Both the position numbers and the translations under genes were made by a program. From contig NZ_BOPZ01000012.1 in assembly GCF_018332455.1 (NCBI RefSeq), positions 31,443 through 95,442 on the forward strand: a stretch of DNA of 64,000 nucleotides, written 5' to 3'. Of this stretch, positions 1-64,000 are shown piece by piece. The notes under the pieces are model-generated. The model worked only from the letters and a program-made list of their open reading frames with translations. It had not been told where the DNA came from and did not search any database. This DNA comes from Clostridium polyendosporum. GTDB taxonomy: Bacteria; Bacillota; Clostridia; Clostridiales; Clostridiaceae. The first letter of the stretch is position 1. The number at the start of each line of letters is the position of its first letter.

Positions 1-1
1 T

Positions 2-784
2 CAATTTTATCCGGAAGTAGTTAGAGGAGCAGAGGATGTTTCTAATATTTATGACTATAATGTAATTTTATGTAACTCTGATGTTGATGTGGAAAAGGAA
101 AAGGAGTATCTTAAGGTTCTTAAAGAAAAGATGGTTGATGGAGTTCTTTATATGAGTAGTTCTCTTGATGATGAAATTCTTGATCTTATTAATGAGCTTG
201 ACCTTAAGACTGTACTTGTTGAAACTAAGGATAAAGAAGGTTCATTACCAAGTGTAACTGTAGATAATGTTCAAGCAATTTACGATGCTACAAACTATAT
301 TTTGGATAAAGGGGCCAATAAAGTGGCCTACATAGGAAAGAGAAGAGATGTTAATACTGCTTGGAGTGCTAGATACCTTGGATATGAAAAGGCGCTTCAA
401 GAAAGAGGAATTGAAGTTGATGAGAATTATGTATTTTGTGATACTTTAAGAGTTAAGACAGGGCATGAAGGTGTTATGTCAATCCTTGAAAAGGGCGGAA
501 AACCAGATGCCATAATTTGTGCTTCTGATGAAATTGCTATGGGAGCTATAAATACTTTAAGAGAAAATGGGATAAAGGTACCTGAAGAAGTAAGTGTTAT
601 TGGTTTCAGTAATATTTATGCAGCAGATATATTCTATCCAAAGTTAACAACAATAGCTCAGCCTATGTATGACATGGGTTCAATAGCAATGAGAATGCTC
701 ATAAAAATTATAAATCAAAAACCATTAGATGAAGGGCATGTTGTTCTTCAACATAATTTAATAGAGCGAGAAAGTTCTAGGTAA
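2..784 (+). CDS. LacI-family transcriptional regulator, 5'-truncated at the window edge (C-terminal periplasmic-binding-like sugar-binding domain)
   Basis: The reading frame is open from position 2 (…VVRGAEDVSNIYDYNVILCNSDVDVEKEKEYL…), which is typical of the LacI/CcpA ligand-binding core. The HTH domain would lie upstream of the window. A rho-independent terminator follows the gene. Confidence 0.8.
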   Translation, partial: QFYPEVVRGAEDVSNIYDYNVILCNSDVDVEKEKEYLKVLKEKMVDGVLYMSSSLDDEILDLINELDLKTVLVETKDKEGSLPSVTVDNVQAIYDATNYILDKGANKVAYIGKRRDVNTAWSARYLGYEKALQERGIEVDENYVFCDTLRVKTGHEGVMSILEKGGKPDAIICASDEIAMGAINTLRENGIKVPEEVSVIGFSNIYAADIFYPKLTTIAQPMYDMGSIAMRMLIKIINQKPLDEGHVVLQHNLIERESSR

Positions 785-813
785 AAAAAGCATGCTGTAT
801 AGCATGCTTTTTT
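784..813 (+). terminator. Intrinsic terminator (bidirectional hairpin aagcatgct…agcatgctt with flanking A and T runs)
   Basis: A 9-bp perfect stem followed by TTTTT, with an AAAAAAA run on the other side. It lies between convergent genes. Confidence 0.8.
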
Positions 814-836
814 ACTTTCTTTAGAATAGTTAAGTT

Positions 837-2093
837 TTATCTTATAAATCTACCTTCACTACCATCAGTTTTAATTGTATAAAAAATATAGCTGTTTTTA
901 TCTGTTATATAAATTGGGAATAAAAAAATTCTATCTTTTACTAAAAATATTTGTCCAGGATAAAGGTTATCCTTTGAAACATTAGATATAGTTTTAGTGT
1001 TTAAATTATACTTCTTTAAGAAAAAGTCATTATTTTCATAATTTCTAACATCGTTTGCGATAAAGTAAATATGGTTTTTATCCAAATTAAATGGTATACA
1101 ATTTGTATTTGTAGAAGCGTATGAGAATAGAGTTTTTTTATTGCAAGTTTTTATGTTATATTGAATCAAATAGACTTTATTATTACTAGAAGTATCCCCC
1201 TTGGTGATATGTGAACGGCTATAATAAATATAATCATTATCTACAATAAAATTTAATATAGTATCATTTAACACCTTGGTCAATCTCGTACCGTCTAAAT
1301 TCATTGAATAAAGGAAAGAAGACCAGTTGTTCGTATTATTCTCAGTGTTTTTAAAATTCATCTGTGTGATAGTTTGAAGATATATTTTATCATTAATCAC
1401 TACTAAGTTAGATACATAAAGTATATCTTCTTTCAATTGAATTGGATCAAGTTTTTGACCATTAATGTGGATTCTAAAAACACATTTTTTTTCAGGTTTT
1501 AAGTAATAAATTATATCTTTATAAATATAATATGAGATACATGTATCGTCAATGTTTATGGTGTCTTCTCCAGTTAAAGAAGTTTTTGTGAGAGTTTCGT
1601 TTAAGGTTATATAGTAAAGAGTATTATTTATTATGCACATCATTTTTCCTGCAGGAATATTAAGTTTCTTCATCATAGTTGAACCATCGGACATTACTCT
1701 ATAAATTTGTTTTTCAAGAGCTATTATTGTAGAAAAATATATATACGGTTCATTATAAGTGATAAACCCTCCATTTCTCATGTTTCCTTGTAAAGTAGGT
1801 TCATAAAAAGTTTTTGATAAAACTTGGCTTGCTGTCATTTCACGAAGTGAAATCTGACTCAATCTCAGTAGGCTCGGTGCCTGCTTAGATTTATTGATAG
1901 GTACAGTTAATGAAGAAGGGCTAAGGGTAATATACTCCTTTAGTTGCTTTTTAGATATATTAGTTGTTTGTTCAATGGCTTGAACAGTGGGTATTACTTT
2001 TAAATACTTAAAATATATTACATAGTGTGAGAAAAAGGCTATAGCAGCTATTATATTATAAATAATGGGAAGTGGTATGTGTTTTTTTTTCAT
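837..2093 (-). CDS. Membrane-anchored hypothetical protein with DUF5050-like beta-propeller repeats; the N-terminal region carries an in-frame copy of the dispersed repeat
   Basis: A 418-aa ORF with an N-terminal hydrophobic anchor. Repeated YxxxxDG…KL motifs match the DUF5050 type. Residues ~70-88 (PSLLRLSQISLREMTASQ) are encoded by repeat copy R1. Confidence 0.6.
   Translation of the reverse strand: MKKKHIPLPIIYNIIAAIAFFSHYVIYFKYLKVIPTVQAIEQTTNISKKQLKEYITLSPSSLTVPINKSKQAPSLLRLSQISLREMTASQVLSKTFYEPTLQGNMRNGGFITYNEPYIYFSTIIALEKQIYRVMSDGSTMMKKLNIPAGKMMCIINNTLYYITLNETLTKTSLTGEDTINIDDTCISYYIYKDIIYYLKPEKKCVFRIHINGQKLDPIQLKEDILYVSNLVVINDKIYLQTITQMNFKNTENNTNNWSSFLYSMNLDGTRLTKVLNDTILNFIVDNDYIYYSRSHITKGDTSSNNKVYLIQYNIKTCNKKTLFSYASTNTNCIPFNLDKNHIYFIANDVRNYENNDFFLKKYNLNTKTISNVSKDNLYPGQIFLVKDRIFLFPIYITDKNSYIFYTIKTDGSEGRFIR
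1833..1888. repeat. Dispersed palindromic repeat copy R1 (modules A+B) lying inside a CDS
   Basis: The sequence gtcatttcacgaagtgaaatctgactcaa + tcagtaggctcggtgcctgcttag matches the intergenic repeat family: an A module tttcacNNNgtgaaa palindrome and a B module ggcWtcgagcc hairpin. Confidence 0.7.
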
Positions 2094-2255
2094 CTAAATC
2101 ACCTTTATTAGTATTTCCCATAGTGGTATTTTCTTAGTATTTTTTTTGATTTAATTTTAGTATAGATAGATAATGATTAAAAATAAGTTAATAGAAATAA
2201 AAAGACTATTAAGATAAAGATAACAGAAGATCAGAGCATATGGTTATAAAAATAA

Positions 2256-2325
2256 AACTGAGCAGGTATCGAACTTGCTCAGTTTTAGCTAGATTTCACT
2301 TTGTGAAGTCGCAATAAACTAAAAG
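2256..2325. repeat. Dispersed repeat copy R2 (modules B+A)
   Basis: The sequence ctgagcaggtatcgaacttgctcag hairpin + agatttcactttgtgaagtcgcaa. Confidence 0.7.
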
Positions 2326-2378
2326 ACAACTTGTATCTTTAGTCGTCTTTGTAATAAGTAATATTAAATAAAACTATA

Positions 2379-2564
2379 CTAAATTATTCCTTCAGTCTTT
2401 AATATATCTTCAAGCTCCTGAACTTTTTCCGTTAGCACTAAGAATTGTTCTTTTAAGTTATCCTTAGATAATTCATTATTATCTAAGCTTTTTTCTATTG
2501 CTTCAACAGTTTGAAGTGCCTCATCAATGTCTTGCTGAGCTATCTTTAGATTTTTTTCATCCAT
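2379..2564 (-). CDS. Small coiled-coil hypothetical protein (~61 aa from MDEKNLKIAQQ…)
   Basis: The ORF has a strong SD (aaggagag) 8 nt before an internal ATG. The peptide is charged and helical. No family was recognised. Confidence 0.4.
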   Translation of the reverse strand: MDEKNLKIAQQDIDEALQTVEAIEKSLDNNELSKDNLKEQFLVLTEKVQELEDILKTEGII

Positions 2565-2604
2565 TAAAAACTCTCCTTTATTTTTGTGAATTAAGTATGC
2601 TATC

Positions 2605-2712
2605 ACAGATACACAACTTTATAATTCAATTGATAATTCATGAAAAAGCGTTGCATGTCGAGGCTATTTTCATGAATTGTTTAAGGATTAAAGCTGTATA
2701 TCTTTATAAGTT
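2605..2712. repeat. Dispersed repeat copy R3 (module C: nested inverted repeats)
   Basis: An outer arm gatacacaactt… and an inner perfect inverted repeat aattcatgaaaa/ttttcatgaatt flank agcgttgcatgtcgaggcta. The element is homologous to 3975-4090. Confidence 0.7.
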
Positions 2713-2814
2713 TTAAATTATTAGTTTCTAAAAGTATAGTTTTATGTTATCACTACTAAATTATCTATGCAAGGCATATATTATATGGAATTTAATAAGT
2801 TTTTGGAGGAAGAT

Positions 2815-3390
2815 ATGATTAATTACATATGGTTTACAATGGTATTACTAGGTATAGCAATAGGAATATTTACTGGTAATGGAGAGCTGATTTCAAAAGC
2901 AATCATAGACTCAGCTTCCTCAACCACTGATTTAATGCTGGGATTAATGGGAGTAATGTGCTTTTGGTGTGGAACAATGAAGGTAGCTGAAAAAAGTGGT
3001 TTAACAGATAAATTAGCCAATCTTTTAAAACCTTTTTTAAGAATACTCTTTAAAGGGGCAGCAAGGGATGATAAGGCTTTAGGTGCAATAGTAATGAATC
3101 TTACAGCTAATATGTTCGGGTTGTCTAATGCGGCAACACCCTTTGGTATAAAAGCTATGGAAGAGATGGACAAGTTAAATGATAAGAAAGAAATGGCTAC
3201 TAATGATATGGCACTTTTTCTTGTAATTAATGCTGCTTGTATACAACTAGTACCTTCAACTGTAATATCTATAAGAGCTGCTGAAGGATCCTCTAATCCA
3301 GGGATTATAATAATTCCAGCTACTATAGCAACAGGAGTAGCTGCTTTAGTGGGAGTTATATGTTGTAAAATCCTTCAGAGGTATTTTTAA
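2815..3390 (+). CDS. spmA: Spore maturation protein A (nucleoside-recognition/GATE domain membrane protein)
   Basis: The protein MINYIWFTMVLLGIAIG…GLMGVMCFWCGTMKVAEKSGL… resembles B. subtilis SpmA. An SD ggagga precedes the ATG at 2815. The gene is paired with spmB. Confidence 0.8.
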   Translation: MINYIWFTMVLLGIAIGIFTGNGELISKAIIDSASSTTDLMLGLMGVMCFWCGTMKVAEKSGLTDKLANLLKPFLRILFKGAARDDKALGAIVMNLTANMFGLSNAATPFGIKAMEEMDKLNDKKEMATNDMALFLVINAACIQLVPSTVISIRAAEGSSNPGIIIIPATIATGVAALVGVICCKILQRYF

Positions 3391-3401
3391 GGAGGATAAA
3401 T

Positions 3402-3923
3402 ATGTTTATATATCTATTAAAGAGCATTATACCTCTTATGTTTATTATTATAATAGCTTATGGTATGGTAACTGGTAAAAAGGTTTATGAATGGTTTGTA
3501 GAAGGGGCAAAGGAAGGACTTAAAGTTAATTATAAAATTTTTCCCTATCTTTTATCTATGATAATAGCTGTTAGAATATTTAAGGAAGCAAGATTGTTGG
3601 ACATGATAAATAACTTTTTAGCTCCAGTGGTAGGTCTTATTGGCCTTCCAAGAGAGATAGTACCTTTAATACTTGTTAAACCTATATCAGGAAGTGGAGC
3701 TTTAGGAGTTTTTACAGAGATTCTTAAGGAATATGGTCCAGATAGTTACATAGGCGTGGTAGCTTCTGTAATAATGGGAACCACAGAGACTATATTTTAT
3801 ACTATAACAATATATTATGGTGCTGTAGGAGTTAAGAAAATAAGGCATACTCTATGGGCTGCAATTATGGCCGATCTTACAGCTATAATAATGGCAGTTA
3901 CTATAGTGAGATATTTTTTGTGA
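3402..3923 (+). CDS. spmB: Spore maturation protein B
   Basis: A 173-aa polytopic membrane protein. The SpmB-like sequence (…LVKPISGSGALGVFTEILKEYGPDSYIGVVASVIMGTTETIFY…) lies immediately downstream of spmA. Confidence 0.85.
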   Translation: MFIYLLKSIIPLMFIIIIAYGMVTGKKVYEWFVEGAKEGLKVNYKIFPYLLSMIIAVRIFKEARLLDMINNFLAPVVGLIGLPREIVPLILVKPISGSGALGVFTEILKEYGPDSYIGVVASVIMGTTETIFYTITIYYGAVGVKKIRHTLWAAIMADLTAIIMAVTIVRYFL

Positions 3924-3926
3924 AGT

Positions 3927-3947
3927 GAGTTACGTAGGTAACTTTTT
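3927..3947 (+). terminator. Intrinsic terminator after spmB (agttacgtaggtaact + TTTTT)
   Basis: A perfect 7-bp palindromic stem followed by a T run. Confidence 0.7.
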
Positions 3948-3949
3948 AC

Positions 3950-4118
3950 TTGCTACCATTTCATAAGATGAAATCTAACTCAAACTATATATACACAACT
4001 TCATAACTGAATTTGTAATTCATGAAAAAGCATTGGATGTCGAGGCTATTTTCATGAATTTTTTTAGGGGTGAAGTTGTGTATCTTTAGTAGGCTCGATG
4101 TCTACTTAACTGAGTTAT
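3950..4118. repeat. Dispersed repeat copy R4 (modules A + C + B, composite)
   Basis: It reads atttcataagatgaaatctaactcaa (A), then atacacaacttca…aattcatgaaaaagcattggatgtcgaggctattttcatgaatt…tgaagttgtgtatc (a complete module C with outer and inner inverted repeats), then taggctcgatgtcta (B). Confidence 0.75.
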
Positions 4119-4292
4119 TGCCATCTAGAAAGTAAAATATGGCTAAAAGTGAATAAGTTTTAGGTTTATTTATTTTTATTGCTATATGATTAAATAATAT
4201 AGATACGATTTGTTAATGTAATTATTTAATAAATATGTAATATTTAATGAGTAAAGGTATGCTACTATATTTATAGATAGGGGGGGAAGTGT

Positions 4293-5018
4293 ATGATTGA
4301 AATAATAAGCGTTTCAAAAAGTTATAATAAAATCAATAATGCGGTTGATGATATTAGCTTAACTATAAACAAAGGAGAAGTTTTTGGTTTTTTAGGACCA
4401 AATGGTGCAGGAAAGACTACTACTATTAAGATGATTACTGGAATAATAGCGCCAACTAAAGGAGATATAAAGGTTAGTGGAATAAGTATCACTAAAAATC
4501 CCTTAGAAGCAAAGAAAAAGTTCGCTTATGTACCAGATACTCCAGATATGTTCTTAAGACTAAAAGGTATAGAATACCTTAATTTTATGGCAGATGTTTA
4601 TGGAGTATCAAAGAATGAAAGAAAGAAGAAGATTGAGGATTTAAGCAAACGCTTTGACATGGAAAGTGCGTTAGGGGATAAACTTCAAACTTATTCTCAT
4701 GGTATGAGACAAAAAATTGTGGTGATGGGAGCACTAATCCATGATCCAGAGGTTTGGATACTAGATGAACCGTTAACTGGATTGGATCCTAAGTCGGCCT
4801 ATATTTTAAAGGAAATGATGAGAGAACATACTGATGCAGGAAAAACTGTTTTCTTCTCCACCCACGTTTTAGATGTTGCAGAAAAGGTATGTGATAGAGT
4901 AGCTATAATAAATAAAGGCAAAATATTGTTCTGCGGAACGTTAGCAGAAATGAAGGAGCATTTTAAGGCTAATGAATCATTAGAGCAGATGTTCTTGGAG
5001 TTAACAGAAAATGAATAA
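4293..5018 (+). CDS. ABC transporter ATP-binding protein
   Basis: It has a Walker A GPNGAGKTT, an ABC signature region, and a Walker B ILDEP. It overlaps the downstream permease gene. Confidence 0.9.
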   Translation: MIEIISVSKSYNKINNAVDDISLTINKGEVFGFLGPNGAGKTTTIKMITGIIAPTKGDIKVSGISITKNPLEAKKKFAYVPDTPDMFLRLKGIEYLNFMADVYGVSKNERKKKIEDLSKRFDMESALGDKLQTYSHGMRQKIVVMGALIHDPEVWILDEPLTGLDPKSAYILKEMMREHTDAGKTVFFSTHVLDVAEKVCDRVAIINKGKILFCGTLAEMKEHFKANESLEQMFLELTENE

Positions 5019-6687
5019 AGTATGGATTCTTACTAAGGTTTTCTTAAAAACAGGTTTTGGAGAAGGAACGAGAATAAAGAAACAAAACAATTCTAAGATA
5101 TTTAATATAGTTCTCTTACTAGTTACTATGCCCATGATACTTTTCAGTATAGGAATTACAGTATTTGGAGTGTTTGAAGGGCTAAAAATGATAAATCAAG
5201 AGGATCTACTTATTGGCTTAGCTTATAATATTTCATCTGTGATTACATTTGTATTTGGAATAATGTCAGTGATGAGTATATTTTATTTTTCAAAAGACAT
5301 AAATTTTGTATTGCCGCTACCTTTTAGGCCGAGGGAAATAACCCTAGCAAAATTCATAACAGTAGTAATATACCAGTATGTAGTAACTGCTTTTATCTTA
5401 ATTCCAACTATATTTATATATGGAGTTAGAACAGGTGCAGAGATCGGTTTTTACCTTACATCATTAATTTGTTTTATATTACTTCCTATACTTCCCACAG
5501 TATACTGTTCTCTTATTTCTATGATATTAATGAATTTTACTAATTTATCAAAACATAAAGATGCTTTTAAGATATTCACTGGATTTTTAGCTATAGCTAT
5601 TGCTATAATAGTAAATTTCTTTTCAACTAAAATGGGAGCAAATGCTACAAATGGGCCAGGAGGCATTGCTGATGTAGCCAATTTAGGGAAGAATGTATTG
5701 ATAGATAAGCTCTCAAACTTCTTTATAACGGCAAAGGTAGGAGCTTATGCAACAGTGGGAGATACTCCTTCAAAGATTTTAATAAATATCACATTATTTA
5801 TATTAATAAATGTTTTAGCTGTAATAATATTTTCCTTAGTTACAGATAAGTTTTATTTTAAAGGAGCAGTAGGCGCTTCAGAAAGCTATGGAAGCAGAAA
5901 AAAACTTAAGGAAGAAGTTTTTCAGAAAAGTCTAATAGAAAAATCTCCTTTAAAGACATGGCTAGTAAAAGAATTAACTATACTTGTTAGAACACCAGCT
6001 TATCTTTTAAATTGTGTATCAACAATAGTTATTATCCCAATAATATTAGTAATGCCTATTTTAGCAGAAGAAAATTTTGAAACTGCAGTTTCTAGTGCAA
6101 GGAGGTTTTTATCAAATAGCTCCAATTTTACTATAATTATAGCTGCTACTTTTGGTATAGTATTATTTATTTCTTCCACTAATCCAACGGCTTCAACCTC
6201 CATATCAAGAGAGGGAGACAATTTATATATATCAAAATTCCTCCCTGTAGACTATTTAACTCAACTAACGGCTAAAATTCTTAGTGCTATAATAATCAAC
6301 GGAGCTTTAATTTTAATTGCAGTTGTTGTGATGATTTTGCTAGGAGGTTCTGTTACGGTAATATTGTTAATATTAATTTTAGCAATACTAGAGCTGTACT
6401 TTATGGCTGTAGTAGGAGTTCTTATAGATCTTTCATCGCCAAAACTTGTGTGGGATGATGAACAAAAGGCGGTAAAGCAGAATTTAAACCCATTAAAGTG
6501 TACTTTAATAGGTTTAATATTAGGAGGTGCTAGTACAGGCGTTACTGTAGCTAGCTGGGTATTTATAAAAGGAAGTTTTATTATTTACTTTGGAATTCTA
6601 GCAGTAATAATAATAACTCTTGATGTGGTTATGTATAATTTGCTTAGAACTAAAGGAGTTAAGATGTTTAAAAGCTTAAGTGATTAG
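5011..6687 (+). CDS. ABC exporter permease, large polytopic membrane protein (558 aa)
   Basis: The ORF is highly hydrophobic with multiple predicted TM helices, translationally coupled to the ATPase (overlap 5011-5018). The family cannot be named from sequence alone. Confidence 0.7.
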   Translation: MNKVWILTKVFLKTGFGEGTRIKKQNNSKIFNIVLLLVTMPMILFSIGITVFGVFEGLKMINQEDLLIGLAYNISSVITFVFGIMSVMSIFYFSKDINFVLPLPFRPREITLAKFITVVIYQYVVTAFILIPTIFIYGVRTGAEIGFYLTSLICFILLPILPTVYCSLISMILMNFTNLSKHKDAFKIFTGFLAIAIAIIVNFFSTKMGANATNGPGGIADVANLGKNVLIDKLSNFFITAKVGAYATVGDTPSKILINITLFILINVLAVIIFSLVTDKFYFKGAVGASESYGSRKKLKEEVFQKSLIEKSPLKTWLVKELTILVRTPAYLLNCVSTIVIIPIILVMPILAEENFETAVSSARRFLSNSSNFTIIIAATFGIVLFISSTNPTASTSISREGDNLYISKFLPVDYLTQLTAKILSAIIINGALILIAVVVMILLGGSVTVILLILILAILELYFMAVVGVLIDLSSPKLVWDDEQKAVKQNLNPLKCTLIGLILGGASTGVTVASWVFIKGSFIIYFGILAVIIITLDVVMYNLLRTKGVKMFKSLSD

Positions 6688-6723
6688 AGATATTCATGGA
6701 TATAGTATTAATAATTAATAAAA

Positions 6724-6751
6724 AAGGCAATTTTAAAAGATTGCCTTTTTT
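6724..6751. terminator. Bidirectional intrinsic terminator (aaggcaa…ttgcctt + TTTTT)
   Basis: A stem-loop flanked by A and T runs lies between the convergent ABC permease and MATE genes. Confidence 0.8.
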
Positions 6752-6757
6752 ATTATT

Positions 6758-6830
6758 GTTATTGCACAAAGTGAAATCTGGCTAAGGCTGAGAGGGCTCG
6801 ATGCCTACTTAACTTGAGTTTTAATCTTTA
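6758..6830. repeat. Dispersed repeat copy R5 (A+B)
   Basis: The sequence ttgcacaaagtgaaatctggctaaggctgagagggctcgatgcctacttaacttgag. Confidence 0.75.
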
Positions 6831-6848
6831 AATACAGATATGTCTTTC

Positions 6849-8189
6849 TTAAATGTTCTTATGTTTTCTTCTAAATATAATAAAAATAAGAATTCCGTCT
6901 ATGATCCATTGTATTGAAGTAATGATCCAGACATAAATTACTGATAATTTTAGAAGGTATATTATTACAAACATTAATGGTACCCTTATAATCCAACTGG
7001 TGAAAATAGATACTTTTAGTGGACTTTTTGTGTCACCATTACCTTTAAGTGCTCCGCCCACTACCATGGAGATTGCTATAAAAGGTTGTTCTATAGCAGC
7101 TATCATAAGACATAAAGCTCCTAATCTTATTACCTCTTGTTCTGATGAATTTATAAATAAAGAAATTAGTGTTCTAGGAAATAAGAAAAATAGCATTGAG
7201 CAAAAGGTCATCACTAAGGTTGCTAAAAAAATAGATACATATGCATATTCTTTTGCGCCCTTGTAGTCTTTTTCACCAATCTTATGACCTACTAGTGCTG
7301 TTGCAGCAACAGCAAAACCCCAACCAGGCATAAAAGATATTGATTCTATAGCCGTAGTAATTTGATTAGCTGCAAAGGCTATGCTTCCTAAAGATACAAT
7401 AAAGAAATTACTTAATAGTCTGCTTATGCTAAAGGCACCCTCTTGAAATGATGATGGTATTGAAAGGTCAAATAATCCTTTCAGCATAGAAGTATTCAAA
7501 TCTTTAATATACTTTAATCTTACCTTTATTGATGACACATTGTACATATAGAATACAATAAATAAAAATCCTATAATTTGAGCAGTTGTTGTAGCTATCG
7601 CTGCTCCCATTGTTCCTAATGTAGGAAATCCAAGCTTACCAAAGATTAAAATATAATCTAATGAAAGGTTAACTATGTTTACAATAATTGATGCTAAAAG
7701 TGGGGTTTTAGTATTACCAAATCCTCTTAAAGCTGCATTTAAAGCGTTCATTATCATATTAAATCCAATACCAATGGAAGTGATTTTCATATAAACTGAT
7801 CCTAGAATTACAACTTGTTTTTCTGCGCCCACAGCTGTTAACAGGTGTGTAGAAAGTAGGAAGAAGGTTAGACTGAAAAGTATAGATATAAATAGAGAAG
7901 TTAAAAAGCCTAAAGTAGCATATTCTTCCGCCATAGCATATTCTTTTGCTCCTACGTTTCTTGCCACAAGTGAAGTAATGCCTATAGATATACCACAAGA
8001 TATTAAAATGTTAGAAAAAGTATATAATATCTCTGAACTTAATCCTACACTACTTAGAGCCAAATTACCTCCGTATTGACCAACCATCATGGTATCAAAA
8101 ACCCATATCATCATATATAAGGTCATTTCACCCACAGCAGGAAGGGCAAGCTTTAGTACGTCTTTTACTATTTTTCTATTAAACTTCAT
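6849..8189 (-). CDS. MATE-family multidrug efflux transporter
   Basis: A 446-aa protein with 12 TM-like segments and an architecture typical of MATE (NorM/DinF-like). Confidence 0.85.
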   Translation of the reverse strand: MKFNRKIVKDVLKLALPAVGEMTLYMMIWVFDTMMVGQYGGNLALSSVGLSSEILYTFSNILISCGISIGITSLVARNVGAKEYAMAEEYATLGFLTSLFISILFSLTFFLLSTHLLTAVGAEKQVVILGSVYMKITSIGIGFNMIMNALNAALRGFGNTKTPLLASIIVNIVNLSLDYILIFGKLGFPTLGTMGAAIATTTAQIIGFLFIVFYMYNVSSIKVRLKYIKDLNTSMLKGLFDLSIPSSFQEGAFSISRLLSNFFIVSLGSIAFAANQITTAIESISFMPGWGFAVAATALVGHKIGEKDYKGAKEYAYVSIFLATLVMTFCSMLFFLFPRTLISLFINSSEQEVIRLGALCLMIAAIEQPFIAISMVVGGALKGNGDTKSPLKVSIFTSWIIRVPLMFVIIYLLKLSVIYVWIITSIQWIIDGILIFIIFRRKHKNI

Positions 8190-8792
8190 AAGCTTCTCCT
8201 TTCAAAACATAAGACAATACATTAATAATAAACAAGTTTAATTATTACCGTTAATTCCATATTATATTATCACAAATTTTAAAAATAAAAAAAACATGCC
8301 GTCTAAACTGCATGTTTAATAGAGATATATGTTGTATTGTTAGCAATAATATTCCTATGTAAAAAAGCCCCTATTTATCTTTGCTTATTGCTATTTAATA
8401 TTTATAAAGTTAAAATTGAGTGAAGTGGAAAACAAAACATATTTTATAGCCCCAAAAATATGTTTAAATGTATTATATCAGATACAAAAAATAAAAAAAG
8501 GGGTTTTTAAAGATTAATGATTAATTGCGTATTAGAGGGAAAATACCTGGAAGAGTACAATAATAATCTCTATTATCGATTAATTATCCTAAATAATAGT
8601 TGATTTTGCAGAACTAAAATAATAGTAGAAGGACAGATTGAAGGATTTGTTTTCTTCAAAAGTACAAATTGCTAAAAAGAAGAAGTTTAGTGTTAGTTGA
8701 ATTTTTGCAGAAACTACAAGTTTATTATAAATATGTTTGTAGGTTTTCTAGTTTTACTATTATTATAAAATAGTAAATGAGGTGATAGATAT

Positions 8793-9233
8793 ATGAGAGA
8801 GGATAGATTCTATATAGTAAATGAAAAAGTTCTTCCAGAGATATTTCTTAAAGTTATAAAGGTAAAGGAACTTCTTTATACTGGTCAAGTAAAGGATATT
8901 ACTGAAGGGGCTAGAGAGGTAGGTATAAGTAGAAGTGCTTATTATAAGTATAAGGATTATGTATATCCTATGAGTGAGGGTGTAAATTCAAAGAAGTTAA
9001 CAATGTATGTGTCGGTGAGTCATGAAGCTGGATCCCTTTCTAGAGTACTTGATGAGGTAGCGGAGGCAAAAGGAAATATACTAACTATAAACCAAGATAT
9101 TCCTATAAATATGACGTGTTATTGTACTATTACTATAGACGTTTCTAGTATGAATATACAGGTAAATGAATTAATTGAAAGGATTACAAGTATTCCAATA
9201 GTGAAAAATGTAAAGGTCTTTGCTATGGAATAA
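8793..9233 (+). CDS. ACT-domain protein (UPF0735/PheB-like)
   Basis: A 146-aa ORF. The C-terminal ACT-like region (…LSRVLDEVAEAKGNILTINQDIP…) resembles Bacillus PheB. Confidence 0.65.
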   Translation: MREDRFYIVNEKVLPEIFLKVIKVKELLYTGQVKDITEGAREVGISRSAYYKYKDYVYPMSEGVNSKKLTMYVSVSHEAGSLSRVLDEVAEAKGNILTINQDIPINMTCYCTITIDVSSMNIQVNELIERITSIPIVKNVKVFAME

Positions 9234-9285
9234 TTTGTGTTATAATGCATATAAGAGTAAATATTTAGAAAAAGGAGAGTTATCT

Positions 9286-10530
9286 ATGAAAAAAGAAGTT
9301 TTTATCAATAATAGAGAAAGGCTTATGATGGAATTAGAGGATAACTCAGTAGTAATTTTATTTGCAGGAACTGCTCCGAAGAAAAGTGCTGATGAGAATT
9401 ATCCTTTTACACCCAATAGAAACTTTTACTATATTACTGGCATTGATGAAGAAAAGCATATTGTTATGCTTTCTAAAATAGATAACACTGTTGAAGAAAT
9501 TATCTTTATACAAAAACCAGATCCTGTTATGGAAAGATGGGTTGGTAAAACTATAACAGAGGATGAAGTTAAAGAGATTTCTGGAATAGATAAGGTTAAG
9601 TTTCTTGACGAATTTCATGCAGCATTAAATCAAAAGCTTACAGGTGGAAAGATTGATGTTGTTTACTTAGATTTAGAAAGAAATAGTTTTGAACAAATAG
9701 AGACTCAATCACAAAGGTTTGCTTCAGAGGTTATTTTAAGATATCCATATACAAGGATTAAGAATGTATATAATTATATAGTGGAGCTTAGAATGATAAA
9801 AGTTCCAGAAGAAGTAGATGAAATAAGAAAAGCTATAAAAATAACTATAGAGGCAGTTAAATTTCTAATGAAGAATATGAAGATAGGAGTTAAAGAATGT
9901 GAACTAGAGGCTTATTATGACTTCTATTGTAAAAAGAATGGAGTTAAAGATTATGCCTTTAAGACTATTGCAGCAGCAGGGGTAAATGCTACGATACTTC
10001 ATTATGTAGACAATAATAGCATTATTAAGCAGGATGATTTGCTTCTTTTTGATTTAGGTGTGCAGGTAAATTACTATAATGCTGATATCACGAGGACCTT
10101 TCCTGCAAGTGGAAAATTCACTGAGAGGCAGAAGGCTGTTTATGAAGCAGTTTTAAGAGTAAATGAAAAAATAATCAGTAAAATAAAGCCGGGTATTAAT
10201 TTTATAGATTTAAATAGCATGGCAACAGATCTTATTGCTGAGGAGTGTATAAAATTAGGTCTCATTACCGACAAGAAAGATGTTAGGAATTACTATTGGC
10301 ACAGTATAGGGCACAGCTTAGGTTTAGATACACATGACGTAGGCAATAGAAATACTACTCTTAAACCAGGTATGGTATTCACTATAGAGCCAGGAATATA
10401 TATAGAAGAGGAAGGCATTGGAGTAAGAATAGAGGATGATGTTCTTATTACAGAAGACTGCTGTGAAGTATTAACTAAAGATATGATTAAGTCTGTTAAT
10501 GATATAGAAGCTTTTATAGTAAGTAAATAA
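9286..10530 (+). CDS. pepP: Xaa-Pro aminopeptidase (M24B family)
   Basis: It has the M24 'pita-bread' metal-ligand motifs (…HSIGHSLGLDTHD…, …EPGIYIEE…GVRIEDDVLIT). An SD aaaggagag 6 nt upstream of the ATG at 9286 favours the internal start. Confidence 0.8.
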   Translation: MKKEVFINNRERLMMELEDNSVVILFAGTAPKKSADENYPFTPNRNFYYITGIDEEKHIVMLSKIDNTVEEIIFIQKPDPVMERWVGKTITEDEVKEISGIDKVKFLDEFHAALNQKLTGGKIDVVYLDLERNSFEQIETQSQRFASEVILRYPYTRIKNVYNYIVELRMIKVPEEVDEIRKAIKITIEAVKFLMKNMKIGVKECELEAYYDFYCKKNGVKDYAFKTIAAAGVNATILHYVDNNSIIKQDDLLLFDLGVQVNYYNADITRTFPASGKFTERQKAVYEAVLRVNEKIISKIKPGINFIDLNSMATDLIAEECIKLGLITDKKDVRNYYWHSIGHSLGLDTHDVGNRNTTLKPGMVFTIEPGIYIEEEGIGVRIEDDVLITEDCCEVLTKDMIKSVNDIEAFIVSK

Positions 10531-10583
10531 AAAGTTAATGATAAAAGTTTTATACTAAAGATACATCACTTTAAACCGTAAAC

Positions 10584-10676
10584 AATTCATGTTAAATAAA
10601 ATTTAATAGGCATCGAGCCTGTTAAATTTGAGCCAGATTTCACTTCGTGAAATGGCAGCAAATAGCCTCGGCATTA
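10584..10676. repeat. Dispersed repeat copy R6 (fragment of C + B + A in inverted orientation)
   Basis: The sequence aattcatgttaaataaaatttaat aggcatcgagcct gttaaatttgagccagatttcacttcgtgaaatggcagcaaatagcctcggca. It is near-identical in order to the copy at 33711-33800. Confidence 0.75.
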
Positions 10677-10849
10677 ATACTTTTTCTAAGGATATATAAG
10701 TTCAATCATTAATGAATCTTAGAGAAAAGCCTGGTAATTCCATAATTTCCATAAAGTTGTTAATTAAATTATGAACTTGTATATCTGAATTATAAGTTCA
10801 GTTATGAAGTTATTTATCTATATTAGACATTAGTTTTAGGAGGATGGTT

Positions 10850-11293
10850 ATGAAATTTTTTAGAGGGAGATATGGGTTTGATCTTTTATCAAAAATTACT
10901 GTAATTTTAGGACTTATTTTTTCACTATGGAAATATACTTTTGGACTTGGATTTGTACTATTAATTATAGGGCTTTATAGAGCTTTCTCAAAAGACATTC
11001 TAAAGAGAAGTAATGAAGCATTAAGATTCGAGCAATGGCTAAGAAATAAAGCTGTGGAGATAGGTGCGAAGGTCTATGAAAAGAAACAGCAAGGTACTAG
11101 GGGATATAATACTTCTATAAAAGAAGTTATTCAGCAGCATAAGGACAAAGTTGAAGTTTGGTATAATCAAAAAAAGAATTTTAAAATAGTTAAATGTTCT
11201 CAGTGTGGACAAAAGTTACGACTTCCTAGAAAAAAAGGAAAAGTAATAGTAACCTGTAAAAAGTGTGCCTATGAATTTAAAATGAAAACATAA
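10850..11293 (+). CDS. Hypothetical membrane protein with a C-terminal zinc-ribbon (CxxC…CxxC)
   Basis: It has N-terminal hydrophobic segments and C-terminal CSQCGQKLRLP…CKKCAYEF. An SD aggagg is followed 6 nt later by the ATG at 10850. Confidence 0.5.
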   Translation: MKFFRGRYGFDLLSKITVILGLIFSLWKYTFGLGFVLLIIGLYRAFSKDILKRSNEALRFEQWLRNKAVEIGAKVYEKKQQGTRGYNTSIKEVIQQHKDKVEVWYNQKKNFKIVKCSQCGQKLRLPRKKGKVIVTCKKCAYEFKMKT

Positions 11294-11371
11294 TATTATT
11301 TTTAAAAAAGTGATAATTAAATCCATAAAGTGGTATAATAAATATATAATACCATTTAAGGAGCTGGTTAC

Positions 11372-11713
11372 ATGATTAATGAGCTTAAAAAAGCTTTACT
11401 CATTGGTGTAGGTGCAGTAGCAGCTACATATGAAAAGGCAAATGAACTTATAAGTGAAATGGTACAAAAGGGAAAATTAACTGTAGAAGAAGGTAAAGAA
11501 CTCACAGAGGAACTTAAAAGAGATTTTAAAGAAAAGACTTCATCTACTACTAATAAGGTAAAGAGTAAGTTTGATGATCTAAAGCCTATTACTAAAGATG
11601 ATTTAAAAGCTTTTGTTCAAGAAAGTGATATTCCTTCGAGACTAGAATTAGAAGCTTTAAGGAGAAAGATAGAAGAACTTGAAGAAAAGTTAAATAGAAA
11701 AGAAGAAAGCTAG
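11372..11713 (+). CDS. Phasin-like / PHA-granule-associated-type small coiled-coil protein
   Basis: A 113-aa helical, charged protein (…TVEEGKELTEELKRDFKEK…LEALRRKIEELEEKLNRKE). It precedes an ABC1/UbiB kinase gene, a common pairing. Confidence 0.45.
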   Translation: MINELKKALLIGVGAVAATYEKANELISEMVQKGKLTVEEGKELTEELKRDFKEKTSSTTNKVKSKFDDLKPITKDDLKAFVQESDIPSRLELEALRRKIEELEEKLNRKEES

Positions 11714-11790
11714 GGGAGGACTAACAGTCAGCCCCTTTAATTATATTTAAAAATTAGTAGACTAAAGAAGTATTTATGTAGAGGTGAGAT

Positions 11791-13395
11791 ATGAGAAAAA
11801 AGTCACTTCAAAGATTTAAAAAAATAATAAAGGTTTTTGCTTTTTATGGGTTTGGATATATTTTTGATAGTAAGATAAGTGAGGAAAAAAAGTCTCCAGC
11901 AAACTTAAGAAAAGCTTTTGAAGAATTAGGTCCAACATTTATTAAAATTGGACAGATTTTAAGTACTCGTACAGATATCCTGCCTGAAGAATATGTGAGA
12001 GAATTGTCAAAACTACAGGATAGCGTTCCTTCTGAAAGCTTTAGTATTATAAATCATGTTTTTGAACAGGAGTTTAATAAACCCATATATGAGGTTTTTA
12101 CATATTTTCAAGAGAAACCTCTTGCATCAGCTTCAGTGGCTCAAGTTCATGAGGGCATTTTAGAGGATGGGAGAGAGGTTGTTATTAAGCTTCAGAGACC
12201 CAATATCTATGAGAAAATGCATTTAGATATTAGCATTTTAATGAGAATTGTAAGGTTTAGAAAAGAAAAATTCAATGAGATGCTTATTGATCCTTTAGAT
12301 GTGCTTCAGGAAATATTGAATGCTACTGAGAAAGAATTAGACTTTAAAAGAGAATGTGAAAACGTTAAGAGTTTTAGAAATCTTAATTCTAGCGTAGAGT
12401 GTACTTATGCTCCTTACATTGTGGATGAATTTTCATCATCAAGAGTAATAACAATGGAAAACATAAAGGGCTTTAAAATTACAGATATACACTCTATAGA
12501 AAGAGAAGGATATGATAGGTGTGATGTGGCAAAGAAGCTTGCCCTTTCTTATTGCAAGCAGATTTTTAATGATGGTTTTTTTCATGGGGATCCTCATCCA
12601 GGAAATCTCCTTATATACAATAATAAAATATGTTTTATAGACTTTGGACTTGTAGGTAAGTTGTCTAAAAATCTTCAAAGGTGGCTAAATGAAGCACTGC
12701 TTGCGACTGTAACTAAAGATGTAGATAAAATAATTAATTTTATAATGTCTGTAGGTGTTAAAAAGGGAAGAGTAAATAGAAATATACTCTACGAAGATAT
12801 AGATTACTTATTTCAAAATTACCTATCTACCTCATTAAAAAATATAAAAGTGTCTGTATTGTTAAAAGAGATATTTGAGATAGCAAAGAGAAACAACATA
12901 CAACTTCCCAAAGAACTTGTGCTTCTTATAAGGGGAATGGTTATACTAGAAGGTGTAATAGCAGAAATAGCTCCAGAAATGGAGATATTAGAAGTGATAA
13001 TTCCTTTCGTAAAGTCAAAAAATAAGTATTATGTTCTAAATAAGTTATATTCAGATGAATTCATGCTATCACTTTATAATTTTGCAGATGATACATTAAA
13101 GCTCCCATCTAAGATAGTTGAACTTTCAGAAAGCCTTATTCAAGGAAGGGTTAAGGTAAATCTTCAAGTGGATGAAATCGGAAAACCGTTGAATCAACTA
13201 AATAAGATGGTAAACAGGCTTGTTTTTGGAATTATTGTTGCAGCTATGATAATGGGTTCTTCTATAATAATTAACTCTAATACTAGCCCTAAGATATATG
13301 ACCTTCCTGTCATAGGTATAACTGGTTATTTTGTTTCAGGAATCTTTAGTCTCTGGCTTTTAGTATCAATAATTAGGTCGGGGAGTCTTAAATAG
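11791..13395 (+). CDS. ABC1/UbiB-family atypical protein kinase with a C-terminal TM region
   Basis: ABC1 kinase motifs are present (…ASASVAQVHEG…, …HGDPHPGNLL…, …DFGLVG…). Hydrophobic helices sit at the C-terminus. Confidence 0.85.
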   Translation: MRKKSLQRFKKIIKVFAFYGFGYIFDSKISEEKKSPANLRKAFEELGPTFIKIGQILSTRTDILPEEYVRELSKLQDSVPSESFSIINHVFEQEFNKPIYEVFTYFQEKPLASASVAQVHEGILEDGREVVIKLQRPNIYEKMHLDISILMRIVRFRKEKFNEMLIDPLDVLQEILNATEKELDFKRECENVKSFRNLNSSVECTYAPYIVDEFSSSRVITMENIKGFKITDIHSIEREGYDRCDVAKKLALSYCKQIFNDGFFHGDPHPGNLLIYNNKICFIDFGLVGKLSKNLQRWLNEALLATVTKDVDKIINFIMSVGVKKGRVNRNILYEDIDYLFQNYLSTSLKNIKVSVLLKEIFEIAKRNNIQLPKELVLLIRGMVILEGVIAEIAPEMEILEVIIPFVKSKNKYYVLNKLYSDEFMLSLYNFADDTLKLPSKIVELSESLIQGRVKVNLQVDEIGKPLNQLNKMVNRLVFGIIVAAMIMGSSIIINSNTSPKIYDLPVIGITGYFVSGIFSLWLLVSIIRSGSLK

Positions 13396-13465
13396 TTAAA
13401 TTTATTGTAGTATTATCCTATATGTTTAGGTTATTAATATAATTTATTATTAAATATTGACATTA

Positions 13466-13494
13466 TTTATAACATAAACTAATATTATATTTGG
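13466..13494 (+). promoter_or_regulatory. Sigma-A-type promoter driving the metG T-box leader (TTGACA-17-TAATAT)
   Basis: A consensus -35 with a 17-nt spacer and a -10-like hexamer lies just upstream of the T-box leader. Confidence 0.5.
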
Positions 13495-13499
13495 TAAAT

Positions 13500-13818
13500 G
13501 CATTGAAAAGAATAGTAGTAAGGATAAGTGTCTAAAGAGAACTGGATTAGGTGAAAGCCAGTGACAGGTACCTTTATGAAGATGGCCTTGGAGCAGATTT
13601 CCTGAATTTTTTAGGGAAGTACGGGAGCAACCGTTATATTGCAAAGTGATAAAAGCTTAGTGAATAAGTTAAATTAGTTCTTAAAGAATTAGTTAATTAT
13701 TAGTTTGCTAGTGGAGTTACTTAGAGAGATGTTTATCGTGAGATAAGCATAAAGTAGAGTGGTACAGCGTATTTTACGCCTCTACATAGACAATAATGTC
13801 TATGTAGAGGCGTTTTTA
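13500..13818 (+). promoter_or_regulatory. T-box riboswitch leader (Met specifier) with terminator/antiterminator for metG
   Basis: It has an AGAGA element, a specifier-like AUGA at 13575-13578, and a T-box core aaaGUAGAGUGGUACAGCG (consensus AGGGUGGNACCGCG). The GUAGAG is complementary to the 5' arm CUCUAC of the terminator, which gives the antiterminator. The terminator stem gcctctacatagac/gtctatgtagaggc (13777-13812) is followed by UUUUU. Confidence 0.75.
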
Positions 13819-13820
13819 TT

Positions 13821-13855
13821 TGTTGCCATTTCACAAAGTGAAATCTGGCTCAAAT
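13821..13855. repeat. Dispersed repeat copy R7 (module A only), within the metG 5'UTR
   Basis: The sequence tgttgccatttcacaaagtgaaatctggctcaa lies between the T-box terminator and the metG RBS. Confidence 0.7.
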
Positions 13856-13901
13856 TTATATTAATATAGTTAAATGTAGTTACAAAAAGGAGGCAATAAG
13901 A

Positions 13902-15836
13902 ATGAGTAAAAAGACTTTTTATATTACAACACCAATTTATTATCCATCAGCTAATCTGCATATAGGAAATACATATACAACTGTAGCTGCAGATGCGATA
14001 GCAAGATTTAAGAGATTAACAGGATATGAGGTTATGTTCTTAACAGGAACTGATGAACATGGACAGAAGATTCAGAGAATAGCCGAAGATAAAGGAGTAA
14101 CACCAAAGGAATATGTTGATGGCATTGTAGCAGGAATTAAGGAATTATGGACTATGATGAATATTAGTTATGATAAGTTTATCAGAACTACTGATGATTA
14201 TCATATTAAAGCTGTTCAAGATATATTTAAGAAGTTATATGATAAAGGAGATATATATAAAGATTCATATGAAGGATGGTACTGTACACCATGTGAATCC
14301 TTTTGGACAGAGACACAGCTTGCAGATGGCAATTGCCCGGATTGTGGAAGACCAGTTGAAAAAGCAAAGGAAGAAGCATATTTCTTCAAAATGAGCAAGT
14401 ACGCTGATAAACTAATAGAACATATAGAAAATAATCCAGAGTTCATTCAACCTGAGTCAAGAAAGAATGAGATGTTAAATAATTTCTTAAGACCAGGATT
14501 ACAAGATCTATGTGTATCAAGAACCAGCTTTAATTGGGGTATTCCTGTAACTTTTGATGAAAAGCATGTAATATATGTATGGATAGATGCTCTTTCAAAT
14601 TATATTACTGCTTTAGGATATGGTAGTGAAAATACTGAATTTTATCAGAAGTATTGGCCAGCAGATGTTCACTTAATTGGAAAAGATATTTTAAGATTCC
14701 ATACAATTTATTGGCCAATTATGCTTATGGCATTAGATCTTCCACTTCCAAAACAGGTATTTGGTCATGGATGGTTATTAGTTGACGGCGGAAAGATGTC
14801 AAAGTCAAAGGGAAATGTGGTGGATCCAGTAACTCTTGTGAATAATTTTGGAGTTGATGCAGTAAGATATTACCTATTGAGAGAAATACCATTTGGTGCA
14901 GACGGATTATTTAATAATGAAATATTTATAAAGAAGATTAATTCAGACTTAGCTAATGATTTAGGAAACCTTTTATCAAGAACAGTTACAATGATAGAGA
15001 AATACTTTGAGGGGGAAATTCCTGCTCCTATAACTAAGGATGTCTTAGATGATGAACTTATAAACCTAGCTCTTACTGCTCCGAAGAAGGTTGAAGATGC
15101 TATAAATGCCTTAAAGATTCCTGAAGCTCTTGAGGTGATTTGGGAACTTATAGGAAGAGCAAATAAGTACATTGATGAAACAACTCCATGGATACTTGCT
15201 AAGGATGATAGCAATAAAGAAAGACTTGGAACAGTTCTCTATAATTTAATCGAAAGCTTAAGATTTATTTCTGTTATGATTTATGCATTTTTACCAACAA
15301 CTAGTGAGAAAATCAATGAACAAATAAATACAGAGACTACAGCTTGGAATAGCTTATCTTCTTTTGATGGAACTAGCGCAGGAACAAAGGTAAACAAGGG
15401 AACTGTTATATTTCCAAGAATAGATGTAGAAGCTAAACTAGCTGAACTTGAAGCTTTAAGAGAAGCACAAATAAAGACAATGCAAAAATCTCAGATTAAA
15501 CCTATCAAGGAAGAAATAACTATAGATGATTTTGAAAAGATAGATTTAAGAGTAGTTAAGGTACTAAGTTGTGAACCTGTAAAGGGAGCAAAGAAGCTTT
15601 TAAAGCTGAAGGTAGACTTAGGTGGAGAAGAGAGACAGGTTATTTCAGGTATAGCTAAATACTACAAGCCAGAAGAACTTATAGGAAAAAATGTTGTGCT
15701 TGTAGCAAATCTTAAACCTGTAAAATTAAGAGGAGAGTTATCTCAAGGAATGATACTTGCTGCAGCAACAGATGATGATTCTGAACTTTTTGTAGTAAAT
15801 CCAGGTGAGCTGCCAACAGGAAATATAGTACGATAA
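13902..15836 (+). CDS. metG: Methionyl-tRNA synthetase with a C-terminal tRNA-binding (EMAP/Trbp111-like) domain
   Basis: It has HIGN (…ANLHIGNTYT…), KMSKS (…GKMSKSKGN…), and a zinc knuckle CTPCES…CPDCG. A T-box leader lies upstream. Confidence 0.95.
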   Translation: MSKKTFYITTPIYYPSANLHIGNTYTTVAADAIARFKRLTGYEVMFLTGTDEHGQKIQRIAEDKGVTPKEYVDGIVAGIKELWTMMNISYDKFIRTTDDYHIKAVQDIFKKLYDKGDIYKDSYEGWYCTPCESFWTETQLADGNCPDCGRPVEKAKEEAYFFKMSKYADKLIEHIENNPEFIQPESRKNEMLNNFLRPGLQDLCVSRTSFNWGIPVTFDEKHVIYVWIDALSNYITALGYGSENTEFYQKYWPADVHLIGKDILRFHTIYWPIMLMALDLPLPKQVFGHGWLLVDGGKMSKSKGNVVDPVTLVNNFGVDAVRYYLLREIPFGADGLFNNEIFIKKINSDLANDLGNLLSRTVTMIEKYFEGEIPAPITKDVLDDELINLALTAPKKVEDAINALKIPEALEVIWELIGRANKYIDETTPWILAKDDSNKERLGTVLYNLIESLRFISVMIYAFLPTTSEKINEQINTETTAWNSLSSFDGTSAGTKVNKGTVIFPRIDVEAKLAELEALREAQIKTMQKSQIKPIKEEITIDDFEKIDLRVVKVLSCEPVKGAKKLLKLKVDLGGEERQVISGIAKYYKPEELIGKNVVLVANLKPVKLRGELSQGMILAAATDDDSELFVVNPGELPTGNIVR

Positions 15837-15960
15837 TTCATTTATCGATACACGTTTTTTAAAATTAAAACTCGTCCTTGAAAGAGGATGGGTTCTATTC
15901 TTTTTTAGAGAATAAAGAAGGTATACTTTTGTTTTCAATTAAACTTTAAAAGGCAAAATA

Positions 15961-16005
15961 CCTTGAAAGTACATATAAGGGGGACCGTTACTTTCAAGGT
16001 ATTTT
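15961..16005 (+). terminator. Intrinsic terminator after metG (ccttgaaagta…tactttcaagg + T-rich)
   Basis: An 11-bp perfect stem. Confidence 0.75.
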
Positions 16006-16113
16006 ATAATATTAAAAGGGTAAATAATTAAGTGCTTAGCTACTTTATATCTTTAATATATATTAGTTTTATGTCAGTTTTATGTCAAAAAAATGAAGAT
16101 TCTATTAATAATT

Positions 16114-16797
16114 TTAATTTTCACTTTCTATACCTTCTATATCGAGTATAGTTATAGTTTTTCTGTCATAGTCTATAAGTCCATCATCTTTCATTTTTAT
16201 AAGTTCTCTAGAAAGAGAAGGACGTTGAACACCAAGTTTTTCTGCCCATTCTTTTTTTGACATGTTTAAATCTATTATATTTTCACCTGTTTCTTTGTAT
16301 TTTGCCGTGATAAAGTGACATATCATTTGACGAAGAGATCTCATACTAACTTGTTTTAACTTTGAGCTTAAAACCATTGCTTTATTTGAAAGAATTCTTA
16401 GCATTTGTCTCATAAATATATGATCAGTCTCACATAGGGTATATACATAGTCTTTTGAAATATGGAGCACAAAAGATGAGGATTTACATACTACTGACAT
16501 AGGATAAAAATGTCTATCTCCAAATAGAAGATTTTCACCGAAAACATTACCTTCTTCTAGAGTAGATACTATGAGTATATTTCCATTAGAATCAAATTTT
16601 TGAATTTCTACTGTTCCTGAAATAATGACACTTAAATATTGACAAGGTTCTTCTTCTATAAAAATTACGTCATTAGAGCTATATTTTTTTAAGTAAGTAC
16701 ACTTGTTGTTTATAATAGATTTTAAGTTTTCTTCTGTAAAATGGGTAAAGAGTCTACACTTACTAAGAGTCCCAATTATCATTAATATATCTTGCAT
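16114..16797 (-). CDS. Crp/Fnr-family transcriptional regulator
   Basis: An N-terminal cNMP-binding-like beta-roll and a C-terminal HTH (…WAEKLGVQRPSLSRELIKMKDDGLI…). The start was chosen at the ATG preceded by ggtgg. Confidence 0.8.
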   Translation of the reverse strand: MQDILMIIGTLSKCRLFTHFTEENLKSIINNKCTYLKKYSSNDVIFIEEEPCQYLSVIISGTVEIQKFDSNGNILIVSTLEEGNVFGENLLFGDRHFYPMSVVCKSSSFVLHISKDYVYTLCETDHIFMRQMLRILSNKAMVLSSKLKQVSMRSLRQMICHFITAKYKETGENIIDLNMSKKEWAEKLGVQRPSLSRELIKMKDDGLIDYDRKTITILDIEGIESEN

Positions 16798-17126
16798 ATT
16801 ACCACCAACCATTCAGAGTTAAGTAAGCAAATTTATTTCTAAACAAACTTTACAAGTATTTTAGAAGTTGGTTACCTTTATCTAAAACTTTAAGTTTATT
16901 TTATACTTGCTTACTATATACTAAATTTTAAGTATTATAATTAATATTATGATTATATTGATTGAAATTGCAAGTGGGGAATTTTATAATAACTTTAGAT
17001 TATATATATCAAATAATATCAATAGCAAACTCCCCTAAAGGGATGGTGGTTTTACACCTTAATTTTATAAAATAGGATTATGTTTATGTGTAAATTTAAT
17101 TTTATAAATAGAAAGGAAGAGGTTCT

Positions 17127-18644
17127 ATGAAGTATATATTTGGCATTGTCATTGGAGCTATCATAGGGTATATAACTAACTGGATTGCAATAAAAATGTT
17201 ATTTAGACCTTATACTGAAAAGAAAATTTGGGGCTTAAGAGTACCCTTCACACCAGGGTTGATACCTAAGGAGAGAAGTAGAATAGCTCAGAGTGTAGGG
17301 GAGACAGTAGGTACTCATTTATTATCAACAGATACTGTAATAAGAGCTCTTGAAAGTGAAAAGATTGAAAATCATATTAAGAAATTAATAGATAATAAAA
17401 TTAAAGAGCTTTCGAGTTCAAATGATAGTATAAGGACAAAGTTTGAAAAGAATTTTGGATTGTACTTCCAGGAATTTAAACTGAAATTAGAGATGAAGAT
17501 TTCATCTTACCTAATAGCTAAACTAAAAGAAGATAGGCTTATTAATAAGGTTTTAGAAATTATAGTAGAAAAGGTTAAAATAAGCTTAAAGGAAAAGCCA
17601 GAAAAGCTTATAGAATTTTTAAAGAAAGATGAAATGAGAGAAAAGATTTTTAAAAATCTTCAACTTTTAGGAGAACAGCAAAATATAAAAGAAGCTGTTG
17701 TTAGTTTCATTTTAGAAGGATTAAAAGAGATTGAGGATAGTCCTAAGCTTGTTAAGGACTTAGTGCCTGAAGAAACCTTCGGAGCAATAAATGTATACAT
17801 ATTTAACGAGAGAGAAGCAATAACAAATAAAATAGTTGATATACTTAGAGAAGATGTAGTAGCAGAAAAAATAAAACAATCAATAAGTACAAATATACTA
17901 TCCTCAATGACTCCACTAGTTTCAATGTTTTTAAGTGTAGATTCACTTTATGAGAAATTTTTAGCTGCAATAGATGGATACTTAAGAGAAGATGAAAATA
18001 AAATTGCTATTGCTTCAGTGGTTGGAAAGGCACTAGCTGAATTTGGGAATAAAGAACTTAAAGATGTATTTTCTAAGATTCCTCAAAATTCTAAAGAACA
18101 GATTGCAAAATATTGTGGAGATTTAATTGTTAGTAATACCATTAGTGACAGGTTTTTCAAAAAAAGTGTTGATTGCATAATTTCAAGTTTAGAAAATTTT
18201 AATTTATATGAGGAGCTTTTAAAGGTACTTGATGAAGGTTTTGAGATGAATATTAAGAATTACATTAAAGATACAATTTCTGTAGTAGTAAAAAGTACAG
18301 AAGTAGAAAAAAATATATCATTAATGGTTTCTAATGTTTTTGATCAATTATTAGATGTATCAATAAATCAGTTTGTTAATGATGAAAAAGGTACAATTAC
18401 TAAAAGTATATTTAGCATTGTTAAAAATACTTATAAGAATTTTATAGAAAATGAAGCAGTGAATGTGATTAAATTAATAAACATTCCAAGAATAGTTGAG
18501 GAGCAGATAAATAGCTTTGAGGTAGACTATGTGGAAAGGATTATTCTTGACATTGCAGATAAAGAATTAAAGGCTATTACATGGCTTGGGGCACTACTAG
18601 GAGGAATCATAGGAATTTTATCACCAGTTCTAGGTAGTTTATAA
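17127..18644 (+). CDS. DUF445-family membrane-associated protein
   Basis: An N-terminal TM and the conserved …NWIAIKMLFRPY…PFTPGLIPKER… motif characteristic of DUF445 (YheB-like). Confidence 0.75.
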   Translation: MKYIFGIVIGAIIGYITNWIAIKMLFRPYTEKKIWGLRVPFTPGLIPKERSRIAQSVGETVGTHLLSTDTVIRALESEKIENHIKKLIDNKIKELSSSNDSIRTKFEKNFGLYFQEFKLKLEMKISSYLIAKLKEDRLINKVLEIIVEKVKISLKEKPEKLIEFLKKDEMREKIFKNLQLLGEQQNIKEAVVSFILEGLKEIEDSPKLVKDLVPEETFGAINVYIFNEREAITNKIVDILREDVVAEKIKQSISTNILSSMTPLVSMFLSVDSLYEKFLAAIDGYLREDENKIAIASVVGKALAEFGNKELKDVFSKIPQNSKEQIAKYCGDLIVSNTISDRFFKKSVDCIISSLENFNLYEELLKVLDEGFEMNIKNYIKDTISVVVKSTEVEKNISLMVSNVFDQLLDVSINQFVNDEKGTITKSIFSIVKNTYKNFIENEAVNVIKLINIPRIVEEQINSFEVDYVERIILDIADKELKAITWLGALLGGIIGILSPVLGSL

Positions 18645-18689
18645 GAATAACCGAGAATAGTTTTGATTAGTTATATTTACTATAATTTC

Positions 18690-18745
18690 AATTTCATAAA
18701 GTAAAATCTAGATAAAACTGAGCAGACTCGATGTCTGGTCAGCTT
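18690..18745. repeat. Dispersed repeat copy R8 (A+B)
   Basis: The sequence atttcataaagtaaaatctagataaaactgagcagactcgatgtctggtcag. Confidence 0.7.
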
Positions 18746-18952
18746 TATTTTAGGGTTATTGTAAAATATCTTAAATGTATTAAGAATGCTGTGCTTAAAA
18801 TCATAAAGAATAGTGGTATATATGTATGTGAAATGTGTAATTTTATGTTAATAACGGACGAATTAACGGAATTATCTGAATATTAAATTTGACAGTTTGG
18901 AATTATTATGTAATAATTTATATATTCAAGGATGTCAGAGGTGACTATAAAG

Positions 18953-19729
18953 ATGAACCAAAAACTAAAGATTTTTGATACTCATGCTCACTATGATGAT
19001 GAGGCATTTAATGAGGATCGAGAAAGAGTAATTGAACAGATACAGAATAATGGAGTTATAGGAGTACTTAATTGTGGCGCTTCTATAGAAGGAGCAGAAA
19101 ATTCAGTAAAGCTCTCAAGTGAATATGATATCTTTTATGCTGCAGTAGGCATTCATCCAGAACATGCTGACACTGTAGATGAGAATACATTACATAGATT
19201 AAGAGAATTAGCACAAAATCCTAAAGTAAAGGCTATAGGTGAAATTGGTTTAGATTATTATTGGAAGGAGAATCCTCCTAGAGAAGTTCAAAAAAATGCA
19301 TTTAGAGCACAAATGAGATTGGCAAAGGAATTCAATCTTCCAGTAGTAATACATGATAGAGAAGCTCATGGTGATACTCTAGAAATATTAAGGGAATTTC
19401 CGACTGTTAAGGGTATAATCCATTGTTTTTCTGGAAGTGTAGAATTTGCTCAAGATTGCATAAGACTCGGTTATTATATAGGTTTTACGGGAGTTGTAAC
19501 CTTTAAGAATTCTAGAAAAATCATGGAGGTCGCTAAAGAAATCCCTCTAGAGAGAATGCTTGTAGAGACGGATTGTCCTTATATGGCACCAACACCGTAT
19601 AGAGGTAAGAGAAATCAATCAGATTATATAAAATTTATTTTGGAAAAGTTAGCAGAAATTAGGGGAATGGAAGTCGAAGAAATAAACAACCAATTGGTAA
19701 AAAACATTAAAGGGTTGCTAAAATTATAA
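18953..19729 (+). CDS. tatD: TatD-family metal-dependent DNase/hydrolase
   Basis: It reads …IFDTHAHYDDE… and …VVIHDREAHGD…. It lies in the conserved tatD–yabE–rnmV–ksgA arrangement. An SD agaggtga lies upstream of the ATG at 18953. Confidence 0.85.
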   Translation: MNQKLKIFDTHAHYDDEAFNEDRERVIEQIQNNGVIGVLNCGASIEGAENSVKLSSEYDIFYAAVGIHPEHADTVDENTLHRLRELAQNPKVKAIGEIGLDYYWKENPPREVQKNAFRAQMRLAKEFNLPVVIHDREAHGDTLEILREFPTVKGIIHCFSGSVEFAQDCIRLGYYIGFTGVVTFKNSRKIMEVAKEIPLERMLVETDCPYMAPTPYRGKRNQSDYIKFILEKLAEIRGMEVEEINNQLVKNIKGLLKL

Positions 19730-19963
19730 TTATAGTATAAAATAGATTTAAACATTTTACTTTATATGGAAAAAAGGAACGATTAACAAAGGAAAATAAC
19801 ATATATTAAAGACAAATATAGTTGGGCTATTTATGTGTAAACCCCCTGTAGCTGGCTGTTCTAGGTAGAATGCTCTGAATAAAGATCTACAATTTATTTG
19901 TTAAAATTAACTTTATGCAATGGCGCATTTAAACAGTCAAAAGTAATAGCAGGAGTTGGAAAA

Positions 19964-19992
19964 TTGACAAATTTCGATTCGTTAGTTATAAT
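19964..19992 (+). promoter_or_regulatory. Consensus sigma-A promoter (TTGACA-17-TATAAT) for the yabE-like gene
   Basis: A perfect -35 and -10 with a 17-nt spacer, about 35 nt upstream of the start codon. Confidence 0.6.
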
Positions 19993-20025
19993 GCAACATA
20001 TGCTCTTGCCAAAGGAGGGGAAGAA

Positions 20026-21042
20026 ATGGTAGAAAAAATAAAAGGTAACCTAAAAAAGATTTTTTCGAATAGTCCTAAGGCAAAAATCGTGTTGGGGCTT
20101 GTTATAATTGCAGGCTTGTCATTGACAATTTACAACATGAAAAAGACAGTAATAGTTAGTATAGACGGAAAAGAACAGACAGTAATGACATTTAAGAGGA
20201 CTGTTAAAGGGGCGTTACACGATAATGGAATAGTTTTAGGCCCAAAGGATAAAGTGGAGCCAAATTTGGACAGTAAGGTTTATAACAATGAAAAGATAGT
20301 GGTTAAAAAACCTGTTCAAGTTGAGGTTGTTGTAGATGGAAAAAATCTAAAGATAGAGACTGCAGAAAGTAATGTAAGTGATTTATTAGCTGCTGAAGGT
20401 ATAAAGTATGACGAGGTTGATAAGATATCTCCATCAGTAGATACCCAGGTGACAGCAGAAATGAAAGTCGAAATTACAAGAGTTGAGACTAAGGTAGTAA
20501 CAGAAAATCAAGATTTAGATTTTGATACAATAGTTAAAAATGATGACAATTTAGACAGTAGTGTTAGTAAGACAATTCAAGAAGGTATACTTGGAGAAAA
20601 AGAAGTGACCTACAAAATTCTATATGAAAATGGCAAGGAAGTAGAAAAGAATGTAATCTCAGAAAAGGTCATTAAAGAACCAACAACTAAGATTGTTGCT
20701 AAGGGAACAATGAATACAGTGGCTCTTTCAAGAGGTGAAAGTATAGGTTACAAGAAGAAACTATCAATGATTGCTACAGCTTATAGTGGCGATGGAATTA
20801 CAGCCACTGGAGTAGTTCCGAGGAGACAGCCAGGTGGATTGAGTACCATAGCAGTAGATCCTAGGGTAATTCCTTTGGGAACAAAGGTGTATATTCCAGG
20901 GTATGGATATGCAATGGCTCATGATACAGGTGGAGTAATAAAAAACAATAAAATAGATTTATTTATGAATTCTAATAGTGAAGCAATTTCATGGGGTGTA
21001 AGAAGAGTAGATGTTTATATTATTGCTTATCCAGGGCAATAA
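20026..21042 (+). CDS. YabE-like cell-wall protein (N-terminal TM, DUF348/G5-like middle region, C-terminal 3D domain)
   Basis: The C-terminal 3D-domain signature (…AYSGDGITATG…IAVDPRVIPLGTKVYIPGYGYAMAHDTGGVIKNNKIDLFM…) is present. The gene sits between tatD and rnmV as in Bacillus. Confidence 0.75.
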   Translation: MVEKIKGNLKKIFSNSPKAKIVLGLVIIAGLSLTIYNMKKTVIVSIDGKEQTVMTFKRTVKGALHDNGIVLGPKDKVEPNLDSKVYNNEKIVVKKPVQVEVVVDGKNLKIETAESNVSDLLAAEGIKYDEVDKISPSVDTQVTAEMKVEITRVETKVVTENQDLDFDTIVKNDDNLDSSVSKTIQEGILGEKEVTYKILYENGKEVEKNVISEKVIKEPTTKIVAKGTMNTVALSRGESIGYKKKLSMIATAYSGDGITATGVVPRRQPGGLSTIAVDPRVIPLGTKVYIPGYGYAMAHDTGGVIKNNKIDLFMNSNSEAISWGVRRVDVYIIAYPGQ

Positions 21043-21052
21043 TAATCTAAAA

Positions 21053-21088
21053 TGGAGATAACAGTTCTGTTATCTCTATTTTTTTTTT
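21053..21088 (+). terminator. Intrinsic terminator (ggagataacag…ctgttatctc + T10)
   Basis: A perfect stem followed by a long T run. Confidence 0.85.
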
Positions 21089-21254
21089 GCTTGGTAATAA
21101 TATTAATAAGTAGGGTCTTTATATTGAGTATCAAAGATATTTATAGTTGTTAAGTTTGAGATCATACTTTTTATATAATTATGATAAGTTGACATAATTC
21201 TCCCCAGTAGGTAAATTTAAATAGGAATTATTTAATTTGAAAGGAAGTTTTTTT

Positions 21255-21809
21255 GTGATCAAAGAAGTAATCGTTGTAGAGGGTAGGGATGACATTGCTG
21301 CAGTTAAAAGAGCAGTAGAAGCAGAAGTAATAGCAGTAGGTGGTTTTGGAATAAATAAACAAGTAATAGATAGAATAAAGGAAGCACAAAGGAGACAAGG
21401 TGTAATAGTACTAACGGATCCTGATTTTGCAGGAGAAAAGATAAGAAGGATCATTTCTAAAAGGGTACCAGATGTAAAGCATGCTTTTATAGCTAGAGAA
21501 GATGGCACTAAAGATGGAGATGTTGGTGTAGAGAATGCATCACCAGAAATAATTCTTAAGGCTCTTGAAAGTGCAAAAGCTGAAGAAAAAGTTAAGAGGG
21601 AAGAATTCACTACTCAAGATATGGTGTTTTTTAAACTAATAGGTGATCAAAAAGCTAAGGAAAGGAGACAACTTTTAGGTAAACAGCTAGGAATAGGCTA
21701 TGGTAATGGTAATCAGTTTCTTTCTAGATTAAATAATTATGGAATAACTAAAGAAGAGTTTGTTGAAGCTATAAAAAAGTTAGAAAATATTATTAGTACA
21801 GGAGAATAA
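21255..21809 (+). CDS. rnmV: Ribonuclease M5 (5S rRNA maturase, Toprim domain)
   Basis: The protein begins IKEVIVVEGRDDIAAVKRAVEAEVIA…VLTDPDFAGEKIRR. It probably starts at the GTG at 21255, which is preceded by aaaggaag. Confidence 0.85.
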   Translation: MIKEVIVVEGRDDIAAVKRAVEAEVIAVGGFGINKQVIDRIKEAQRRQGVIVLTDPDFAGEKIRRIISKRVPDVKHAFIAREDGTKDGDVGVENASPEIILKALESAKAEEKVKREEFTTQDMVFFKLIGDQKAKERRQLLGKQLGIGYGNGNQFLSRLNNYGITKEEFVEAIKKLENIISTGE

Positions 21810-21812
21810 TAA

Positions 21813-22661
21813 ATGGATATAAAAGATATAAAAACTCAAGAACTTGTAAAAAAATACAACTTTAAATTTTCAAAAAGTTTAGGACAAAACTTTTTAGTAG
21901 ATGGTTCTGTCTTAGAAGATATAGTTGAAGGAGCAGACGTATGTGAGGATGACTTAGTTATAGAGATAGGTCCTGGTGTTGGAACATTAACTGCTCAAAT
22001 TTTGAAAAAAGCTAAAAGAGTGGTTGCAGTAGAGCTTGATACGGACCTTATACCTATACTTGAAAATGAACTTGGAGATAATCCTAAGTTTTCTTTAATA
22101 CATAAAGATGCTCTAAAGGTTGATTTTAATGAAATCATAGGAGATGAAGAAAGTGTTAAACTTGTTGCTAATCTTCCTTACTATGTAACGACACCAATAA
22201 TAGCAAAACTATTAAATGAAGGATATAAATTTAAGTCCTTAACCATAATGATACAAAAAGAAGTTGCTGAACGAATAAATTCAGAACCAAATTGTAAGGA
22301 ATATGGTGCTTTATCTATACTTGTTCAATATTATTGTGATACAAGAATTGTAAGAAGAGTACCACCTTCATGTTTTATTCCAAGACCTAAAGTTGATTCT
22401 ATTGTAATAAGATTAGATAAACTTGAAAAACCTAGAGTTGATGTAAAAGATAAAAAATTATTCTTTGATGTGGTAAGAAACTCCTTTAACATGAGAAGAA
22501 AAACCCTTTGGAATGCAACAAAAGGTTTCAACCTTTCAAAGGAGGATTTGGAGAAAGCTTTTGAAAATAGTGATATAGACCAGAAGAGAAGAGGAGAAAC
22601 TTTAAGTCTTCAAGAATTTGCAAATCTTGCTAATGCCATTTATGATCAAATACATAAATAA
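21813..22661 (+). CDS. rsmA: 16S rRNA (adenine1518/1519-N6)-dimethyltransferase
   Basis: KsgA/RsmA motifs (…[12 protein letters not shown]…, …[12 protein letters not shown]…, …[11 protein letters not shown]…). Confidence 0.95.
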
Positions 22662-22680
22662 AATAATTGATTACATTAGA

Positions 22681-22712
22681 GGGAATTCAAAAAATTTGAG
22701 TTCCCTTTATTT
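22681..22712 (+). terminator. Intrinsic terminator after rsmA
   Basis: The stem gggaattcaaa/tttgagttccc followed by TTTATTT. Confidence 0.65.
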
Positions 22713-22776
22713 GTTGCCATTTCATAAAGTGAAATCTAGCTAAAACTGAGCAGACGTGATGTCTGGTCAGTTTTAC
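22700..22776. repeat. Dispersed repeat copy R9 (A+B)
   Basis: The sequence ttgttgccatttcataaagtgaaatctagctaaaactgagcagacgtgatgtctggtcag. Confidence 0.75.
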
Positions 22777-22936
22777 TTTTTAAAAACTTTTATGAATTAT
22801 ATTTTTCTATAAATTTAACTGTTATTAGTGAATTTTTCATTAGTATTAATTAAAAGGTACTAAAAATGAATTTGTAATATAACATTAAAACTATCATATA
22901 ATATAAAGAATAAATGTATGTGGAGGGACTGTTAAG

Positions 22937-24283
22937 TTGTCACACGGAAAATTATATAGGAGCTTCATAATATTACAAGAGGATGAGCGAGGATATTCAG
23001 TTTCAGGAGATAAACCTCTATCAGGATATGCTAAGATTGAGGCGAAGAATGACAAATGTAAAATATCTTTCTATGCACAAAATCTTAGAAAAGATGGGGA
23101 TAAGTGCTGTAGGGTTTTAATATGCTCAAGGAAAGATAAAAAGCAGCTTATTAAATTAGGACCGGTGAATATTAGTGAACAAGGTAAGGCAGAAGCAACT
23201 AGTGAGTTTACTGTAGATAACATAGGCGGAACAGGCATTCATTATGAAAAGATATCAGGTGCAGCTTTATGTAAAGAGAAAGCTGGTAAGATCATTTTTT
23301 TAATGGTGGGATTTATGAATGGAGAAATGCCTTCTGATGATTGGAAGAACTATAATATGATAACAGTAAAAACGAGTTCAGAAGAAGAATTTAAAGTAAT
23401 TGAAGAAAAGATTCAGGAAAAGATTGAAGTTAAAAAAGAAGAAATAAAAGTTGAAAAAGAGGATATTAAAGAAAAATGTCCAGAAGAAAAGATCGAATTT
23501 GAAATTAAAGAAGATATGAAAGAATATATGAAAGAAGATATGAAAGAGGATTATTCAATGGAAGAATATATGCAGGAAGAATATATGCAGGAAGAACGAC
23601 ATCGCAATAATGACAATAATCAAGATTATAATGAACATAATTATGATTATAAGCATGAGGAGATAGTTAAGAGTGAAATAGAAGAAGAATTAAAAGATAA
23701 AAAAGATTATAAAAATCATTATGAAGAAGAGGCGAAGAATATAAAAGCATTAGAAGAAGAAAGTAAATTTGATAATTACGAAAGACATATAGAAGATACA
23801 AAGAGAGAAGATACAAAGAGAGAAGATACAAAGAGAGAAGAAACAGATTGGGAAGATAATTTTACGATAAGGGGTAGTGTAGGAGAGTTTTTCCTAAGTG
23901 TAGTAGGTGATTTTGAAGAGGCAAGAGGTCATAAAGACATAAAATACTGTAAGTGGTATAAGGTTCCAGTTGAGAGCTTAGATGTAATGTGTAACATATC
24001 AAATTATAATAAATATACAGTGGTTTATTATCCAATGATAAATTACTATCCATACATTAAGAAACATGGACATTTTATGATAGGTTTTAAATGTGATGCA
24101 GCTGGAAAGATGAAGTATTTAGTCTATGCAATTGCTGGTACAAAGGATAAATCAAATCAACCTTATGGTGGAAAATCTGGCTTTGTAACTTGGATGCCAT
24201 ATCCAGATAGGGGTACGAATATAGGTTATTGGCTTATGTTCTATGATTTTAAGAATTCTATGGTCGTTGTACCAATGAAGTAG
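22937..24283 (+). CDS. Hypothetical protein with a central acidic/low-complexity tandem-repeat region (TTG start)
   Basis: A 448-aa ORF preceded by ggaggga. It has an N-terminal ~150-aa domain, a middle region rich in E/K/D/Y with repeats (MKEDMKE, EEYMQEEYMQEE, EDTKREDTKREDTKRE), and a C-terminal ~150-aa aromatic-rich domain. No family was recognised. Confidence 0.55.
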   Translation: MSHGKLYRSFIILQEDERGYSVSGDKPLSGYAKIEAKNDKCKISFYAQNLRKDGDKCCRVLICSRKDKKQLIKLGPVNISEQGKAEATSEFTVDNIGGTGIHYEKISGAALCKEKAGKIIFLMVGFMNGEMPSDDWKNYNMITVKTSSEEEFKVIEEKIQEKIEVKKEEIKVEKEDIKEKCPEEKIEFEIKEDMKEYMKEDMKEDYSMEEYMQEEYMQEERHRNNDNNQDYNEHNYDYKHEEIVKSEIEEELKDKKDYKNHYEEEAKNIKALEEESKFDNYERHIEDTKREDTKREDTKREETDWEDNFTIRGSVGEFFLSVVGDFEEARGHKDIKYCKWYKVPVESLDVMCNISNYNKYTVVYYPMINYYPYIKKHGHFMIGFKCDAAGKMKYLVYAIAGTKDKSNQPYGGKSGFVTWMPYPDRGTNIGYWLMFYDFKNSMVVVPMK

Positions 24284-24492
24284 TTCAGGATAAGCAATTT
24301 TGGTTCTAAGTTAGATTATGAACTTGTTTAATCGTAAATTACACATTATGAAGGTGTCGTATCAGTGCACGTTAAGGTGGTGTTGAACGGCTCCTTTTTA
24401 TATTTTGCATAGTTGTACAATATTATAATCATAAAAGTTCAGTACATATAGTATATTTTATCATGAAGGGTATATATTTAGGAGGGAATAAG

Positions 24493-25077
24493 GTGAATCA
24501 ATTTATTAATAAGAAGCAGCTCGGGGTAACTTTGATACTTATAGGTTTAATGATGGTACTTTTTTTAGCCCAAAAAGGTTTCAATGATAGATTAAAACTT
24601 GTCATGCTTATGGATAGTAATATAACAAACTTAAAAGAGTATAGTATAGGCACGGAAGGATATTCTTATAGCTTGCCAGCAGAATGGACAACTAATCAAA
24701 AGAGTTATCCAGGTAGTTATATTGTTTATCATAACTCTTTTAGAAGCGAGAGCATGGGAATTATAGGATATGTTGAAGTTATGAATTCAAAGGATGGGTT
24801 AGAACATATAACGATTAGTGATGGTAATAAATTACCACAAAATAAGGTGAAAGAATATAAATCATTAAAAACTAAAATAAACGATAAGGAAGGATATAGG
24901 ATATCTTACAAATTAAACTTAGATGAAGGTAAGCTTGTATACGATAACGTTTATTACATTAAAGTAGATGAGGAAAAGTACTTCAAGTTATTATTTAGCG
25001 TTGGAGAGGAGAAGTATAAAGAAAACCTTTTAGCAGTATTTGATGCCATAGTTGAGACTTGTAAGGTCAATAAATAA
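24493..25077 (+). CDS. Hypothetical membrane-anchored protein
   Basis: It has an N-terminal TM (LGVTLILIGLMMVLFLA). A GTG at 24493 lies 6 nt after ggaggg. Confidence 0.5.
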   Translation: MNQFINKKQLGVTLILIGLMMVLFLAQKGFNDRLKLVMLMDSNITNLKEYSIGTEGYSYSLPAEWTTNQKSYPGSYIVYHNSFRSESMGIIGYVEVMNSKDGLEHITISDGNKLPQNKVKEYKSLKTKINDKEGYRISYKLNLDEGKLVYDNVYYIKVDEEKYFKLLFSVGEEKYKENLLAVFDAIVETCKVNK

Positions 25078-25080
25078 AGT

Positions 25081-25205
25081 TGAGCAGGCATCGAGCCTAT
25101 TTAACTTGAGTCAGATTTCACTTCGTGAAATGATGGCAAATAAAGCTGAGAGGACATCGAGTCTAATCAGTTTTAACCAGGTTTCACTTTGTAAAATTGC
25201 AGGAA
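25081..25205. repeat. Dispersed repeat copy R10 (two tandem B+A units)
   Basis: The pattern is gagcaggcatcgagcct…cagatttcacttcgtgaaatgatggcaaat, then gagaggacatcgagtct…caggtttcactttgtaaaattgcagg. Confidence 0.75.
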
Positions 25206-25298
25206 ATAAGATTTGATTTAATATTCTAATAGTATTATAATTTATCTTAGAGTTACGGGAGAAGCATGTGCTTCTCCTATTTTTAAGGTGGTGAAAGT

Positions 25299-26069
25299 AT
25301 GAGACCAGTACTTTTTGAGATTCTTGAGATCAAGGTTTATGGTTATGGATTTATGATAGCTTTAGGAATTCTCTCTGCCATCACTCTGTTAAATTATAGA
25401 GCTAAAAATAAAAACTATAATGAAGATTACATTTTTAATATGGCAATATTTGCTGTGGTTTTAGGAATTATAGGTGGTAAGATTCTATATATAATTATAG
25501 ATTTAAAAAATTTAGCAAAAGATCCGATGAGTATACTTACAGACTTTGGATTAGGGTTTGTTATTTATGGTTCCATTATAGGTGGTATTTTAGCAATTTA
25601 TATATATTGCAGAATAATGAAATGGAATGTACTTGATATAGTTGATTTAACAATACCTAGTCTTCCTTTAGCGCAAGGTTTTGGTAGAATAGGCTGTTTT
25701 CTAGCAGGTTGTTGTTATGGAGTTCCAACAAGGCTTCCCATTGGAATTACTTTTCCTGATAACTGTTTAGCCCCATCAGCGGTATCACTATATCCTACTC
25801 AATTAGTTTCAGCACTTTTTGATTTTTTGCTTGCTGCTTTTTTGTTATGGTTTGATAGTAGAAATAAAAAAGCAGGTAGGGTATTTGGGGCATATCTTAT
25901 TATCTACAGTATAGGAAGATTTGCTATAGAATTTTTCAGGTACGATCCAAGGGGGAGTGTAGGAATTTTATCTACGTCACAATTTATTGCTATTTTTACA
26001 TTAATATTGGGATTAGTATTTTTTTATATTAACAATATAAAGGGGAGATTAGTAAAGGGTGAAAAATAA
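25299..26069 (+). CDS. lgt: Prolipoprotein diacylglyceryl transferase
   Basis: The Lgt signature (…GRIGCFLAGCCYG…) in a polytopic membrane protein. Confidence 0.9.
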   Translation: MRPVLFEILEIKVYGYGFMIALGILSAITLLNYRAKNKNYNEDYIFNMAIFAVVLGIIGGKILYIIIDLKNLAKDPMSILTDFGLGFVIYGSIIGGILAIYIYCRIMKWNVLDIVDLTIPSLPLAQGFGRIGCFLAGCCYGVPTRLPIGITFPDNCLAPSAVSLYPTQLVSALFDFLLAAFLLWFDSRNKKAGRVFGAYLIIYSIGRFAIEFFRYDPRGSVGILSTSQFIAIFTLILGLVFFYINNIKGRLVKGEK

Positions 26070-26883
26070 GCAAACACCAATTTTGATTAGTTTAGTTATA
26101 TTAATTTGTTTGTTTTTAACAAGCTGTAGTACTTTTGAAAACTTTCAAGTAAACATGGGGTGGAAAAACAAGGATTTTGATTATATAAAGAATAATAAAG
26201 TAGGTAAGATTGTTATTCAAAGTACTAGGGATACAGGTTTTCGTTTTGTTGTAACAGATCATAGAACCATAAGTGAACTATATTCATTACTTTCATCAGC
26301 GAAGGATGTAAGTAAAAAGTCAGGTCTTCAGGCCGATTATATATTTGAACTCCATATTGGAAAAGAAATAAAAAAGTTTAACTATGTAGTAGGTATATAT
26401 GACAAGAAGATAGGTAATTTTTATGATGAAAGTAATATTTATTCTGTGTCAAAGAGGTTAGATAATGATATAATTCAAAATCTTTCTTTTATAAGAAAAC
26501 CAAGAGAGTTTGAGAATGTATATTATCCATCTATATTACAAACATTGAAAGAAAATAAGGATACTCTTTTAGAGAGTGGCAAGGTTGGAATAGATTTATC
26601 AGGTGATGTAGATTGTGCAAAGTACATATTTTCTACTGATCTTGAAGATTTTAAGAGGGACTTAAAAGAAATATTACCCGATGCAGAAATTGTAAATCGT
26701 AATAAGGAAGATTTTCGTGTAATTGTATCTGTGAAGAATCAGGGATATAAGACAAAAACTTTTAAAACTATTGTTTCAATTGATAATAAAGATGATAAAA
26801 GTCAGACTAATTATTACGTTAATTGTACGTATGATAGTGATTGGCAGATAGAAATAAGTACAAGTAAGCCGAATTCTTGGTAA
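26059..26883 (+). CDS. Hypothetical lipoprotein (lipobox LTSC)
   Basis: A signal peptide ends in a L-T-S-C lipobox. The gene overlaps the lgt stop. Confidence 0.6.
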   Translation: MKNKQTPILISLVILICLFLTSCSTFENFQVNMGWKNKDFDYIKNNKVGKIVIQSTRDTGFRFVVTDHRTISELYSLLSSAKDVSKKSGLQADYIFELHIGKEIKKFNYVVGIYDKKIGNFYDESNIYSVSKRLDNDIIQNLSFIRKPREFENVYYPSILQTLKENKDTLLESGKVGIDLSGDVDCAKYIFSTDLEDFKRDLKEILPDAEIVNRNKEDFRVIVSVKNQGYKTKTFKTIVSIDNKDDKSQTNYYVNCTYDSDWQIEISTSKPNSW

Positions 26884-26901
26884 TAATAGGAGGTAAATAA
26901 A

Positions 26902-27741
26902 GTGGGAAATTGTTCAACTTGCACAAGTAAGGATAAGTGTTCTAGTAAAGGTGAATCAAATATTTGTATAAAAATAATGCCTAAGTATGGTAATGTTAAA
27001 AATATCATAGGTGTTATAAGTGGCAAAGGCGGAGTAGGTAAATCTACTGTAACTGGGATAATGGCTACTCAATTAAGAAAAAAAGGATATAAGGTTGGAG
27101 TACTTGATGCTGATATAACAGGTCCTTCAATGCCAAGATTCTTTGGTATAAATAAAAAGAGAGCAGAGATGATGCCAATAGATGATAAAAACAACTTTAA
27201 ATTTGTTCCAGTAGAAACAGCTATGGGAATAAAAGTTATGTCCATGAATCTTTTAACAGCATCAGAGGATCAACCAGTTATATGGAGAGGACCTGTTATA
27301 ACAGGTGTATTAAATCAAATGTACACTGATACTGAATGGGGAGATTTAGATTATCTTCTTATTGATATGCCTCCGGGAACAGGAGACATAGCACTTACAG
27401 TTATGGAGAACTTTCCAATTTCAGAACTAGTTATAGTTTCAACACCGCAAGATATGGTTTCAATGATAGTTAAGAAGGTTGTAGTAATGGCTCAGAAGGT
27501 TGGAGTAGCTATTAAGGGTGTTGTTGAAAATATGGCATATATAGAATGCGACGGCTGTGAAAAGAAGCTGAAGGTGTTTTCTAAGAAATCTTCAGAGGAA
27601 CATGCAGAATATCTTGGTTTACCTTTGATCTGTGAAATGCCAATAAGTTTGGATTTAACAGAAGCTTTAGAAGAAGGTAGAGCAGAAAGTTTTGTAGCTG
27701 ATAGTCCACTATATGATTTATTATTTAGTGCATTATATTAA
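26902..27741 (+). CDS. Mrp/NBP35-family iron-sulfur cluster carrier ATPase (ApbC-like), GTG start
   Basis: It has a P-loop GKGGVGKST. An N-terminal Cys-rich segment (CSTCTSKDKCSS) and a CxxC are also present. Confidence 0.85.
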   Translation: MGNCSTCTSKDKCSSKGESNICIKIMPKYGNVKNIIGVISGKGGVGKSTVTGIMATQLRKKGYKVGVLDADITGPSMPRFFGINKKRAEMMPIDDKNNFKFVPVETAMGIKVMSMNLLTASEDQPVIWRGPVITGVLNQMYTDTEWGDLDYLLIDMPPGTGDIALTVMENFPISELVIVSTPQDMVSMIVKKVVVMAQKVGVAIKGVVENMAYIECDGCEKKLKVFSKKSSEEHAEYLGLPLICEMPISLDLTEALEEGRAESFVADSPLYDLLFSALY

Positions 27742-27758
27742 TATTAATTAGAGTGAAA

Positions 27759-27786
27759 GGAGTATAGGAAACTATGCTCCTTTTAT
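27759..27786 (+). terminator. Probable intrinsic terminator after the mrp-like gene
   Basis: A stem ggagtatag/ctatgctcc followed by TTTTAT. Confidence 0.55.
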
Positions 27787-27942
27787 AATAAGAATTAGTT
27801 AAGTGTTATTTGCATAGAATTAATACAGATAATAAGTACAGTATATAATCATTTTAAAATAAGAATTCTTATTTTTTACATAATTTATGGTTAAAAAGAA
27901 ATAATACTATTGTCGTTAATTCTATTTAAAGGAGTGAAATAT

Positions 27943-28131
27943 ATGAAAGCTCATGTTGATCAGGATACTTGTATAGGATGTGGTTTATGTCCATCTATTT
28001 GTCCAGAAGTTTTTCAAATGAATGATGATGGAAAAGCAGAAGAAATCGTAGATGAAGTACCAACTACTGCTGAGGATTCAGCAAAAGAAGCTGCAGATGG
28101 TTGTCCTGTTAATGCTATTTCAACATCATAA
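27943..28131 (+). CDS. Small 4Fe-4S ferredoxin
   Basis: It has [12 protein letters not shown] and a distal C…CP. An SD aaaggag lies 8 nt upstream of the ATG at 27943. Confidence 0.8.
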
Positions 28132-28146
28132 TAATAAAGAAGTAAA

Positions 28147-28171
28147 AAGCAGCAAAATCGCTGCTTTTTTC
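28147..28171 (+). terminator. Intrinsic terminator after the ferredoxin gene (aagcagc…gctgctt + T6)
   Basis: A perfect hairpin followed by a T run. Confidence 0.85.
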
Positions 28172-28277
28172 TATGATATTCGTTAGATAAGTTATAAAAA
28201 TTAATGAATAAATTAATTCTCAGCTTAAGATATTTTTGGTGTATATTGCTAAATACAAACTAATTGTACAACTAATT

Positions 28278-28490
28278 CTAAAAGAAATCACTCAACTTAT
28301 TATTTGTTAGTCTATCATGTAAGAATGTATCAGAATTAATAGAACTAGTTGTAGAAATAGGGATATCCACTACATCACCTACTTTTACATTATTAGGTAA
28401 ACGGGAGGTTGAAATATCCATTGTTGTTCCATCTTCAAAAGAAATAAATACATCTGTTTGATTTAAATCTAGTACTTTACCTTTCATCAT
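28278..28490 (-). CDS. Small hypothetical protein, possibly DUF3006-like
   Basis: A 70-aa ORF. The pattern MKGKVLDLNQTDVFISFEDGTTMDIS…LPNNVKVGDVVDI resembles DUF3006 proteins. Confidence 0.4.
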   Translation of the reverse strand: MMKGKVLDLNQTDVFISFEDGTTMDISTSRLPNNVKVGDVVDIPISTTSSINSDTFLHDRLTNNKLSDFF

Positions 28491-28652
28491 GTCACCTCAT
28501 CTTAATAAAGTTACTATTAGTATTTTCTACCTGTGGAAAAGTTTTATTCATTGTTGTATTAAGTTGTTCTTATTTGTCTTAGTTATCTTTACTATAGATG
28601 CAATCTATTTCAAGTTATAATTATACATATGTAATATAAGTACTTATAAAGT

Positions 28653-28681
28653 AAAAAGCAGTTACAATAGGTAACTGCTTC
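28653..28681 (-). terminator. Intrinsic terminator for the DUF3048 lipoprotein gene
   Basis: A stem aagcagttac/gtaactgctt. The A run on the plus strand gives a T run on the minus strand. Confidence 0.7.
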
Positions 28682-28714
28682 AAGGATAAGTATTCCGAGT
28701 TTGGATTTTTATAG

Positions 28715-29752
28715 CTATTTGAATGAAGGTTCTATATTTTTATCTATTATGTGCCAGATGGTGTTACCTTTTGCCAAGGAAAGCTTATTACCTTGTTCAT
28801 CAATAATTTCTGTAGGGGATTCTGCACTTTTTTTATTCCATTTTATTTTTTTTACTTTACCTTTTGAGAAGATATATCCATCTCCACTTCCTACAAGAGT
28901 AATATCTAAGTGCAGTTTATCTTCTTGGAGCTTCACAGGTGTTTTTTGTACAACTATATTTGTAAAAGCAAGTGGAGTGTTGTTATTAGCATCAAAAGAT
29001 TCTTTTCCATCCATATTTTTTATATATTTATTATTTTTATAAATATAAGAAGTAGTATAACTAATATTTAATTTTAAAGAAACTTCATTAGCAGTTTGGA
29101 GAGGTGGGTTGTCCCAGAATTTATCATCAAAACGTAAGAATGACGCTCCGTTTGATTGTAAATTCTTATCTAATATAAATTTTCTTATCTTATCAGAAGA
29201 TGTATAAAGGTTATGTGGAGCTTTTCTTTTGGTATCTCTCCAAAAGTAAGAACTATTTACTATTTCATTTATACTTTTTATAGAAGTATTGTCTTTTATG
29301 GAGTTTAATGCTTCATTGCTTCCACCACAGTGTGCAAAAGGCAGAGAATACTCTTGTGCTATGGAGATAAAATAGGGGCGTATACTTCTAATAGGACCGA
29401 TCTTTTGAGGACTATTTTTTTGAAAAAGGGCAAAAAATCTGGGGATTCCACCTTCTGCCATGGTTTCATAAACTAAGTCTGCTTCACTAAGTCCACTTTG
29501 AGGACGTGCTGAGGATGAATTTTCTATTATAGCCATAAAAGGCAGATTGGTCATCTCTTCTTTAGATAATTGTTCTCCTGTATAAAGTGACGAATTAACC
29601 TGAGATTGCTCATTTTGAATATTATTAGTGACATTAAGAGTGGGAAGTTCTTCTTTCTTAGTTGTAGTATCTTCTTTTGGTTTAATAGGTATGCCGCAAC
29701 TAATTAATGTTAAACAGCAAACAATAAAAAGGAATACTAATTTTTTTTTCAA
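28715..29752 (-). CDS. DUF3048-family lipoprotein (YerB-like)
   Basis: A lipobox LISCG and the conserved block …PFMAIIENSSSARPQSGLSEADLVYETMAEGGIPRFFALF…. Confidence 0.75.
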   Translation of the reverse strand: MKKKLVFLFIVCCLTLISCGIPIKPKEDTTTKKEELPTLNVTNNIQNEQSQVNSSLYTGEQLSKEEMTNLPFMAIIENSSSARPQSGLSEADLVYETMAEGGIPRFFALFQKNSPQKIGPIRSIRPYFISIAQEYSLPFAHCGGSNEALNSIKDNTSIKSINEIVNSSYFWRDTKRKAPHNLYTSSDKIRKFILDKNLQSNGASFLRFDDKFWDNPPLQTANEVSLKLNISYTTSYIYKNNKYIKNMDGKESFDANNNTPLAFTNIVVQKTPVKLQEDKLHLDITLVGSGDGYIFSKGKVKKIKWNKKSAESPTEIIDEQGNKLSLAKGNTIWHIIDKNIEPSFK

Positions 29753-30002
29753 AAAACTTACCTCCTATAAAATTTAATTTATATATCTTTATAATAATTT
29801 TACTAAATTTCTATACAGTAAATATATACAAAAATAATTATTAATATTATAAAAATTCTTTTAAGTAAATGACAATTAGATTTGTTCCCAATTGTTGTAA
29901 ATTTTCCCAATGTCAATATCAAAAATGATATAAAAAAGCTAAGAAAATGAAGTATGAAAGACTTAAAGTAAAATAGTATACAAAAAGAGTTCAAATTAAA
30001 AT

Positions 30003-30030
30003 TGCCTATAAAATATTAGTGAAGTATAAT
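30003..30030 (+). promoter_or_regulatory. Candidate sigma-A promoter for nrdD (TTGCCT-16-TATAAT)
   Basis: The hexamers were read directly from the sequence. The position relative to the candidate NrdR box is typical. Confidence 0.45.
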
Positions 30031-30036
30031 ATGTCA

Positions 30037-30052
30037 GTACAATATATAGTGC
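30037..30052 (+). promoter_or_regulatory. Candidate NrdR box (GTACAATATATAGTGC), with a degenerate second box around 30009-30024
   Basis: It matches the remembered 16-bp NrdR palindrome at about 13 of 16 positions. It overlaps the -10 and +1 region of the nrdD promoter. Confidence 0.4.
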
Positions 30053-30068
30053 AATGGGGGGAATAGAT

Positions 30069-32189
30069 ATGCTAGATGTTGTGAAACGCGATGGTAGAGA
30101 GGTTTCGTTTAATGCCGTTAAGATAAGTATGGCTATTAAGGGTGCCGCAGAGGAGATTGGTAAAAGTTTAAAAGAAAGTCAAGTTATTGACACTATGCAA
30201 AAGGTGATTAATTATATAGAAATGTCAGGCAAGGATAAAGTTACCGTAGAAGAAATACAAAATCTTGTTGAGAAGGCGCTTAATGATAATGGTTTTAAGG
30301 ATATAGCTAGTGCATATTCTCATTATAGACACGAAAGAACGAGAGTTAGAGAGATTAAATCTGACCTTATGAAAGCTATAGGGAAAATAGGTATTGAGAC
30401 AGATCGGGATAATGCTAATGTAGGAAATAACTTCTCCTCAAAACTACTTAGAATAGCTTCAGAGTCAAATAAGTGGCATAATCTAGCTTCTATGCCTAAG
30501 CATTTAGCAAAAGCTCATGAGAATGGTGATGTTTATTATCATGATTTAGATAGTTACAATTTGACAACAAATTGTTTGCATATACCAACAAAAGAGATAC
30601 TAGAGAATGGGTTTAATACAGGTTACGGAACTATAAATAATCCAAAGAGAATAGAAACAGCGGCAGAACTTTCATGTATACTACTTCAATCAACTCAAAA
30701 TGATATGTTCGGTGGACAATCACATCCAGACTTCGATAATGATATGTCTATATTTGTAGACCCAACAAGAGAAGAAATAAGAAAAGAGCTTGTTGAATAT
30801 GGAATTGATGGAGAAAAGTTAAATCAGCTTGTTGAAAAGAAGCTTAAGGAGAGAGTACATCAAGCTATGCAGGGTGTGGTATATAACCTAAATACTATGC
30901 ATTCACGTGCTGGATCTCAAGTTCCATTTTCTTCTGTTAATTTAGGCATACCATATAGCAAAGATGCAGCGCTTGTTTGTGAAGTATTCTTACTGGAATA
31001 CGAAAGGGGTCTTGGAAAGGGAGAACAACCAATATTCCCGAATATAATCTTCAGAGTTAAGCAAGGAGTAAATAGGGAGCCAGGAGATCCATATTTCTAT
31101 TTATTTGAGCTTGCATGTAGGGTTGCAGCTAAGAGAATGAATCCAACTTTCATGAATATAGATGCAGATTTTAATAAGGAATATTATGATATGGGATACA
31201 TGCCAGCTACAATGGGGTGTAGAACCTATTTGATGAATAATATAAATGGAGATCACGGATGCAAGGGTAGAGGGAATATTGCACCAACTACAATCAATCT
31301 ACCAAGGATAGGTATACTTGCAAAAGGTAATGTAGATAAATTCTTTGATATATTACAAAATAGATTAGAACTTGCAAAACAATCATTAATGCATAGATAC
31401 TCAGTTCTTAAGAACTTAAGAGTTAAGGATCTTCCATTTGTTGCAGGTCAGGGACTTATGAAAGGTTCAGAGGGATTACGTCCAGATGATTCTATAGAAC
31501 CAATCTTAATACAAGGAACTTGGGTTGTAGGATTTATAGGACTTGCCGAAACTCTTCTAGCTTTAACTGGAAAGCATCATGGAGAAGATGAAGCTTCAAG
31601 AGAGCTTGGAATTAGAATAGTTTCTTATATTAGAGATTATACTGATAGACTTAAGGAAGAAACGCACCTTAACTGGAGTTGCTATGCAACACCAGCAGAA
31701 GGGTTAAGTGGTAAGTTTATAAAACAAGATAAGAAGATATTTGGAATTATTAAGGGCGTCACAGATAAAGAATATTATACAAATAGCTATCATGTTCCAG
31801 TTGGTTATCATATATCAATTAAAGATAAAATTGATATTGAGGCACCATATCATAAGTTATGTAATGGTGGTCATATAAGCTACCTTGAAGTAGATGGAAC
31901 GCCAGATACTGAAGCAGTAATGAATATTCTTAATTATGCATATAAAAATACTAATATAAGTTACCTAGGAATTAACTTCCACATTAGATATTGTAAGAAT
32001 TGCGGAACTTATTTAAATAACGGTGAAAGCAAATGCACAAGTTGTGGAAGTCACGATATTCAAGGAGTTTCAAGAGTAACTGGATACTTAAGTTTAGATG
32101 AAAGATTCGGTCCAGGAAAGTATCAAGAAAGAAAAGATAGAACAACTCATACTGAGGAACATAAGCATAGTTATTACGTAGAAAAATAA
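30069..32189 (+). CDS. nrdD: Anaerobic ribonucleoside-triphosphate reductase (class III RNR)
   Basis: It has an ATP-cone N-terminus and a C-terminal zinc ribbon CKNCG…CTSCG. The glycyl-radical motif …RVTGYL… is present. Confidence 0.95.
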   Translation: MLDVVKRDGREVSFNAVKISMAIKGAAEEIGKSLKESQVIDTMQKVINYIEMSGKDKVTVEEIQNLVEKALNDNGFKDIASAYSHYRHERTRVREIKSDLMKAIGKIGIETDRDNANVGNNFSSKLLRIASESNKWHNLASMPKHLAKAHENGDVYYHDLDSYNLTTNCLHIPTKEILENGFNTGYGTINNPKRIETAAELSCILLQSTQNDMFGGQSHPDFDNDMSIFVDPTREEIRKELVEYGIDGEKLNQLVEKKLKERVHQAMQGVVYNLNTMHSRAGSQVPFSSVNLGIPYSKDAALVCEVFLLEYERGLGKGEQPIFPNIIFRVKQGVNREPGDPYFYLFELACRVAAKRMNPTFMNIDADFNKEYYDMGYMPATMGCRTYLMNNINGDHGCKGRGNIAPTTINLPRIGILAKGNVDKFFDILQNRLELAKQSLMHRYSVLKNLRVKDLPFVAGQGLMKGSEGLRPDDSIEPILIQGTWVVGFIGLAETLLALTGKHHGEDEASRELGIRIVSYIRDYTDRLKEETHLNWSCYATPAEGLSGKFIKQDKKIFGIIKGVTDKEYYTNSYHVPVGYHISIKDKIDIEAPYHKLCNGGHISYLEVDGTPDTEAVMNILNYAYKNTNISYLGINFHIRYCKNCGTYLNNGESKCTSCGSHDIQGVSRVTGYLSLDERFGPGKYQERKDRTTHTEEHKHSYYVEK

Positions 32190-32202
32190 TAACTTAGAAA
32201 AG

Positions 32203-32231
32203 ATTGCGGCTATTTGGTCGCAATTTTTTTG
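32203..32231 (+). terminator. Intrinsic terminator after nrdD
   Basis: A stem attgcg…cgcaat followed by T7. Confidence 0.7.
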
Positions 32232-32365
32232 TGCTTAATTTTTACAAAGTAAACTAAGCTTAGATGAATATAATATAGAATTAATTGTATAAATATTAGA
32301 GAAAAGAGCAAGAATCAAAATGGTTAATATATAATTATTTATTTCAAGTATAAGGAGATATAAAG

Positions 32366-32995
32366 ATGAACATCATTTCTAATATATTAGATAATTTATT
32401 AAGTTTCTTTTTTACTATTTCAGGTGACTGGGGAATAGCTATTACTTTCTTAACTGTATTTATAAGAGTTATTCTTTTACCATTATCAATAAAACAAAAA
32501 GTTAACATTGAAAAGAATCAAGACCTATATAAAAGTATGGAAGAAATAAGAAAAATATATAAAAATAATAAAGGGAAGTTAGAGACTGAAATGCAAAAAC
32601 TTTATAAACAAAACATTAAGGGGATGTTAGTGAACTCTGTAGGTTTGCTGCAGATACCTATAGTCCTTGCTTTATACAATGTTATTCTTAAGATGCCTGT
32701 ACAAGAAAGTACGTTAATTATTCCGTGGGTTACAAGTATAAAGATGATAGACAGCTATCTAATTGTTCCAGTAATATATACACTCATAATATTAAGTCCT
32801 TACTTATTATCGTACATACCATTCTTCAAGACTAGTTTTCAAGCCAAGGTTTCAAAAGCAAATCTTATATTTACTAGTATATTCAGCATATTAATAACTT
32901 TTAAAACCCCTATAGCAGTGGGAATATATTTTATAACAACAGGTTTTTTTTCTTTGGTTGAAGAAGTTGTATTTAGGTTATATTTAAAAAAATAA
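32366..32995 (+). CDS. YidC/Oxa1-family membrane protein insertase-like protein (short form)
   Basis: It reads …GDWGIAITFLTVFIRVILLPLSIKQ… and …EMQKLYKQNIKGMLVNSVGLLQIPIVLALYNVI…. These parallel the YidC conserved TM2/TM3 blocks (…IIVRLLLLPL…, …[28 protein letters not shown]…). Confidence 0.65.
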   Translation: MNIISNILDNLLSFFFTISGDWGIAITFLTVFIRVILLPLSIKQKVNIEKNQDLYKSMEEIRKIYKNNKGKLETEMQKLYKQNIKGMLVNSVGLLQIPIVLALYNVILKMPVQESTLIIPWVTSIKMIDSYLIVPVIYTLIILSPYLLSYIPFFKTSFQAKVSKANLIFTSIFSILITFKTPIAVGIYFITTGFFSLVEEVVFRLYLKK

Positions 32996-33170
32996 AAGTT
33001 TCAATTCTTAAATTAAAAAGGAGTAGTGTGAACTGCTCCTTCTTAGTTTCTATATCATTTATATTGAAACATTTAAAGTCAGGGTATACTGATTATAAAA
33101 AATAAGATAAGAAAGTATTTTTCTTTTTATGGTAAAATACAAATATACAATAAGAGAAAAAGGTGATTAC

Positions 33171-33686
33171 ATGAATAACGATAAGCTAATAAGATTATCA
33201 GGAATATTGCACGAAAGCCTTGTCAATGGACCAGGTATAAGAAGGGTCTTCTTTTCACAGGGATGTAAGCATAATTGCCCTCAGTGCTTTAATCCTGAAA
33301 CCCACAGTTTTGAGGGGGGAGAGTTAAGAAGCATGGATGTACTTATAGAAGATGTTAAGAAAAATTCAATGATAAGTGGAATAACCTTTAGTGGAGGAGA
33401 CCCCCTAGAGCAAGCAGAAGAATTTGCATATATGGCAAAAAAATTTAAAGACATAGGACTTAATATATGGTGTTATACAGGATATACCTTTGAATACATA
33501 ATAAATCACTTAAATGAGAAAAGAGAATGGAAGAACCTAATAGAAAATATTGATATTTTGGTTGATGGTCGCTTTGAAATGGATAAAAAGGATGAAACAT
33601 TAAAGTTTAGAGGATCTTCTAATCAACGAATTATAGATGTTAAAAAGAGTTTAGAAGTAGGAAAAGTAGTAACACTCTCTTATTAA
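33171..33686 (+). CDS. nrdG: Anaerobic ribonucleotide reductase activating protein (radical SAM)
   Basis: It has the Cys motif CKHNCPQC and the …GITFSGGDP… block. The start is at the ATG at 33171, preceded by aaaggtga. Confidence 0.9.
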   Translation: MNNDKLIRLSGILHESLVNGPGIRRVFFSQGCKHNCPQCFNPETHSFEGGELRSMDVLIEDVKKNSMISGITFSGGDPLEQAEEFAYMAKKFKDIGLNIWCYTGYTFEYIINHLNEKREWKNLIENIDILVDGRFEMDKKDETLKFRGSSNQRIIDVKKSLEVGKVVTLSY

Positions 33687-33689
33687 AGA

Positions 33690-33850
33690 TAAACAACTTC
33701 AATCTTTAAATAATTCCTGTTAAATAAAATTTAATAGGCATCGATCCTATTAAATTTGAACCAGATTTCACCTTGTGAAATGGCAGCATAATAGCCTCGA
33801 CATGCAATGCTTTTTCAGGAATTATAAGTTTAGTTATGAAGTTGTGTATC
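33690..33850. repeat. Dispersed repeat copy R11: a nested composite in which module C is interrupted by modules B+A
   Basis: The outer arms aaacaacttcaat…atgaagttgtgtatc and the inner arms aattcctg…caggaatt enclose aggcatcgatcct (B) and ccagatttcaccttgtgaaatggcagc (A). Confidence 0.75.
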
Positions 33851-33870
33851 TATAATTTAATATGTAAAAA

Positions 33871-33901
33871 AAGCCTGCCACAAAAGAGGCAGGCTTTTTT
33901 T
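33871..33901. terminator. Strong bidirectional intrinsic terminator (aaaaaagcctgcc…ggcaggcttttttt)
   Basis: A 9-bp GC-rich stem flanked by A7 and T7. It lies between nrdG (+) and the alpha/beta hydrolase gene (-). Confidence 0.85.
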
Positions 33902-33929
33902 ACTCCATTTAATTGATACTAATTGATAC

Positions 33930-34018
33930 TAATTCACAAAGTGAGATTAGACTAAAATCCAACTGTTTGGTAGCTGTTGAATTTTATTTCATAAAAAACC
34001 TAGCTAAAACTTAGAGGA
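33930..34018. repeat. Dispersed repeat copy R12 (two degenerate A modules), preceded by the short tandem repeat attgatacta ×2
   Basis: The pattern ttcacaaagtgagattagactaaaa…atttcataaaaaacctagctaaaacttagagg. Confidence 0.6.
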
Positions 34019-34020
34019 CA

Positions 34021-34938
34021 TTACCCTAAAAATTTAAATAATGCACTAAGGAACGAATCTCTTGCTTCGATAAAGGGAATATGGCCACAATTTTGAAAAA
34101 TTACTAGAGAACTATCTTTAATTTGATCATTAAGTTTATATCCATTATCTAAGGTTGCTATCTTATCATTAACACCCCACAGGATTAAGGTTTTAGATTT
34201 AACATTAATGGCATGTTCTTTTCCCATTTCACTACAGTAGATTTTGCTAATTGCTGAAAGAGTTTCTTTAGAAATTTTTCTATTATAATACAAGTTTTTT
34301 TCAAAGAAATCAAAATCTATATAGTCTTTATTAAAAAAGCATTGGCTATAAAATATAAGCTGTCCAAGATAGTTCACGGAAGCTTCCTTTAGGAGAAGTG
34401 GAGAAATATTTGCAAAAAAACTAGGAGGTATACCAAGATATTGTTTACAAGAAAATTCTACTATATCAACTAATACTAGTTTCTGTACTTTTTCGGGAAA
34501 AAGCGTACTAATGCTTAAAGCGACTTCTCCACCAGCTGAATGACCAAGTACGTAATACTTATCATACCCCAGACGTTTCATAAATTTATTACATAAATTT
34601 GCTATATTCTCATCTGAATAATCAAGATTCGGTGATTTATCAGAAAGCCCGAATCCTATCAAATCAATAGCAATAACTCTGTACTTTTCAGACAAAGAGG
34701 GAAGTATTTCACTAAAAATTTCAGAGGAAGTTTGATAGCCGTGAATTAGAAGTAAAGGAGGAAGAAGTTCATTTCCTGTAGCTCTGTAATGAATATTTGT
34801 ATTATTAATGGCAATTTGGTTTTCGGGTTCATCATTATATGAAAGTTCTACTCTCTTTGTAACAACGATATTAATTATTAAAATTAACACAACAAAAGTT
34901 GCAAGAATACCTAGTATAGTCTTAAGAAATTTTTTCAT
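34021..34938 (-). CDS. Alpha/beta-fold hydrolase with an N-terminal membrane anchor
   Basis: A nucleophile elbow GHSAGG and HGY… near the N-terminus. An N-terminal TM is present. Confidence 0.8.
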   Translation of the reverse strand: MKKFLKTILGILATFVVLILIINIVVTKRVELSYNDEPENQIAINNTNIHYRATGNELLPPLLLIHGYQTSSEIFSEILPSLSEKYRVIAIDLIGFGLSDKSPNLDYSDENIANLCNKFMKRLGYDKYYVLGHSAGGEVALSISTLFPEKVQKLVLVDIVEFSCKQYLGIPPSFFANISPLLLKEASVNYLGQLIFYSQCFFNKDYIDFDFFEKNLYYNRKISKETLSAISKIYCSEMGKEHAINVKSKTLILWGVNDKIATLDNGYKLNDQIKDSSLVIFQNCGHIPFIEARDSFLSALFKFLG

Positions 34939-35171
34939 AAATTTTACTCCTTATAACACGATACAATTAATTAATGCCCCAATGTCTTATGAATTATTTA
35001 ATTATAGTAAAAAATATATATTTTTTTATAAGCTAGTATAATAATAGTTTTATAATAATTAGAAGTTTTTACTTCATTATGGTATATTATTGTTAAATAA
35101 TAATAATTATAAATTATAATTATTACGTTTAACAGAAAAAATAAAGGTATATAAAATAGAGGAGTGAGTTT

Positions 35172-36647
35172 ATGAATATAGGATTTAAAAAATTTGCTTG
35201 TACTGGTGGAGATATAGCAATAACCTGTCTTTTTGAAGATAGGCTGCAAACACCAAATAATGAAGTGAATTCAATAGTTCAATATTTTAATAATAAGGGA
35301 TCATTCAAGGGGGCCAATGGAGAGATAGCAAGTTTTTTTAGGACAATAAATGGGATAACTCAAGATTTTATTGTTGTAGGATTAGGTAAAGAGGCCGAAG
35401 TTGACAGTGAAAAAATAAGAAGAGCATTAGGTAAAGCAGTAAAGAAAGCAATAGAACTAAAAAGTAAAAAAATTTTTGTAAGAATTATACCAACTGAAGT
35501 ACTTACATTAAAGGAAATAGTAAAGGCTATGGTAGAAGGTATGGGGCTTGCTGCGTACAAGTTTGATAAATATAAATCAGATAATAAGAGTGAGGCAGTA
35601 TTAGAGTTTTCACTAGGAAGTCCTGATATAGATGATTTAAGGGCTAAGGAAGTTGATGAAATAATAGAAGAAGCAAAGGATTTAGTTGAAGCAACTGAGC
35701 TAGCAAGAAATCTTGTAAATGAGCCAGCTAATGTTATTTATCCAGAAACCTTAGCTCAAGAGGCTGTTAAAGCTGGGAATGAAGGTGGATTTGAGGTTGA
35801 GGTTTTTGATAAGAGTAAGATAGAAGACCTTAAAATGAATGCATTTCTTTGTGTAGCGAGAGGATCAAATAATGAGCCAAGGTTTATAATAATGAGATAC
35901 TTTGGAGATCAATCAAATAAAGAGAAGGTTTTAGGCTTTGTTGGTAAAGGAGTAACTTATGATTCTGGTGGATATTCATTAAAACCCAATGAAAGTATGG
36001 TGACAATGAAATCAGATATGGGTGGAGCTGCTGCAGTTATAGGTGCCATGAGTGCTATTGCTAAAAGAAAACTTAAAATAAATATTATAGCAGTTGTTGC
36101 TGCTTGTGAAAATTTAATATCAGGAAATGCATATAAACCAGGAGATGTAATAAGCTCAATGGCAGGTAAAAGTATAGAAATATTAAATACTGATGCAGAG
36201 GGAAGACTTACTTTAATTGATGCTGTTCACTATATCATTGAAAAGGAAAAGGTATCAGAGGTTATAGATGTAGCGACATTAACTGGAGCTGCTCTTGTAG
36301 CTCTTGGTACAACAACTACTGCAGTAGTAACAAATAATCAAGAATTTTATAAGGAGCTTGAAGATGCATCTAAGATTTCAGGAGAAAAGATATGGCAACT
36401 ACCAACTTTCCCAGATTATAAAAAAATGTTAAAATCACATATTGCTGATCTTAAGAATGTAGGTGGAAGACATGCAGGAACAATAACAGCAGGTCTTTTT
36501 ATAGGAGAATTTGTCCAAAACAAACCATGGCTTCATCTTGATATAGCAGGCACTTCGTGGACAGATTCACCAACAGACTACTGCCCTAAGGGTGGAACCG
36601 GTGCTGGAGTTAGAACATTTTATGAATTAGCAAAGAATAGATGTTAA
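35172..36647 (+). CDS. pepA: Leucyl aminopeptidase (M17 family)
   Basis: The M17 signature NTDAEGRL and the metal-binding block [11 protein letters not shown]. Confidence 0.9.
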
Positions 36648-36715
36648 TAAAATTAGGACTGATATCTATATCTTCAGTTAAATTTTACTTTTTTAAATGG
36701 TAGCAAATAAAAGCA

Positions 36716-36745
36716 AAAGACAGCTTATACAAACAAGCTGTCTTT
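36716..36745. terminator. Bidirectional intrinsic terminator (aagacagctt…aagctgtctt)
   Basis: A 10-bp perfect stem with T and A runs on both sides, between convergent genes. Confidence 0.8.
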
Positions 36746-36776
36746 TATTGATTCTTAAGAAATAGGAGAATTTATA

Positions 36777-37916
36777 TTAATTTTTTTTCTCAGATTCTTT
36801 ACCGTTTCCTCTATTTTCTTGTGACTTTGAAGATGCACTATTACTTTTAACTTTTTCTTCTTCAATCTTAGAAGTTTCAACTTTAGTTTCTTGCTTTTCT
36901 TCTACCTTTTTAATAGATGCTTGACTATTATTATTTTGGTTTCTAAGTGATGAAGGTGATTCCTTCTTTTCTTCTTTTTGTGTAACTTCAGTAGTAAAAG
37001 AGTTCGTAGCAGTATTATTTACATCCGCATCATTATCTACAGATGTATTTGATGAAGAAACTTCGGTCTTATCTTCATCAGTCTTAGATTTATCATCTTT
37101 AGACTCATCAGTAGTTTTCATATGTCCTTTACCAATCTTATTTTTCATAATAACTTCTTTTTTATTTTCTTTAGCAATATTCCAAACGTTCTTTTTTTCA
37201 TCATACTGTTTTAGAGCATCTTGTAAGGTCCCTTGAGCTTTTTCAATTTCTTCTTTGTTTCCGCTTTTTTCAGCCTCTTTCAAAGCTTTCTTCGCTTCAA
37301 TTAATTCTTTCTTAGCTGTGTTAAGTGCATGTCTACTTTCCACCATTTCCTTTACAGCTTCTTTTTTTGCTTGTTGCATTTCAATAACTTGAGTTATTTT
37401 TTCAAAAGATTGTTCAGGAAGTTTATCCTTAACTTTATTTAAAACCTCTAATGAGTTTTTATTAAAGTCATCAACTTTAGTGGTTATCTTTTCGATTTCA
37501 GAATCAGTCTTTTCAGTTATAGCAGTATCCTCAGTAACTACTTTTTCAATATCAGTATCAATATCAGTTATGTTTTCATTTTCAGTAAGTTTATCTACTT
37601 CAGCAGATAGTTTATTCGAAGCATCTTCAAGAATTGTTATCGGCTTATCAGCAAGAACAACTTTGTTTTTTTCAACTAATTGTTCAATTTCTCCTAATCT
37701 TTCTTCTTGTATTTTAAGTAAATATTGAATTTTATTATCTCCTGAATTCATAAGTTTTAGTTTGAAATTTTCTGCAGTAATATCTAACTTATAGAATATA
37801 CCGTCTGGAGTTATACCAGCATTTGATTTATATGTTCCTTCCTCTGCTGCAAAAGCAGTTGTTGAAAAAGAAATAGATAATAGTATAGCTAAGTTTAAAA
37901 GCATTTTTTTCTTCAT
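36777..37916 (-). CDS. Secreted Lys/Glu-rich coiled-coil protein (signal peptide, low-complexity S/N/K/E C-terminus)
   Basis: An N-terminal signal peptide MKKKMLLNLAILLSISFSTTAFAA. The protein is highly charged and helical. It is divergent from sigI–rsgI. Confidence 0.55.
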   Translation of the reverse strand: MKKKMLLNLAILLSISFSTTAFAAEEGTYKSNAGITPDGIFYKLDITAENFKLKLMNSGDNKIQYLLKIQEERLGEIEQLVEKNKVVLADKPITILEDASNKLSAEVDKLTENENITDIDTDIEKVVTEDTAITEKTDSEIEKITTKVDDFNKNSLEVLNKVKDKLPEQSFEKITQVIEMQQAKKEAVKEMVESRHALNTAKKELIEAKKALKEAEKSGNKEEIEKAQGTLQDALKQYDEKKNVWNIAKENKKEVIMKNKIGKGHMKTTDESKDDKSKTDEDKTEVSSSNTSVDNDADVNNTATNSFTTEVTQKEEKKESPSSLRNQNNNSQASIKKVEEKQETKVETSKIEEEKVKSNSASSKSQENRGNGKESEKKN

Positions 37917-38030
37917 GTTTAATGTCCTCCTCCACGGTTCTTACCAATATGTTTTTCACTAATATTTACGGATTTACAGTATAATTTTAAGGGGGGGTAA
38001 AAAGATATTTTTTTACCTATGAAAATTCAT

Positions 38031-38038
38031 TGTATAAT
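38031..38038 (+). promoter_or_regulatory. Extended -10 element (TGtATAAT) upstream of sigI
   Basis: Read directly from the sequence. The -35 is weak. A G7/C7 run at 37991-37997 lies just upstream. Confidence 0.35.
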
Positions 38039-38079
38039 CGTATATATATAATGAAGCCTTGGAAAGAAAGGTGAGGGGA

Positions 38080-38754
38080 ATGAAGGAAAATTTAAAGATA
38101 AATGATAAAAACTTATTTATAGAAGATAATCTTGAGTTTATATATAAAACTACAAATACTATCTGTAAAAGAAAGTTGGATCATAGAAACGATGAAGAAA
38201 TAAGTGTTGCTCTTCAGGCATTCAATAAAGCTTGTGATACATTCAGTGAAAAAAAGGGGAATTTCTTTTCGTATTCTAGAGCAGTGATTAAAAATGCTCT
38301 TATTGATTTTTTTAGGAGTTCTAAAAAAGTTCCACTACTTTCTTTTGAAGAAGAAGAAAATTATGATTACATAGATAATACACTTTCAATTTCCCAATAT
38401 GAAAAAACTTTAGAAGGGCAAAATCGTGAGGAAGAAATAGGTCTTTTTAAGAAGGAACTTTCAGAGTATGGGATTGACTTTTTTCAGCTTGTGGAGGCAT
38501 CGCCTTCTCATAAAGATACAAGAGAGGAACTTCTTAATATAGCGATTTATTGCATAAGGGATCAGGAAGTATTAATTACATTAAAAAAAAATAAAAGGCT
38601 TCCAATAAGTAAAATAAGTAGCGGTACAAATAAGAGCAAAAAGCTTATTGAAAAGTGGAGAAAGTATCTAATTGCTCTTATTATAGTACTTTCAAATAAA
38701 GAGTATCTCTATTTAAAATCTTATTTAAGTATTAGGCAAAGAGGTGAGAAGTAA
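38080..38754 (+). CDS. sigI: RNA polymerase sigma factor SigI-like
   Basis: The region …DEEISVALQAFNKACDTFSEKKGNFFSYSRAVIKNALIDFFR… parallels B. subtilis SigI (…DDEFSIGLIAFNEAIDQYSPDKGSSLLSFAEVVIRRRVIDYIR…). The stop overlaps the rsgI start (TAATG). Confidence 0.7.
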   Translation: MKENLKINDKNLFIEDNLEFIYKTTNTICKRKLDHRNDEEISVALQAFNKACDTFSEKKGNFFSYSRAVIKNALIDFFRSSKKVPLLSFEEEENYDYIDNTLSISQYEKTLEGQNREEEIGLFKKELSEYGIDFFQLVEASPSHKDTREELLNIAIYCIRDQEVLITLKKNKRLPISKISSGTNKSKKLIEKWRKYLIALIIVLSNKEYLYLKSYLSIRQRGEK

Positions 38755-39689
38755 TGATCAGGAGAGGAATAGTAATGGAGGTTAAAGGGAAAAAGGTTCT
38801 TCTTATGACTTCGGCAGGAGAATTTACTATGGTTAAGGTAGGAAAAGAATTGCCAGTCAGGGGAAGAGAATATGAAGGAAAGGTTCTGGTGAAAAGTACT
38901 ATAAACAAGAGAATAATTGCAGCAGTAGCCTCTTTTGTACTTATTTTTACTTTGGGAGCAAAAGATTATTATACCCCAGTTAAGGCGTTAGAGATTTATG
39001 CAAGTTCTAATATAAAACTGGAACTTAATAGATGGGATAGAGTTATAGAAGCATCTCCTCTTAATGATAATGGTAGGAAGGTTCTTTCTAAAATAGCCTT
39101 AAATAACAGAGATATTGAGAAAGCTGTTAATATGATTTTAGAACAAGTTTCAAAGGAGAATATTTTAGGAGGTCAGCATCAGATATCTATTAATTCAATA
39201 AATGGAAAGTTAAATATTGACAACCTTAAAAAAATTATAGAAGAAAAAGGATTAAAGATCATTGATATCAACTCTTATAATGAAAATAATAAAATAAAAA
39301 GTCAACAGAGTGAAGTAATTAATGAGGAAAAGAGTAATAGTAAAAATAATGAAGAAAAAAATTTAAGTGAAAATAAATCGAATAAATCTATAGATAATAA
39401 AGGTAATAATGGACGGGAAGTTAATAATAGTAACAAGCATAGTATCTCACAAGACCAAGACACTAATAAGGATGTGAATTATAGTAAAAATAGCCAAGAT
39501 AATAAAATCAAGAGTTCTAGTTCATCTAGTAATGAAAAAGAAATAAAAGGTAATTCAAAACAACAATTAAAAGATACGGGAATAGAAAAGACTGATGGTA
39601 ATTATAAACATAATTTACAGGATACTCAAGGGAGCAATGAGCAATCAAATAGTTCTGAAAAAGAAAATAATACAATAAAGAAAAAGTAA
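38754..39689 (+). CDS. rsgI: Anti-sigma-I factor RsgI-like: RsgI N-terminal domain, single TM, then an Asn/Ser/Lys-rich low-complexity extracytoplasmic tail
   Basis: The N-terminus MIRRGIVMEVKGKKVLLMTSAGEFTMVKV matches the RsgI_N pattern (M.RGII.E…V.LLT.DGEF). A TM spans about aa 53-70. The C-terminal ~150 aa have no recognisable globular sensor domain. Confidence 0.65.
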   Translation: MIRRGIVMEVKGKKVLLMTSAGEFTMVKVGKELPVRGREYEGKVLVKSTINKRIIAAVASFVLIFTLGAKDYYTPVKALEIYASSNIKLELNRWDRVIEASPLNDNGRKVLSKIALNNRDIEKAVNMILEQVSKENILGGQHQISINSINGKLNIDNLKKIIEEKGLKIIDINSYNENNKIKSQQSEVINEEKSNSKNNEEKNLSENKSNKSIDNKGNNGREVNNSNKHSISQDQDTNKDVNYSKNSQDNKIKSSSSSSNEKEIKGNSKQQLKDTGIEKTDGNYKHNLQDTQGSNEQSNSSEKENNTIKKK

Positions 39690-39711
39690 AAATGAATAGG
39701 AATAGACTTAC

Positions 39712-39779
39712 TCGCTTTTAGTTAGATCTTACTTTGTAAAATAGCAGTAAATAAGGTGATGGGGACAGTACGTCCCCAG
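39712..39779. repeat. Dispersed repeat copy R13 (degenerate A) plus the hairpin ggggacagtacgtcccc
   Basis: The pattern ttagatcttactttgtaaaatagcag, then a GC hairpin. The hairpin may act as the asnS (-) terminator. Confidence 0.5.
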
Positions 39780-39783
39780 TTTA

Positions 39784-41175
39784 TTAGAATTCAGATTGAC
39801 CAGTAGTTCTTGGAAATGGTATAACGTCTCTGATGTTTGACATTCCAGTGATATACATTATTAATCTTTCAAAACCTAGACCAAAACCAGAGTGAATAGT
39901 TTCACCGTACTTTCTAAGTTCTAGGTACCACCAGTAGTTTTCTTTATTTAAGCCGAGCTCAGCCATTCTTTTTTCTAAAACAGCTAATCGTTCTTCTCTT
40001 TGACTACCACCTATGATTTCTCCAACTCCTGGAACTAGGCAATCCATAGCTGATACTGTCTTACCATCTTCATTTAATCTCATGTAGAATGCCTTTATGT
40101 CTTTTGGATAGTTTATAACAAATACTGGTTTCTTAAATATTTCTTCTGTTAAGTATCTTTCATGTTCAGTTTGAAGATCAATTCCCCATTCTACAGAATA
40201 TTCGAATTGATGGCCTGACTTTTTAAGTAGGTCAACAGCTTCTGTATAAGTTATTCTCCCAAAGTCTGATGTTATAATATGATTTAGTCTTTCAAGAAGA
40301 CCCTTATCTATAAATTGATTAAAGAATTCTAACTCTTCCGGACATTCATCCATAACGTACTTTATTACATACTTAAGCATATCTTCTGCAAGTTCCATAT
40401 CATCTTGAAGATCAGCAAAAGCAATCTCAGGCTCTATCATCCAAAACTCCGCTGCATGTCTGGCTGTATTTGAATTTTCAGCTCGGAAGGTTGGACCAAA
40501 GGTATAAATGTTTCTAAATGCAAGGGCAAAACACTCACCGTTTAATTGACCTGAAACTGTTAGATTAGATTCTTTCCCAAAAAAGTCTTTCTTAAAGTCT
40601 ATATCGCCTTTTTCTGTTTTGGCGATATTGCTTAAGTCTAGAGTTGTAACTCTAAACATTTCTCCAGCACCTTCGCAATCACTGCCAGTTATTATTGGTG
40701 TATGAACATACACAAAGTTTCTCTCATTGAAAAACTTATGTATTGCATAGGCAGCTACTGAACGAATTCTAAATACTGCTGAGAAGGCATTGCTTCTTGG
40801 CCTTAAGTGAGCAATACTTCTTAAATATTCAAATGTATGTCTTTTCTTTTGAAGTGGGTAATCTGATGATGACATACCTTCAACTATAATTTCATCTGCT
40901 TGAATTTCAAATGGTTGTTTGGCGTCTGGTGTAGCCATTAAGGTACCAACAACAGAAATTGATGAGGATATTGGAAGTTTTGAAATTTCTTTAAAGTTTT
41001 CAAGTTTTGTATCGAATACTACTTGAAGGTTTTTAAAGAAAGAACCATCATTAACCTCAATAAATCCAAAAGCATTTGAAGCTCTTAAAGTTCTTAACCA
41101 TGCAGAAAATTTAACTTTCTTTCCTATATATTCATCAGTATTTCTATATAGTGATTTGATTGAAACTTTTTCCAT
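39784..41175 (-). CDS. asnS: Asparaginyl-tRNA synthetase
   Basis: Class II aaRS motifs with an AsnRS-type OB-fold N-terminus. It reads …[21 protein letters not shown]… and …GGSQREER…. Confidence 0.95.
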
Positions 41176-41457
41176 AATATAACCTCACTTTCTTTTTATA
41201 TTATAGACATAAAATAACTTTAAATTACTATTAAATAACTTTATGGAAGTGTTTAATACATTAAAGCAAAAAATCCTTTCATCTTTATGAGACGAAAGGT
41301 GTGTACTTCGTATTATAATTCAATTGATACATTAGAAAATGTAATCTTTCAACTGGATTATTTTAGTGTTATTAGTAATATTATATAATTAATTTTTAAT
41401 AAATGCAATTAGTACATCATAAAATTATATAGTGTATTAAATAAATAAGAGGTATTT

Positions 41458-41901
41458 ATGTGTAAGTTAAAAGAGGAACTTTTAGCGGAAAAGTATTGCC
41501 AAATAAATTATTTAAAGGGGATGCTATGGATAAGTCACAAAAGTAAAAATTTTGACTATATACTTAGGATGTTGAAAAAGGTGCTTTTGCAAGTAGAAAT
41601 GATTAAAAATTTACCAGGTAACGATAAGGTTATTATTAAAAAAAGTGATGATGAAAGGGTGGAGTCAGATAGAAGGGAATTTACGTTAGAAGAACTTGCT
41701 AAATTCGATGGTAAAGGAGACAATCCTGCCTATGTAGCGATTAATGGTACAGTTTATGATGTAACAGATCAAAAAAGTTGGGGTGGAGGAACACATTTTG
41801 GTCTTTATGCTGGTAAGGATTTGTCTGATGCATATAATTCATGTCACACCAATAGTCCAGCGTTAAGCAAGCTTAAAGTAGTAGGAGTTTTAAAGCAATG
41901 A
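41458..41901 (+). CDS. Cytochrome b5-like heme/steroid-binding domain protein
   Basis: The C-terminal half (…FTLEELAKFDGKGDNPAYVAINGTVYDVTDQKSWGGGTHFGLYAGKDLSD…) matches the cyt-b5-like fold pattern. The N-terminal half and the start are uncertain. Confidence 0.5.
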   Translation: MCKLKEELLAEKYCQINYLKGMLWISHKSKNFDYILRMLKKVLLQVEMIKNLPGNDKVIIKKSDDERVESDRREFTLEELAKFDGKGDNPAYVAINGTVYDVTDQKSWGGGTHFGLYAGKDLSDAYNSCHTNSPALSKLKVVGVLKQ

Positions 41902-42677
41902 AGAAAATTAATGTGATATGGCTTGAGGCAGATGGATGTTCTGGGAATATAATTTCATTCTTAAATTCAGTAGAACCTTCAATAAGGTATCTTCTAGAAA
42001 ATGTAATAAACATAACCTATGATAATGCAGTAACGGGAGAAGAAGGAGAAGTAGCCTGGGAAAGATTTTTAAATACATTAAATACCGAGTTTATCTTAAT
42101 AGTAGAGGGTGCCATAAGTCTTAAGAGTGATGGATATTATAACGTTATAGCTAACTATAAGGGAGAGAGAATTACAGCTAACAAAGCCGTTGAATTAGCT
42201 GCACAGAAAGCAAAGTATATTATATCAGTAGGGGTTTGTGCTTGTTATGGCGGCGTATCTGCTGCTAGACCTAATCCAACACAATGTATTTCTGTTAAGG
42301 AATTTTTAGGAGAAAAGCAGGTGATACGGGTACCTGGATGTCCATGTAATCCAAGATGGCTCTCAGGAACAATTCTTCAGTTAGTTAATGGTAATAGGAT
42401 AATGCTTGATGAGGAAGGAAAACCTCTTATGTATTATGGAAGAACTATTCATGATAGATGTCCTAGAAGAGGTGATTTCGAGGAAAAGAGATTTGCTAAA
42501 GGCTTAGGTGAACCAGGGTGCCTTTTTAGATTAGGTTGTAGAGGGCCTGTTACAAGAGCAGATTGTCCAGTAGAGAAATGGAATGATCAAAAGAATTGGC
42601 CGATAGGAGTAAACACCAACTGTGTAGGCTGTACAAATAAGTACTTTCCAGATGGCATGGAGCCCTTTGAAAGATAG
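41898..42677 (+). CDS. [NiFe]-hydrogenase small subunit, no Tat signal peptide
   Basis: The N-terminal WLEADGCSGN motif and the Fe-S Cys clusters (GVCACYGG, GCPCNP, C…C…C near the C-terminus). There is no RRxFxK twin-arginine leader. Confidence 0.85.
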   Translation: MKKINVIWLEADGCSGNIISFLNSVEPSIRYLLENVINITYDNAVTGEEGEVAWERFLNTLNTEFILIVEGAISLKSDGYYNVIANYKGERITANKAVELAAQKAKYIISVGVCACYGGVSAARPNPTQCISVKEFLGEKQVIRVPGCPCNPRWLSGTILQLVNGNRIMLDEEGKPLMYYGRTIHDRCPRRGDFEEKRFAKGLGEPGCLFRLGCRGPVTRADCPVEKWNDQKNWPIGVNTNCVGCTNKYFPDGMEPFER

Positions 42678-42691
42678 GTAGGTGAAACTTA

Positions 42692-44113
42692 GTGAGTAAA
42701 AAAATAATTATTAATCCAATTACTAGAATAAGCGGATTGTTGAGCATAGAGGTTGAAATAGAAAATCATAAGATAATTGATGCAAGAAGTACGGGAAATA
42801 TGTTTCGTGGCTTTGAAATGATGTTGAAAGGAAGACCTCCTAAAGATGCAACTTATATAACTGAGAGAATATGCGGGATTTGTTCAACTGCTCATTCTTA
42901 TGTATCTACTTTAGCTGTAGAAAAGGCAATTCAGATTGAAGAAAGTGAGAATTCAAAAGCCATTAGAGATTTGGTGCATGGGTGTGATTTGATACAAAGT
43001 CATACTAGGCATTTTTATCTTTTTGTTTTGCCTGATTATATTAGTGGAGATTGGGGCATGCCGAGCTTTAGGGAAACTCTTGCAGATAGTAGGATACCCA
43101 AAGCCATAGCTGATAAAATATTCTCTCATTATGTTGAGTCACTAGAAATTTCAAGAAAAGCTCATGACCTTTTAGCTATGCTAAGTGGTAAGGCTCCTCA
43201 TAATCATGGAATCTTTCCAGGCGGAGTTACTCTAGTACTTACTGAACCCAAGAGAGTAGTATTTAAAGAAATACTTCAGGATATTCTAAATTTTGCTAGA
43301 GAAAAAATGTATGAGGACACATTTATGATTAGTAAATACTATGATGATTACTATGATAAGGGATATACAGGCGAAAACTTTTTAACCTTTGGAATGATAA
43401 ATGGGTATAGCAATAAGGAGTTAAATTATGTTGATCCTGCTGTAATGCTTGATGGTAAAATTGAGCCTATAGATTTTTCGATGATATATGAAAATATAAA
43501 AAGTTCTTGGTTTAGAGCAATAGACCCGGGACAGAATCAGGATGTTATGAACCTAAGTGATACAGCATGGATTGATGATATTAATAAACAAGGAGGATAC
43601 AGTTTTATAAAGGCTTCAAGATATAGAGAGCAGCCAATGGAAGTAGGGCCCTTGGCTAGGATGAAGCTTGGTGGATATTATCAAGGAAAGTCTTCTGTTA
43701 TTGGTAGAATAGTAGCTAGAACAAATGAAGTTATACAGGTTTGCGAGCTAATGATGAAACTTATTGACAGAGTAAAGATTAATGAAAAGAGTTTTATAAG
43801 TAAGGATGTTCCAGAAAAAGGGGAAGGTATTGCATTTAAAGACACTATGAGAGGTGCACTTTGTCACTATGTTTCAATAAGAAATAGTGTTATCGATAAA
43901 TATAATATAATAACTCCTTCTACATGGAATCTAGGTCCATCAATACCTGGTGGAGAAAAGGGCATTGTAGAAAGAGCACTTATTAATACTCATATAGAAA
44001 ATGAAGATCATCCTATAGAGATAGGACGGGTAGTTAGAAGTTTTGATCCGTGTATTTCTTGTGCTACTCACGTATTTAAATATAAAGAAAAGATTATGGA
44101 GGTTATATTTTAA
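42692..44113 (+). CDS. [NiFe]-hydrogenase large subunit
   Basis: The L1 motif RICGICSTAHS and the C-terminal L2 motif DPCISCATH. A GTG start lies after aggtaggtga. Confidence 0.9.
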   Translation: MSKKIIINPITRISGLLSIEVEIENHKIIDARSTGNMFRGFEMMLKGRPPKDATYITERICGICSTAHSYVSTLAVEKAIQIEESENSKAIRDLVHGCDLIQSHTRHFYLFVLPDYISGDWGMPSFRETLADSRIPKAIADKIFSHYVESLEISRKAHDLLAMLSGKAPHNHGIFPGGVTLVLTEPKRVVFKEILQDILNFAREKMYEDTFMISKYYDDYYDKGYTGENFLTFGMINGYSNKELNYVDPAVMLDGKIEPIDFSMIYENIKSSWFRAIDPGQNQDVMNLSDTAWIDDINKQGGYSFIKASRYREQPMEVGPLARMKLGGYYQGKSSVIGRIVARTNEVIQVCELMMKLIDRVKINEKSFISKDVPEKGEGIAFKDTMRGALCHYVSIRNSVIDKYNIITPSTWNLGPSIPGGEKGIVERALINTHIENEDHPIEIGRVVRSFDPCISCATHVFKYKEKIMEVIF

Positions 44114-44166
44114 AAAGAGCTACTTATCTCTATTGGCCTTGTACAAATATTAATAAGGAGAGAAAT

Positions 44167-44619
44167 ATGAGCAAGATTATAGCTATAGGAAATACTCTGA
44201 TGAGAGATGATGGCGTGGCAATTAAAGCTTTAAGAATTATAGAAGAACCATTAAAAAAATTAGGCTTTGAAGTTATCTTTGGAGGAGTATCTATAGAACC
44301 TGCATTTTTAATAGATAAAGATGAAGATGTTATAGTTGTTGATGCAATGAATATAGGAGTAAGTGGTGGTGAAGTACATGCTTTTCCTCTTGAAAATTTC
44401 AAGGGTATAAGCTTTATTTGTGCATCTGAACATGACATTGATCTCTTATCAATGATGAGGATTTTGAAACACTCTATGAAAGGAATATTTATAGGAATAG
44501 AAATCAAAGAAATATCTTTTCATGATGAATTAAGCATTGAAATAAACAAAAAACTTCATTTTATAAGTAAAAGAATATATGAAGTATGTAAAAATTATGA
44601 GGAAGGTAAAAAAATATAG
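44167..44619 (+). CDS. Hydrogenase maturation endopeptidase (HyaD/HybD/HycI family)
   Basis: The protein is 150 aa. The N-terminal GNTLMRDDGVAIKA motif matches the family. Confidence 0.8.
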   Translation: MSKIIAIGNTLMRDDGVAIKALRIIEEPLKKLGFEVIFGGVSIEPAFLIDKDEDVIVVDAMNIGVSGGEVHAFPLENFKGISFICASEHDIDLLSMMRILKHSMKGIFIGIEIKEISFHDELSIEINKKLHFISKRIYEVCKNYEEGKKI

Positions 44620-44622
44620 AAA

Positions 44623-44646
44623 AGTAGCATTATATGCTACTTTTCT
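44623..44646. terminator. Bidirectional terminator (agtagcata…tatgctact)
   Basis: A palindromic hairpin with flanking A and T runs, between convergent genes. Confidence 0.7.
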
Positions 44647-45343
44647 ACTCGGTTCCTGTTTCATAAGAGTGAACTAGAGGTGTTGGAAAACCTTTCATTT
44701 CAGCATCTTTTACTGTTCTCTTATATTCATAATTTATCTCTTTGATTTGTGTTTTTATGTTTGGATCTTTAGTTATTTCTAATATAACATAGGTGGCATT
44801 TGGTCTTCCTATCTTAGGTTTGCCAACGCTACCATCATTGATTAAAAGCTTGTGTCCAAATCGCTTAACATAAGGGATATGAGTATGAGCACATACTAGT
44901 ACATCACTATCTAGATTTTTCATTATTGTTTCAATCTCTTTATTATCTTCTGATAAATATTCATTTATTTTTTGAGGACTTCCATGCACAAAAAGGACTT
45001 TTTTTCCTTCTATTGTTAAGGAAAGATTTTCAGGAAGATTTTCTAGAAAATATTTATTAGAAACTCTAAGTTCTTCAACTGTCCATGGAAGAGAGAAGGA
45101 ATTAATATTTGTATCTCTTATATAAGTAAAACCGTTGTCCACTACAGAGGCATCATAATTGCCTTTTAGACAAATAATATTTCTTCTTTTTATCATAGCT
45201 ACAACTTCATTTGGATGTGGGCCATAACCAACGAGATCACCAAGACAGATAATGGTGTCAACATTCTGACTATCTATATCTTCAAGCACTCTTATAAGTG
45301 CATAGACGTTGCTGTGAATATCAGATATTACTGCTATTTTCAT
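44645..45343 (-). CDS. Metallophosphoesterase (calcineurin-like, YfcE-type)
   Basis: It reads MKIAVISDIHSN…, …GDLVGYG… and …GHTHIP…, the classical phosphoesterase motifs. Confidence 0.8.
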   Translation of the reverse strand: MKIAVISDIHSNVYALIRVLEDIDSQNVDTIICLGDLVGYGPHPNEVVAMIKRRNIICLKGNYDASVVDNGFTYIRDTNINSFSLPWTVEELRVSNKYFLENLPENLSLTIEGKKVLFVHGSPQKINEYLSEDNKEIETIMKNLDSDVLVCAHTHIPYVKRFGHKLLINDGSVGKPKIGRPNATYVILEITKDPNIKTQIKEINYEYKRTVKDAEMKGFPTPLVHSYETGTE

Positions 45344-45575
45344 AAACTTCCCTCCTAAAAATTATTATATAAATTTATTATAACATTTAATGGCTACTTG
45401 TATTTGAAATTTTTCGTTAATTATATTTTTTTACTTTTTATTATATATGTATAATTAAAAGGATATGGAGTCTGAAGGTTATTTAACAAAAAGTAATTTA
45501 ACATAAAACAATTAATGAATGTTTATTACAGTTTTTTATAATTAAAGTAAATTTGAAATAAAGGAGTGAAAAAGG

Positions 45576-46652
45576 GTGAATGAAAATAGATTAGAAAGAG
45601 TACTAACAGAGATGGAGAAACAAGGGTTAACTCAAATGCTTATATCATCACCATCAGCAGTGTTTTACTTAACAGGAAAGTGGATTGAGCCTGGAGAGAG
45701 AATGCTTACATTTTACATAAATATAAGTGGAGATAAGAAGTTAATAATAAATGAGCTTTTTCCTATAAATGAAAAATTCGATTTTGATTTAATTAGGTAT
45801 AGCGATACTGAGGACCCAGTAAAAAGACTGTGCGAATTCGTGGATCACTCAAAACCTTTAGGAATAGATAAAAATTGGCCATCTCATTTTTTGATAAGAT
45901 TAATGGAGAAAAAGGGTGTATCAGTTTTTGTTAATGGGTCTTATATAATTGATAGAATCAGGATGATAAAGGATTCAGAGGAAATAAAACTTATGAAAAA
46001 GGCTTCCTCTATTAATGATAAGGTAATGGAGGAGATAGTAAATGAATTTTCTAGTAATAGAAGTGAGAAAGAGATGTGTACTATCTTAAGAGATTTATAT
46101 GAAAGTAAAGGAACACAGGGCTTTTCATTCTATCCTATAATAGCTTATGGTGCTAATGCAGCAGATCCACATCATGACTCTGGTAATTCTTTAGTGAAAG
46201 ATGGAGATAGTATTATCATAGATATGGGCTGTAGAAATAAATACTACTGCTCAGATATGACAAGAACCTTCTTTTTTGGTGAACCTTCTAAGGAAGCTGA
46301 AAGAGTTTACAATATTGTTTATGAAGCGAATTTAAATGCAATCAGTAAGATCAAGCCAGGAACAAGATTTTGTGATATAGATAGAGCAGCCAGAGCAGTT
46401 ATTGAGGGTTATAATTATGGAAAGTACTTCACTCATAGAACAGGACATTCTATAGGTATAGAAGTTCATGATTTTGGAGATGTGAGTTCAATAAATGAAG
46501 AAACGGTGCAACCAGGGATGATATTCTCTATTGAACCTGGAATTTATTTACCAGGAAGTGTTGGAGTAAGAATAGAAGATCTTGTGCTTGTAACTGAGAA
46601 TGGATGTGAAGTCCTTAATAAATATTCTAAAGAATTGAGAATATTTAAGTAA
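45576..46652 (+). CDS. M24-family Xaa-Pro dipeptidase/aminopeptidase (GTG start)
   Basis: M24 metal ligands (…DMGCRNKYYCSDMTRT…, …HRTGHSIGIEVHD…, …EPGIY…GVRIEDLV…). Confidence 0.85.
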   Translation: MNENRLERVLTEMEKQGLTQMLISSPSAVFYLTGKWIEPGERMLTFYINISGDKKLIINELFPINEKFDFDLIRYSDTEDPVKRLCEFVDHSKPLGIDKNWPSHFLIRLMEKKGVSVFVNGSYIIDRIRMIKDSEEIKLMKKASSINDKVMEEIVNEFSSNRSEKEMCTILRDLYESKGTQGFSFYPIIAYGANAADPHHDSGNSLVKDGDSIIIDMGCRNKYYCSDMTRTFFFGEPSKEAERVYNIVYEANLNAISKIKPGTRFCDIDRAARAVIEGYNYGKYFTHRTGHSIGIEVHDFGDVSSINEETVQPGMIFSIEPGIYLPGSVGVRIEDLVLVTENGCEVLNKYSKELRIFK

Positions 46653-46689
46653 CTAGAATTAATGTTAATATAGAATTTATAAAGATAAA

Positions 46690-46718
46690 TGACAATTGAC
46701 TTAGTGTGTCAATTGTCA
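46690..46718 (-). terminator. Probable terminator for punA (tgacaattgac…gtcaattgtca)
   Basis: An 11-bp perfect stem with a T-rich tract on the minus strand. Confidence 0.55.
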
Positions 46719-46736
46719 ACTTTCAATATTTACTGA

Positions 46737-47564
46737 TTAAATATTTCTTATTATGTTGGCCATAAGAGTTATAAATTTTTCTTTTACTTTTACTGAAGTC
46801 TCCATAACTTCTTCATGGTTTAATGGTTGTTCTAATATACCAGCTGCCATATTAGTCATGCAGGATACTCCTATAACTTTCATACCACTGTGATTTGCTA
46901 TTATAACTTCGGGTACAGTGGACATTCCAACAGCATCTCCACCTAGAACTCTTACCATTCTTATTTCAGCAGGAGTTTCATAAGTTGGACCACTAAACAT
47001 AGTATAGACACCTTCTTTTATATCAATACCAAGATTTTTCGCTATATCCTTAACCTTTGTTATTAGTTGTTTATCATAAGCATTAGACATATCAGGAAAA
47101 CGAGTACCAAATTCCTCTAGATTTCTTCCTATAAGAGGATTGTTTCCTGATAAGTTTATATGATCATTTATAATCATAAGATCTCCTGGAATAAAGTTAG
47201 TATTTACTGCACCAGCGGCATTAGTTACTATGAGTTTTTCAACGCCTAAGAGTTTCATTACTCTTATAGGGAAAGTAACATCTTCCATTGTATAACCTTC
47301 ATAATAATGAAATCTTCCTTGCATAGCTACAACTTGTTTGCCTTGGAAGTTACCAATAACTAATCTTCCTTCATGTCCTTCAACAGTTGAAATGGGAAAG
47401 TGAGGAAGAGAATTATATGAATAATATTCAGCCTGTTCAATTTGATCCGCTATTGCTCCTAATCCAGAACCTAATATTAGTCCTATTTCTGGTTTATATG
47501 TTGTCTTAGATGTTATATAATCAGCAGCAGTTTTGATTTTTAATGATAAGTTCATTATACTCAC
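46737..47564 (-). CDS. punA: Purine nucleoside phosphorylase (PNP family 1, inosine/guanosine type)
   Basis: It reads …IGLILGSGLG… and …GHEGRLV…. It is adjacent to deoB. Confidence 0.85.
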   Translation of the reverse strand: MSIMNLSLKIKTAADYITSKTTYKPEIGLILGSGLGAIADQIEQAEYYSYNSLPHFPISTVEGHEGRLVIGNFQGKQVVAMQGRFHYYEGYTMEDVTFPIRVMKLLGVEKLIVTNAAGAVNTNFIPGDLMIINDHINLSGNNPLIGRNLEEFGTRFPDMSNAYDKQLITKVKDIAKNLGIDIKEGVYTMFSGPTYETPAEIRMVRVLGGDAVGMSTVPEVIIANHSGMKVIGVSCMTNMAAGILEQPLNHEEVMETSVKVKEKFITLMANIIRNI

Positions 47565-47592
47565 CTCAAATAATTTTTGTTTTTATTTGCTA

Positions 47593-48765
47593 CTATTTTT
47601 TTATTTCCCTTAAGAAACTAGATCCATTCTTAATTTTACCTGCATTAAAGATATCGCATATAGTTTGACCGATATCAAAAAAGCCTCTTCTTGTACCTAA
47701 GTTCACATTTTCTTTTAGATTCTTACCATAAGCTAAAAATGGAATGTATTCTCTCGTGTGATCACTACCTTCTAATGTTGGATCACAGCCATGGTCTGCA
47801 GTTATAAATAATACATCAGTATCTTTCATAGCTTTAATTATTTCAGGAAGTCTTCTATCAAAATCTTCTAATCCTTTACCATAAGCTTTAGCATCATTTC
47901 TATGTCCCCATTTCATATCAAAATCTACAAGATTTGTAAATATGAGGCCTTCGGTATCTTCATGCATATATTCTAAGGTTTTATCTACACCATCCATGTT
48001 GTCTTTTGTATGAACAGCATCGGTAATTCCTCTACCAGAGAAGATATCCTCAATTTTGCCGACAGCCATTACATTTAAACCTTTTGCCTTTAATAGGTCA
48101 AGAGCTGTATCGTGAGGCGGAATTAAAGCATAATCTTTTCTATTAGGGGTTCTGCTAAAGTTACCTAAGGTTCCGATAAATGGTCTTGCTATTACCCTGG
48201 CAACTGAATGTTCTCCAGTCAACATTTCTCGTGCAATTTGGCAATACTTATATAAATCTTCTAATGAAACAATTTCTTCATGGGCTGCGATTTGGAATAC
48301 ACTATCAGCAGAAGTATAAACAATAAGCGCTCCAGTATTCATATGTTCTTCTCCGAGTTCATCTATTATGGCAGTACCTGAGGCGGGTTTATTTCCTATA
48401 ACTTTTCTTCCAGTAAGAGTTTCAAACTTTTTAATAATTTCTTGGGGAAAACCATCAGGGTAAGTTCGGAAAGCGACCTCTGATTTAACTCCTGCTATTT
48501 CCCAGTGTCCAGTTACAGTATCCTTTCCTTGTGATATTTCATCAAATCTTCCATAACAGCCTATTGGATTTTCTACTTTCTTTACATTTTTGATATCATC
48601 TATTAATCCAAGGCCTAAATTTTCCATGTTTCCAATGGCTAATCCACCGTTATATTCTATAACATGACCTAAAGTGTCAGCACCTAAATCACCGTATTTA
48701 TCGGCATCCGGAAGTTGGCCTATACCAACACTATCTAAAATAATCAATATAACTCTTTTAATCAT
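47593..48765 (-). CDS. deoB: Phosphopentomutase
   Basis: The DeoB N-terminus MIKRVILIILDSVGIG and metal-binding blocks. The start was chosen at the second ATG, preceded by gaggtga. Confidence 0.9.
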   Translation of the reverse strand: MIKRVILIILDSVGIGQLPDADKYGDLGADTLGHVIEYNGGLAIGNMENLGLGLIDDIKNVKKVENPIGCYGRFDEISQGKDTVTGHWEIAGVKSEVAFRTYPDGFPQEIIKKFETLTGRKVIGNKPASGTAIIDELGEEHMNTGALIVYTSADSVFQIAAHEEIVSLEDLYKYCQIAREMLTGEHSVARVIARPFIGTLGNFSRTPNRKDYALIPPHDTALDLLKAKGLNVMAVGKIEDIFSGRGITDAVHTKDNMDGVDKTLEYMHEDTEGLIFTNLVDFDMKWGHRNDAKAYGKGLEDFDRRLPEIIKAMKDTDVLFITADHGCDPTLEGSDHTREYIPFLAYGKNLKENVNLGTRRGFFDIGQTICDIFNAGKIKNGSSFLREIKK

Positions 48766-48932
48766 AATAATCACCTCAATCATATATAAATATAATTTAT
48801 TGTACCCATAAATAGTGGTATAAACATTAGTGGTAACAAATGTTATGTAACTTTGGAATCCAATGTCTTCTTTAAAAGAGTGCCTGTAGACATTCTAAAG
48901 TCATGAAATAATTTAATTTTTTACAGTAAAAA

Positions 48933-48956
48933 AAAGTATCCATAATATGGATACCA
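48933..48956 (-). terminator. Intrinsic terminator after mntH (gtatccata…tatggatac)
   Basis: A palindromic stem. The A8 run on the plus strand gives a T run on the minus strand. Confidence 0.8.
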
Positions 48957-48968
48957 AGTTTAATTATA

Positions 48969-50276
48969 CTATACTTTACCGGAAAATGTGAGAAATAGAA
49001 GAAATATATTTAATGAAATAATTACAATAGTTATTATCCATCCAATAACTTTGGTTAGTAATTTGTTAACAAATATACCCATAATATCTTTCTTGCTTGT
49101 TATTATCATCATAGGAATAATGGCAAAGGGGAGAGCGAAGCTTAAAAAAACTTGACTTATAACTAATGCCTTCATAGGATTTATACCTACTCCTATGATT
49201 ATCATGGCAGGAGCCATTGTTATTATACGTTTGATATTAGTAGGTATTTTAATATTTATAAAACCGTCCATAACTGTTTCTCCAGCCATAGCACCTACAG
49301 CTGAAGATGAGAATCCAGATGCAAGTAAGGCTATAGCGAAGATACTACTAGATAATGAACCTAGTAAAGGTGAAAGAGATTGGTGTGCTTGTTCAATTGA
49401 ATCTACTGTTATACCTTTGCTAAAGAAAACTGTTGCAGATACAATAACCATGGATGCATTTACAATAAATGCAATATTCATTGCTAAGGTAATATCTATT
49501 CTTTCCATACGTAAATGTGAAATCTTATCTGCTAAAGTCATTCCTTTATTTCTAGATTGAACTAATTGAGAATGAAGATAAATTACATGAGGCATAACAG
49601 TGGCGCCTAACATACCTACAGCTATTAGAACAGCCTCACTGTTAGGGATGGATGGAACTAATGTGTGATAACCTACCTGTACCCAATCGGGTTTTGCTAA
49701 AAATATTTCCGTGGTGTAGCAAATACAAATAATAGCAACAAATACAGTGATAATTATTTCGACAATACGCTGACCATATTTTTGCATATATATAATAAAG
49801 AATGTAACTACACCAGTAAGAAGTCCTGCATAAATTAAAGGTATTCCAAATAACAAATAAAACCCAAGGGTGCCACCTAAAAATTCAGCTATAGTAGTAG
49901 CTATAGCTGCTAATTCAGCAACAACCCATAAAAGCCAATTGATCTTCTTTGAAAAAACTCTACTACATACCTCAGATAGATTAGCATCAGTAGCTATTCC
50001 TAATTTAGCTGACATAGTTTGTAAGAAGATAGCCATCAAGTTACTCCATAGAATTACCCATATCAGATTATAGTTAAATATTGAACCACTACTAATATTG
50101 GTTGCAAAGTTACCTGGATCAACATATGCTACACTTACTACAAATGCAGGTCCTAGAAATTTGAACAATTGGCCTATGGATTTTCGTTTCGAAATCAATC
50201 TATGACTTTCTAGTTCTACAATGTTTGAATTAGTAGAACTTACATAGACTTTTTTAAGGTTTTTATTAATTTGCAT
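48969..50276 (-). CDS. mntH: NRAMP-family divalent metal (Mn2+/Fe2+) transporter
   Basis: NRAMP consensus blocks (…GPAFVVSVAYVDPGNFATNI…, …MPHVIYLHS…). Confidence 0.9.
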   Translation of the reverse strand: MQINKNLKKVYVSSTNSNIVELESHRLISKRKSIGQLFKFLGPAFVVSVAYVDPGNFATNISSGSIFNYNLIWVILWSNLMAIFLQTMSAKLGIATDANLSEVCSRVFSKKINWLLWVVAELAAIATTIAEFLGGTLGFYLLFGIPLIYAGLLTGVVTFFIIYMQKYGQRIVEIIITVFVAIICICYTTEIFLAKPDWVQVGYHTLVPSIPNSEAVLIAVGMLGATVMPHVIYLHSQLVQSRNKGMTLADKISHLRMERIDITLAMNIAFIVNASMVIVSATVFFSKGITVDSIEQAHQSLSPLLGSLSSSIFAIALLASGFSSSAVGAMAGETVMDGFINIKIPTNIKRIITMAPAMIIIGVGINPMKALVISQVFLSFALPFAIIPMMIITSKKDIMGIFVNKLLTKVIGWIITIVIISLNIFLLFLTFSGKV

Positions 50277-50331
50277 CTCAATGTACCTTCCTTAAGATTT
50301 TCTAGACTTAAGTAATTTATAAGTAACTAAT

Positions 50332-50354
50332 AAATTTAGCCATGACTAAAATTT
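50332..50354. promoter_or_regulatory. Imperfect palindrome AAATTTAGCCATGACTAAAATTT in the mntH/mntR divergent region, a candidate DtxR/MntR-family operator
   Basis: The inverted repeat was read directly from the sequence. A second site CCTTAAG/CTTAAG motif lies at 50293-50322, next to the mntH RBS. Confidence 0.35.
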
Positions 50355-50466
50355 TTTCTCTTATATAAAATATGAATATTTCAAAATAAATGTTACAAAA
50401 AGGTTATTATTCTCAAATATTTAGCATATTATTTAGTAGTAACTATAATTTAATTTAGGTGATAAC

Positions 50467-50949
50467 ATGAATAACGAAGATTTTTTTACATTTAGGGAAT
50501 ATATGAAAAAGGAAGGTAGTCATCTAACTGCATCAATGGAGGATTATCTTGAAATGATATATAGATTATCAAAGGAAACAGGCTTTACAAGAATACATGA
50601 TTTATCAACTTCACTTAATGTTCAACCATCATCGGCAACGAAGATGATGCAAAGACTTGCAGAGTTAAAGCTTATAAGCTATGAAAAACATGGATTTATA
50701 GCATTAACTCAGGAAGGAAAAGTAATTGGAAAAGCACTTCTTGATAGGCATAATGTAATAGAAATGTTTTTAAGGTTATTGGGAATATCAGAAAGTATAT
50801 TAGAAGAAACAGAAAAAATAGAGCATACAATAAGTAATGAAACACTTAAATGCTTCGTAGGTTTCATTGAGTTTTTAAAAAGCAATCCAGATATTAATGA
50901 AAAATTTGAAGACTATAGAACCTTAAAGAAAAAAGATATAGATAGCTAA
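50467..50949 (+). CDS. mntR: DtxR/MntR-family metal-dependent transcriptional regulator
   Basis: An N-terminal HTH (…TASMEDYLEMIYRLSKETGFTRIHDLSTSLNVQPSSATKMMQRLAE…). It is divergent from mntH. Confidence 0.8.
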   Translation: MNNEDFFTFREYMKKEGSHLTASMEDYLEMIYRLSKETGFTRIHDLSTSLNVQPSSATKMMQRLAELKLISYEKHGFIALTQEGKVIGKALLDRHNVIEMFLRLLGISESILEETEKIEHTISNETLKCFVGFIEFLKSNPDINEKFEDYRTLKKKDIDS

Positions 50950-50970
50950 TACGCTATCTATATCTTTTTT
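50936..50970 (+). terminator. Terminator overlapping the mntR stop codon
   Basis: The stem atagatagc/gctatctat followed by ATCTTTTTT. Confidence 0.65.
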
Positions 50971-51101
50971 ATCTTTAAAATAGAAAAGCAACTCCTTTTA
51001 TCGAGTCAAATGTTAATAAAAAAGAAAATAATCAGTGGAAACTGAAATTAACTCCAAATAACAGCATATTATAATAATAAGTATGTTTTTGGAGGGGTAT
51101 T

Positions 51102-51908
51102 TTGGATACTTATAACCAGGAAGAAATACTGTTTGAACATCGTTTTTGGCTACAAATTTTAGGGGATCATGCTCGATTCTTATCGGATGCACTATCTTCT
51201 ACAGAAGTAGATTTACTTAAAAAAAGCAATTACTTTAAAGACTTATTCGATAGTTTGTTAGATAATGCTAGAAAGCAATTACATGATGAAAAATTGAATG
51301 AGTTAACTAATTTAGCAAGTAATGCAGCTCAGGAAATAAGATGTTTTAAGCTCTTTATAATAGCTCAACAAATATGTGGAAAAGTTAAGATAAATTTACC
51401 GCCAACTTTTATAAATCACATGGTAAATGAAGTTGAGGAATACTTGTATATCCTGAACTGTTATATGGGTAAGTATTCTAAATTGATAAACCCTATATAT
51501 CATCATTTATTATGGCTTCCAGATGGATCAGGGCATGCTAGTTCTATAATAGCATCATTAGACATGACTGAAAAAGAACTAATAAAGATAAGTAAAAAGT
51601 TTGAAAAAACATTTAATGATTTATACTTAAGAGCTATAGAGTTTAAAGGTTATATGAGAAGTGGTCTATTTGAATTTCCTGCCTTAGATAGACTTAATGA
51701 ATGTGCTAACATAGAAATGATGACATTTAAACAATTTTTGCAGGATTTAAAACTTGCTGTTATTGAAAAAAGAGTTTTGGGGGCATTGAATCCTCTTGCT
51801 CCTGACCATATGTATAGAGAGGAATGCTACTATCAAACTAAGTTATCACAAGTTTCTAAGGTTAAAGCGCCAGAATGTGATCCTACTAAGGAACGTATTA
51901 AAGTATAG
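51102..51908 (+). CDS. DUF2935-family protein (TTG start)
   Basis: The N-terminal FEHRFWLQILGDHARFL motif is typical of DUF2935. An SD ggagggg lies upstream. Confidence 0.55.
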   Translation: MDTYNQEEILFEHRFWLQILGDHARFLSDALSSTEVDLLKKSNYFKDLFDSLLDNARKQLHDEKLNELTNLASNAAQEIRCFKLFIIAQQICGKVKINLPPTFINHMVNEVEEYLYILNCYMGKYSKLINPIYHHLLWLPDGSGHASSIIASLDMTEKELIKISKKFEKTFNDLYLRAIEFKGYMRSGLFEFPALDRLNECANIEMMTFKQFLQDLKLAVIEKRVLGALNPLAPDHMYREECYYQTKLSQVSKVKAPECDPTKERIKV

Positions 51909-51920
51909 TTCTTATAATAA

Positions 51921-51954
51921 AAACTCATCTAGTCTTTGCTAGATGAGTTTTTTT
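51921..51954. terminator. Bidirectional terminator (aaactcatctag…ctagatgagttt + T7)
   Basis: A 12-bp perfect stem. Confidence 0.85.
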
Positions 51955-51955
51955 A

Positions 51956-51996
51956 CTTGCCATCATTTCACAAAGTGAAGTCTGGCTAAAACTTAA
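51956..51996. repeat. Dispersed repeat copy R14 (module A)
   Basis: The sequence ttgccatcatttcacaaagtgaagtctggctaaaac. Confidence 0.7.
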
Positions 51997-52021
51997 TAGA
52001 TTTAATAACTATTAAATTTTA

Positions 52022-54172
52022 TTACTTAGTATTCTTAATATCTGATGGCTTTACATAGCTTAATATTTCTTGTTTGATTTTTTCTGCTTCTTCTGAAAGC
52101 TGTGCATTACCGGAATCTTGGGATGTTAATTTTTCGCTTAAGAGCATCATTACTAAGTTTTCAAAGACATTATGAATGTTATTTTCTCCATCCTTGGATC
52201 CAGTGGTGATAAGGGTTTTCGGAACAATATCAATCTTGGAGGTTTTTATAGCGTCAGCAAAGTTATTCATTATTTCTTGAACTATCTTGAATTGAGCTCC
52301 ACCAAAGGCATTAACCTGCTCTTTTGCAGCAATGGCCTTTGATATACCAACTCTAGCCTCTCTATCAGCATCGGCTTCCCCCACAGTTTTAATCTTAAAG
52401 GATTCTGCTTCACCAGTCTGCTTGAGTCTGAAAGCCTCAGCTTCAGCTTGCTGCTTTGTTTGATATGCAGAAGCTTCTGCTTGTTGTTTTAATCTAAAAG
52501 CTTCAGCTTCTGCTTGTTGTTTAACTTTGTATGCTTCAGCCTCTGATAATCTTTGTATTTTCTCAGCATCTTGTCTAGATTTCATAAGTTCAGCTTTACC
52601 TTGGTTTTCTTGAATTCTAATATTAATGTCTGATTCAGTAAGTGAAGTTTGCTGTTTTGCAATAGCCTGAGCTTCTTTTAATTCTTTTTCCTTTTCGGCA
52701 GCGGTCTGTTGAGTGGCATAGGTTTCAAGTTGTTCTTTAGCAATTTGTCTTGAACGCAGCTGAGTTAATATTTGTTCAATGTTACTATCATTCTTTGAAC
52801 TTGTTGGTGTACCAATTAATACTTCTTCAAGTTCTAGATTATAATGTGAGAATTTAGCTTTCATTTCTACTGAAGATTGGTTTTGGATTTCATTTCTTTG
52901 TTGAATTAATTCTATGAGCGTCTTTGTTTGACCAATGTTTTTAAAGTATGCCGATACCATTGGGTCTAGGGTTTGATCAACTAGCATTTTAATATCACCG
53001 AACCTTTGAATAACCATAGGAGCTTTCTTATAATCGATATGAAATACTACTGATAATGGAAGTGACGGTTCAAAGGCATCCTTAGATATTAAGCTAACTT
53101 CCTTAAGATTTTCATCATATTTATGATTTCCATTTTGATTACTTATCCACTTCAATATTACATTAGTTGTTGGAACTTGGATTATGCTACCTGCATAGGT
53201 GTTAAAAGCGTATTTACCTGGCATAAGTGCTTCCCCCCAGACACCTCGATAACCCTTTTGGACAAGCTCGCCGTGTTTATAATCTTCACCAGAAGAGTCT
53301 TCCCCTTTAGCGCCCATATAGGATACAACTACACCAACATATCCAACAGGTATTATAGTTTTGGAGATATATTCGACTGTAGCAAATAATCTATTTATAA
53401 AGTAAGAACCATCAGCGAGTACTTGATACTGTCTACCTCTATATCCGCCTGCTTTTAAAAATCTTTCGGGATCTTGAAAATTGTTGTGGTAATTTTCGTC
53501 ACTTGGATCATCTCCAACAGTAGGGCATATGATATTGTCTTTTCCTAGTGATGGACCGTCATGTACTGTTACTATACCAACTAAATCACTTTCACCTTGA
53601 ATTACAATAGGATCAAACCCATTCCTTATGGCTATCTTTTGGGCCATTTCTAAAATTGTTTTCTGTTCACTGCTGTTACCCATTGGTAAGTAATACGTTT
53701 TATTTTCAGTAATTATTATAAATTGTGCAAGGTTAAAGGAGTAGGTACCTTCACGGATGATGCCTCTTTGAGGACCTCTTTGTCCACCATTTTGAATAAA
53801 AGCTCTAACATCTTGGAAGTTATTACACTGAGGAACTATTTTGCCTAAGGTTTGAGTTGGTTCTAAGGGTTTGCCATCTCTTGAAAATACATAAGCAATT
53901 TTTCCCTGAGGTATTGTAACTAAAGGGACAGTGTGTATTTTATAGAGTAATGGAGTTTTAAAGTGAATACCACCTCTTAGTACATCGGGTTGATAACCGG
54001 CTTCACCATTTAATGCAATGATTTGTTCCTTTAGTGAGCCTTTTGATGACCACCATTTTTCTACAATAGCAACCTTATCATTTGGAATGATTTTGAATCC
54101 TGATAGCCAAACTAAGAAAAAGAAACCAAGGATTCCTATTCCGGTATTGATTAATAATGTTGTTTCGACCAT
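52022..54172 (-). CDS. Flotillin-like SPFH/band-7 domain membrane protein (YqiK-like) with C-terminal tandem Ala/Glu/Gln repeats
   Basis: An N-terminal TM, then an SPFH-like region. The C-terminal region has about four ~18-aa repeats (QQAEAEAFRLKQQAEASAYQTKQQAEAEAFRLKQTGEAESFKIK). Confidence 0.7.
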   Translation of the reverse strand: MVETTLLINTGIGILGFFFLVWLSGFKIIPNDKVAIVEKWWSSKGSLKEQIIALNGEAGYQPDVLRGGIHFKTPLLYKIHTVPLVTIPQGKIAYVFSRDGKPLEPTQTLGKIVPQCNNFQDVRAFIQNGGQRGPQRGIIREGTYSFNLAQFIIITENKTYYLPMGNSSEQKTILEMAQKIAIRNGFDPIVIQGESDLVGIVTVHDGPSLGKDNIICPTVGDDPSDENYHNNFQDPERFLKAGGYRGRQYQVLADGSYFINRLFATVEYISKTIIPVGYVGVVVSYMGAKGEDSSGEDYKHGELVQKGYRGVWGEALMPGKYAFNTYAGSIIQVPTTNVILKWISNQNGNHKYDENLKEVSLISKDAFEPSLPLSVVFHIDYKKAPMVIQRFGDIKMLVDQTLDPMVSAYFKNIGQTKTLIELIQQRNEIQNQSSVEMKAKFSHYNLELEEVLIGTPTSSKNDSNIEQILTQLRSRQIAKEQLETYATQQTAAEKEKELKEAQAIAKQQTSLTESDINIRIQENQGKAELMKSRQDAEKIQRLSEAEAYKVKQQAEAEAFRLKQQAEASAYQTKQQAEAEAFRLKQTGEAESFKIKTVGEADADREARVGISKAIAAKEQVNAFGGAQFKIVQEIMNNFADAIKTSKIDIVPKTLITTGSKDGENNIHNVFENLVMMLLSEKLTSQDSGNAQLSEEAEKIKQEILSYVKPSDIKNTK

Positions 54173-54493
54173 AAATTCTCTCCCCCTATAAGTCGTTTTA
54201 TAGCGATATAATAATTATATAATAAGGTAATAAATAACTCAAAATGAGTTTAGTGTTACAATTATGGAAATTAATTGGTTTTAATAAAGCAAGCGTAGAT
54301 ATCTTTTATTAGCTAATTAAATCTAAGTATTTCTTAAATTACTATCATATTATATTAAATATGGTAGTAATTATATGCAAAGTAAATATTTTTAACTAAA
54401 TTATAATTTTATTTTAGTACCTTCTTTTAATTGATTTAGTGTATATGTTACAATTTATTCTATGGAAATTATTACATGATGGAAGGTGAAGGT

Positions 54494-55108
54494 ATGAGCA
54501 ATAAGATATCAAGAATAAAAAAAATAACTCCATTAGCTGAAACAAAGTTTTTGAGTTTGTATAATGCGGAGTATTTAAACAAAAAAGGAGTAACACGACA
54601 TTGGACAGTAGCTTCAAGAAAAGATATTGAAACATTAAATGCTCAATTTTTTGAAGGTAAGGAAGAAAAGATTGATGCAGTTATTATTGTGGCACTTCAT
54701 AAGGATAGTAAAAAACTCGTTTTGGTTAAACAGTTTAGAGTGCCTCTAAATGATTATGTTTATGAACTTCCAGCAGGTCTTGTTGATGGTGATGAGGATA
54801 TGTTAAAGGCTGTTGAAAGAGAACTGAAAGAAGAGACGGGACTTAAGGTAGTAAAAATAAATACATCAAAAACAACTAAAGGATTATATGTTTCTGTTGG
54901 AATGACAGATGAGTCTGTAGCACTAGTATATTGTGTATGCGAAGGAGAAGTATCAAAGGATTACTTAGAAGATGATGAGGATATAGAAGTTGTTATGGTA
55001 TCCCAAGAGGAAGCGAAAGAACTCCTAAAAAAAGACATAAAATTTGATATAAAGGTATATATGATTCTTCAAAGCTTTGTTGCTATGGGAGAAAAGCTTG
55101 TGGATTAG
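54494..55108 (+). CDS. NUDIX hydrolase (ADP-ribose pyrophosphatase-like)
   Basis: The Nudix box …GLVDGDEDMLKAVERELKEETGLKV…. The start is at the ATG at 54494, after ggaaggtgaagg. Confidence 0.75.
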   Translation: MSNKISRIKKITPLAETKFLSLYNAEYLNKKGVTRHWTVASRKDIETLNAQFFEGKEEKIDAVIIVALHKDSKKLVLVKQFRVPLNDYVYELPAGLVDGDEDMLKAVERELKEETGLKVVKINTSKTTKGLYVSVGMTDESVALVYCVCEGEVSKDYLEDDEDIEVVMVSQEEAKELLKKDIKFDIKVYMILQSFVAMGEKLVD

Positions 55109-55521
55109 CCTCTTTTAATAACAAAGATTTGGTAAATAGAAATATATTAATTAATAGTTAGAATTTAAGGGGCTGTAGATAAGGTTGCCTTTATAGCAAT
55201 CTGTATACAGTCCTTAGGATTTTCTGATACAACCTTTGCTTAATTTCCAATACAGACAGGAGTTATTAATATTTTCAACTTATGATAAATTATGTGAATA
55301 AATCAAGATGTTTACGGATATATGAACATTTCATATTTTTAACTATAAACAAATATTGTTAAAAAGTAAAAAACAAAACTATATAAAAATAAAAAAATAT
55401 AAAAACATATAGTAAAAATGCAGATTCAGGAATTTAAGTTCTCGTTGCAAAGTTATCACATTATTATAGTGGGCAATTCTAATAAAAAAGTATATTTATT
55501 TGATACATATTTTTATAAAAA

Positions 55522-55545
55522 TGGCGCCGGAGCGCCACTTTTGTT
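55522..55545. terminator. Bidirectional terminator (tggcgccggagcgcca)
   Basis: A GC-rich hairpin flanked by an A run and a T run. It lies just 3' of the ABC operon on the minus strand. Confidence 0.65.
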
Positions 55546-57331
55546 AAGCTCCTTCATTTAAGAAGCGGTATTGTGCCATATAGAGATTATGGTAAATCTC
55601 TTTCTTTTCTATGAGCTCATTATGAGTTCCGTACTCTTTGATTTTGCCACCATCAACAACCATAATTTTGTCACAGTCTCGTATAGTAGAAAGTCTGTGA
55701 GCAATTACGAAGGCGGTTCTTCCCGAAAGAAGTTTTTCAATACCTTTTTCAACTAATTTTTCTGTATAGGTATCGATATTTGAGGTTGCTTCATCAAGAA
55801 TCAATACCCTTGGATTTGCAAGTAGTGCTCTAGCAAAGGAAATAAGTTGTCTTTGTCCTAAGGAAAGTCTTGAACCTCTCTCGTTAACTTCTGTGTCATA
55901 ACCTTTTTCCATTTTTATTATAAAGTCGTGAGCATTAACAGCTTTGGCGGCTGCAATAACTTCTTCATCAGTAGCATCAAGCTTCCCATATCTTATATTT
56001 TCTTTTATAGTTGTAGAGAAGAGGAAGGTATCTTGAAGCATAATTCCCATCTGACTTCTTAAAGATTCAATGTCAACATTTTTTATATTTTTCCCATCAA
56101 TTAAAATTTCTCCAGAAGTAGGATCATAGAACCTACTTAGTAGTGAAACTATTGTAGTTTTACCAGATCCGGTGGCACCAACTAAAGCTATTGTTTCACC
56201 AGAATTCACTTTAAAACTTATATTATTAAGCACTGGTGAACTTTTATCGTAGGAGAAGGTCACATTTTTAAATTCTACAACTCCTTTTATTTTACCCATT
56301 TTAGGAGCATTCTCAGAACTTATGATATCTGGACTAATATCTAAGATGTCAAAGATCCTGTCAGCGGCAGAGAAGTTTGTTATAAGAGTATTGTAGAAGT
56401 TTGACAGATTCATGATTGGTCTCCAGAACATTCCTATATACATTGAGAAAGCAATTAAAGTACCTACAGAAATTTCACCCGATATTACAAGAGAATACCC
56501 AGTATAGAAAACAACAACTATACCAATACCCCAGGAGAGCTCAACTAAAGGCCAAAAGAAATCATTCAGTCTCACTGCTTTAGTAAAGGCATCCATAAGC
56601 GCACTTACCATGTTCCTAAAACATAATAAGGTATCGTATTCCTTTCCAAAGGCCTGAACAACCTTAATTCCTGAGAAGTCTTCATGTGTATAAGCATTTA
56701 GATTTGAACGTTTCTTTCTATATATTTCCCATCTTTTTCTTGATTGAGTTTCGATAAGAAACATTGAGACTGTTAAGAAGGGAAGTATTATTATCGATGC
56801 TAAAGCCAATTTAATGTTTAAGGTAAACATCATCAGTGAAACACAAATCAAGCTTAAAAGCTCAGGAATAAGTGTCTGAATGCTCTGATTGAACATATTT
56901 TGAAGAGCATTTACATCACCTATAACTCTTGCTAGTATCTTTCCAACAGGTCTATTGTCAAAGAATGAAAATGACAGTCTTTGAATGTGGGTATATAATT
57001 GATGTCTTATGTTTACCAAAATATTATTAGTGATAAAGGACATCATAATCAATCTAACCTTGGATGCAATCATTGATAGAAGGTTTAGCACTAATAAAAG
57101 GGTGCCAATATACATTAAACCTCGGACATTACTTTCTTTTACATGAGTGTCGATTGCAATCTTAAGTAGATAAGGATTTAGTATTCCACATACCATTACA
57201 AATAGCATAAGCAGTATTACCAAAAAGGTTTTAATTCTATAAGGAGCCAAATAGTTTAAAAGTCTTAAGGTTATTTCAATTTTATTTCTGCTCATTTGAT
57301 ATTCATCTTGCCTTACTGTATTTTTAGCCAT
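55544..57331 (-). CDS. ABC transporter permease/ATP-binding protein, half-transporter (BmrD/YheH-like partner of a heterodimeric multidrug exporter)
   Basis: An N-terminal 6-TM domain plus an ABC ATPase (GATGSGKTT, LSGGQRQ, ILDEATS). The start overlaps the stop of the upstream half-transporter. Confidence 0.9.
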   Translation of the reverse strand: MAKNTVRQDEYQMSRNKIEITLRLLNYLAPYRIKTFLVILLMLFVMVCGILNPYLLKIAIDTHVKESNVRGLMYIGTLLLVLNLLSMIASKVRLIMMSFITNNILVNIRHQLYTHIQRLSFSFFDNRPVGKILARVIGDVNALQNMFNQSIQTLIPELLSLICVSLMMFTLNIKLALASIIILPFLTVSMFLIETQSRKRWEIYRKKRSNLNAYTHEDFSGIKVVQAFGKEYDTLLCFRNMVSALMDAFTKAVRLNDFFWPLVELSWGIGIVVVFYTGYSLVISGEISVGTLIAFSMYIGMFWRPIMNLSNFYNTLITNFSAADRIFDILDISPDIISSENAPKMGKIKGVVEFKNVTFSYDKSSPVLNNISFKVNSGETIALVGATGSGKTTIVSLLSRFYDPTSGEILIDGKNIKNVDIESLRSQMGIMLQDTFLFSTTIKENIRYGKLDATDEEVIAAAKAVNAHDFIIKMEKGYDTEVNERGSRLSLGQRQLISFARALLANPRVLILDEATSNIDTYTEKLVEKGIEKLLSGRTAFVIAHRLSTIRDCDKIMVVDGGKIKEYGTHNELIEKKEIYHNLYMAQYRFLNEGA

Positions 57332-59067
57332 TATACCACCTCACTTTCTATTTCGTTGAAGTCCTTGAACTGTTCGCAGTAAATATCATAATATTTCCCT
57401 TTAAGCTGAAGTAGTTCATTATGGTTTCCGCATTCTTTTATTTCTCCATCTTCTATGAACAGAATGATATCGGCATTTTTTACGGCAGAAATTCTATGAG
57501 CTATTATGAAAGTCGTATTTTTAATTTTTCTTTCAGACAGGTTTTTTAGTAATGTATATTCTGTTTCCATATCCAGTGCAGAAGTAGCGTCATCAAGTAC
57601 TAATATAGGAGCTTTTCTCAACAATGCTCTAGCAATGGAAATTCTTTGTTTTTGACCACCGGATAATCCTATACCTCTCTCACCTATTTCTGTATTAAAG
57701 CCTTTTTCAAGGGAAGTAATAAAGTTTAGACAACAAGCTGTCTTACATATACTTTTAATATCCTCTATAGAAGCGTTTTTATTACTAAATTTTATATTAT
57801 TTTCTATACTATCAGAGAAAAGGAATGTATCTTGAGGGACAACGGACATACTGCTTCTCAATTTATTAAGGTTAATGTCTTTAACATTTATTCCATCTAC
57901 TAAAACTTCACCGTCAGATACATCATAATATCTTCCAATTAGATAGAGCAGAGAAGATTTACCAGAACCGGTAGTTCCCATTATAGCAACAGTACTTCCA
58001 GCAGGAATACTTAGATTAACATTCTTTAATATAGTTTCATCATTGTATTTAAAGGAAACATTCTTAAATTCAATTTCTCCACTTATTTCAGAAAGAGAAT
58101 TTGTATGTTCTTTGTTTTTAATTTCTGGTTCTCTATCGATGATAGTAAAGATTTTCTTTGCGGAGGCTTGGTTTTGAGCTAGCATGTTAGTTAGCCAACC
58201 TAACATTCTCATTGGCCATATGAGGTTCCATATATAACCACTAAATGCCACTAACGTACCTAAACTCATTTCATTTTTAATAACTAAAATACCACCAAAT
58301 ATAATCATGATTACTAATGAAATATTTGTTAAAAATTCCATAGGAGGGAAGTAATTTCCTATAATTTTAGCCTGTGTCATGGTTAAATCATAATAGGATC
58401 TATTCATTCTTAAAAACTTTAATACTTCATGTTTTTCTCTAGCAAAGGCCTTTACTAATCTAACACCAGCTATATTTTCCTGAGCAGCAGTATTAATTTC
58501 TGCAGTTTGGTCACTGATCTTGCCACAACAATCGGAGAACTGTTTTTCCAATTTTATTGCCATATATCCTATAGGTACCATTATGATGATACAAGCTAGG
58601 GCAAGTTTCCAACTTAAATAGAACAATATTATGGTGCTAATAACCAAGTAAACTATATTTTCTACAAAAAGCCTTAATCCAAAAGCTATTGTTTGCCATA
58701 TATTCTCTATATCTTCGCCTATCCTTGACATCAATTCACCGGTATTCATATTATCAAAGTACTTAAACTCAAGCTCTTGGATATGCTCAAAAAGTTCATT
58801 TTTGATATCTTCATGAACTTTTGCAGATAGGCTGTCAAAAAGATATTCTTTTGCATATCCGAAAATAGCTTTGATCAATGTAATTGCAAGTATCGATCCG
58901 AGTAGTGGTACAAGTAGAGAAGCTTGCTTATCCATGATGGCCTTATCAACTATTAACTTTTGTAAATAAGGTGTTATATTATCTACAGCTATGATAAAAA
59001 GCATTACTGATGATGCAATAAGCAGTATAGCTTTATGTCTTAGCAGATAGCTAAAAATTCTTTTCAT
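57331..59067 (-). CDS. ABC transporter permease/ATP-binding protein, half-transporter (BmrC/YheI-like)
   Basis: An N-terminal TMD plus NBD (GTTGSGKSS, LSGGQKQR, VLDDATS). It is the first gene of a two-gene operon. Confidence 0.9.
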   Translation of the reverse strand: MKRIFSYLLRHKAILLIASSVMLFIIAVDNITPYLQKLIVDKAIMDKQASLLVPLLGSILAITLIKAIFGYAKEYLFDSLSAKVHEDIKNELFEHIQELEFKYFDNMNTGELMSRIGEDIENIWQTIAFGLRLFVENIVYLVISTIILFYLSWKLALACIIIMVPIGYMAIKLEKQFSDCCGKISDQTAEINTAAQENIAGVRLVKAFAREKHEVLKFLRMNRSYYDLTMTQAKIIGNYFPPMEFLTNISLVIMIIFGGILVIKNEMSLGTLVAFSGYIWNLIWPMRMLGWLTNMLAQNQASAKKIFTIIDREPEIKNKEHTNSLSEISGEIEFKNVSFKYNDETILKNVNLSIPAGSTVAIMGTTGSGKSSLLYLIGRYYDVSDGEVLVDGINVKDINLNKLRSSMSVVPQDTFLFSDSIENNIKFSNKNASIEDIKSICKTACCLNFITSLEKGFNTEIGERGIGLSGGQKQRISIARALLRKAPILVLDDATSALDMETEYTLLKNLSERKIKNTTFIIAHRISAVKNADIILFIEDGEIKECGNHNELLQLKGKYYDIYCEQFKDFNEIESEVV

Positions 59068-59109
59068 AATTTTCCCTCCCGTATTAATTAAGTAGCGCCC
59101 TATATATGC

Positions 59110-59143
59110 AAAAAAAGGTCACAGGAATACCCATGACCTTTTT
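59110..59143 (-). promoter_or_regulatory. Leader terminator hairpin (attenuator segments 3:4) upstream of the ABC exporter operon
   Basis: On the minus strand the sequence is aaggtca…tgaccttt followed by a T7 run, 40-75 nt upstream of the ABC start codon. Confidence 0.55.
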
Positions 59144-59153
59144 GGTAATATAA

Positions 59154-59181
59154 AAGGTCATGAGCAATAGCCCATGACCTT
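59154..59181 (-). promoter_or_regulatory. Leader hairpin (segments 1:2). Its 3' arm catgacctt can instead pair with segment 3 aaggtcatg, forming an antiterminator
   Basis: A 9-bp perfect stem aaggtcatg/catgacctt. The arm sequence is repeated verbatim in the downstream terminator, which allows mutually exclusive structures. Confidence 0.55.
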
Positions 59182-59209
59182 AATTACCGATTAAAATGTA
59201 TAAGAAAGA

Positions 59210-59317
59210 TTAATTATCAGTAATCGTCCACGTAGAGATAGGGCTATTGTTAATATATATTAAAGAATTAGTCTTTATAACGATGCTAAATCCAAGTTGA
59301 TATCTTACTGTTAACAT
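59210..59317 (-). CDS. Candidate 35-aa leader peptide (MLTVRYQLGFSIVIKTNSLIYINNSPISTWTITDN) upstream of the ABC exporter operon
   Basis: A very strong SD aaaggaggt lies 8 nt upstream of the ATG. The ORF ends about 29 nt before the first leader hairpin. It is embedded in the larger 63-aa ORF of the track. Confidence 0.4.
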   Translation of the reverse strand: MLTVRYQLGFSIVIKTNSLIYINNSPISTWTITDN

Positions 59318-59549
59318 ATTTCCTACCTCCTTTTTGTATAATTTATTTAATCGTATAAATTGATTAATTCTATTATATACATATTTTGAAATTAATGTCA
59401 AATAAACACAAAAAAATTTAAGTTAAAGAAATTGTAGTTTATAGTTTAGAAATAGATTTATATATTGGTTATTTTTTAACGAAATATTCTTTTACTATTA
59501 TGCACTGTTTTGATATGTTATTACTATTTATAAAGTAAGGAGTAAAGAT

Positions 59550-60116
59550 ATGAAGAAGAGGATGTTTATGTTTTTAGGAATAATAATAGCACTAGTTGTA
59601 GTTCTTGAAATGTTTATATTTTCCCTTCCCATGATTTCCAGACCAAAGAAAGCAGATGTAATAATAATATTAGGGTGCAAACTTTCCAAAGGGAGTCCAG
59701 GGTTATTTTTGCAGAAGCGAATAGAAAAGGGAATGGAACTTTTTAAGCAAGGATATGGACGTTATATCATAGTTTCTGGAGGAAAAGAAAAAGGAGAAAA
59801 GATTTCAGAAGCTGAGAGCATGTATAGGGTTTTAATTAAATATGGGATAAATGAAGATAGTATAATTTTGGAGGATAAGTCTCAAAATACTTCCGCCAAT
59901 ATCAAAAATTGCACTGAAATAATGAGGGATAGACAATTTAACAGTTCTATAATAGTTTCTAATTTTTTTCACTTAAGAAGAGTATGGATACTAGCTAAGA
60001 GAAATAATATTGATGCTACTTATGATGGGATATTTATTTGGAGATACTTCTGGAAAGAGATACAAGGGTCTATAAGAGAAATACCAGCTATAATTAAGGA
60101 TTCTATATATAGATAA
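59550..60116 (+). CDS. DUF218/YdcF (SanA/ElyC)-family membrane-anchored protein
   Basis: An N-terminal TM. The DUF218 blocks …ADVIIILGCKL… and …YIIVSGGKE… are present. Confidence 0.75.
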   Translation: MKKRMFMFLGIIIALVVVLEMFIFSLPMISRPKKADVIIILGCKLSKGSPGLFLQKRIEKGMELFKQGYGRYIIVSGGKEKGEKISEAESMYRVLIKYGINEDSIILEDKSQNTSANIKNCTEIMRDRQFNSSIIVSNFFHLRRVWILAKRNNIDATYDGIFIWRYFWKEIQGSIREIPAIIKDSIYR

Positions 60117-60129
60117 GTCATAAATAAAG

Positions 60130-60258
60130 TTGGGCAGGTATCCAGCCTATTAAAGATACACAACTTTAATCAGTAAACAATTCATAAAAATAAGAATTTA
60201 GGCATCAGCTCTATTAACTTTGAACCAGATTTTACTTCATGAAATGATAGCAAATAAA
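60130..60258. repeat. Dispersed repeat copy R15 (B + C-fragment + B + A)
   Basis: The pattern ttgggcaggtatccagcct…agatacacaacttt…aattcataaaaa…taggcatcagctct…ccagattttacttcatgaaatgatagcaaat. Confidence 0.7.
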
Positions 60259-60261
60259 AAA

Positions 60262-60300
60262 CCATGTGGTTTTATAAACCTCATGGTTTTTTGGGTTTTT
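60262..60300 (-). terminator. Probable terminator after murC (two overlapping hairpins aaaccatgaggttt / aaaccacatggtttttt)
   Basis: Read on the minus strand. The second stem is followed by a T6 run. Confidence 0.55.
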
Positions 60301-60302
60301 TA

Positions 60303-61679
60303 TTATGAATTTAAATACATTTCTCCCACATTAACAACGTCTCCTGCACCTACGGTTAGAAGTAAGTCCTCTGCTGAGGCTTTTTCTTTTACATAATTTA
60401 ATGCTTCCTCATGAGAGTGAACATTTGTGCACTTAACGCCTTTCGCTCTTAAAGCATCACCAAGTTGCTGTGAACTTACCGTACCTGTATCCTTTTCTCT
60501 TGCTGCATATATATCCATAAGTATAACTTCATCAGCATCGAAAAAGGCTTCTGTAAATTCATTAAATAAGGTTTTAGTTCTTGTGTAGGTATGGGGCTGG
60601 AATACGCAGTATATAGTTTTATGAGATACTTTTTGAGCAGTACTCAAAGTTGCTTTTATTTCAACTGGATGGTGAGCATAGTCATCTATAACTGTAACAC
60701 CATTCTTTTTACCCTTATATTCAAACCTCTTATGAGCGCCTTTACATTGTAATAATCCTTCTATAATTGCATTTGATGATATATTAAATATGAGTCCAAC
60801 ACAAATTGTACAAAGGGCATTTAGAATATTATGCTGACCTGGAACACTCAGATCAACTGAGAATAGTTTGTCTTCTCCTTTATAAGCATCAAAGGATGCG
60901 CATCCTCTTTCGTTAAAGCTAATGTTTCTAGCAGTTACATCGCCATTTTCAAATCCATAGCTTAAGATATTACACTTTGACTTTGCAATTATATCTTGTA
61001 CTCTTGGATCGTCGGCATATCCTACAAGATATCCATCTTTAGGAATTAAGTTAGAGAACTTCTCAAAAGTTTCTTGGATATGATTTATATCTCTATAGTA
61101 ATCTAAATGATCCGCGTCTATATTTAATATTATTCCAATGTATGGATAGAACTTTAAAAAGGATTCTTTATATTCACAAGCTTCAGTAATAAAATAGTCA
61201 CTGTTACCTATTCTAAAGTTTCCGTTTATTATATCTAGTTCTCCGCCTACAAGTATTGTAGGATCAATATCTCCAGTCAAAGTTACATGGGAGATCATTG
61301 ATGTACAAGTGGTTTTTCCATGAGTGCCTGCTACAGCTACGCCATATTTATGACCTTGCATTATCTTACCTAAAAATTCTGCTCTGTCCATAAGTGGTAT
61401 ATTTTCATTTTTTGCCTTAACAAGTTCAGGATTGTCTTGAGGGATAGCAGCAGTATAGACAACCAGGTTTACATCCTTTAAATTTTCACTACTATGGCCT
61501 ATGTATACCTCTGCACCCTTTTCTTCAAGTCTTTTAGTAAGCTCTGATGCCTTTGCATCTGACCCTGAAACCTTGTAGCCTTTATTTAGTAGTACAGCAG
61601 CAAGGCCGCTCATGCTTATTCCACCTATTCCAATAAAATGTACCTTTTTATGCTTATCTTTTATAAAATGAAATGACAA
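60303..61679 (-). CDS. murC: UDP-N-acetylmuramate–L-alanine ligase
   Basis: It reads …[15 protein letters not shown]… and …[11 protein letters not shown]…. A probable TTG start at 61679 lies 7 nt after aaaggag. An ATG at 61706 has no RBS. Confidence 0.9.
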
Positions 61680-61793
61680 AGTATCAACTCCTTTACAAAC
61701 TACCATTATTAATTATATACATTTTTTCCGAATTGACACAACAATTTACAATTATTTTATGAAAAAACAGAAGTTTTTGATACAAAATAATAA

Positions 61794-61812
61794 AGAGCCC
61801 TTTAAGGCTCTG
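61794..61812 (-). terminator. Hairpin terminator for the small minus-strand ORF (agagcc…ggctct)
   Basis: On the minus strand the stem is followed by UUAUUAUUUU. The stop codon lies in the loop. Confidence 0.5.
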
Positions 61813-61936
61813 GTTTAACATTATCATTTTTTCTTGTAGTTTTAACCTTATCAGCTCTATGTTCAATTTCACCATTGTCAACACGGTCAATACCGGCTGC
61901 AGATAATTGTTTGTTTGTTAGTTTTATATTTTTCAT
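61802..61936 (-). CDS. Small hydrophilic protein, 44 aa (MKNIKLTNKQLSAAGIDRVDNGEIEHRADKVKTTRKNDNVKPEP). It is not in the ORF track
   Basis: A strong SD aaaggggtg lies 5 nt upstream of the ATG, with its own terminator downstream. The 65-aa track ORF on the same strand is in another frame. Confidence 0.4.
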   Translation of the reverse strand: MKNIKLTNKQLSAAGIDRVDNGEIEHRADKVKTTRKNDNVKPEP

Positions 61937-62073
61937 AAGAACACCCCTTTCAATAATTATAGTTTCCAGTAAGACGATGTTTATACTTTTGTTTTATATT
62001 GTTAAGATTGCATGAAATTCTCCTTTGGGTAAAAAATAAGACATAGAAAGGAGAGTTGATTATGTCAAAAAAT

Positions 62074-62211
62074 CATGTAAGAAATAATGTAACGGATGAT
62101 GGTCAGAGAAGACAACGACTTCATAAACACCAAGATAATAGAGGTACTAAAAAGAATCCACCAGAATATGAGAACTTAAATGGAGATCCAATTAAATAAG
62201 TAATATTTAGG
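62074..62211 (+). CDS. Small basic Asn/Arg/His-rich protein, 45 aa (MSKNHVRNNVTDDGQRRQRLHKHQDNRGTKKNPPEYENLNGDPIK). It resembles a minor SASP and is not in the ORF track
   Basis: An SD aaaggagag lies 6 nt upstream of the ATG. Its composition resembles Bacillus minor small acid-soluble spore proteins (SspP/SspO-type). It sits where sspF lies in Bacillus, between ksgA and purR. Confidence 0.45.
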
Positions 62212-62230
62212 GACTTAGACTAATAATTAA

Positions 62231-62262
62231 GGCAGGAATTCAATTATAGTGGAATTCCTGCC
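62231..62262. other. Perfect 11-bp hairpin ggcaggaattc…gaattcctgcc without a clear U run
   Basis: Read directly from the sequence. It may be a terminator for the 45-aa ORF or a binding site. Confidence 0.4.
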
Positions 62263-62559
62263 ACAAAAACTTATCATTTGCTTAATCCTTCCTTAAATGG
62301 CTTTATCTATAGCATCTTTTGATTTTTAACAATTCTTATACAATAATTTAGTATCTATACTTATATCTTAGGTAATGGGAAAATTACCCACAGTTTAGTT
62401 AAAAATACATGTATTTTACAAAAAAATTACATAAAAATTAAATTATAGGATAACTGTAAAAGGATTAGTGTTAAAAATATTGATATTGGATATAATATTG
62501 AATACAATATGAATGTTAAGTAGATTTTTTTTAGTTATAGTTCGGATTCATTAAATAAA

Positions 62560-63390
62560 ATGTGGGTGATTGATGTGGAAAAACTAAGTAGAAATAGTAG
62601 AATGGTTGCTATTACAAAGACGTTGTTAGAAAATCCAAATAGGGTTATTGGACTTAATACATTTTCAGAACTATTAAATGCAGCTAAATCAACTATAAGT
62701 GAAGATATAGTTATAGTACGAGAAGTTCTAGAAAAGCTAAGTATGGGAAGGGTAGAGACTATATCAGGAGCAGCAGGTGGAATTAAATATATATCAGGGA
62801 TAGGAGAAGAACAGAGAAAAGGTTTTGCAAATGAGTTGTGTGAAAAGCTGAAGGATAGTAGTAGAGTAGTGCCTGGAAACTTTATTTTCATGACTGATGT
62901 CATGTATAATCCTTACATAATAAGCAGAGCTGGAGTTATACTATCTTCATTTTTTGATAAAAGCAAAGTTGATTATGTTGTTACAGTAGAAACAAAGGGG
63001 ATTCCTCTTGCTTATGAAGTTGCAAGAAATCTTGGGGTTCAATTGGTTATCGTTAGAAGGGATAATAAAGTTACTGAAGGTCCTACAGTAACTATAAATT
63101 ATGTTTCAGGTTCCTCAGGAAGAATACAGCAGATGTCTCTTTCAAAGAGATCTCTTAAGACTGGTAGTAAGTGTATATTTATAGATGACTTTATGAAAGG
63201 TGGAGGAACAGCAAAGGGGATTATAGACTTGTTAAAAGAGTTCGAAAGTGACCTAGTTGGAATTGGAGTATTAGTTGATAATATAGAGGCAGAAAAGAAG
63301 CTTATAAAAGAGTATGTATCCATAGTTGATCTTAGAGGGGTAAGTGATGATGGAGAAGTTAATATGGCTCCATCAAAATTTTTTGAATAA
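62560..63390 (+). CDS. purR: Purine operon repressor PurR (N-terminal wHTH plus a PRT-fold domain)
   Basis: Extensive block identity with B. subtilis PurR (…GAAGGIKYI…, …VVTVETKGIPLAYEVA…, …VIVRRDNKVTEGPTVTINYVSGSS.RIQ.MSL.KRS.KTGS…IDDFMK.GGT…). Confidence 0.9.
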   Translation: MWVIDVEKLSRNSRMVAITKTLLENPNRVIGLNTFSELLNAAKSTISEDIVIVREVLEKLSMGRVETISGAAGGIKYISGIGEEQRKGFANELCEKLKDSSRVVPGNFIFMTDVMYNPYIISRAGVILSSFFDKSKVDYVVTVETKGIPLAYEVARNLGVQLVIVRRDNKVTEGPTVTINYVSGSSGRIQQMSLSKRSLKTGSKCIFIDDFMKGGGTAKGIIDLLKEFESDLVGIGVLVDNIEAEKKLIKEYVSIVDLRGVSDDGEVNMAPSKFFE

Positions 63391-63579
63391 AAGTATATAT
63401 CAGTTATTAATAGCCTCAATATATGATATTTTTTAATGAATTATACATTCAGTTGTGAAGTTAAACATCTATATATTTCTTAAAATAAAAAAAATTTCGA
63501 AAAGTTTAAATAAAAAAAAGGATTTTTCTAAGTTAATATAGAAATATAAAATCATTAAAGCAACTGGAGGTGGAGTGAA

Positions 63580-63858
63580 GTGCAAATCACAGACGTTAGG
63601 ATCAGAAAGATAGCTGCTGAAGGAAAGATGAAAGCCATAGTTTCTGTAACTTTGGACAATGAATTCGTTGTTCATGATATAAAGGTTATAGAAGGACAAA
63701 ATGGTCTATTTATTGCTATGCCAAGTAGAAAGACTCCTGATGGAGAATTCAAGGACATAGCTCATCCAATAAATACCGATACAAGAGAAAAGATACAAAA
63801 AGCTATTTTAGATGAGTATGAAGTGGCGTTAGCAACTGAAACCGAGCAACAGGGGTAG
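63580..63858 (+). CDS. spoVG: Stage V sporulation protein G / SpoVG regulator (GTG start)
   Basis: The protein begins [11 protein letters not shown]…[34 protein letters not shown]. An SD ggaggtgga precedes the GTG start. Confidence 0.9.
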
Positions 63859-63863
63859 TGAAT

Positions 63864-63892
63864 AAAAGGAAGTTTTACTTCCTTTTATTCAG
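63864..63892 (+). terminator. Intrinsic terminator after spoVG (aaaaggaagt…acttcctttt)
   Basis: A 10-bp stem followed by ATTC. A second hairpin ccctctgttt…aaacaggggg + T5 follows at 63905-63933. Confidence 0.7.
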
Positions 63893-64000
63893 TTTGCTGA
63901 AAAACCCTCTGTTTTTTAAACAGGGGGTTTTTCTAGCAAACTTGTGGATAAATTTTAAAAGAGAGCTTTTCTATTAATTTGAATAAAATTTTATATAAAT

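What the first reader, a model, noticed from the sequence alone, without database searches (positions are those of the whole stretch)
1833..60258. A modular family of palindromic intergenic repeats, at least 15 copies in 64 kb
Three recurring modules occur alone, in combination, in either orientation and sometimes in tandem.
- Module A is a ~30-bp element centred on the palindrome TTTCAC-NNN-GTGAAA (ttgccatttcacaaagtgaaatctggctaaaac).
- Module B is a short GC-richer hairpin (ctgagcaggcatcgagcctat / gagaggacatcgagtct / tagtaggctcgatgtcta).
- Module C is a ~100-bp element with nested inverted repeats. Its outer arms are atacacaacttcat…atgaagttgtgtatc and its inner arms aattcatgaaaa…ttttcatgaatt. 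It loops over cattggatgtcgaggctatt.

Copies sit at 1833, 2256, 2605, 3950, 6758, 10584, 13821, 18690, 22700, 25081 (tandem), 33690, 33930, 39712, 51956 and 60130. Most lie immediately 3' of genes, often just after the terminator. At least one, at 13821, is in a 5'UTR. In behaviour this is REP/BIME- or MITE-like, but the sequence is not E. coli REP. The density, about 1 copy per 4 kb, is striking for a housekeeping region. I cannot tell from sequence alone whether this family has already been named in the host species.
Basis: seen in the sequence. Interest (0 to 1): 0.7.

Follow-up and report, generated by a model that had tools for sequence, protein, structure and literature searches.

The report
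Two nested mobile repeat families, Clostridium
This stretch of the Clostridium polyendosporum chromosome is peppered with two kinds of tiny non-coding mobile DNA elements that insert into each other and sit right behind gene terminators; the type is familiar in bacteria, but this family appears undescribed.

Summary
All 15 listed positions carry family members, and I found two more loci, giving 17 loci, 1,864 bp, 2.9% of the window and about 17% of its intergenic DNA.

The three "modules" resolve into two elements.
- **AB** is a unit of about 66-70 bp. It has two different hairpins in fixed order, A (GCCATTTCAC-AAA-GTGAAATCTGGC) then B (TGAGCAGGC-TCGAT-GCCTGCTCA), bounded by TTTATTT on both sides, with no terminal inverted repeats.
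- **C** is a classical MITE of about 100 bp with 15-16-bp terminal inverted repeats and TA flanks.

AB occurs inside C, C inside AB, and AB in head-to-tail tandem.

The window is Clostridium polyendosporum JCM 30710. Contigs from a sister species (about 86% nucleotide identity) carry the same modules at partly different sites. One is a clean filled-versus-empty C site with a TA duplication. Relatives at 74-77% identity have none.

Ten of 17 A ends abut a terminator hairpin plus T-tract, always at the A end.

Best reading: two non-autonomous transposable elements, C of the TA-duplicating type and AB integrating in one orientation after hairpin plus TTTATTT. No transposase lies in the window, and the genome could not be retrieved. 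This is a new member of a known kind, of moderate interest.

The parts
1822..1900 (+). AB unit (A hairpin then B hairpin), lying in frame inside the annotated CDS 837-2093(-). It covers residues ~65-91, between the N-terminal membrane segment and the DUF5050 domain.
   Evidence: nhmmer AB profile E=1.9e-20. The ORF is 100% identical to C. polyendosporum CPJCM30710_16790. DUF5050 covers residues 102-391.
2248..2323 (-). AB unit. Its A end abuts the terminator-like hairpin and T-tract of the small minus-strand ORF 2379-2606.
   Evidence: nhmmer E=2.8e-20; upstream hairpin -10 kcal/mol followed by TTAGTTTATT; ORF.
2602..2710 (+). C element (MITE) standing alone in a divergent intergenic region. 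Right flank is TA; left flank is CA.
   Evidence: nhmmer C profile E=4.8e-32; DNA fold -14.8 kcal/mol, z=-3.6; flanks.
3944..4182 (+). Composite: A (3944-3986), a complete C inserted between A and B (3986-4093, flanked by TA..TA), B (4086-4111), then a degenerate second AB unit (4113-4182). It starts right after the hairpin and T-tract downstream of gene 3402-3923.
   Evidence: (C fold -22 kcal/mol, z=-8.6).
6747..6824 (+). AB unit. Its A end abuts the T-tract of the bidirectional terminator between the convergent genes 5011-6687(+) and MatE 6849-8189(-).
   Evidence: nhmmer E=7.4e-19; hairpin -18.8 kcal/mol. In sister contig L018 the same terminator is occupied on its other side and in the opposite orientation.
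10553..10822 (-). Composite: C element carrying an AB unit (10590-10664) in its apical region, plus further degenerate C material (10684-10787) and a duplicated arm (10786-10822). It lies between pepP and the next gene.
   Evidence: It is absent from sister contig L018, which has only TA-AAGA-TA at this place.
13814..13858 (+). Solo A module directly after the T-box terminator hairpin and T-tract, 43 nt before the metG start codon.
   Evidence: A profile E=1.3e-12; T-box at 13494-13786; hairpin -29.5 kcal/mol.
18685..18754 (+). AB unit whose A left part is degenerate, between the DUF445 gene and tatD.
   Evidence: nhmmer E=2.5e-17.
22704..22782 (+). AB unit directly after the ksgA terminator hairpin and TTTATTT.
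   Evidence: nhmmer E=1.5e-20; hairpin -18.9 kcal/mol. Sister contig L027 has an A-B-C(right arm)-B composite at this locus.
25068..25211 (-). Head-to-tail tandem of two AB units (25068-25141 and 25135-25211) that share one AAATAAA junction. The B end overlaps the stop codon of gene 24463-25077.
   Evidence: Sister contig L027 has a single, chimeric-looking unit at the orthologous site.
33680..33858 (-). C element (flanked by TA..TA) with an AB unit (33718-33794) inserted after its apical hairpin at GAGGCTAT|. The junction is the same as in the 10553 composite.
   Evidence: (family D5, 83% identity). The two nested AB units are 92% identical.
33922..34019 (+). Degenerate AB unit or units, about 25 nt downstream of a bidirectional terminator.
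   Evidence: nhmmer E=4.8e-6.
36672..36712 (-). Degenerate solo A module abutting the terminator and T-tract of minus-strand gene 36777-37916.
   Evidence: I22; hairpin -18.8 kcal/mol.
39682..39757 (-). Degenerate AB unit whose A end follows the hairpin downstream of the minus-strand class II tRNA-synthetase gene 39784-41175 (Pfam tRNA-synt_2).
   Evidence: nhmmer E=3.7e-13; hairpin -12.7 kcal/mol; Pfam tRNA-synt_2 on 39784-41175.
51952..52027 (+). AB unit with an AT-rich B stem, directly after the terminator and T-tract of gene 51102-51908.
   Evidence: nhmmer E=7.3e-15; hairpin -18.3 kcal/mol.
60119..60258 (-). Composite A-B-C(right arm)-B. Its A end abuts the terminator and T-tract of the minus-strand Mur-ligase-family gene 60303-61706. 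It is collinear with a composite at a different locus in sister contig L027.
   Evidence: Mur ligase domains.
63409..63473 (-). Fragment of C (left arm and loop) with a TA flank, downstream of the gene 62560-63390 (PuR_N and Pribosyltran domains).
   Evidence: nhmmer E=1.2e-4; flanks; Pfam domains.

Best explanation
The repeats are two families of small, non-coding, non-autonomous mobile DNA elements. They belong to Clostridium polyendosporum and a sister species, and they have repeatedly inserted next to genes and into each other.

**Element C** (about 82-105 bp) is a classical MITE. It has terminal inverted repeats (T/A)AGATACACAACTTCA, an inner hairpin, and duplicates a TA dinucleotide on insertion. 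This is the signature of elements moved in trans by a DDE transposase of the IS630/Tc1-mariner type.

**Element AB** (about 66-70 bp) has no terminal inverted repeats. It carries a sequence-conserved hairpin A near its left end and a structure-conserved hairpin B near its right end. TTTATTT lies on both sides.

AB integrates in one orientation immediately after a hairpin followed by a T-run ending in TATTT. In practice that means the T-tract of an intrinsic terminator, the small apical hairpin of C, or the B hairpin of another AB unit (which gives tandems). The A end always faces the hairpin.

The enzyme is inferred to be encoded elsewhere in the genome. It would recognise the two hairpin ends either as a single-strand (HUH/IS200-IS605-like) transposase or as a bcr1-like TTTAT-associated recombination system.

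Insertion just past the terminator is nearly harmless to the host, which explains the density.

**Shown:**
- the anatomy, the nesting and the hairpin conservation;
- the terminator adjacency and its polarity;
- site differences between the two species;
- one filled/empty C site with a TA duplication.

**Inferred:**
- the enzymes;
- whether the left TTTATTT is target or element;
- any effect on transcripts.
For: **The repeats are real and non-random.**
- The core palindrome occurs 11 times against 0.25 expected.
- Profiles find 17 loci.
- 16 of 17 loci are intergenic, P about 1e-11.

**Mutual nesting with identical junctions.**
- C lies between A and B at 3944-4112.
- AB lies inside C at 10553-10822 and 33680-33858, with the same junction; the nested AB units are 92% identical.
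- The composite A-B-C(right arm)-B recurs at unrelated loci in the window and in L027.
- A head-to-tail tandem shares one AAATAAA junction.

**C is a MITE.**
- The 16-nt ends are inverted repeats, and its DNA fold is -22 kcal/mol with z=-8.6.
- TA flanks 10 of 11 observable ends.
- L027 has an 82-nt C element flanked by TA..TA where the window has AACAA-TA-TAAAGG with a single TA.

**AB structure.**
- Its DNA fold is -24 kcal/mol with z about -9 on either strand.
- Six of the 12 pairs of hairpin B show changes on both sides. Covariation is 0.22 against 0.14 for shuffles (0 of 500 reach it), and 85% of cells are paired.

**Target and polarity of AB.**
- 10 of 17 A ends directly follow a stable hairpin plus T-tract, and a further 4 follow the hairpin of C or B. 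No B end does.
- All 4 intergenic TTTATTT sites preceded by a non-repeat hairpin carry an AB, against 0 of 25 sites without a hairpin.
- Roughly a fifth of the terminator sides in the window are occupied.

**Site differences between species at about 86% identity.**
- L018 has an AB immediately after the metG terminator T-tract, where the window has none.
- The same bidirectional terminator next to MatE is occupied on opposite sides and in opposite orientations in the two species.
- One unit in L027 corresponds to two units in the window at 25068.
- Four of six sister-species contig ends fall inside the repeats.

**Restricted distribution.**
- The 22-kb syntenic loci of C. manihotivorum and Clostridium sp. 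C8-1-8, and contig L028, have no copy.
- Pattern scans of species-representative genomes, metagenomes and viral contigs gave only isolated chance hits in unrelated taxa.

**No known RNA family** matches the repeats.
Against: - No transposase gene is in the window, and the rest of the genome could not be fetched. No autonomous partner is therefore known for either element.
- For AB, no filled/empty pair with both junctions was obtained. The flanking TTTATTT copies do not co-vary between left and right, so a target duplication is unproven.
- Some differences between the species look like deletions of ancestral copies rather than new insertions. Examples are the metG leader and the pepP spacer.
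- AB paralogues average only 70% identity. The family is old, and current activity is not shown.
- AB orientation shows no bias with respect to replication direction (9 plus, 8 minus). This does not fit the lagging-strand preference known for IS200/IS605 elements.
- The compensatory changes in hairpin B largely separate two subfamilies, so they represent few independent events.
- Selection alone, meaning survival only in harmless places, could contribute to the terminator association.
Confidence: 0.7

Rival explanations
1. The elements are host-serving structured motifs of the REP/BIME or SPRITE kind. They would be kept behind terminators by selection because they back up termination, protect 3' ends from exonucleases or bind a nucleoid protein. 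They would spread mainly by recombination or gene conversion rather than by a dedicated transposase.
For: - B plus UUUUAUUU has the form of an intrinsic terminator, and the crude scan calls two B hairpins terminator-like.
- Most copies are just 3' of genes.
- Some copies are conserved at orthologous sites across about 14% divergence.
- Hairpin structure is maintained by compensatory change.
- Paralogues are old, with 70% mean identity.
Against: - Copies lie after the terminator's T-tract, so they would mostly not be transcribed.
- The nesting of AB in C and of C in AB, the TA duplication at a filled/empty site, and independent occupation of opposite sides of one terminator in two species are insertion events, not products of selection.
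- Copies also occur in a coding region, in a 5' leader and at a divergent promoter region.
- This reading is compatible with later co-option of a mobile element, so it is not fully exclusive of the best explanation.
Confidence: 0.15
2. AB is specifically a miniature derivative of an IS200/IS605-family or RAYT-type single-strand (HUH tyrosine) transposon. In that case A and B are the left-end and right-end sub-terminal hairpins, TATTT is the target after which it inserts, and there is no target duplication.
For: - AB has no terminal inverted repeats, but has one hairpin next to each end.
- Insertion is strictly polar, after a T-run ending in TATTT.
- Head-to-tail tandems share one TTTATTT, as expected if the element's own right end recreates the target.
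- Left and right TTTATTT copies do not co-vary as a duplication would.
Against: - There is no orientation bias relative to the replication direction (9 plus, 8 minus in a window with uniformly rising GC skew).
- The two hairpins are unrelated in sequence, whereas IS608-type ends share their hairpin (from my knowledge of IS608).
- AB has neither the GTAG nor the CGTC tag of REPs (PMC3733652).
- No tnpA or RAYT gene could be looked for.
- A requirement for a hairpin in the target is not a known property of this family.
Confidence: 0.25
3. The copies are broken ends of known insertion sequences (solo termini) left by decay of full-length elements.
For: C has IS-like terminal inverted repeats. Fragments and half-elements exist at 60146-60192 and 63409-63473.
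Against: - Units have constant, complete boundaries and both ends.
- Their size of 66-105 bp leaves no room for coding remnants.
- No transposase fragment lies beside any of the 17 loci.
- There is no blastn match in plasmid or phage records.
Confidence: 0.05
4. The A palindrome TTTCAC-N3-GTGAAA is the operator of a transcription factor, and the copies mark a regulon.
For: A is conserved in sequence rather than by covariation, as protein-binding palindromes are.
Against: - Copies lie 3' of genes behind terminators, in both orientations relative to downstream genes. They are always joined to B and are nested in C.
- Their sites differ between sister species next to conserved housekeeping genes.
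Confidence: 0.03

Closest known systems
bcr1 (group A Bacillus cereus repeats)
   Same: Like AB, bcr1 is a Firmicute, lineage-restricted, non-coding interspersed repeat.
- It folds into two independent stem-loops kept by compensatory changes.
- It is flanked by a direct repeat of a T-rich pentamer (TTTAT).
- Its sites differ between close relatives.
[quoted passage not shown]

AB has two stem-loops, TTTATTT at both ends and species-variable sites.
   Different: bcr1 is about 155 bp, against about 66-70 bp for AB. Sequence homology was not testable because no bcr1 sequence was available here. I did not find tight, one-orientation abutment to terminator hairpins, or mutual nesting with a TA-MITE, described for bcr1 in the papers read.
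RUP of Streptococcus pneumoniae, as the example of TA-duplicating IS630-type MITEs
   Same: Like C, RUP is an element of about 100 bp with terminal inverted repeats and target duplications. It is non-coding and intergenic (PMC3184786). That RUP duplicates TA and is thought to be moved by an IS630-type transposase rests on my own knowledge. C has 15-16-bp inverted ends and a TA duplication shown by a filled/empty pair.
   Different: There is no sequence relation to C that I could test. The partner IS of C is unknown. C additionally serves as a landing site for AB and itself lands inside AB.
REP/BIME elements and REPINs of Proteobacteria (mobilised by RAYT transposases)
   Same: Like these, the family consists of short palindromic extragenic units at high density. 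They lie mostly after gene 3' ends and occur in mosaic combinations. Mobilisation by a single-strand transposase acting on hairpins is a candidate mechanism.
   Different: AB has no GTAG or CGTC tag. It forms no inverted doublets of the same palindrome, but two unlike hairpins in fixed order. It is AT-rich rather than GC-rich. RAYT presence is untestable here (PMC3733652).
BOX and SPRITE elements of Streptococcus pneumoniae
   Same: BOX is modular, with box modules in varying arrays. [quoted passage not shown] Here too modules combine, and B plus a T-run is terminator-like.
   Different: The modularity here results from nested insertion of two separate elements, not from variable numbers of an internal module. 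AB sits after a pre-existing terminator rather than being the terminator itself.
Group IIC introns (retroelements that home to sites just after terminator hairpins)
   Same: Both show one-orientation insertion immediately downstream of an intrinsic-terminator stem-loop. The intron property is taken from my own knowledge.
   Different: AB is 66-70 nt with no ribozyme domains and no ORF. Rfam found no intron match. This is an analogy of target choice only.

Membership tests
MITE (classical, DDE-mobilised), applied to element C | Terminal inverted repeats of about 15-30 bp | tested here: met
   (T/A)AGATACACAACTTCA at both ends, matching at 15 of 16 positions; outer stem in the DNA fold.
MITE (classical, DDE-mobilised), applied to element C | Target-site duplication shown by a filled versus empty site | tested here: met
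   L027 has TA-[82 nt]-TA, while the window has a single TA at 26036-26039. TA flanks 10 of 11 observable ends. This rests on one clean pair only.
MITE (classical, DDE-mobilised), applied to element C | Small, non-coding and multi-copy | tested here: met
   Length is 82-105 bp. There are 7 pieces in 64 kb plus copies in sister contigs. A genome-wide count was not possible.
MITE (classical, DDE-mobilised), applied to element C | A related autonomous IS with the same ends | not testable with these tools
   The genome DNA is not retrievable. No transposase is in the window. There are no plasmid or phage matches.
MITE (classical, DDE-mobilised), applied to element AB | Terminal inverted repeats | tested here: not met
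   The left end TTTATTTGCTGCC and the right end CTCAGTTTTATTT are direct repeats, not inverted ones. The hairpins are internal.
MITE (classical, DDE-mobilised), applied to element AB | Target-site duplication | tested here: inconclusive
   TTTATTT or TATTT lies on both sides in most copies, and at the insertion point inside C. However, left and right copies do not co-vary. The only lineage-specific insertion (L018, after metG) shows just its left junction.
REP / BIME / REPIN | Imperfect palindrome of 20-40 nt tagged by GTAG or CGTC at one end | tested here: not met
   A is a 25-nt imperfect palindrome without either tag, and B likewise. The definition is taken from PMC3733652.
REP / BIME / REPIN | Units paired as inverted doublets of the same palindrome | tested here: not met
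   A is always followed by the unrelated hairpin B in the same orientation. Tandems are head-to-tail.
REP / BIME / REPIN | Associated RAYT gene flanked by the repeats | not testable with these tools
   The rest of the genome is unavailable, and none is in the window.
bcr1-like repeats (B. cereus group A) | Two independent stem-loops maintained by compensatory changes | tested here: met
   There are two hairpins. B has 6 of 12 pairs changed on both sides, with covariation above all 500 shuffles.
bcr1-like repeats (B. cereus group A) | Flanking direct repeats of TTTAT | tested here: met
   TTTATTT, which contains TTTAT, lies at both ends of most copies. Whether it is duplicated on insertion is unresolved.
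bcr1-like repeats (B. cereus group A) | Sequence homology to the bcr1 consensus | not tested
   No bcr1 sequence was available. The original paper (PMC524882) is not held.
IS200/IS605-derived miniature elements (PATE-type) | Sub-terminal hairpins at both ends, no inverted termini, and insertion 3' of a fixed short target without duplication | tested here: inconclusive
   The hairpins and the absence of inverted termini are met. Polar insertion after ...TATTT is seen. Whether there is a duplication is unresolved.
IS200/IS605-derived miniature elements (PATE-type) | Orientation bias with respect to replication (lagging-strand template) | tested here: not met
   There are 9 plus-strand and 8 minus-strand A copies in a window with monotonic GC skew. 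The sample is small.
Any Rfam RNA family | Covariance-model match at or near the gathering score | tested here: not met
   Only the T-box leader passes the threshold. Permissive scans of repeat-rich stretches hit nothing on the repeats themselves.

The most novel reading that the evidence does not exclude
AB could be a terminator-homing miniature element. Under this reading, a 66-nt non-coding unit is integrated by an enzyme, or an RNA-mediated step, that reads a structure (any stable hairpin followed by a T-run ending in TATTT) rather than a plain sequence. It always goes in with the same end facing the hairpin.

That would explain three things:
- its presence behind about a fifth of the terminators in the window;
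- its insertion after the apical hairpin of C;
- its self-targeting, which produces tandems.

Target choice of this kind is known for group IIC introns, but to my knowledge not for a miniature DNA repeat. It would therefore imply a new type of partner enzyme.
Probability: 0.25. Interest if true: 0.65.

Novelty: new member of a known kind. Interest (0 to 1): 0.45.

Why it matters
**Practical consequences.**
- The family covers about a sixth of the intergenic DNA in this window.
- It breaks short-read assemblies of the sister species at the repeats.
- It has altered a protein C-terminus (Lgt in the sister species).
- It has added about 26 residues to a membrane-anchored protein.
- It sits in the metG T-box leader.

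Any annotation, assembly or 3'-UTR and terminator analysis of this clade therefore needs a model of these repeats.

**Scientific interest.** The strict one-orientation abutment of AB to terminator hairpins, together with self-nesting, gives a compact natural system. It could be used to ask how a TIR-less hairpin element chooses its target, a question still open for bcr1, BOX and many REP-like families.

If the targeting proves to be structure-directed, the partner enzyme would be of interest as a site-selective integrase.

Tried and rejected
**Fetching more of the genome.**
- Exact-sequence look-ups of window proteins (MetRS, KsgA) and of the 100%-identical NCBI protein P0121 all returned nothing.
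- No genome-wide census was therefore possible.

**Collection scans with A-module patterns.**
- Species-representative genomes gave 17 isolated hits in unrelated taxa.
- JGI metagenomes gave 4 chance hits in contigs of 39-50% GC.
- Viral contigs gave none.
- A scan with the C terminal repeat hit only coding sequence of viruses at 49% GC.
- These patterns match only 5-6 of the 17 window copies and none of the sister-species copies. They exclude abundant same-consensus families elsewhere, not diverged ones.

**Other database searches.**
- blastn of the C::AB composite against plasmid and phage records found no match.
- Rfam at gathering and permissive thresholds found nothing on the repeats. The many weak hits at 33860-33905 are the neighbouring bidirectional terminator.

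**Looking for clean empty sites for AB.**
- The metG leader and the pepP spacer in L018 look like remnants or deletions, not virgin sites.
- The metG 3' insertion in L018 is cut by the contig end.

**Readings considered and dropped.**
- Transcription-factor regulon.
- CRISPR or integron attC arrays.
- Group II intron remnants: no ribozyme match, and the units are only about 66 nt.
- Local segmental duplication: the copies are dispersed, average 70% identity, and are present in another species.

**Homologues of the ORF that contains an AB copy.**
- Only the protein itself was found.
- An insertion-versus-no-insertion protein alignment could therefore not be made.

**Literature.**
- The original bcr1 paper is not held.
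- No paper in the library mentions repeats of C. polyendosporum.

Full report

Yes. The core palindrome TTTCACNNNGTGAAA (at most 1 mismatch) occurs 11 times, against 0.25 expected from shuffles. Direct- and inverted-repeat searches group the listed positions into families of 35-119 nt at 60-100% identity, in both orientations.

They add a degenerate unit at 4113-4182, a solo A at 36672-36712 and a C fragment at 63409-63473.

In total there are 17 A copies, about 14 B copies and 7 C pieces at 17 loci. These cover 1,864 bp, which is 2.9% of the window and 16.6% of its non-coding DNA. Sixteen of the 17 loci are intergenic although only 17.6% of the window is (P about 1e-11).

**2. Anatomy**

A and B are not independent modules. 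In 11-12 copies they form one unit in fixed order and orientation, with the consensus:

TTTATTT-GCTGCCATTTCACAAAGTGAAATCTGGCT-aAAAc-TGAGCAGGCTCGATGCCTGCTCAG-TTTTATTT

- **Fold.** As single-stranded DNA the consensus folds into two adjacent hairpins at -24 kcal/mol, z about -9, on either strand.
- **Hairpin A** is conserved as sequence.
- **Hairpin B** is conserved as structure. Six of its 12 pairs show changes on both sides and 85% of cells are paired. Whole-structure covariation is 0.22, against 0.14 in shuffles (0 of 500 reach it) and at most 0.14 for slid partners. Caveat: the compensatory changes mostly separate a GC-type stem from an AT-type stem, so they represent few independent events.
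- **AB has no terminal inverted repeats.**

C is a different element. It has 15-16-nt terminal inverted repeats (T/A)AGATACACAACTTCA and an inner 12-bp hairpin (AATTCATGAAAA/TTTTCATGAATT). Its apical small hairpin contains TCGAG. Its DNA fold is -22 kcal/mol, z=-8.6.

**3. Nesting**

- At 3944-4112 a complete C, flanked by TA..TA, lies between A and B of one AB unit.
- At 33680-33858 and 10553-10822 an AB unit lies inside C, just after C's apical hairpin (GAGGCTAT|). The junction is the same in both, and the two nested AB units are 92% identical. This composite has therefore itself been copied.
- A further composite, A-B-C(right arm)-B, is collinear between window 60119-60258 and the start of sister-species contig L027, at an unrelated locus.
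- At 25068-25211 two AB units lie head to tail and share one AAATAAA junction.

**4. Organism and distribution**

Two window ORFs are 100% identical to proteins of Clostridium polyendosporum (locus tag prefix CPJCM30710, on a 95,442-nt contig). The record's DNA could not be fetched. The window is a housekeeping region and contains no transposase. Genes matched include:
- methionine-tRNA ligase behind a T-box leader;
- TatD-family, RNase M5 and RsmA/KsgA genes;
- Lgt, anaerobic ribonucleotide reductase (NRDD) and a class II tRNA synthetase;
- a Mur-ligase-family gene and a purine-repressor-like gene.

The closest available DNA is three Logan contigs from other sequencing runs: L018, L019 and L027. 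They are about 86% identical in nucleotides, so they come from a sister species. They carry A, B and C modules, and four of their six ends fall inside a module, as expected when short-read assembly breaks at multi-copy repeats.

A contig at 77% identity (L028) has no copy. Neither do the syntenic 22-kb loci of C. manihotivorum and Clostridium sp. C8-1-8 at 74%, although the corresponding window segment has six loci.

Pattern scans found only isolated chance hits in unrelated taxa. They covered 185,579 species-representative genomes, the JGI metagenomes and viral contigs. Plasmid and phage records have no match, and Rfam has no family for the repeats. No paper in the library deals with repeats of this species.

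**5. Evidence of insertion**

(a) *C, clean filled/empty pair.* In L027 an 82-nt C-family element flanked by TA..TA lies in the last codons of lgt:
- L027: AACAA-TA-[ATATGGATAAGC...TTATTTATCTT]-TA-TAAAGG
- Window: AACAA-TA-TAAAGG, at 26036-26039

This is a 2-bp TA duplication. TA flanks 10 of 11 observable C ends.

(b) *AB, lineage-specific insertion.* In L018 and L019 an AB begins immediately after the metG terminator T-tract (GAGTTTTATTT|TCTGCAATTTTAC...). The window has GGGTTCTATTCTTTTTTAGAG with no trace of A, and the outgroups also lack it. The contig ends inside the element, so the right junction is unknown.

(c) *One terminator, two independent occupations.* The bidirectional terminator between the 5011-6687 gene and MatE carries an AB on its plus side in the window. 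In L018 it carries one on its minus side. In both cases the A end touches the T-tract of the respective strand.

(d) *Copy number.* The window's two tandem units correspond to one chimeric-looking unit in L027, which suggests unequal recombination.

(e) *Differences that look like losses rather than gains.* The metG-leader copy seems partly deleted in L018. The 270-bp composite at 10553-10822 corresponds in L018 to TA-AAGA-TA, which is either a footprint-like remnant or a deletion.

AB paralogues average 70% identity, and an orthologous pair is 79% identical. Most amplification is therefore old, with a few later events.

**6. Target rule for AB**

I folded the 58 nt upstream of each A end.
- Ten of 17 A ends directly follow a stable hairpin plus T-run, that is an intrinsic terminator. 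These include the T-box terminator of the metG leader.
- Two follow the B hairpin plus TTTATTT of a preceding unit.
- Two follow C's apical hairpin plus TATTT.
- No B end has a terminator next to it.

Among 31 intergenic TTTATTT sites outside repeat interiors, six are preceded by a hairpin. Four of those are terminators carrying an AB, and two are B hairpins themselves. None of the 25 sites without a hairpin carries one.

Roughly a fifth of the directional terminator sides detectable in the window are occupied. AB orientation follows the local terminator, not the replication direction (9 plus, 8 minus).

**7. Most likely mechanism**

C behaves as a TA-duplicating MITE with terminal inverted repeats, moved in trans by an IS630/Tc1-type DDE transposase. 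The anatomy and the duplication are shown. The enzyme is inferred from established knowledge of TA-duplicating elements.

AB behaves as a hairpin-ended, TIR-less, non-autonomous element. It integrates with fixed polarity right after a hairpin followed by a T-run ending in TATTT. Because its own right end (B hairpin plus TTTATTT) recreates such a site, tandems arise. Because C's apex resembles one, AB lands in C.

Two enzyme models fit:
- a single-strand HUH transposase (IS200/IS605- or RAYT-like), which would insert 3' of TATTT without duplication;
- a bcr1-like TTTAT-associated recombination with duplication.

The data cannot separate them. The absence of replication-strand bias and the unlike hairpins speak somewhat against the first. 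The lack of co-variation between the left and right TTTATTT speaks somewhat against the second.

Landing just past the terminator is nearly neutral for the host, which would allow the high density. Selection probably sharpens the pattern but cannot by itself explain abutment to the nucleotide. A secondary host role, such as backup termination or 3'-end protection, is possible and untested.

**8. Comparison with known systems**

- **bcr1 of the Bacillus cereus group** is the closest analogue of AB. It has two stem-loops with compensatory changes, TTTAT direct repeats, strain-variable sites and no known enzyme (PMC3184786, PMC6199540, PMC6542083, PMC3446304). Homology was not testable.
- **RUP-type TA-duplicating MITEs** are the closest analogue of C.
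- **REP/BIME** membership fails on the tag and on the doublet organisation (PMC3733652).
- **BOX and SPRITE** share modularity and terminator likeness, but not the anatomy.
- **Group IIC introns** share only the choice of target.

**9. Verdict**

The finding is a real, dense and apparently undescribed pair of miniature mobile elements. It is confined, as far as can be seen, to C. polyendosporum and a sister species. It is a new member of a well-known kind.

The unusual point worth following is the structure-linked, polar, terminator-abutting insertion of AB and its reciprocal nesting with C.

Interest is moderate (0.45). The main limits are that the whole genome could not be searched, no partner enzyme is known, and no two-sided empty site was obtained for AB.

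Noticed in passing
window 1822-1900, inside ORF 837-2093(-): One AB unit lies in frame inside an annotated 418-aa protein (C. polyendosporum CPJCM30710_16790). It encodes about 26 residues (…INKSKQAPSLLRLSQISLREMTASQVLSK…) between the N-terminal membrane segment and the DUF5050 domain. The protein has no other homologue at E<=1e-10, so an insertion-free version could not be compared.
   Followed up: partly
L027 3317-3398 versus window 26036-26039: In the sister species a C-family MITE sits in the last codons of lgt. It changes the Lgt C-terminus (…INNNMDKQPHN* instead of …INNIKGRLVKGEK*) and separates two genes that overlap in the window. This is the clean filled/empty pair with a TA duplication.
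   Followed up: yes
L018 about 3900-3925, versus window 10553-10822: Where the window has the 270-bp C::AB composite, the sister contig reads TA-AAGA-TA. AAGA is the first four bases of the element's end. This could be a Tc1/IS630-style excision footprint or just a deletion remnant.
   Followed up: partly
window 13494-13786: There is a T-box leader (Rfam RF00230, 106 bits) upstream of metG. A solo A module has been tolerated between its terminator and the start codon, so it is part of the read-through 5'UTR.
   Followed up: partly
L018 1-78 and 10564-10602; L019 3571-3609; L027 1-125: Four of six ends of the sister-species short-read contigs stop inside a repeat module. This is indirect evidence that the family is multi-copy genome-wide in that organism.
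   Followed up: partly
window 23780-23839: A 15-bp unit (GATACAAAGAGAGAA) is repeated three times in tandem inside the DUF7922 membrane-protein gene. This gene is only 76% identical in protein between the two species, while MetRS is 95% identical.
   Followed up: no
L018 6720-8075: The sister species has an extra 451-aa gene (Cu_amine_oxidN1/DUF2334 domains) between ubiB and the metG leader. The window lacks it.
   Followed up: no
L018 about 1560-1625: A short C-like element (ATATACAACCTCAG…TTAAAGTTACGTATTTAT) lies in the MatE-ACT spacer of the sister species. It is absent from the window at 8232-8315, so it may be another lineage-specific MITE copy.
   Followed up: no
window B loops (e.g. 22752-22766) and C apex (4030-4050): The loop region of B (GGCTCGATGCC) and the apex of C (GATGTCGAGGCTAT) share a TCGA(G/T)-centred motif, matching at about 9 of 13 positions when B is reversed. 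This may be chance or a shared recognition feature. AB inserts immediately 3' of this apex in C.
   Followed up: no

Follow-up and report, generated by a model that had tools for sequence, protein, structure and literature searches.

Close to one end of the window, by which we mean the whole 64,000-nt stretch of DNA that was analysed (chromosomal, Clostridium polyendosporum JCM 30710, 30.9% G+C), lies a minus-strand gene for a membrane-anchored DUF5050 protein (Table 1). The 418-aa reading frame that an earlier note had given here agrees with our translation and with the annotation, its product being identical to the hypothetical protein CPJCM30710_16790 of this species. Pfam DUF5050 (PF16472) matched residues 102–391 with E = 8e-16 and 58.5 bits, against a gathering cutoff of 27. 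The AlphaFold2 model, built on an input alignment of 35 sequences and reaching a mean pLDDT of 81, consists of a helix at residues 8–32, a stretch from 34 to 97 with pLDDT below 50, and an all-beta propeller from about residue 100 to 418 with pLDDT above 90. The gene also carries, within its reading frame, a copy of a short repeat composed of two hairpins (B and A). The residues encoded by this copy have a pLDDT of 37–44 and show no predicted secondary structure.

Table 1. Features of the host gene and selected copies of the two-hairpin repeat, in window coordinates
Feature	Position	Strand	Description
Host gene	837–2093	-	418-aa DUF5050 (LRP1-like beta-propeller) protein with N-terminal membrane anchor
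Shine-Dalgarno-like sequence AAAGGTGAT	2098–2106	-	4 nt before the annotated ATG (2091–2093)
Predicted transmembrane/signal-anchor helix	1998–2072 (codons 8–32)	-	AlphaFold2 pLDDT up to 91; hydropathy 1.3–1.5; same feature in homologues
Predicted disordered linker/stalk	1791–1997 (codons 33–101)	-	Holds the repeat-encoded segment; from AlphaFold2 and homologue linker lengths
Beta-propeller domain	840–1790	-	Pfam DUF5050 at residues 102–391; AlphaFold2 strands reach residue 417
Intragenic B+A unit	1824–1896 (66-nt discrete unit about 1831–1896)	-	B then A on the coding strand; encodes residues 66–90 (INKSKQAPSLLRLSQISLREMTASQ)
Hairpin B of the intragenic copy	1861–1891	-	Two stem mismatches; no U-tail remaining on the sense strand
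Hairpin A of the intragenic copy	1834–1858	-	ATTTCAC-TTC-GTGAAAT, perfect 7-bp core
Nearest intergenic family member	2250–2322	+	Abuts terminator 2322–2350 (minus strand) of the upstream 75-aa ORF
Tandem unit pair	25072–25210	+	Period 66 nt; among the window copies, 25072 comes nearest to the intragenic one (80.8%) and likewise has no stops in that frame
B+A unit inside the loop of a 98-nt palindromic P element	33718–33796	+	Filled site; empty P at 2609–2706 and 3991–4088
Partial copy	13816–13858	-	Hairpin A only, GC core of B deleted; directly after the metG T-box terminator

Copies of this repeat are abundant in the window. The core palindrome ATTTCAC-N3-GTGAAAT was matched 22 times, both strands counted, where 0.28 matches were expected, and an nhmmer profile recovered at least 14 full or partial copies (about 14–16) in the 64 kb, or approximately one per 4.5 kb. 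Its length is about 66–72 nt, with a discrete unit of about 66 nt (22 codons), and is laid out as AAATAAA, hairpin B, a short spacer, hairpin A, GGCAGC and again AAATAAA. Hairpin B is made of a 12-bp stem with a CATCGAG-type loop and runs of A and T on its flanks, and hairpin A of 6–7 bp. Alignment and consensus fold revealed compensatory changes in 7 of the 18 consensus pairs, and most copies form much more stable structures than shuffled controls. They also showed that the ends of the unit do not pair: its two hairpins are separate and internal, and terminal inverted repeats are lacking. An Rfam scan of the window at the gathering threshold returned a T-box only, with the repeat family unmatched, and a scan of the tandem copies in E-value mode gave no match on the repeat. 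At 25198–25285 the L20 leader scored 24.9 bits, below its gathering score of 58.7, and this match was set aside as fortuitous.

The unit is also found nested with a second palindromic family, the P element. Two 98-nt P copies are uninterrupted (...AATTCATG|AAAATAGCC...), while two others hold a whole B+A unit at exactly that point. The converse nesting was also observed, a P element splitting one B+A unit between A and B at 3987–4090. AAATA flanks both sides of the P-nested unit and occurs once in the empty P; being AT-rich, it may just as well represent the end of the element itself. Judging by the filled and empty P sites and by the 66-nt tandem period, the B+A unit behaves as a discrete insert. 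The idea of a family designed to be coding, in the manner of the RPE discussed below, was rejected: the frame used in the host gene contains on average 1.6 stops per copy, and just 3 of 12 copies are open in it, among them the intergenic copies 25072 and 25138.

We then consider the copy inside the gene. The seed profile scored it at 68 bits (nhmmer), and a leave-one-out profile at 55.9 bits (E = 2.6e-16), the match extending over model positions 2–69 of 72. Its identity to the consensus of the other copies, 79.5%, falls in the family range of 70–84%. Both hairpins are present in its minimum free energy structure (-18.2 kcal/mol, z = -2.7), the best intergenic copies reaching -21 to -29. By profile and by fold, the stretch is a genuine full-length member of the family. 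The presence of a repeat copy in frame within this ORF, as the earlier note had reported, is upheld. The extent given there (about 56 bp, 1833–1888) was too short, the full unit of about 66–72 nt spanning 1824–1896, and the peptide cited corresponds to residues 71–94 of the ORF, free of stops. The copy contains no stop in the frame used and one to three in each of the other five. Since 25 stop-free codons have a chance of about 0.1 per frame in intergenic-like sequence, the open frame of the repeat by itself carries little weight.

Several details distinguish the intragenic copy from its relatives. The tail of its hairpin B is GAGAUUGAGUC where the family has CAGUUUUAGCC; the stem mismatches, this changed tail and the weaker fold are consistent with little terminator activity of hairpin B here. 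At its A-end the neighbour is a weak AT hairpin (AAGTTTTTGATAAAACTT) beside TTGGC, where the family has TTTAT. The terminal AAATAAA is replaced by AAGCCAA, and no target-site duplication was recognisable at this copy.

The position of the intergenic copies relative to transcription terminators is peculiar. In 8 of 13 copies inspected, the A-end TTTATTTGCTGCCATTTCAC directly follows an unrelated GC-rich hairpin, with the T-tract of the latter merging into the repeat end; these hairpins are the canonical terminators of the upstream genes, one of them a T-box terminator. An automated scan classified 6 of 14 copies as terminator-adjacent, against 0.29 expected at random intergenic placement and a maximum of 4 in 20,000 trials. 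Abutment to TTTAT or T-tracts is orientation-specific and the hairpins are subterminal. As many copies adjoin separate canonical terminators, the proposal that hairpin B copies are the only terminators of genes was rejected as a general rule. Hairpin B followed by TTTTATTT, at the far end of the unit, mimics a terminator, and this mimicry would explain the tandem pair. From these junctions, the family behaves like a small non-autonomous mobile element landing, in one orientation, on the T-tracts of intrinsic terminators. No Y1 transposase, RAYT or transposase of another type was found among the 52 window ORFs scanned against Pfam. The A-end of the intragenic copy does not immediately follow an intrinsic terminator hairpin with its T-tract, and this copy looks like an off-target event, or one whose junction has changed since. 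In the metG-leader copy, directly after a T-box terminator, the GC core of hairpin B has been lost, following the same logic as the weakened hairpin B of the intragenic copy.

The search for the repeat outside the window covered 185,579 species-representative genomes, C. polyendosporum not among them, and a metagenome collection. The pattern AGATTTYACYTYRTGAAATG retrieved 25 singletons from unrelated phyla in the genomes, with about 17 expected by chance. In the metagenome collection, a loose pattern gave 38 singletons and a stricter 25-mer pattern none. In those outside matches that re-scored with the repeat profile (nhmmer), the searched core alone matched. A protein search with the 48-aa translation of the tandem repeat found nothing, and did not recover the host protein (P0001) either, which makes it a weak negative. 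As far as exact-core searches tell, the repeat family is apparently restricted to the C. polyendosporum lineage.

We also compared the host protein with its relatives. A search for homologous proteins recovered the host protein alone, and the closest relatives from an exhaustive phmmer search share 38, 33 and 31% identity with it. Of 34 homologues compared, 22 have a hydrophobic helix at the N-terminus and, after it, a linker of 30–140 aa (median about 71). In the closest ones this linker is polar and rich in S, T, N and K, whereas the repeat peptide is rich in L and R. Two syntenic orthologues, from C. manihotivorum (L026) and from a Logan contig (L065), have the neighbourhood LacI / DUF5050 / ... 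/ Gate, Gate / ABC. Their proteins are 47% identical over the whole length, transmembrane anchor and linker included, which argues that the N-terminal region is translated in the relatives. The architecture of MKK, transmembrane helix, polar linker and propeller is common to the host protein and both orthologues. The orthologous loci (13.3 kb in L026 and 6.8 kb in L065) contain no repeat copies, in the gene or its surroundings, and the equivalent region of the window holds four or five. With 80 aa, the linker of the host protein exceeds those of the orthologues (65 and 66 aa) by 14–15 aa, which is not exactly 22. The linkers are strongly diverged and their alignment is unstable: MAFFT placed the corresponding gap at residues 61–75 in one alignment (A2) and at 34–47 in another (A6), the homologues being just 33–38% identical. 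The difference in length is compatible with an added segment, though no proof of one.

Taken together, we consider it probable that a complete lineage-specific repeat unit lies in frame in this DUF5050 gene and adds about 22–25 residues to an unstructured stalk that links the transmembrane helix to the propeller. The segment would have arisen by insertion of a unit of noncoding origin and would be translated, and it may have survived as a 22-codon addition, close to neutral, to a linker tolerant of length. Assuming that the insert was the 66-nt unit of the tandem period, its 22 codons would have entered without a frameshift. A source copy of the 25072/25138 subtype could moreover have been read through unrepaired, since those intergenic copies are stop-free in the frame used. 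As an open stretch of this size arises by chance in about one frame in ten, the open frame would reflect survivorship and not design. The suggestion made at the outset, that the repeat forms a stalk or linker separating the membrane anchor from the DUF5050 domain, agrees with codon usage, the ribosome-binding site, the orthologue architecture and the disorder predicted at residues 34–97. It is favoured in particular by the disorder of the repeat residues in AlphaFold2 and by the 30–140-aa range of homologue linkers.

The insertion could instead be harmful, its hairpins in the mRNA attenuating transcription or translation or its hydrophobic, basic peptide impairing the stalk, in which case the gene would be an intact-looking allele that is decaying or down-regulated. 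Hairpin B does resemble an intrinsic terminator in other copies and the intragenic unit still folds (-18.2 kcal/mol, z = -2.7), but on the sense strand its hairpin B has two mismatches and no U-tract. Similarly, the L/R-rich peptide is unlike the S/T/N/K-rich linkers of the orthologues and the protein family evolves fast (33–38% identity to the syntenic orthologues); however, the ORF is complete, its propeller is modelled with pLDDT above 90, and P0001 keeps the residues that its relatives share, the 13 invariant columns of alignment A2 (P0001 and seven homologues) all being located in the propeller, residues 104–412. The copy is also as diverged from the consensus as the others, which argues against a very recent, unselected hit. 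We hold a harmful insertion to be unlikely.

Another explanation places the repeat outside the protein. According to the earlier note, translation might start downstream of it, at the methionine of MRNGGF, with a fortuitous open frame upstream; that residue, numbered M95 there, is actually M105. The repeat would then belong to the 5′ leader or to intergenic DNA, which the other copies of the window lie within or border, and the 104 upstream codons would be fortuitous. Both the Pfam match and the BLASTP alignment with the orthologue begin at residues 102–104, and M105 is preceded by AAGGA, with a pairing energy of -5.2 kcal/mol to the anti-Shine-Dalgarno sequence. However, just 2 nt separate this match from the ATG, and in energy it stands at the 25th percentile of random internal sites. 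In the ribosome-binding site comparison proposed in that note, the annotated ATG was best in match and spacing: its Shine-Dalgarno reached -6.9 kcal/mol, inside the interquartile range of the other starts of the window, while M105 was weaker and internal M86 had no Shine-Dalgarno match.

Codon usage is likewise at odds with a start at M105. In the ORF frame, residues 1–65 gave a log-likelihood ratio of 0.267 per codon, and both other frames gave negative values; as references, 65-codon windows of true genes gave 0.34 ± 0.10 and wrong-frame windows a mean of -0.75. The repeat-encoded segment, with -0.059 per codon, is atypical and intermediate between coding and noncoding. In AT-rich DNA, the probability of an open frame by chance is 3e-4 to 3e-3 for 65 codons and 2e-6 to 9e-5 for 104 codons. 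The host protein begins with MKKK followed by the hydrophobic helix, and its N-terminal MKK...FFS.Y..YK.L resembles that of the homologue P0002. A start at M105 would delete the transmembrane anchor that both syntenic orthologues and most homologues keep. From codon usage, the best ribosome-binding site, the MKKK and transmembrane helix, and the architecture of the homologues, the part of the ORF upstream of the repeat looks real as coding sequence. The downstream start, which needs 65–104 codons open by chance and drops the conserved anchor, is thus disfavoured and appears quite improbable.

It is still less probable that the inserted sequence has been co-opted, either as an amphipathic stalk segment or through hairpins that slow the ribosome after the signal anchor and so assist membrane targeting. 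The position right after the anchor and the start of the linker is compatible with such a role. The perfect conservation of hairpin A in the intragenic copy would also fit, but intergenic copies conserve it equally. Moreover, AlphaFold2 predicts no secondary structure there (pLDDT 37–44), the codon usage is non-adapted and the orthologues do without the repeat. Finally, a chance or convergent nucleotide similarity, which the earlier note had named as the finding that would overturn its reading and for which nothing more than the AT-rich background speaks, is refuted by the leave-one-out E = 2.6e-16 across the whole unit, both hairpins and spacer covered, and disfavoured by the lack of any match to the exact 56-mer in 100 shuffles.

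An in-frame unit of noncoding origin, the reading that we prefer, has precedents. RPE of Rickettsia (Ogata et al. 2000), in the passage of PMC10969869 that deals with them, are repeats of about 100–150 bp with a conserved open peptide, present in dozens of genes per genome and with around half of the copies intragenic. As in RPE, a small palindromic repeat is found in frame and adds a peptide where the structure permits it, leaving the host ORF intact. The unit described here differs by its length (about 66 nt), by the lack of a consistently open frame (3 of 12 copies), by the lack of any sequence relationship and by its phylum; in addition, one copy of about 14–16 is intragenic in the 64-kb window. 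ERIC (about 127 bp) are similarly described, in the part of PMC10969869 concerned with intragenic copies (Delihas 2007), as otherwise intergenic repeats that occasionally occur in frame and provide new peptide segments. Our case shares the in-frame copy of an otherwise intergenic repeat with intragenic ERIC, from which it differs in family and phylum.

Among Firmicutes, the pneumococcal BOX, RUP and SPRITE repeats (Croucher et al. 2011; PMC3049150) fold strongly and occur preferentially at 3′ ends and between convergent genes. BOX is built of A, B and C modules, SPRITE is terminator-like, and some CDSs are intact despite box modules (PMC3049150), as is the case in Streptococcus suis, where such modules lie inside intact CDSs (PMC10969869, PMC3049150). 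Compared by description, the present family resembles BOX and SPRITE as a Firmicute repeat that is modular, strongly folded and enriched at 3′ ends, with hairpin B and its T-run terminator-like. In contrast to BOX, RUP and SPRITE, its units abut pre-existing canonical terminators in a fixed orientation, and its sequences, module sizes and host are different. The bcr1–bcr3 repeats of the Bacillus cereus group (Okstad 2004; Kristoffersen 2011) are, in the section of PMC6542083 devoted to them, 100–400 bp long, with features of mobile elements and TTTAT motifs at their ends. Again compared by description, both are lineage-restricted Firmicute repeats and the unit here is bounded at both ends by AAATAAA, the complement of TTTATTT, although with about 66 nt it is shorter than bcr and often adjoins terminators, which bcr elements are not known to do. 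Insertions of repeats that create coding sequence are therefore less rare than the earlier note had stated, as the RPE, ERIC and BOX precedents illustrate (PMC10969869, PMC3049150). We would class the case as a further instance of an established type of event, brought about by a repeat family that is apparently undescribed.

The unit lacks the terminal inverted repeats of a classical MITE. It resembles the IS200/IS605-derived PATEs and REP/BIME in having hairpins near both ends, in lacking long terminal inverted repeats, and in being placed in a specific orientation immediately 3′ of a short stretch rich in T. The targets of IS605/606/608 are TTTAA/TTAT/TTAC. As in PATEs and REP/BIME, the unit's own end mimics the target, and there is no clear target duplication at the intragenic copy. 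Unlike the situation for PATEs and REP-RAYT, the window contains no transposase, and target and cleavage sites are deduced from junction sequences only. A broader scheme can be put forward tentatively, and we would sooner expect it to fail than to hold: the copies would be undescribed, lineage-restricted, non-autonomous elements that home in one orientation onto terminator T-tracts, possibly mobilised in trans by an IS200/IS605-type single-strand transposase, and whose off-target hits in genes recurrently add peptides, making them a Firmicute counterpart of RPE with this gene as first example. With a unit of 22 codons, and with one frame free of stops in some variants, recurrent addition of peptides is conceivable.

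For the annotation of this gene, the long ORF with the upstream start would be the correct model. The repeat family is notable in being dense, modular and nested with a second palindromic family, and the terminator positioning of its copies points to an insertion mechanism that targets terminators. At the level of the protein, a disordered stalk of variable length would explain why the repeat is tolerated. The locus would provide a clean, well-bounded case of noncoding repeat DNA that is read as protein in a Gram-positive anaerobe.

Within the DUF5050 gene, hairpin B of the intragenic copy of the B+A repeat unit is followed by TAGATTTATT when read along the (+) strand, opposite the coding strand of the ORF, and this stretch (1867-1885) was scored as terminator-like by consensus scan. 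Such a hairpin could stop antisense transcription only. The surroundings of this gene were compared with syntenic loci of two relatives, L065 (Logan SRR18045685_1002) and L026 (C. manihotivorum CP025746, 612934-626202). Each of these loci has a MatE-MarR-YgjP block separating the DUF5050 gene from the small ORF and the Gate-Gate genes, whereas in the window a MatE gene lies elsewhere, at 6849-8189, after the ABC genes. This difference in MatE position is a local rearrangement between species.

The window carries a second interspersed family, P, a 98-nt near-perfect palindrome with ends ATACACAACTT...AAGTTGTGTAT, present as whole copies and halves. P and the B+A unit are nested in both directions: the P loop houses a B+A unit at 33718-33796 and ~10589-10666 and, reciprocally, P lies between hairpins A and B of a repeat unit at 3987-4090. 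Another type of repetition, a 15-nt tandem repeat (GAAGATACAAAGAGA, ~4 copies, 23780-23839), was observed inside ORF 22937-24283 (DUF7922), where it forms an in-frame pentapeptide repeat.

Features discussed, with window coordinates
Feature	Position	Remark
T-box leader	13494-13902	upstream of metG; Rfam RF00230, 106 bits
T-box terminator	13776-13813	metG leader
metG	13902-15836	
PsbP-like gene	24463-25077	repeat end at stop codon, 25070-25077
RsgI-like gene	38754-39689	repeat end at stop codon, 39684-39689
Band-7 protein gene	52022-54172	repeat end at stop codon, 52022-52024
P, whole copies	2609-2706, 3991-4088	
P, halves	10553-10605/10787-10822, 33681-33717/33797-33855, 60148-60185, 63438-63473	
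Repeat copies with A-end after terminator	2250-2322, 3946-3986, 6749-6819, 13816-13858, 22706-22778, 39684-39755, 51952-52024, 60186-60258	

Three genes have a stop codon that is overlapped or provided by the AAATAAA terminus of a repeat unit. Rfam gave a sub-threshold match to the L20 leader at 25198-25285 (-), with E=0.007 and 24.9 bits where the gathering score is 58.7. This match shares sequence with the hairpin preceding lgt and with the end of repeat copy 25138, and is probably due to chance. Between the T-box terminator and the metG start sits a partial repeat copy with hairpin A only, in which hairpin B has lost its GC core.

In the copies listed last in the table, the repeat unit has its A-end (reading TTTATTTGCTGCC...) directly 3′ of the T-tract of a canonical terminator hairpin unrelated to it, and its orientation relative to the terminator is constant. 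Adjacency was detected for 6 of 14 copies by automated scan, against 0.29 expected, and for 8 of 13 by eye. This same-orientation abutment suggests that the repeat unit inserts by a terminator-targeting mechanism.

Follow-up and report, generated by a model that had tools for sequence, protein, structure and literature searches.

Nested copies of two small repeat families, BA and C, in Clostridium polyendosporum

Small dispersed repeats mould the intergenic DNA of bacteria, change where transcripts end, and act as seeds of rearrangement; outside REP/RAYT, the majority of such families have no known mobilising mechanism. TA-duplicating MITEs, such as RUP (IS630-Spn1) and Correia, are elements of ~100 nt with terminal inverted repeats and TA on both flanks. 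The architecture closest to the one described here is that of BOX (boxA-boxBn-boxC), found in Streptococcus pneumoniae and S. suis, a system that we compare by architecture alone. The bcr1-like repeats carry a TTTAT motif at the element ends (PMC6542083, PMC6199540). REP/BIME sequences are built on an imperfect palindrome whose foot is preceded, on the 5′ side, by a conserved tetranucleotide, GTAG (PMC3333891), REPs are targeted by IS elements (PMC1525189), and group IIC introns sit after terminator hairpins (PMC1702495).

We found two repeat families, here called BA and C, in a 64-kb window of Clostridium polyendosporum (the whole stretch of DNA that was analyzed). All BA and C counts and target statistics come from this one window, which has 17 BA and 7 C copies. 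BA and C are a species-restricted addition to the known BOX/REP/bcr1 kind of small structured intergenic repeats. One feature, the placement of BA next to hairpins, might be worth following up. We lean, with moderate confidence, towards reading them as two unrelated-looking families of small, non-coding, mobile repeats that combine by nested insertion. The window contains no transposase or recombinase domain in the 50 ORFs scanned, so we infer mobility from copy structure alone. By a rough estimate from copy counts and lengths, BA and C account for ~15% of the intergenic DNA of the window.

The window is ordinary chromosome. It includes metG behind a T-box, tatD, rnmV, ksgA, lgt, nrdD/G, pepA, asnS, NiFe hydrogenase, and murC, and GC skew is positive across most of it, suggesting a location within a single replichore. 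The repeat stretch at 33684-33854 has the nrdG stop codon (ORF 33129-33686, with Fer4_12/Radical_SAM domains) on one side and a bidirectional intrinsic terminator on the other. A C copy interrupted by BA occupies this spacer (Table 1). This composite is probably co-transcribed with nrdG because it is upstream of the nrdG terminator, in the 3′ untranslated region. It may affect the nrdG mRNA.

Table 1. Coordinates of BA and C copies, their parts, and neighboring host features in the window
Feature	Position	Strand	Remarks
Composite C::BA	33686-33852	+	C copy interrupted by BA
Left TA flank of C	33684-33685	+	Candidate target duplication; counterpart TA at 33853-33854
C outer left arm	33686-33701	+	Terminal inverted repeat, AAGATAAACAACTTCA
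C inner left arm	33710-33719	+	ATAATTCCTG
BA unit within C	33720-33789	+	70 nt; nhmmer E = 8e-19
B hairpin	33727-33757	+	12-bp stem, loop CATCGAT; stem covariation in 12 copies
A hairpin	33761-33787	+	ATTTCAC-CTTG-GTGAAAT with CCAG/GG foot, then GCAGC; CCAGATTTCACCTTGTGAAATGGCAGC
C centre/apex	33790-33815	+	AATAGCCTCGACATGCAATGCTTTTT; B-like motif AGCCTCGA with an A-tract before it
C inner right arm	33816-33825	+	CAGGAATTAT
C outer right arm	33837-33852	+	TGAAGTTGTGTATCTA
nrdG/hydrolase terminator	33866-33901	+	Host bidirectional intrinsic terminator common to nrdG and the convergent hydrolase gene; outside the repeat
Degenerate BA copy	33922-33989	-	Far side of nrdG terminator; nhmmer E = 0.0018
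Sister composite, flanking TAs included	10556-10822	+	C left arm 10556-10591, BA 10592-10660, C centre 10661-10686
Sister composite, rest	10687-10822	+	Degenerate ~100-nt C-like copy 10687-10786 nested; C right arm 10787-10822 displaced by the C-like copy
B half, C left arm, BA	60121-60257	+	60121-60150, 60151-60186, 60187-60257; C right arm absent; host terminator 60256-60292 directly after
Reverse nesting, BA split by intact C	3945-4111	-	B half 4089-4111, C 3986-4088, A half 3945-3985
Degenerate BA	4114-4157		Tandem, upstream of the 3945-4111(-) unit
Solo C, uninterrupted	2604-2706	-	nhmmer E = 5.6e-31; reference "empty site" for the BA junction
C centre and right arm only	63409-63473	+	Starts exactly at the AATAGCC junction
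BA in frame inside annotated CDS 837-2093(-)	1825-1896	-	C absent nearby
Solo BA	2250-2321	+	Profile search
Solo BA	6749-6820	-	A-side end abuts terminator 6716-6755
A-half BA	13816-13858	-	Directly after the T-tract of the metG T-box terminator 13776-13813
Solo BA	18686-18750	-	Profile search
Solo BA	22706-22778	-	A-side end abuts terminator 22677-22709
BA pair, head to tail	25071-25209	+	One AAATAAAG junction between the two; TRF period 66, 1.9 copies
A-half BA	36672-36711	+	Abuts terminator 36715-36746
Solo BA	39684-39754	+	5 nt from terminator 39760-39778
Solo BA	51953-52023	-	Abuts a terminator hairpin ending near 51950

A sequence-only reading had described outer arms, inner arms, a B hairpin, and an A hairpin at 33690-33850, and we find all of them there. 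The outer arms are 90% complementary over 20 nt (33682-33701 with 33837-33856), the inner arms are 87% complementary over 15 nt (33710-33724 with 33811-33825), and the B stem is a perfect 12 bp (33727-33738 with 33746-33757). As single-stranded DNA, 178 nt of the locus are predicted to form one nested fold of -31.4 kcal/mol (shuffle mean -12.1; z = -7.1; 0 of 200 shuffles equal), and the BA hairpins fold on their own inside the apical loop of C. BA sits exactly between CCTG and AATAGCC of C. Uninterrupted C copies without BA occur at 2604-2706(-) and 3986-4088(-). These read CATG-AA-AATAGCC across the BA insertion point (...AATTCATG-AA-AATAGCCTCGACATGC...), so "C interrupted by B+A", as that reading had it, is the correct description. 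Solo C copies read CATGAAAATAGCC without interruption.

BA is 66-72 nt long and comprises a B hairpin, a linker, and an A hairpin, without terminal inverted repeats. Profile searches identify ~17 full or partial copies in the window, nine on the plus and eight on the minus strand. At least nine full-length copies have no C arms nearby (nhmmer). Copies are mostly found just downstream of genes, in either orientation relative to the upstream gene. The consensus is AAATAAAA-nTGAnTAGGCATCGAGCCTAnTCAGTTTTAGCCAGATTTCACTTTGTGAAATGGCAGC-AAATAAA, and AAATAAA (the complement of TTTATTT) bounds most copies at both ends. The sequence of the A hairpin (ATTTCAC-N4-GTGAAAT) is conserved among copies; with up to 3 mismatches allowed, its 20-mer has 15 matches in the window and 0.17 are expected by chance. 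The B loop, CATCGAG, is conserved while the B stem varies and covaries. Across 12 aligned copies, 6 of the 12 stem pairs have compensatory double changes (for example, TTTAATAGG/CCTATTAAA versus CTGAGCAGG/CTTGCTCAG), 90.7% of stem cells are paired versus 29-45% with the partners slid, and the covariation score exceeds that of all 500 shuffles. YYAG is likewise conserved, immediately before the A stem on its 5′ side, and the B stem is preceded by an A-tract.

Separate A and B modules were considered as the basic units and rejected. A B half without its own A hairpin occurs only where C splits a BA, and the two copies that have only A resemble eroded BA units, so BA is the unit, and not A or B singly. 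The AAATAAA ends of BA do not co-vary between flanks, with one exception (51953-52023), and therefore are probably not ordinary target duplications; we rejected the classical form of this explanation. The ends look more like a shared core, by analogy with what has been proposed for TTTAT-associated bcr repeats (PMC6542083, PMC6199540). Readings of BA as a group II intron remnant, a CRISPR repeat, an attC site, or a Rex/CRP-type operator were dropped, as the sequence contains no defining feature of these. The BA at 1825-1896(-) is translated as part of an annotated 418-aa protein. A homologue search with this protein, meant as an empty-site test of this copy, returned a self match only.

C is a palindromic element of the MITE type. 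It is ~100 nt long, with terminal inverted repeats of 16-20 nt, inner arms, and an apical loop that contains AGCCTCGA. We found ~7 full or partial copies in the window by nhmmer. The end sequence is (A/T)AGATACACAACTT, terminal arms of 20 nt and 90% complementarity also occur at 3984-4003/4071-4090, and the single-stranded DNA fold of C has z = -4.1. TA is found on both sides in 5 of 6 C ends, a pattern that is equally compatible with extension of the C inverted repeat. At nrdG, the left TA and the first A of C form the stop codon TAA (33684-33686). Removal of C and one TA restores TAT-TAA, with the terminator 12 nt later, and the C-terminus of NrdG has the same length as in relatives. The TA flanks and the restored nrdG TAT-TAA would be in keeping with TA duplication by C, as in RUP or Correia elements.

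The sequence AGSCTCGA occurs 6 times in the window versus 0.62 expected, each time within a B hairpin or a C centre. The apex of C, with AAAATA before AGCCTCGA, resembles the "A-tract plus B hairpin" of BA, and the C::BA junction has the same form as the junction of BA-BA tandems.

BA and C meet at consistent junctions in the 64-kb window, and are not a random mosaic. The C-to-BA junction is at the identical C position in 3 of 3 loci (33686, 10558, and 60153) and the B-to-C junction is at the identical B position, after GCCTAY, in 2 of 2. With slashes marking the boundaries, the former reads TG/TTAAATAAAATTTAATAGGCATCGA ... GGCAGC/A(A)ATAGCC, and is present also at 10591/10592. The reverse nesting at 3945-4111(-) reads ...GTAGACATCGAGCCTAC / TAAAGATACAC...(C)...GTGTATATA / TAGTTTGAGTTAGATTTCATCTTATGAAATGG. 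At 60121-60152, TAAAGATACAC directly follows the B half GTTGGGCAGGTATCCAGCCTAT, and the B 3′ stem is broken off at the position seen in 3945-4111. The junction of C left arm and BA within 60151-60257 is a third example, absent from the sequence-only reading. That reading had also reported a second B+A cassette flanked only by half of an inner arm and a short fragment. The cassette does recur (BA 10592-10660, 92% identical), but its flanks were described wrongly: the full C left arm, the C centre, and the C right arm are present.

The composites at 33686 and 10558 are copies of one ancestral composite. Their BA cores are 92% identical (typical BA pairs are 60-80%) and are paired in 961 of 1000 bootstraps, they have the same junction with an extra TT, and their right-arm segments are 92% identical. 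The two loci thus count as a single nesting event that was copied as a unit, and not as repeated hits on a preferred target. The composite itself was propagated, presumably via the terminal repeats of C. The BA of the 60153 composite is more distant (73%); that copy may have arisen by a separate insertion or belong, as an older member, to this lineage.

The A-side end of BA tends to lie beside a hairpin. For all 17 BA copies we looked at 60 nt of sequence past the A-side end, and we scored hairpins of -10 kcal/mol or lower that begin within 12 nt of the BA end. Such a hairpin is found on the A side of 8 of 17 copies and on the B side of 0 of 17 (Wilcoxon one-sided p = 0.0075). The frequency at random intergenic positions is 6.75% of 400 (binomial p = 6e-6). 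The AAATAAA tract at the A side usually runs directly into the hairpin. The A-side neighbors include the metG T-box terminator and the gene terminators that Table 1 gives beside solo and A-half BA copies and at 60256-60292. In the tandems (25071-25209 and 4114-4157 / 4089-4111) the neighbor is the B hairpin of the next BA, and for the BA inside C it is the apical hairpin of C. Selection could contribute to the clustering of BA near terminators, because insertions beside terminators would be harmless.

The sequence-only reading had offered two options, that modules insert into one another at a preferred target or that a master element decays. Insertion at fixed junctions is better supported than decay because at least nine BA copies lack C arms and intact C copies lack BA. 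Two points qualify the preferred target: the 33686 and 10558 composites trace to one event, and nesting in C seems to be one instance of a broader A-tract-plus-hairpin rule.

We propose that BA would be inserted at an A/T tract beside a hairpin by a putative enzyme acting in trans. BA carries its own "A-tract plus B hairpin" at the other end, so insertion would recreate the target and give rise to head-to-tail arrays. The apex of C is like a B hairpin after an A-tract, which would make C a target also and produce nested C::BA. Once formed, the composite would be copied as a unit through the terminal repeats of C, and C would insert at TA, including the TA in the B 3′ stem. One A-tract-plus-hairpin rule would explain the terminator association, the tandem arrays, and the nesting in C. 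Under nesting, further deletions or recombinations must be assumed for the 60121-60257 arrangement, which lacks the C right arm, and for the lone C right half at 63409.

A bolder form of this proposal, which we hold only tentatively and regard as rather improbable, is that BA is a new type of mobile element, very small at 66-72 nt, that lacks inverted repeats. The A/T tract next to any stable hairpin (an intrinsic terminator, the B hairpin of BA itself, or the C apex) would serve as its homing site, always in one orientation, and each insertion would restore the target. The enzyme would belong to a class that has not so far been connected with elements of this sort in Firmicutes; a HUH or IS110-type recombinase that reads structure is one example. 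If this is true, tandem arrays and reciprocal nesting follow from one homing rule of BA.

BA and C are best read as restricted to C. polyendosporum among the sequences searched, as a lineage-specific expansion. Neither was found in the syntenic nrdG regions of five relatives (94 kb in total; best nhmmer E > 2), including their nrdG-hydrolase spacers (0 of 5). These spacers are 42-302 nt long versus 334 nt in C. polyendosporum. Four of the five contain a terminator hairpin only, and the C. fungisolvens spacer additionally has an unrelated repeat. Their layout of stop codon plus terminator is ancestral; the relatives are too diverged (NrdG ~72%) for nucleotide-level junctions. The NrdG ORF of the window matches a C. 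polyendosporum protein at 100% identity, and the next closest proteins are ~72% identical (C. manihotivorum, C. fungisolvens, and others).

Searches at larger scale gave a similar result. The A-hairpin 20-mer had 5 singleton matches in 185,579 species genomes, in unrelated taxa and none with BA context. The degenerate 20-mer had 27 singleton matches in a metagenome set, all without the B loop and flanks, and these are thus chance matches. The composite had no blastn match in plasmids and phages. At the gathering score of Rfam 15, the only match in the window is the T-box at 13494-13786, with none on BA or C. At E up to 10 nothing above 13 bits falls on BA or C and the stronger matches all centre on the host terminator, as do all sub-threshold matches at the nrdG spacer (33866-33901).

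Other explanations can be set against nested insertion. One is a modular master element as in pneumococcal BOX, ordered as C-left, (BA)n, B-like apex, and C-right. The number of BA units would vary by slippage or unequal recombination between AAATA repeats, and solo C, C-left with BA, C-right, and BA would all be deletion or recombination products. BOX has exactly such an architecture (PMC3049150): the arms of C pair with each other as boxA and boxC do, and in the apical loop BA forms a fold of its own. The B-like apex of C lets the interior be read as 1.5 tandem BA units, BA tandems occur, and so do partial forms (C-left with BA at 60151-60257, and centre with right arm at 63409). However, BA copies free of C remnants outnumber C-associated copies by ~3:1 and adjoin unrelated host hairpins. 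C also lies inside a BA at 3986-4088, where a single linear master would itself need nesting, and the ends of the two families differ (inverted repeats with TA in C, direct AAATAAA in BA). We think a master element unlikely. A functional role would have BA and C as cis-acting RNA or DNA signals under selection (back-up terminators, 3′-UTR stabilizers, or a protein binding site), with the nesting coincidental. The covarying B stem with its conserved loop and the position of most copies just downstream of genes are consistent with this, and in a terminator scan the B hairpin and flanking tail look terminator-like at 1867-1885, 18723-18737, and 22751-22765. Yet either orientation relative to the upstream gene is seen, one copy is in frame within a CDS, and no Rfam family matches BA or C even at E up to 10. 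Copies are also absent from the orthologous spacers of five relatives and, in the A 20-mer scans, from the species genomes and the metagenome set. Real terminators stand beside the copies, which is the pattern of a recent selfish expansion. This explanation is very improbable.

A further possibility is compatible with nested insertion and concerns the enzyme. BA may be mobilized by a single-strand-specific HUH/Y1 enzyme (RAYT/TnpA-REP or IS200/IS605 TnpA), in the manner of REP/BIME or PATE. REP/BIME arrays, and an enzyme requirement for a hairpin and a 5′ tetranucleotide, are documented (PMC3333891). BA lacks terminal inverted repeats, consists of imperfect hairpins with a conserved B loop and YYAG just 5′ of the A stem, forms head-to-tail arrays, and occupies hairpin-adjacent sites. 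Against this, there is no conserved GTAG in BA, there are no REP/iREP inverted pairs in the window, and the B and A hairpins are unlike each other. The copies have no strand bias (9 plus versus 8 minus, a small sample) in a window with mostly positive GC skew, and no Y1 domain is present among the 50 window ORFs scanned. We give this possibility, which the sequence-only reading had raised, a low probability; the window lends no positive support to a link with RAYT or IS200/IS605.

BA and C yield a testable explanation of the accumulation of such repeats at terminators and within one another, and may help to trace the enzyme responsible for bcr1-like, TTTAT-associated repeats. They also allow better annotation of C. 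polyendosporum, in which one BA copy is translated in an annotated protein; the practical value is modest.

Several known systems share part of what we observe. Only C is like the RUP and Correia MITEs, in its size of ~100 nt, its terminal inverted repeats, and TA on both flanks; it differs in that its TA flanks are only a candidate duplication and no transposase of a parent IS is present among the 50 window ORFs scanned. RUP and Correia elements also form a strong hairpin when single-stranded and have intergenic or stop-codon-overlapping insertions, as C does (PMC3049150). PATE elements derived from IS200/IS605 lack terminal inverted repeats and target duplications and have subterminal hairpins at both ends. 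The comparison with BA cuts both ways: inverted repeats are absent from BA and a hairpin stands close to either end, yet the two hairpins are dissimilar and AAATAAA is repeated at both ends. Group IIC introns are similar to BA in one respect, since the reverse complement of BA has the same position after a terminator, an analogy of target choice only. Unlike these introns, BA is ~70 nt long and has no ribozyme domains and no reverse transcriptase.

REP/BIME with RAYT (TnpA-REP; Enterobacteria and Pseudomonas) resembles BA and C as a mosaic of short imperfect palindromes and linkers with tandem amplification. Both are extragenic and often near terminators, and REPs are themselves targets of mobile elements (PMC3333891, PMC1525189). 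In contrast to REP/BIME, BA and C have no GTAG foot and no head-to-head REP/iREP pairs, and their stems are AT-rich; no RAYT gene was seen in the 64-kb window. The bcr1-bcr3 repeats of the Bacillus cereus group are, like BA, small structured repeats confined to one Firmicute lineage. The TTTAT feature at the ends of bcr1-like repeats is found in BA as AAATAAA (TTTATTT) at both ends of most copies. BA is shorter (66-72 nt versus 100-400 bp for bcr) and is from Clostridium, so that it is an analogue and not a member, likened by its ends and not by sequence similarity. Hairpin-adjacent placement is not reported for bcr elements in the literature examined.

The BOX repeats are the closest in architecture. 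BOX and C::BA both have paired terminal modules and an inner module that folds independently and varies in copy number (0 or 1 BA in C). Both are found mostly downstream of genes, and BOX also clusters with RUP and SPRITE. C::BA departs from BOX in that its inner module, BA, stands free far more often than any other unit, with at least nine full-length copies outside terminal modules and a target rule of its own; C is also found inside BA, and the host is a Clostridium.

The BA unit (a B hairpin, a linker and an A hairpin) and the palindromic C repeat occur in the window as nested and as partial copies, some of them within or next to genes. One C::BA composite, a C element carrying BA between its inner left arm and its apex, itself contains a degenerate C-like copy, and this locus is therefore triple-nested. 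The inner copy has a different interior, and clean TA duplications are not seen at its junctions. Elsewhere, a left half of C, with BA, and a right half of C are separated by 3.2 kb and flank murC and a second gene. Both halves break exactly at the CATG/AATAGCC junction, a pattern that might reflect recombination, or some rearrangement, between composites.

Repeats discussed in the text (window coordinates, except for the C. fungisolvens sequence)
Feature	Position	Strand	Location
In-frame BA copy	1825-1896	-	inside CDS 837-2093 (-)
Promoter-like pair	2610-2637	+	C outer arm
Degenerate C-like copy, ~100 nt	10687-10786		right inner arm of C::BA composite
T-box leader and A-half BA copy	13494-13858		upstream of metG
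15-nt tandem repeat GATACAAAGAGAGAA, ~4 copies	23780-23839		inside DUF7922 gene 22937-24283
Promoter-like pair	33821-33848	-	C outer arm
Diverged BA copy	33922-33989	-	far side of nrdG terminator
C left half with BA	60121-60257
C right half	63409-63473
Direct repeat TGTAAATGAAAGTATAAAGnTTTAnGnCGATTAAACCTAnATATTT, 2 copies	about 10560-10800 of L035 (C. fungisolvens)		orthologous nrdG-hydrolase spacer

At the end of nrdG, the TAA stop (33684-33686) combines the TA flank with the first nucleotide of C, and the length of the NrdG C-terminus is unchanged relative to relatives. The diverged BA copy near this gene has a 10-nt tandem duplication (two copies of TAATTGATAC) and a B loop that differs from that of other BA copies; these sequence features suggest that the BA family includes older subfamilies. 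The metG leader is a T-box (Rfam RF00230, 106 bits), and the T-tract of its terminator is directly followed by the A half of a BA copy, which is thus in the 5′ UTR, after the riboswitch and ahead of the metG start codon.

The promoter-like pairs (TACACA, a 16-nt spacer, and TATAAT or GATAAT) are directed into the element. They may be without meaning, as such matches are no more frequent across the window than in shuffles.

Two other repeats are unrelated to BA and C. The tandem repeat in the DUF7922 gene is a coding repeat. In C. fungisolvens, one copy of the spacer repeat directly follows the terminator T-tract and the other is ~170 nt upstream of the terminator; other Clostridium species may thus have their own terminator-associated repeats.

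One BA copy is part of a coding sequence. Its 72 nt make up 24 codons, translated in frame as INKSKQAPSLLRLSQISLREMTAS, of a 418 amino acid protein (NCBI annotation CPJCM30710_16790), with an N-terminal membrane segment on one side and a DUF5050 domain on the other. The BA consensus can be read through in three of its six frames. This copy is reminiscent of Rickettsia RPE or BOX elements that have inserted in frame.
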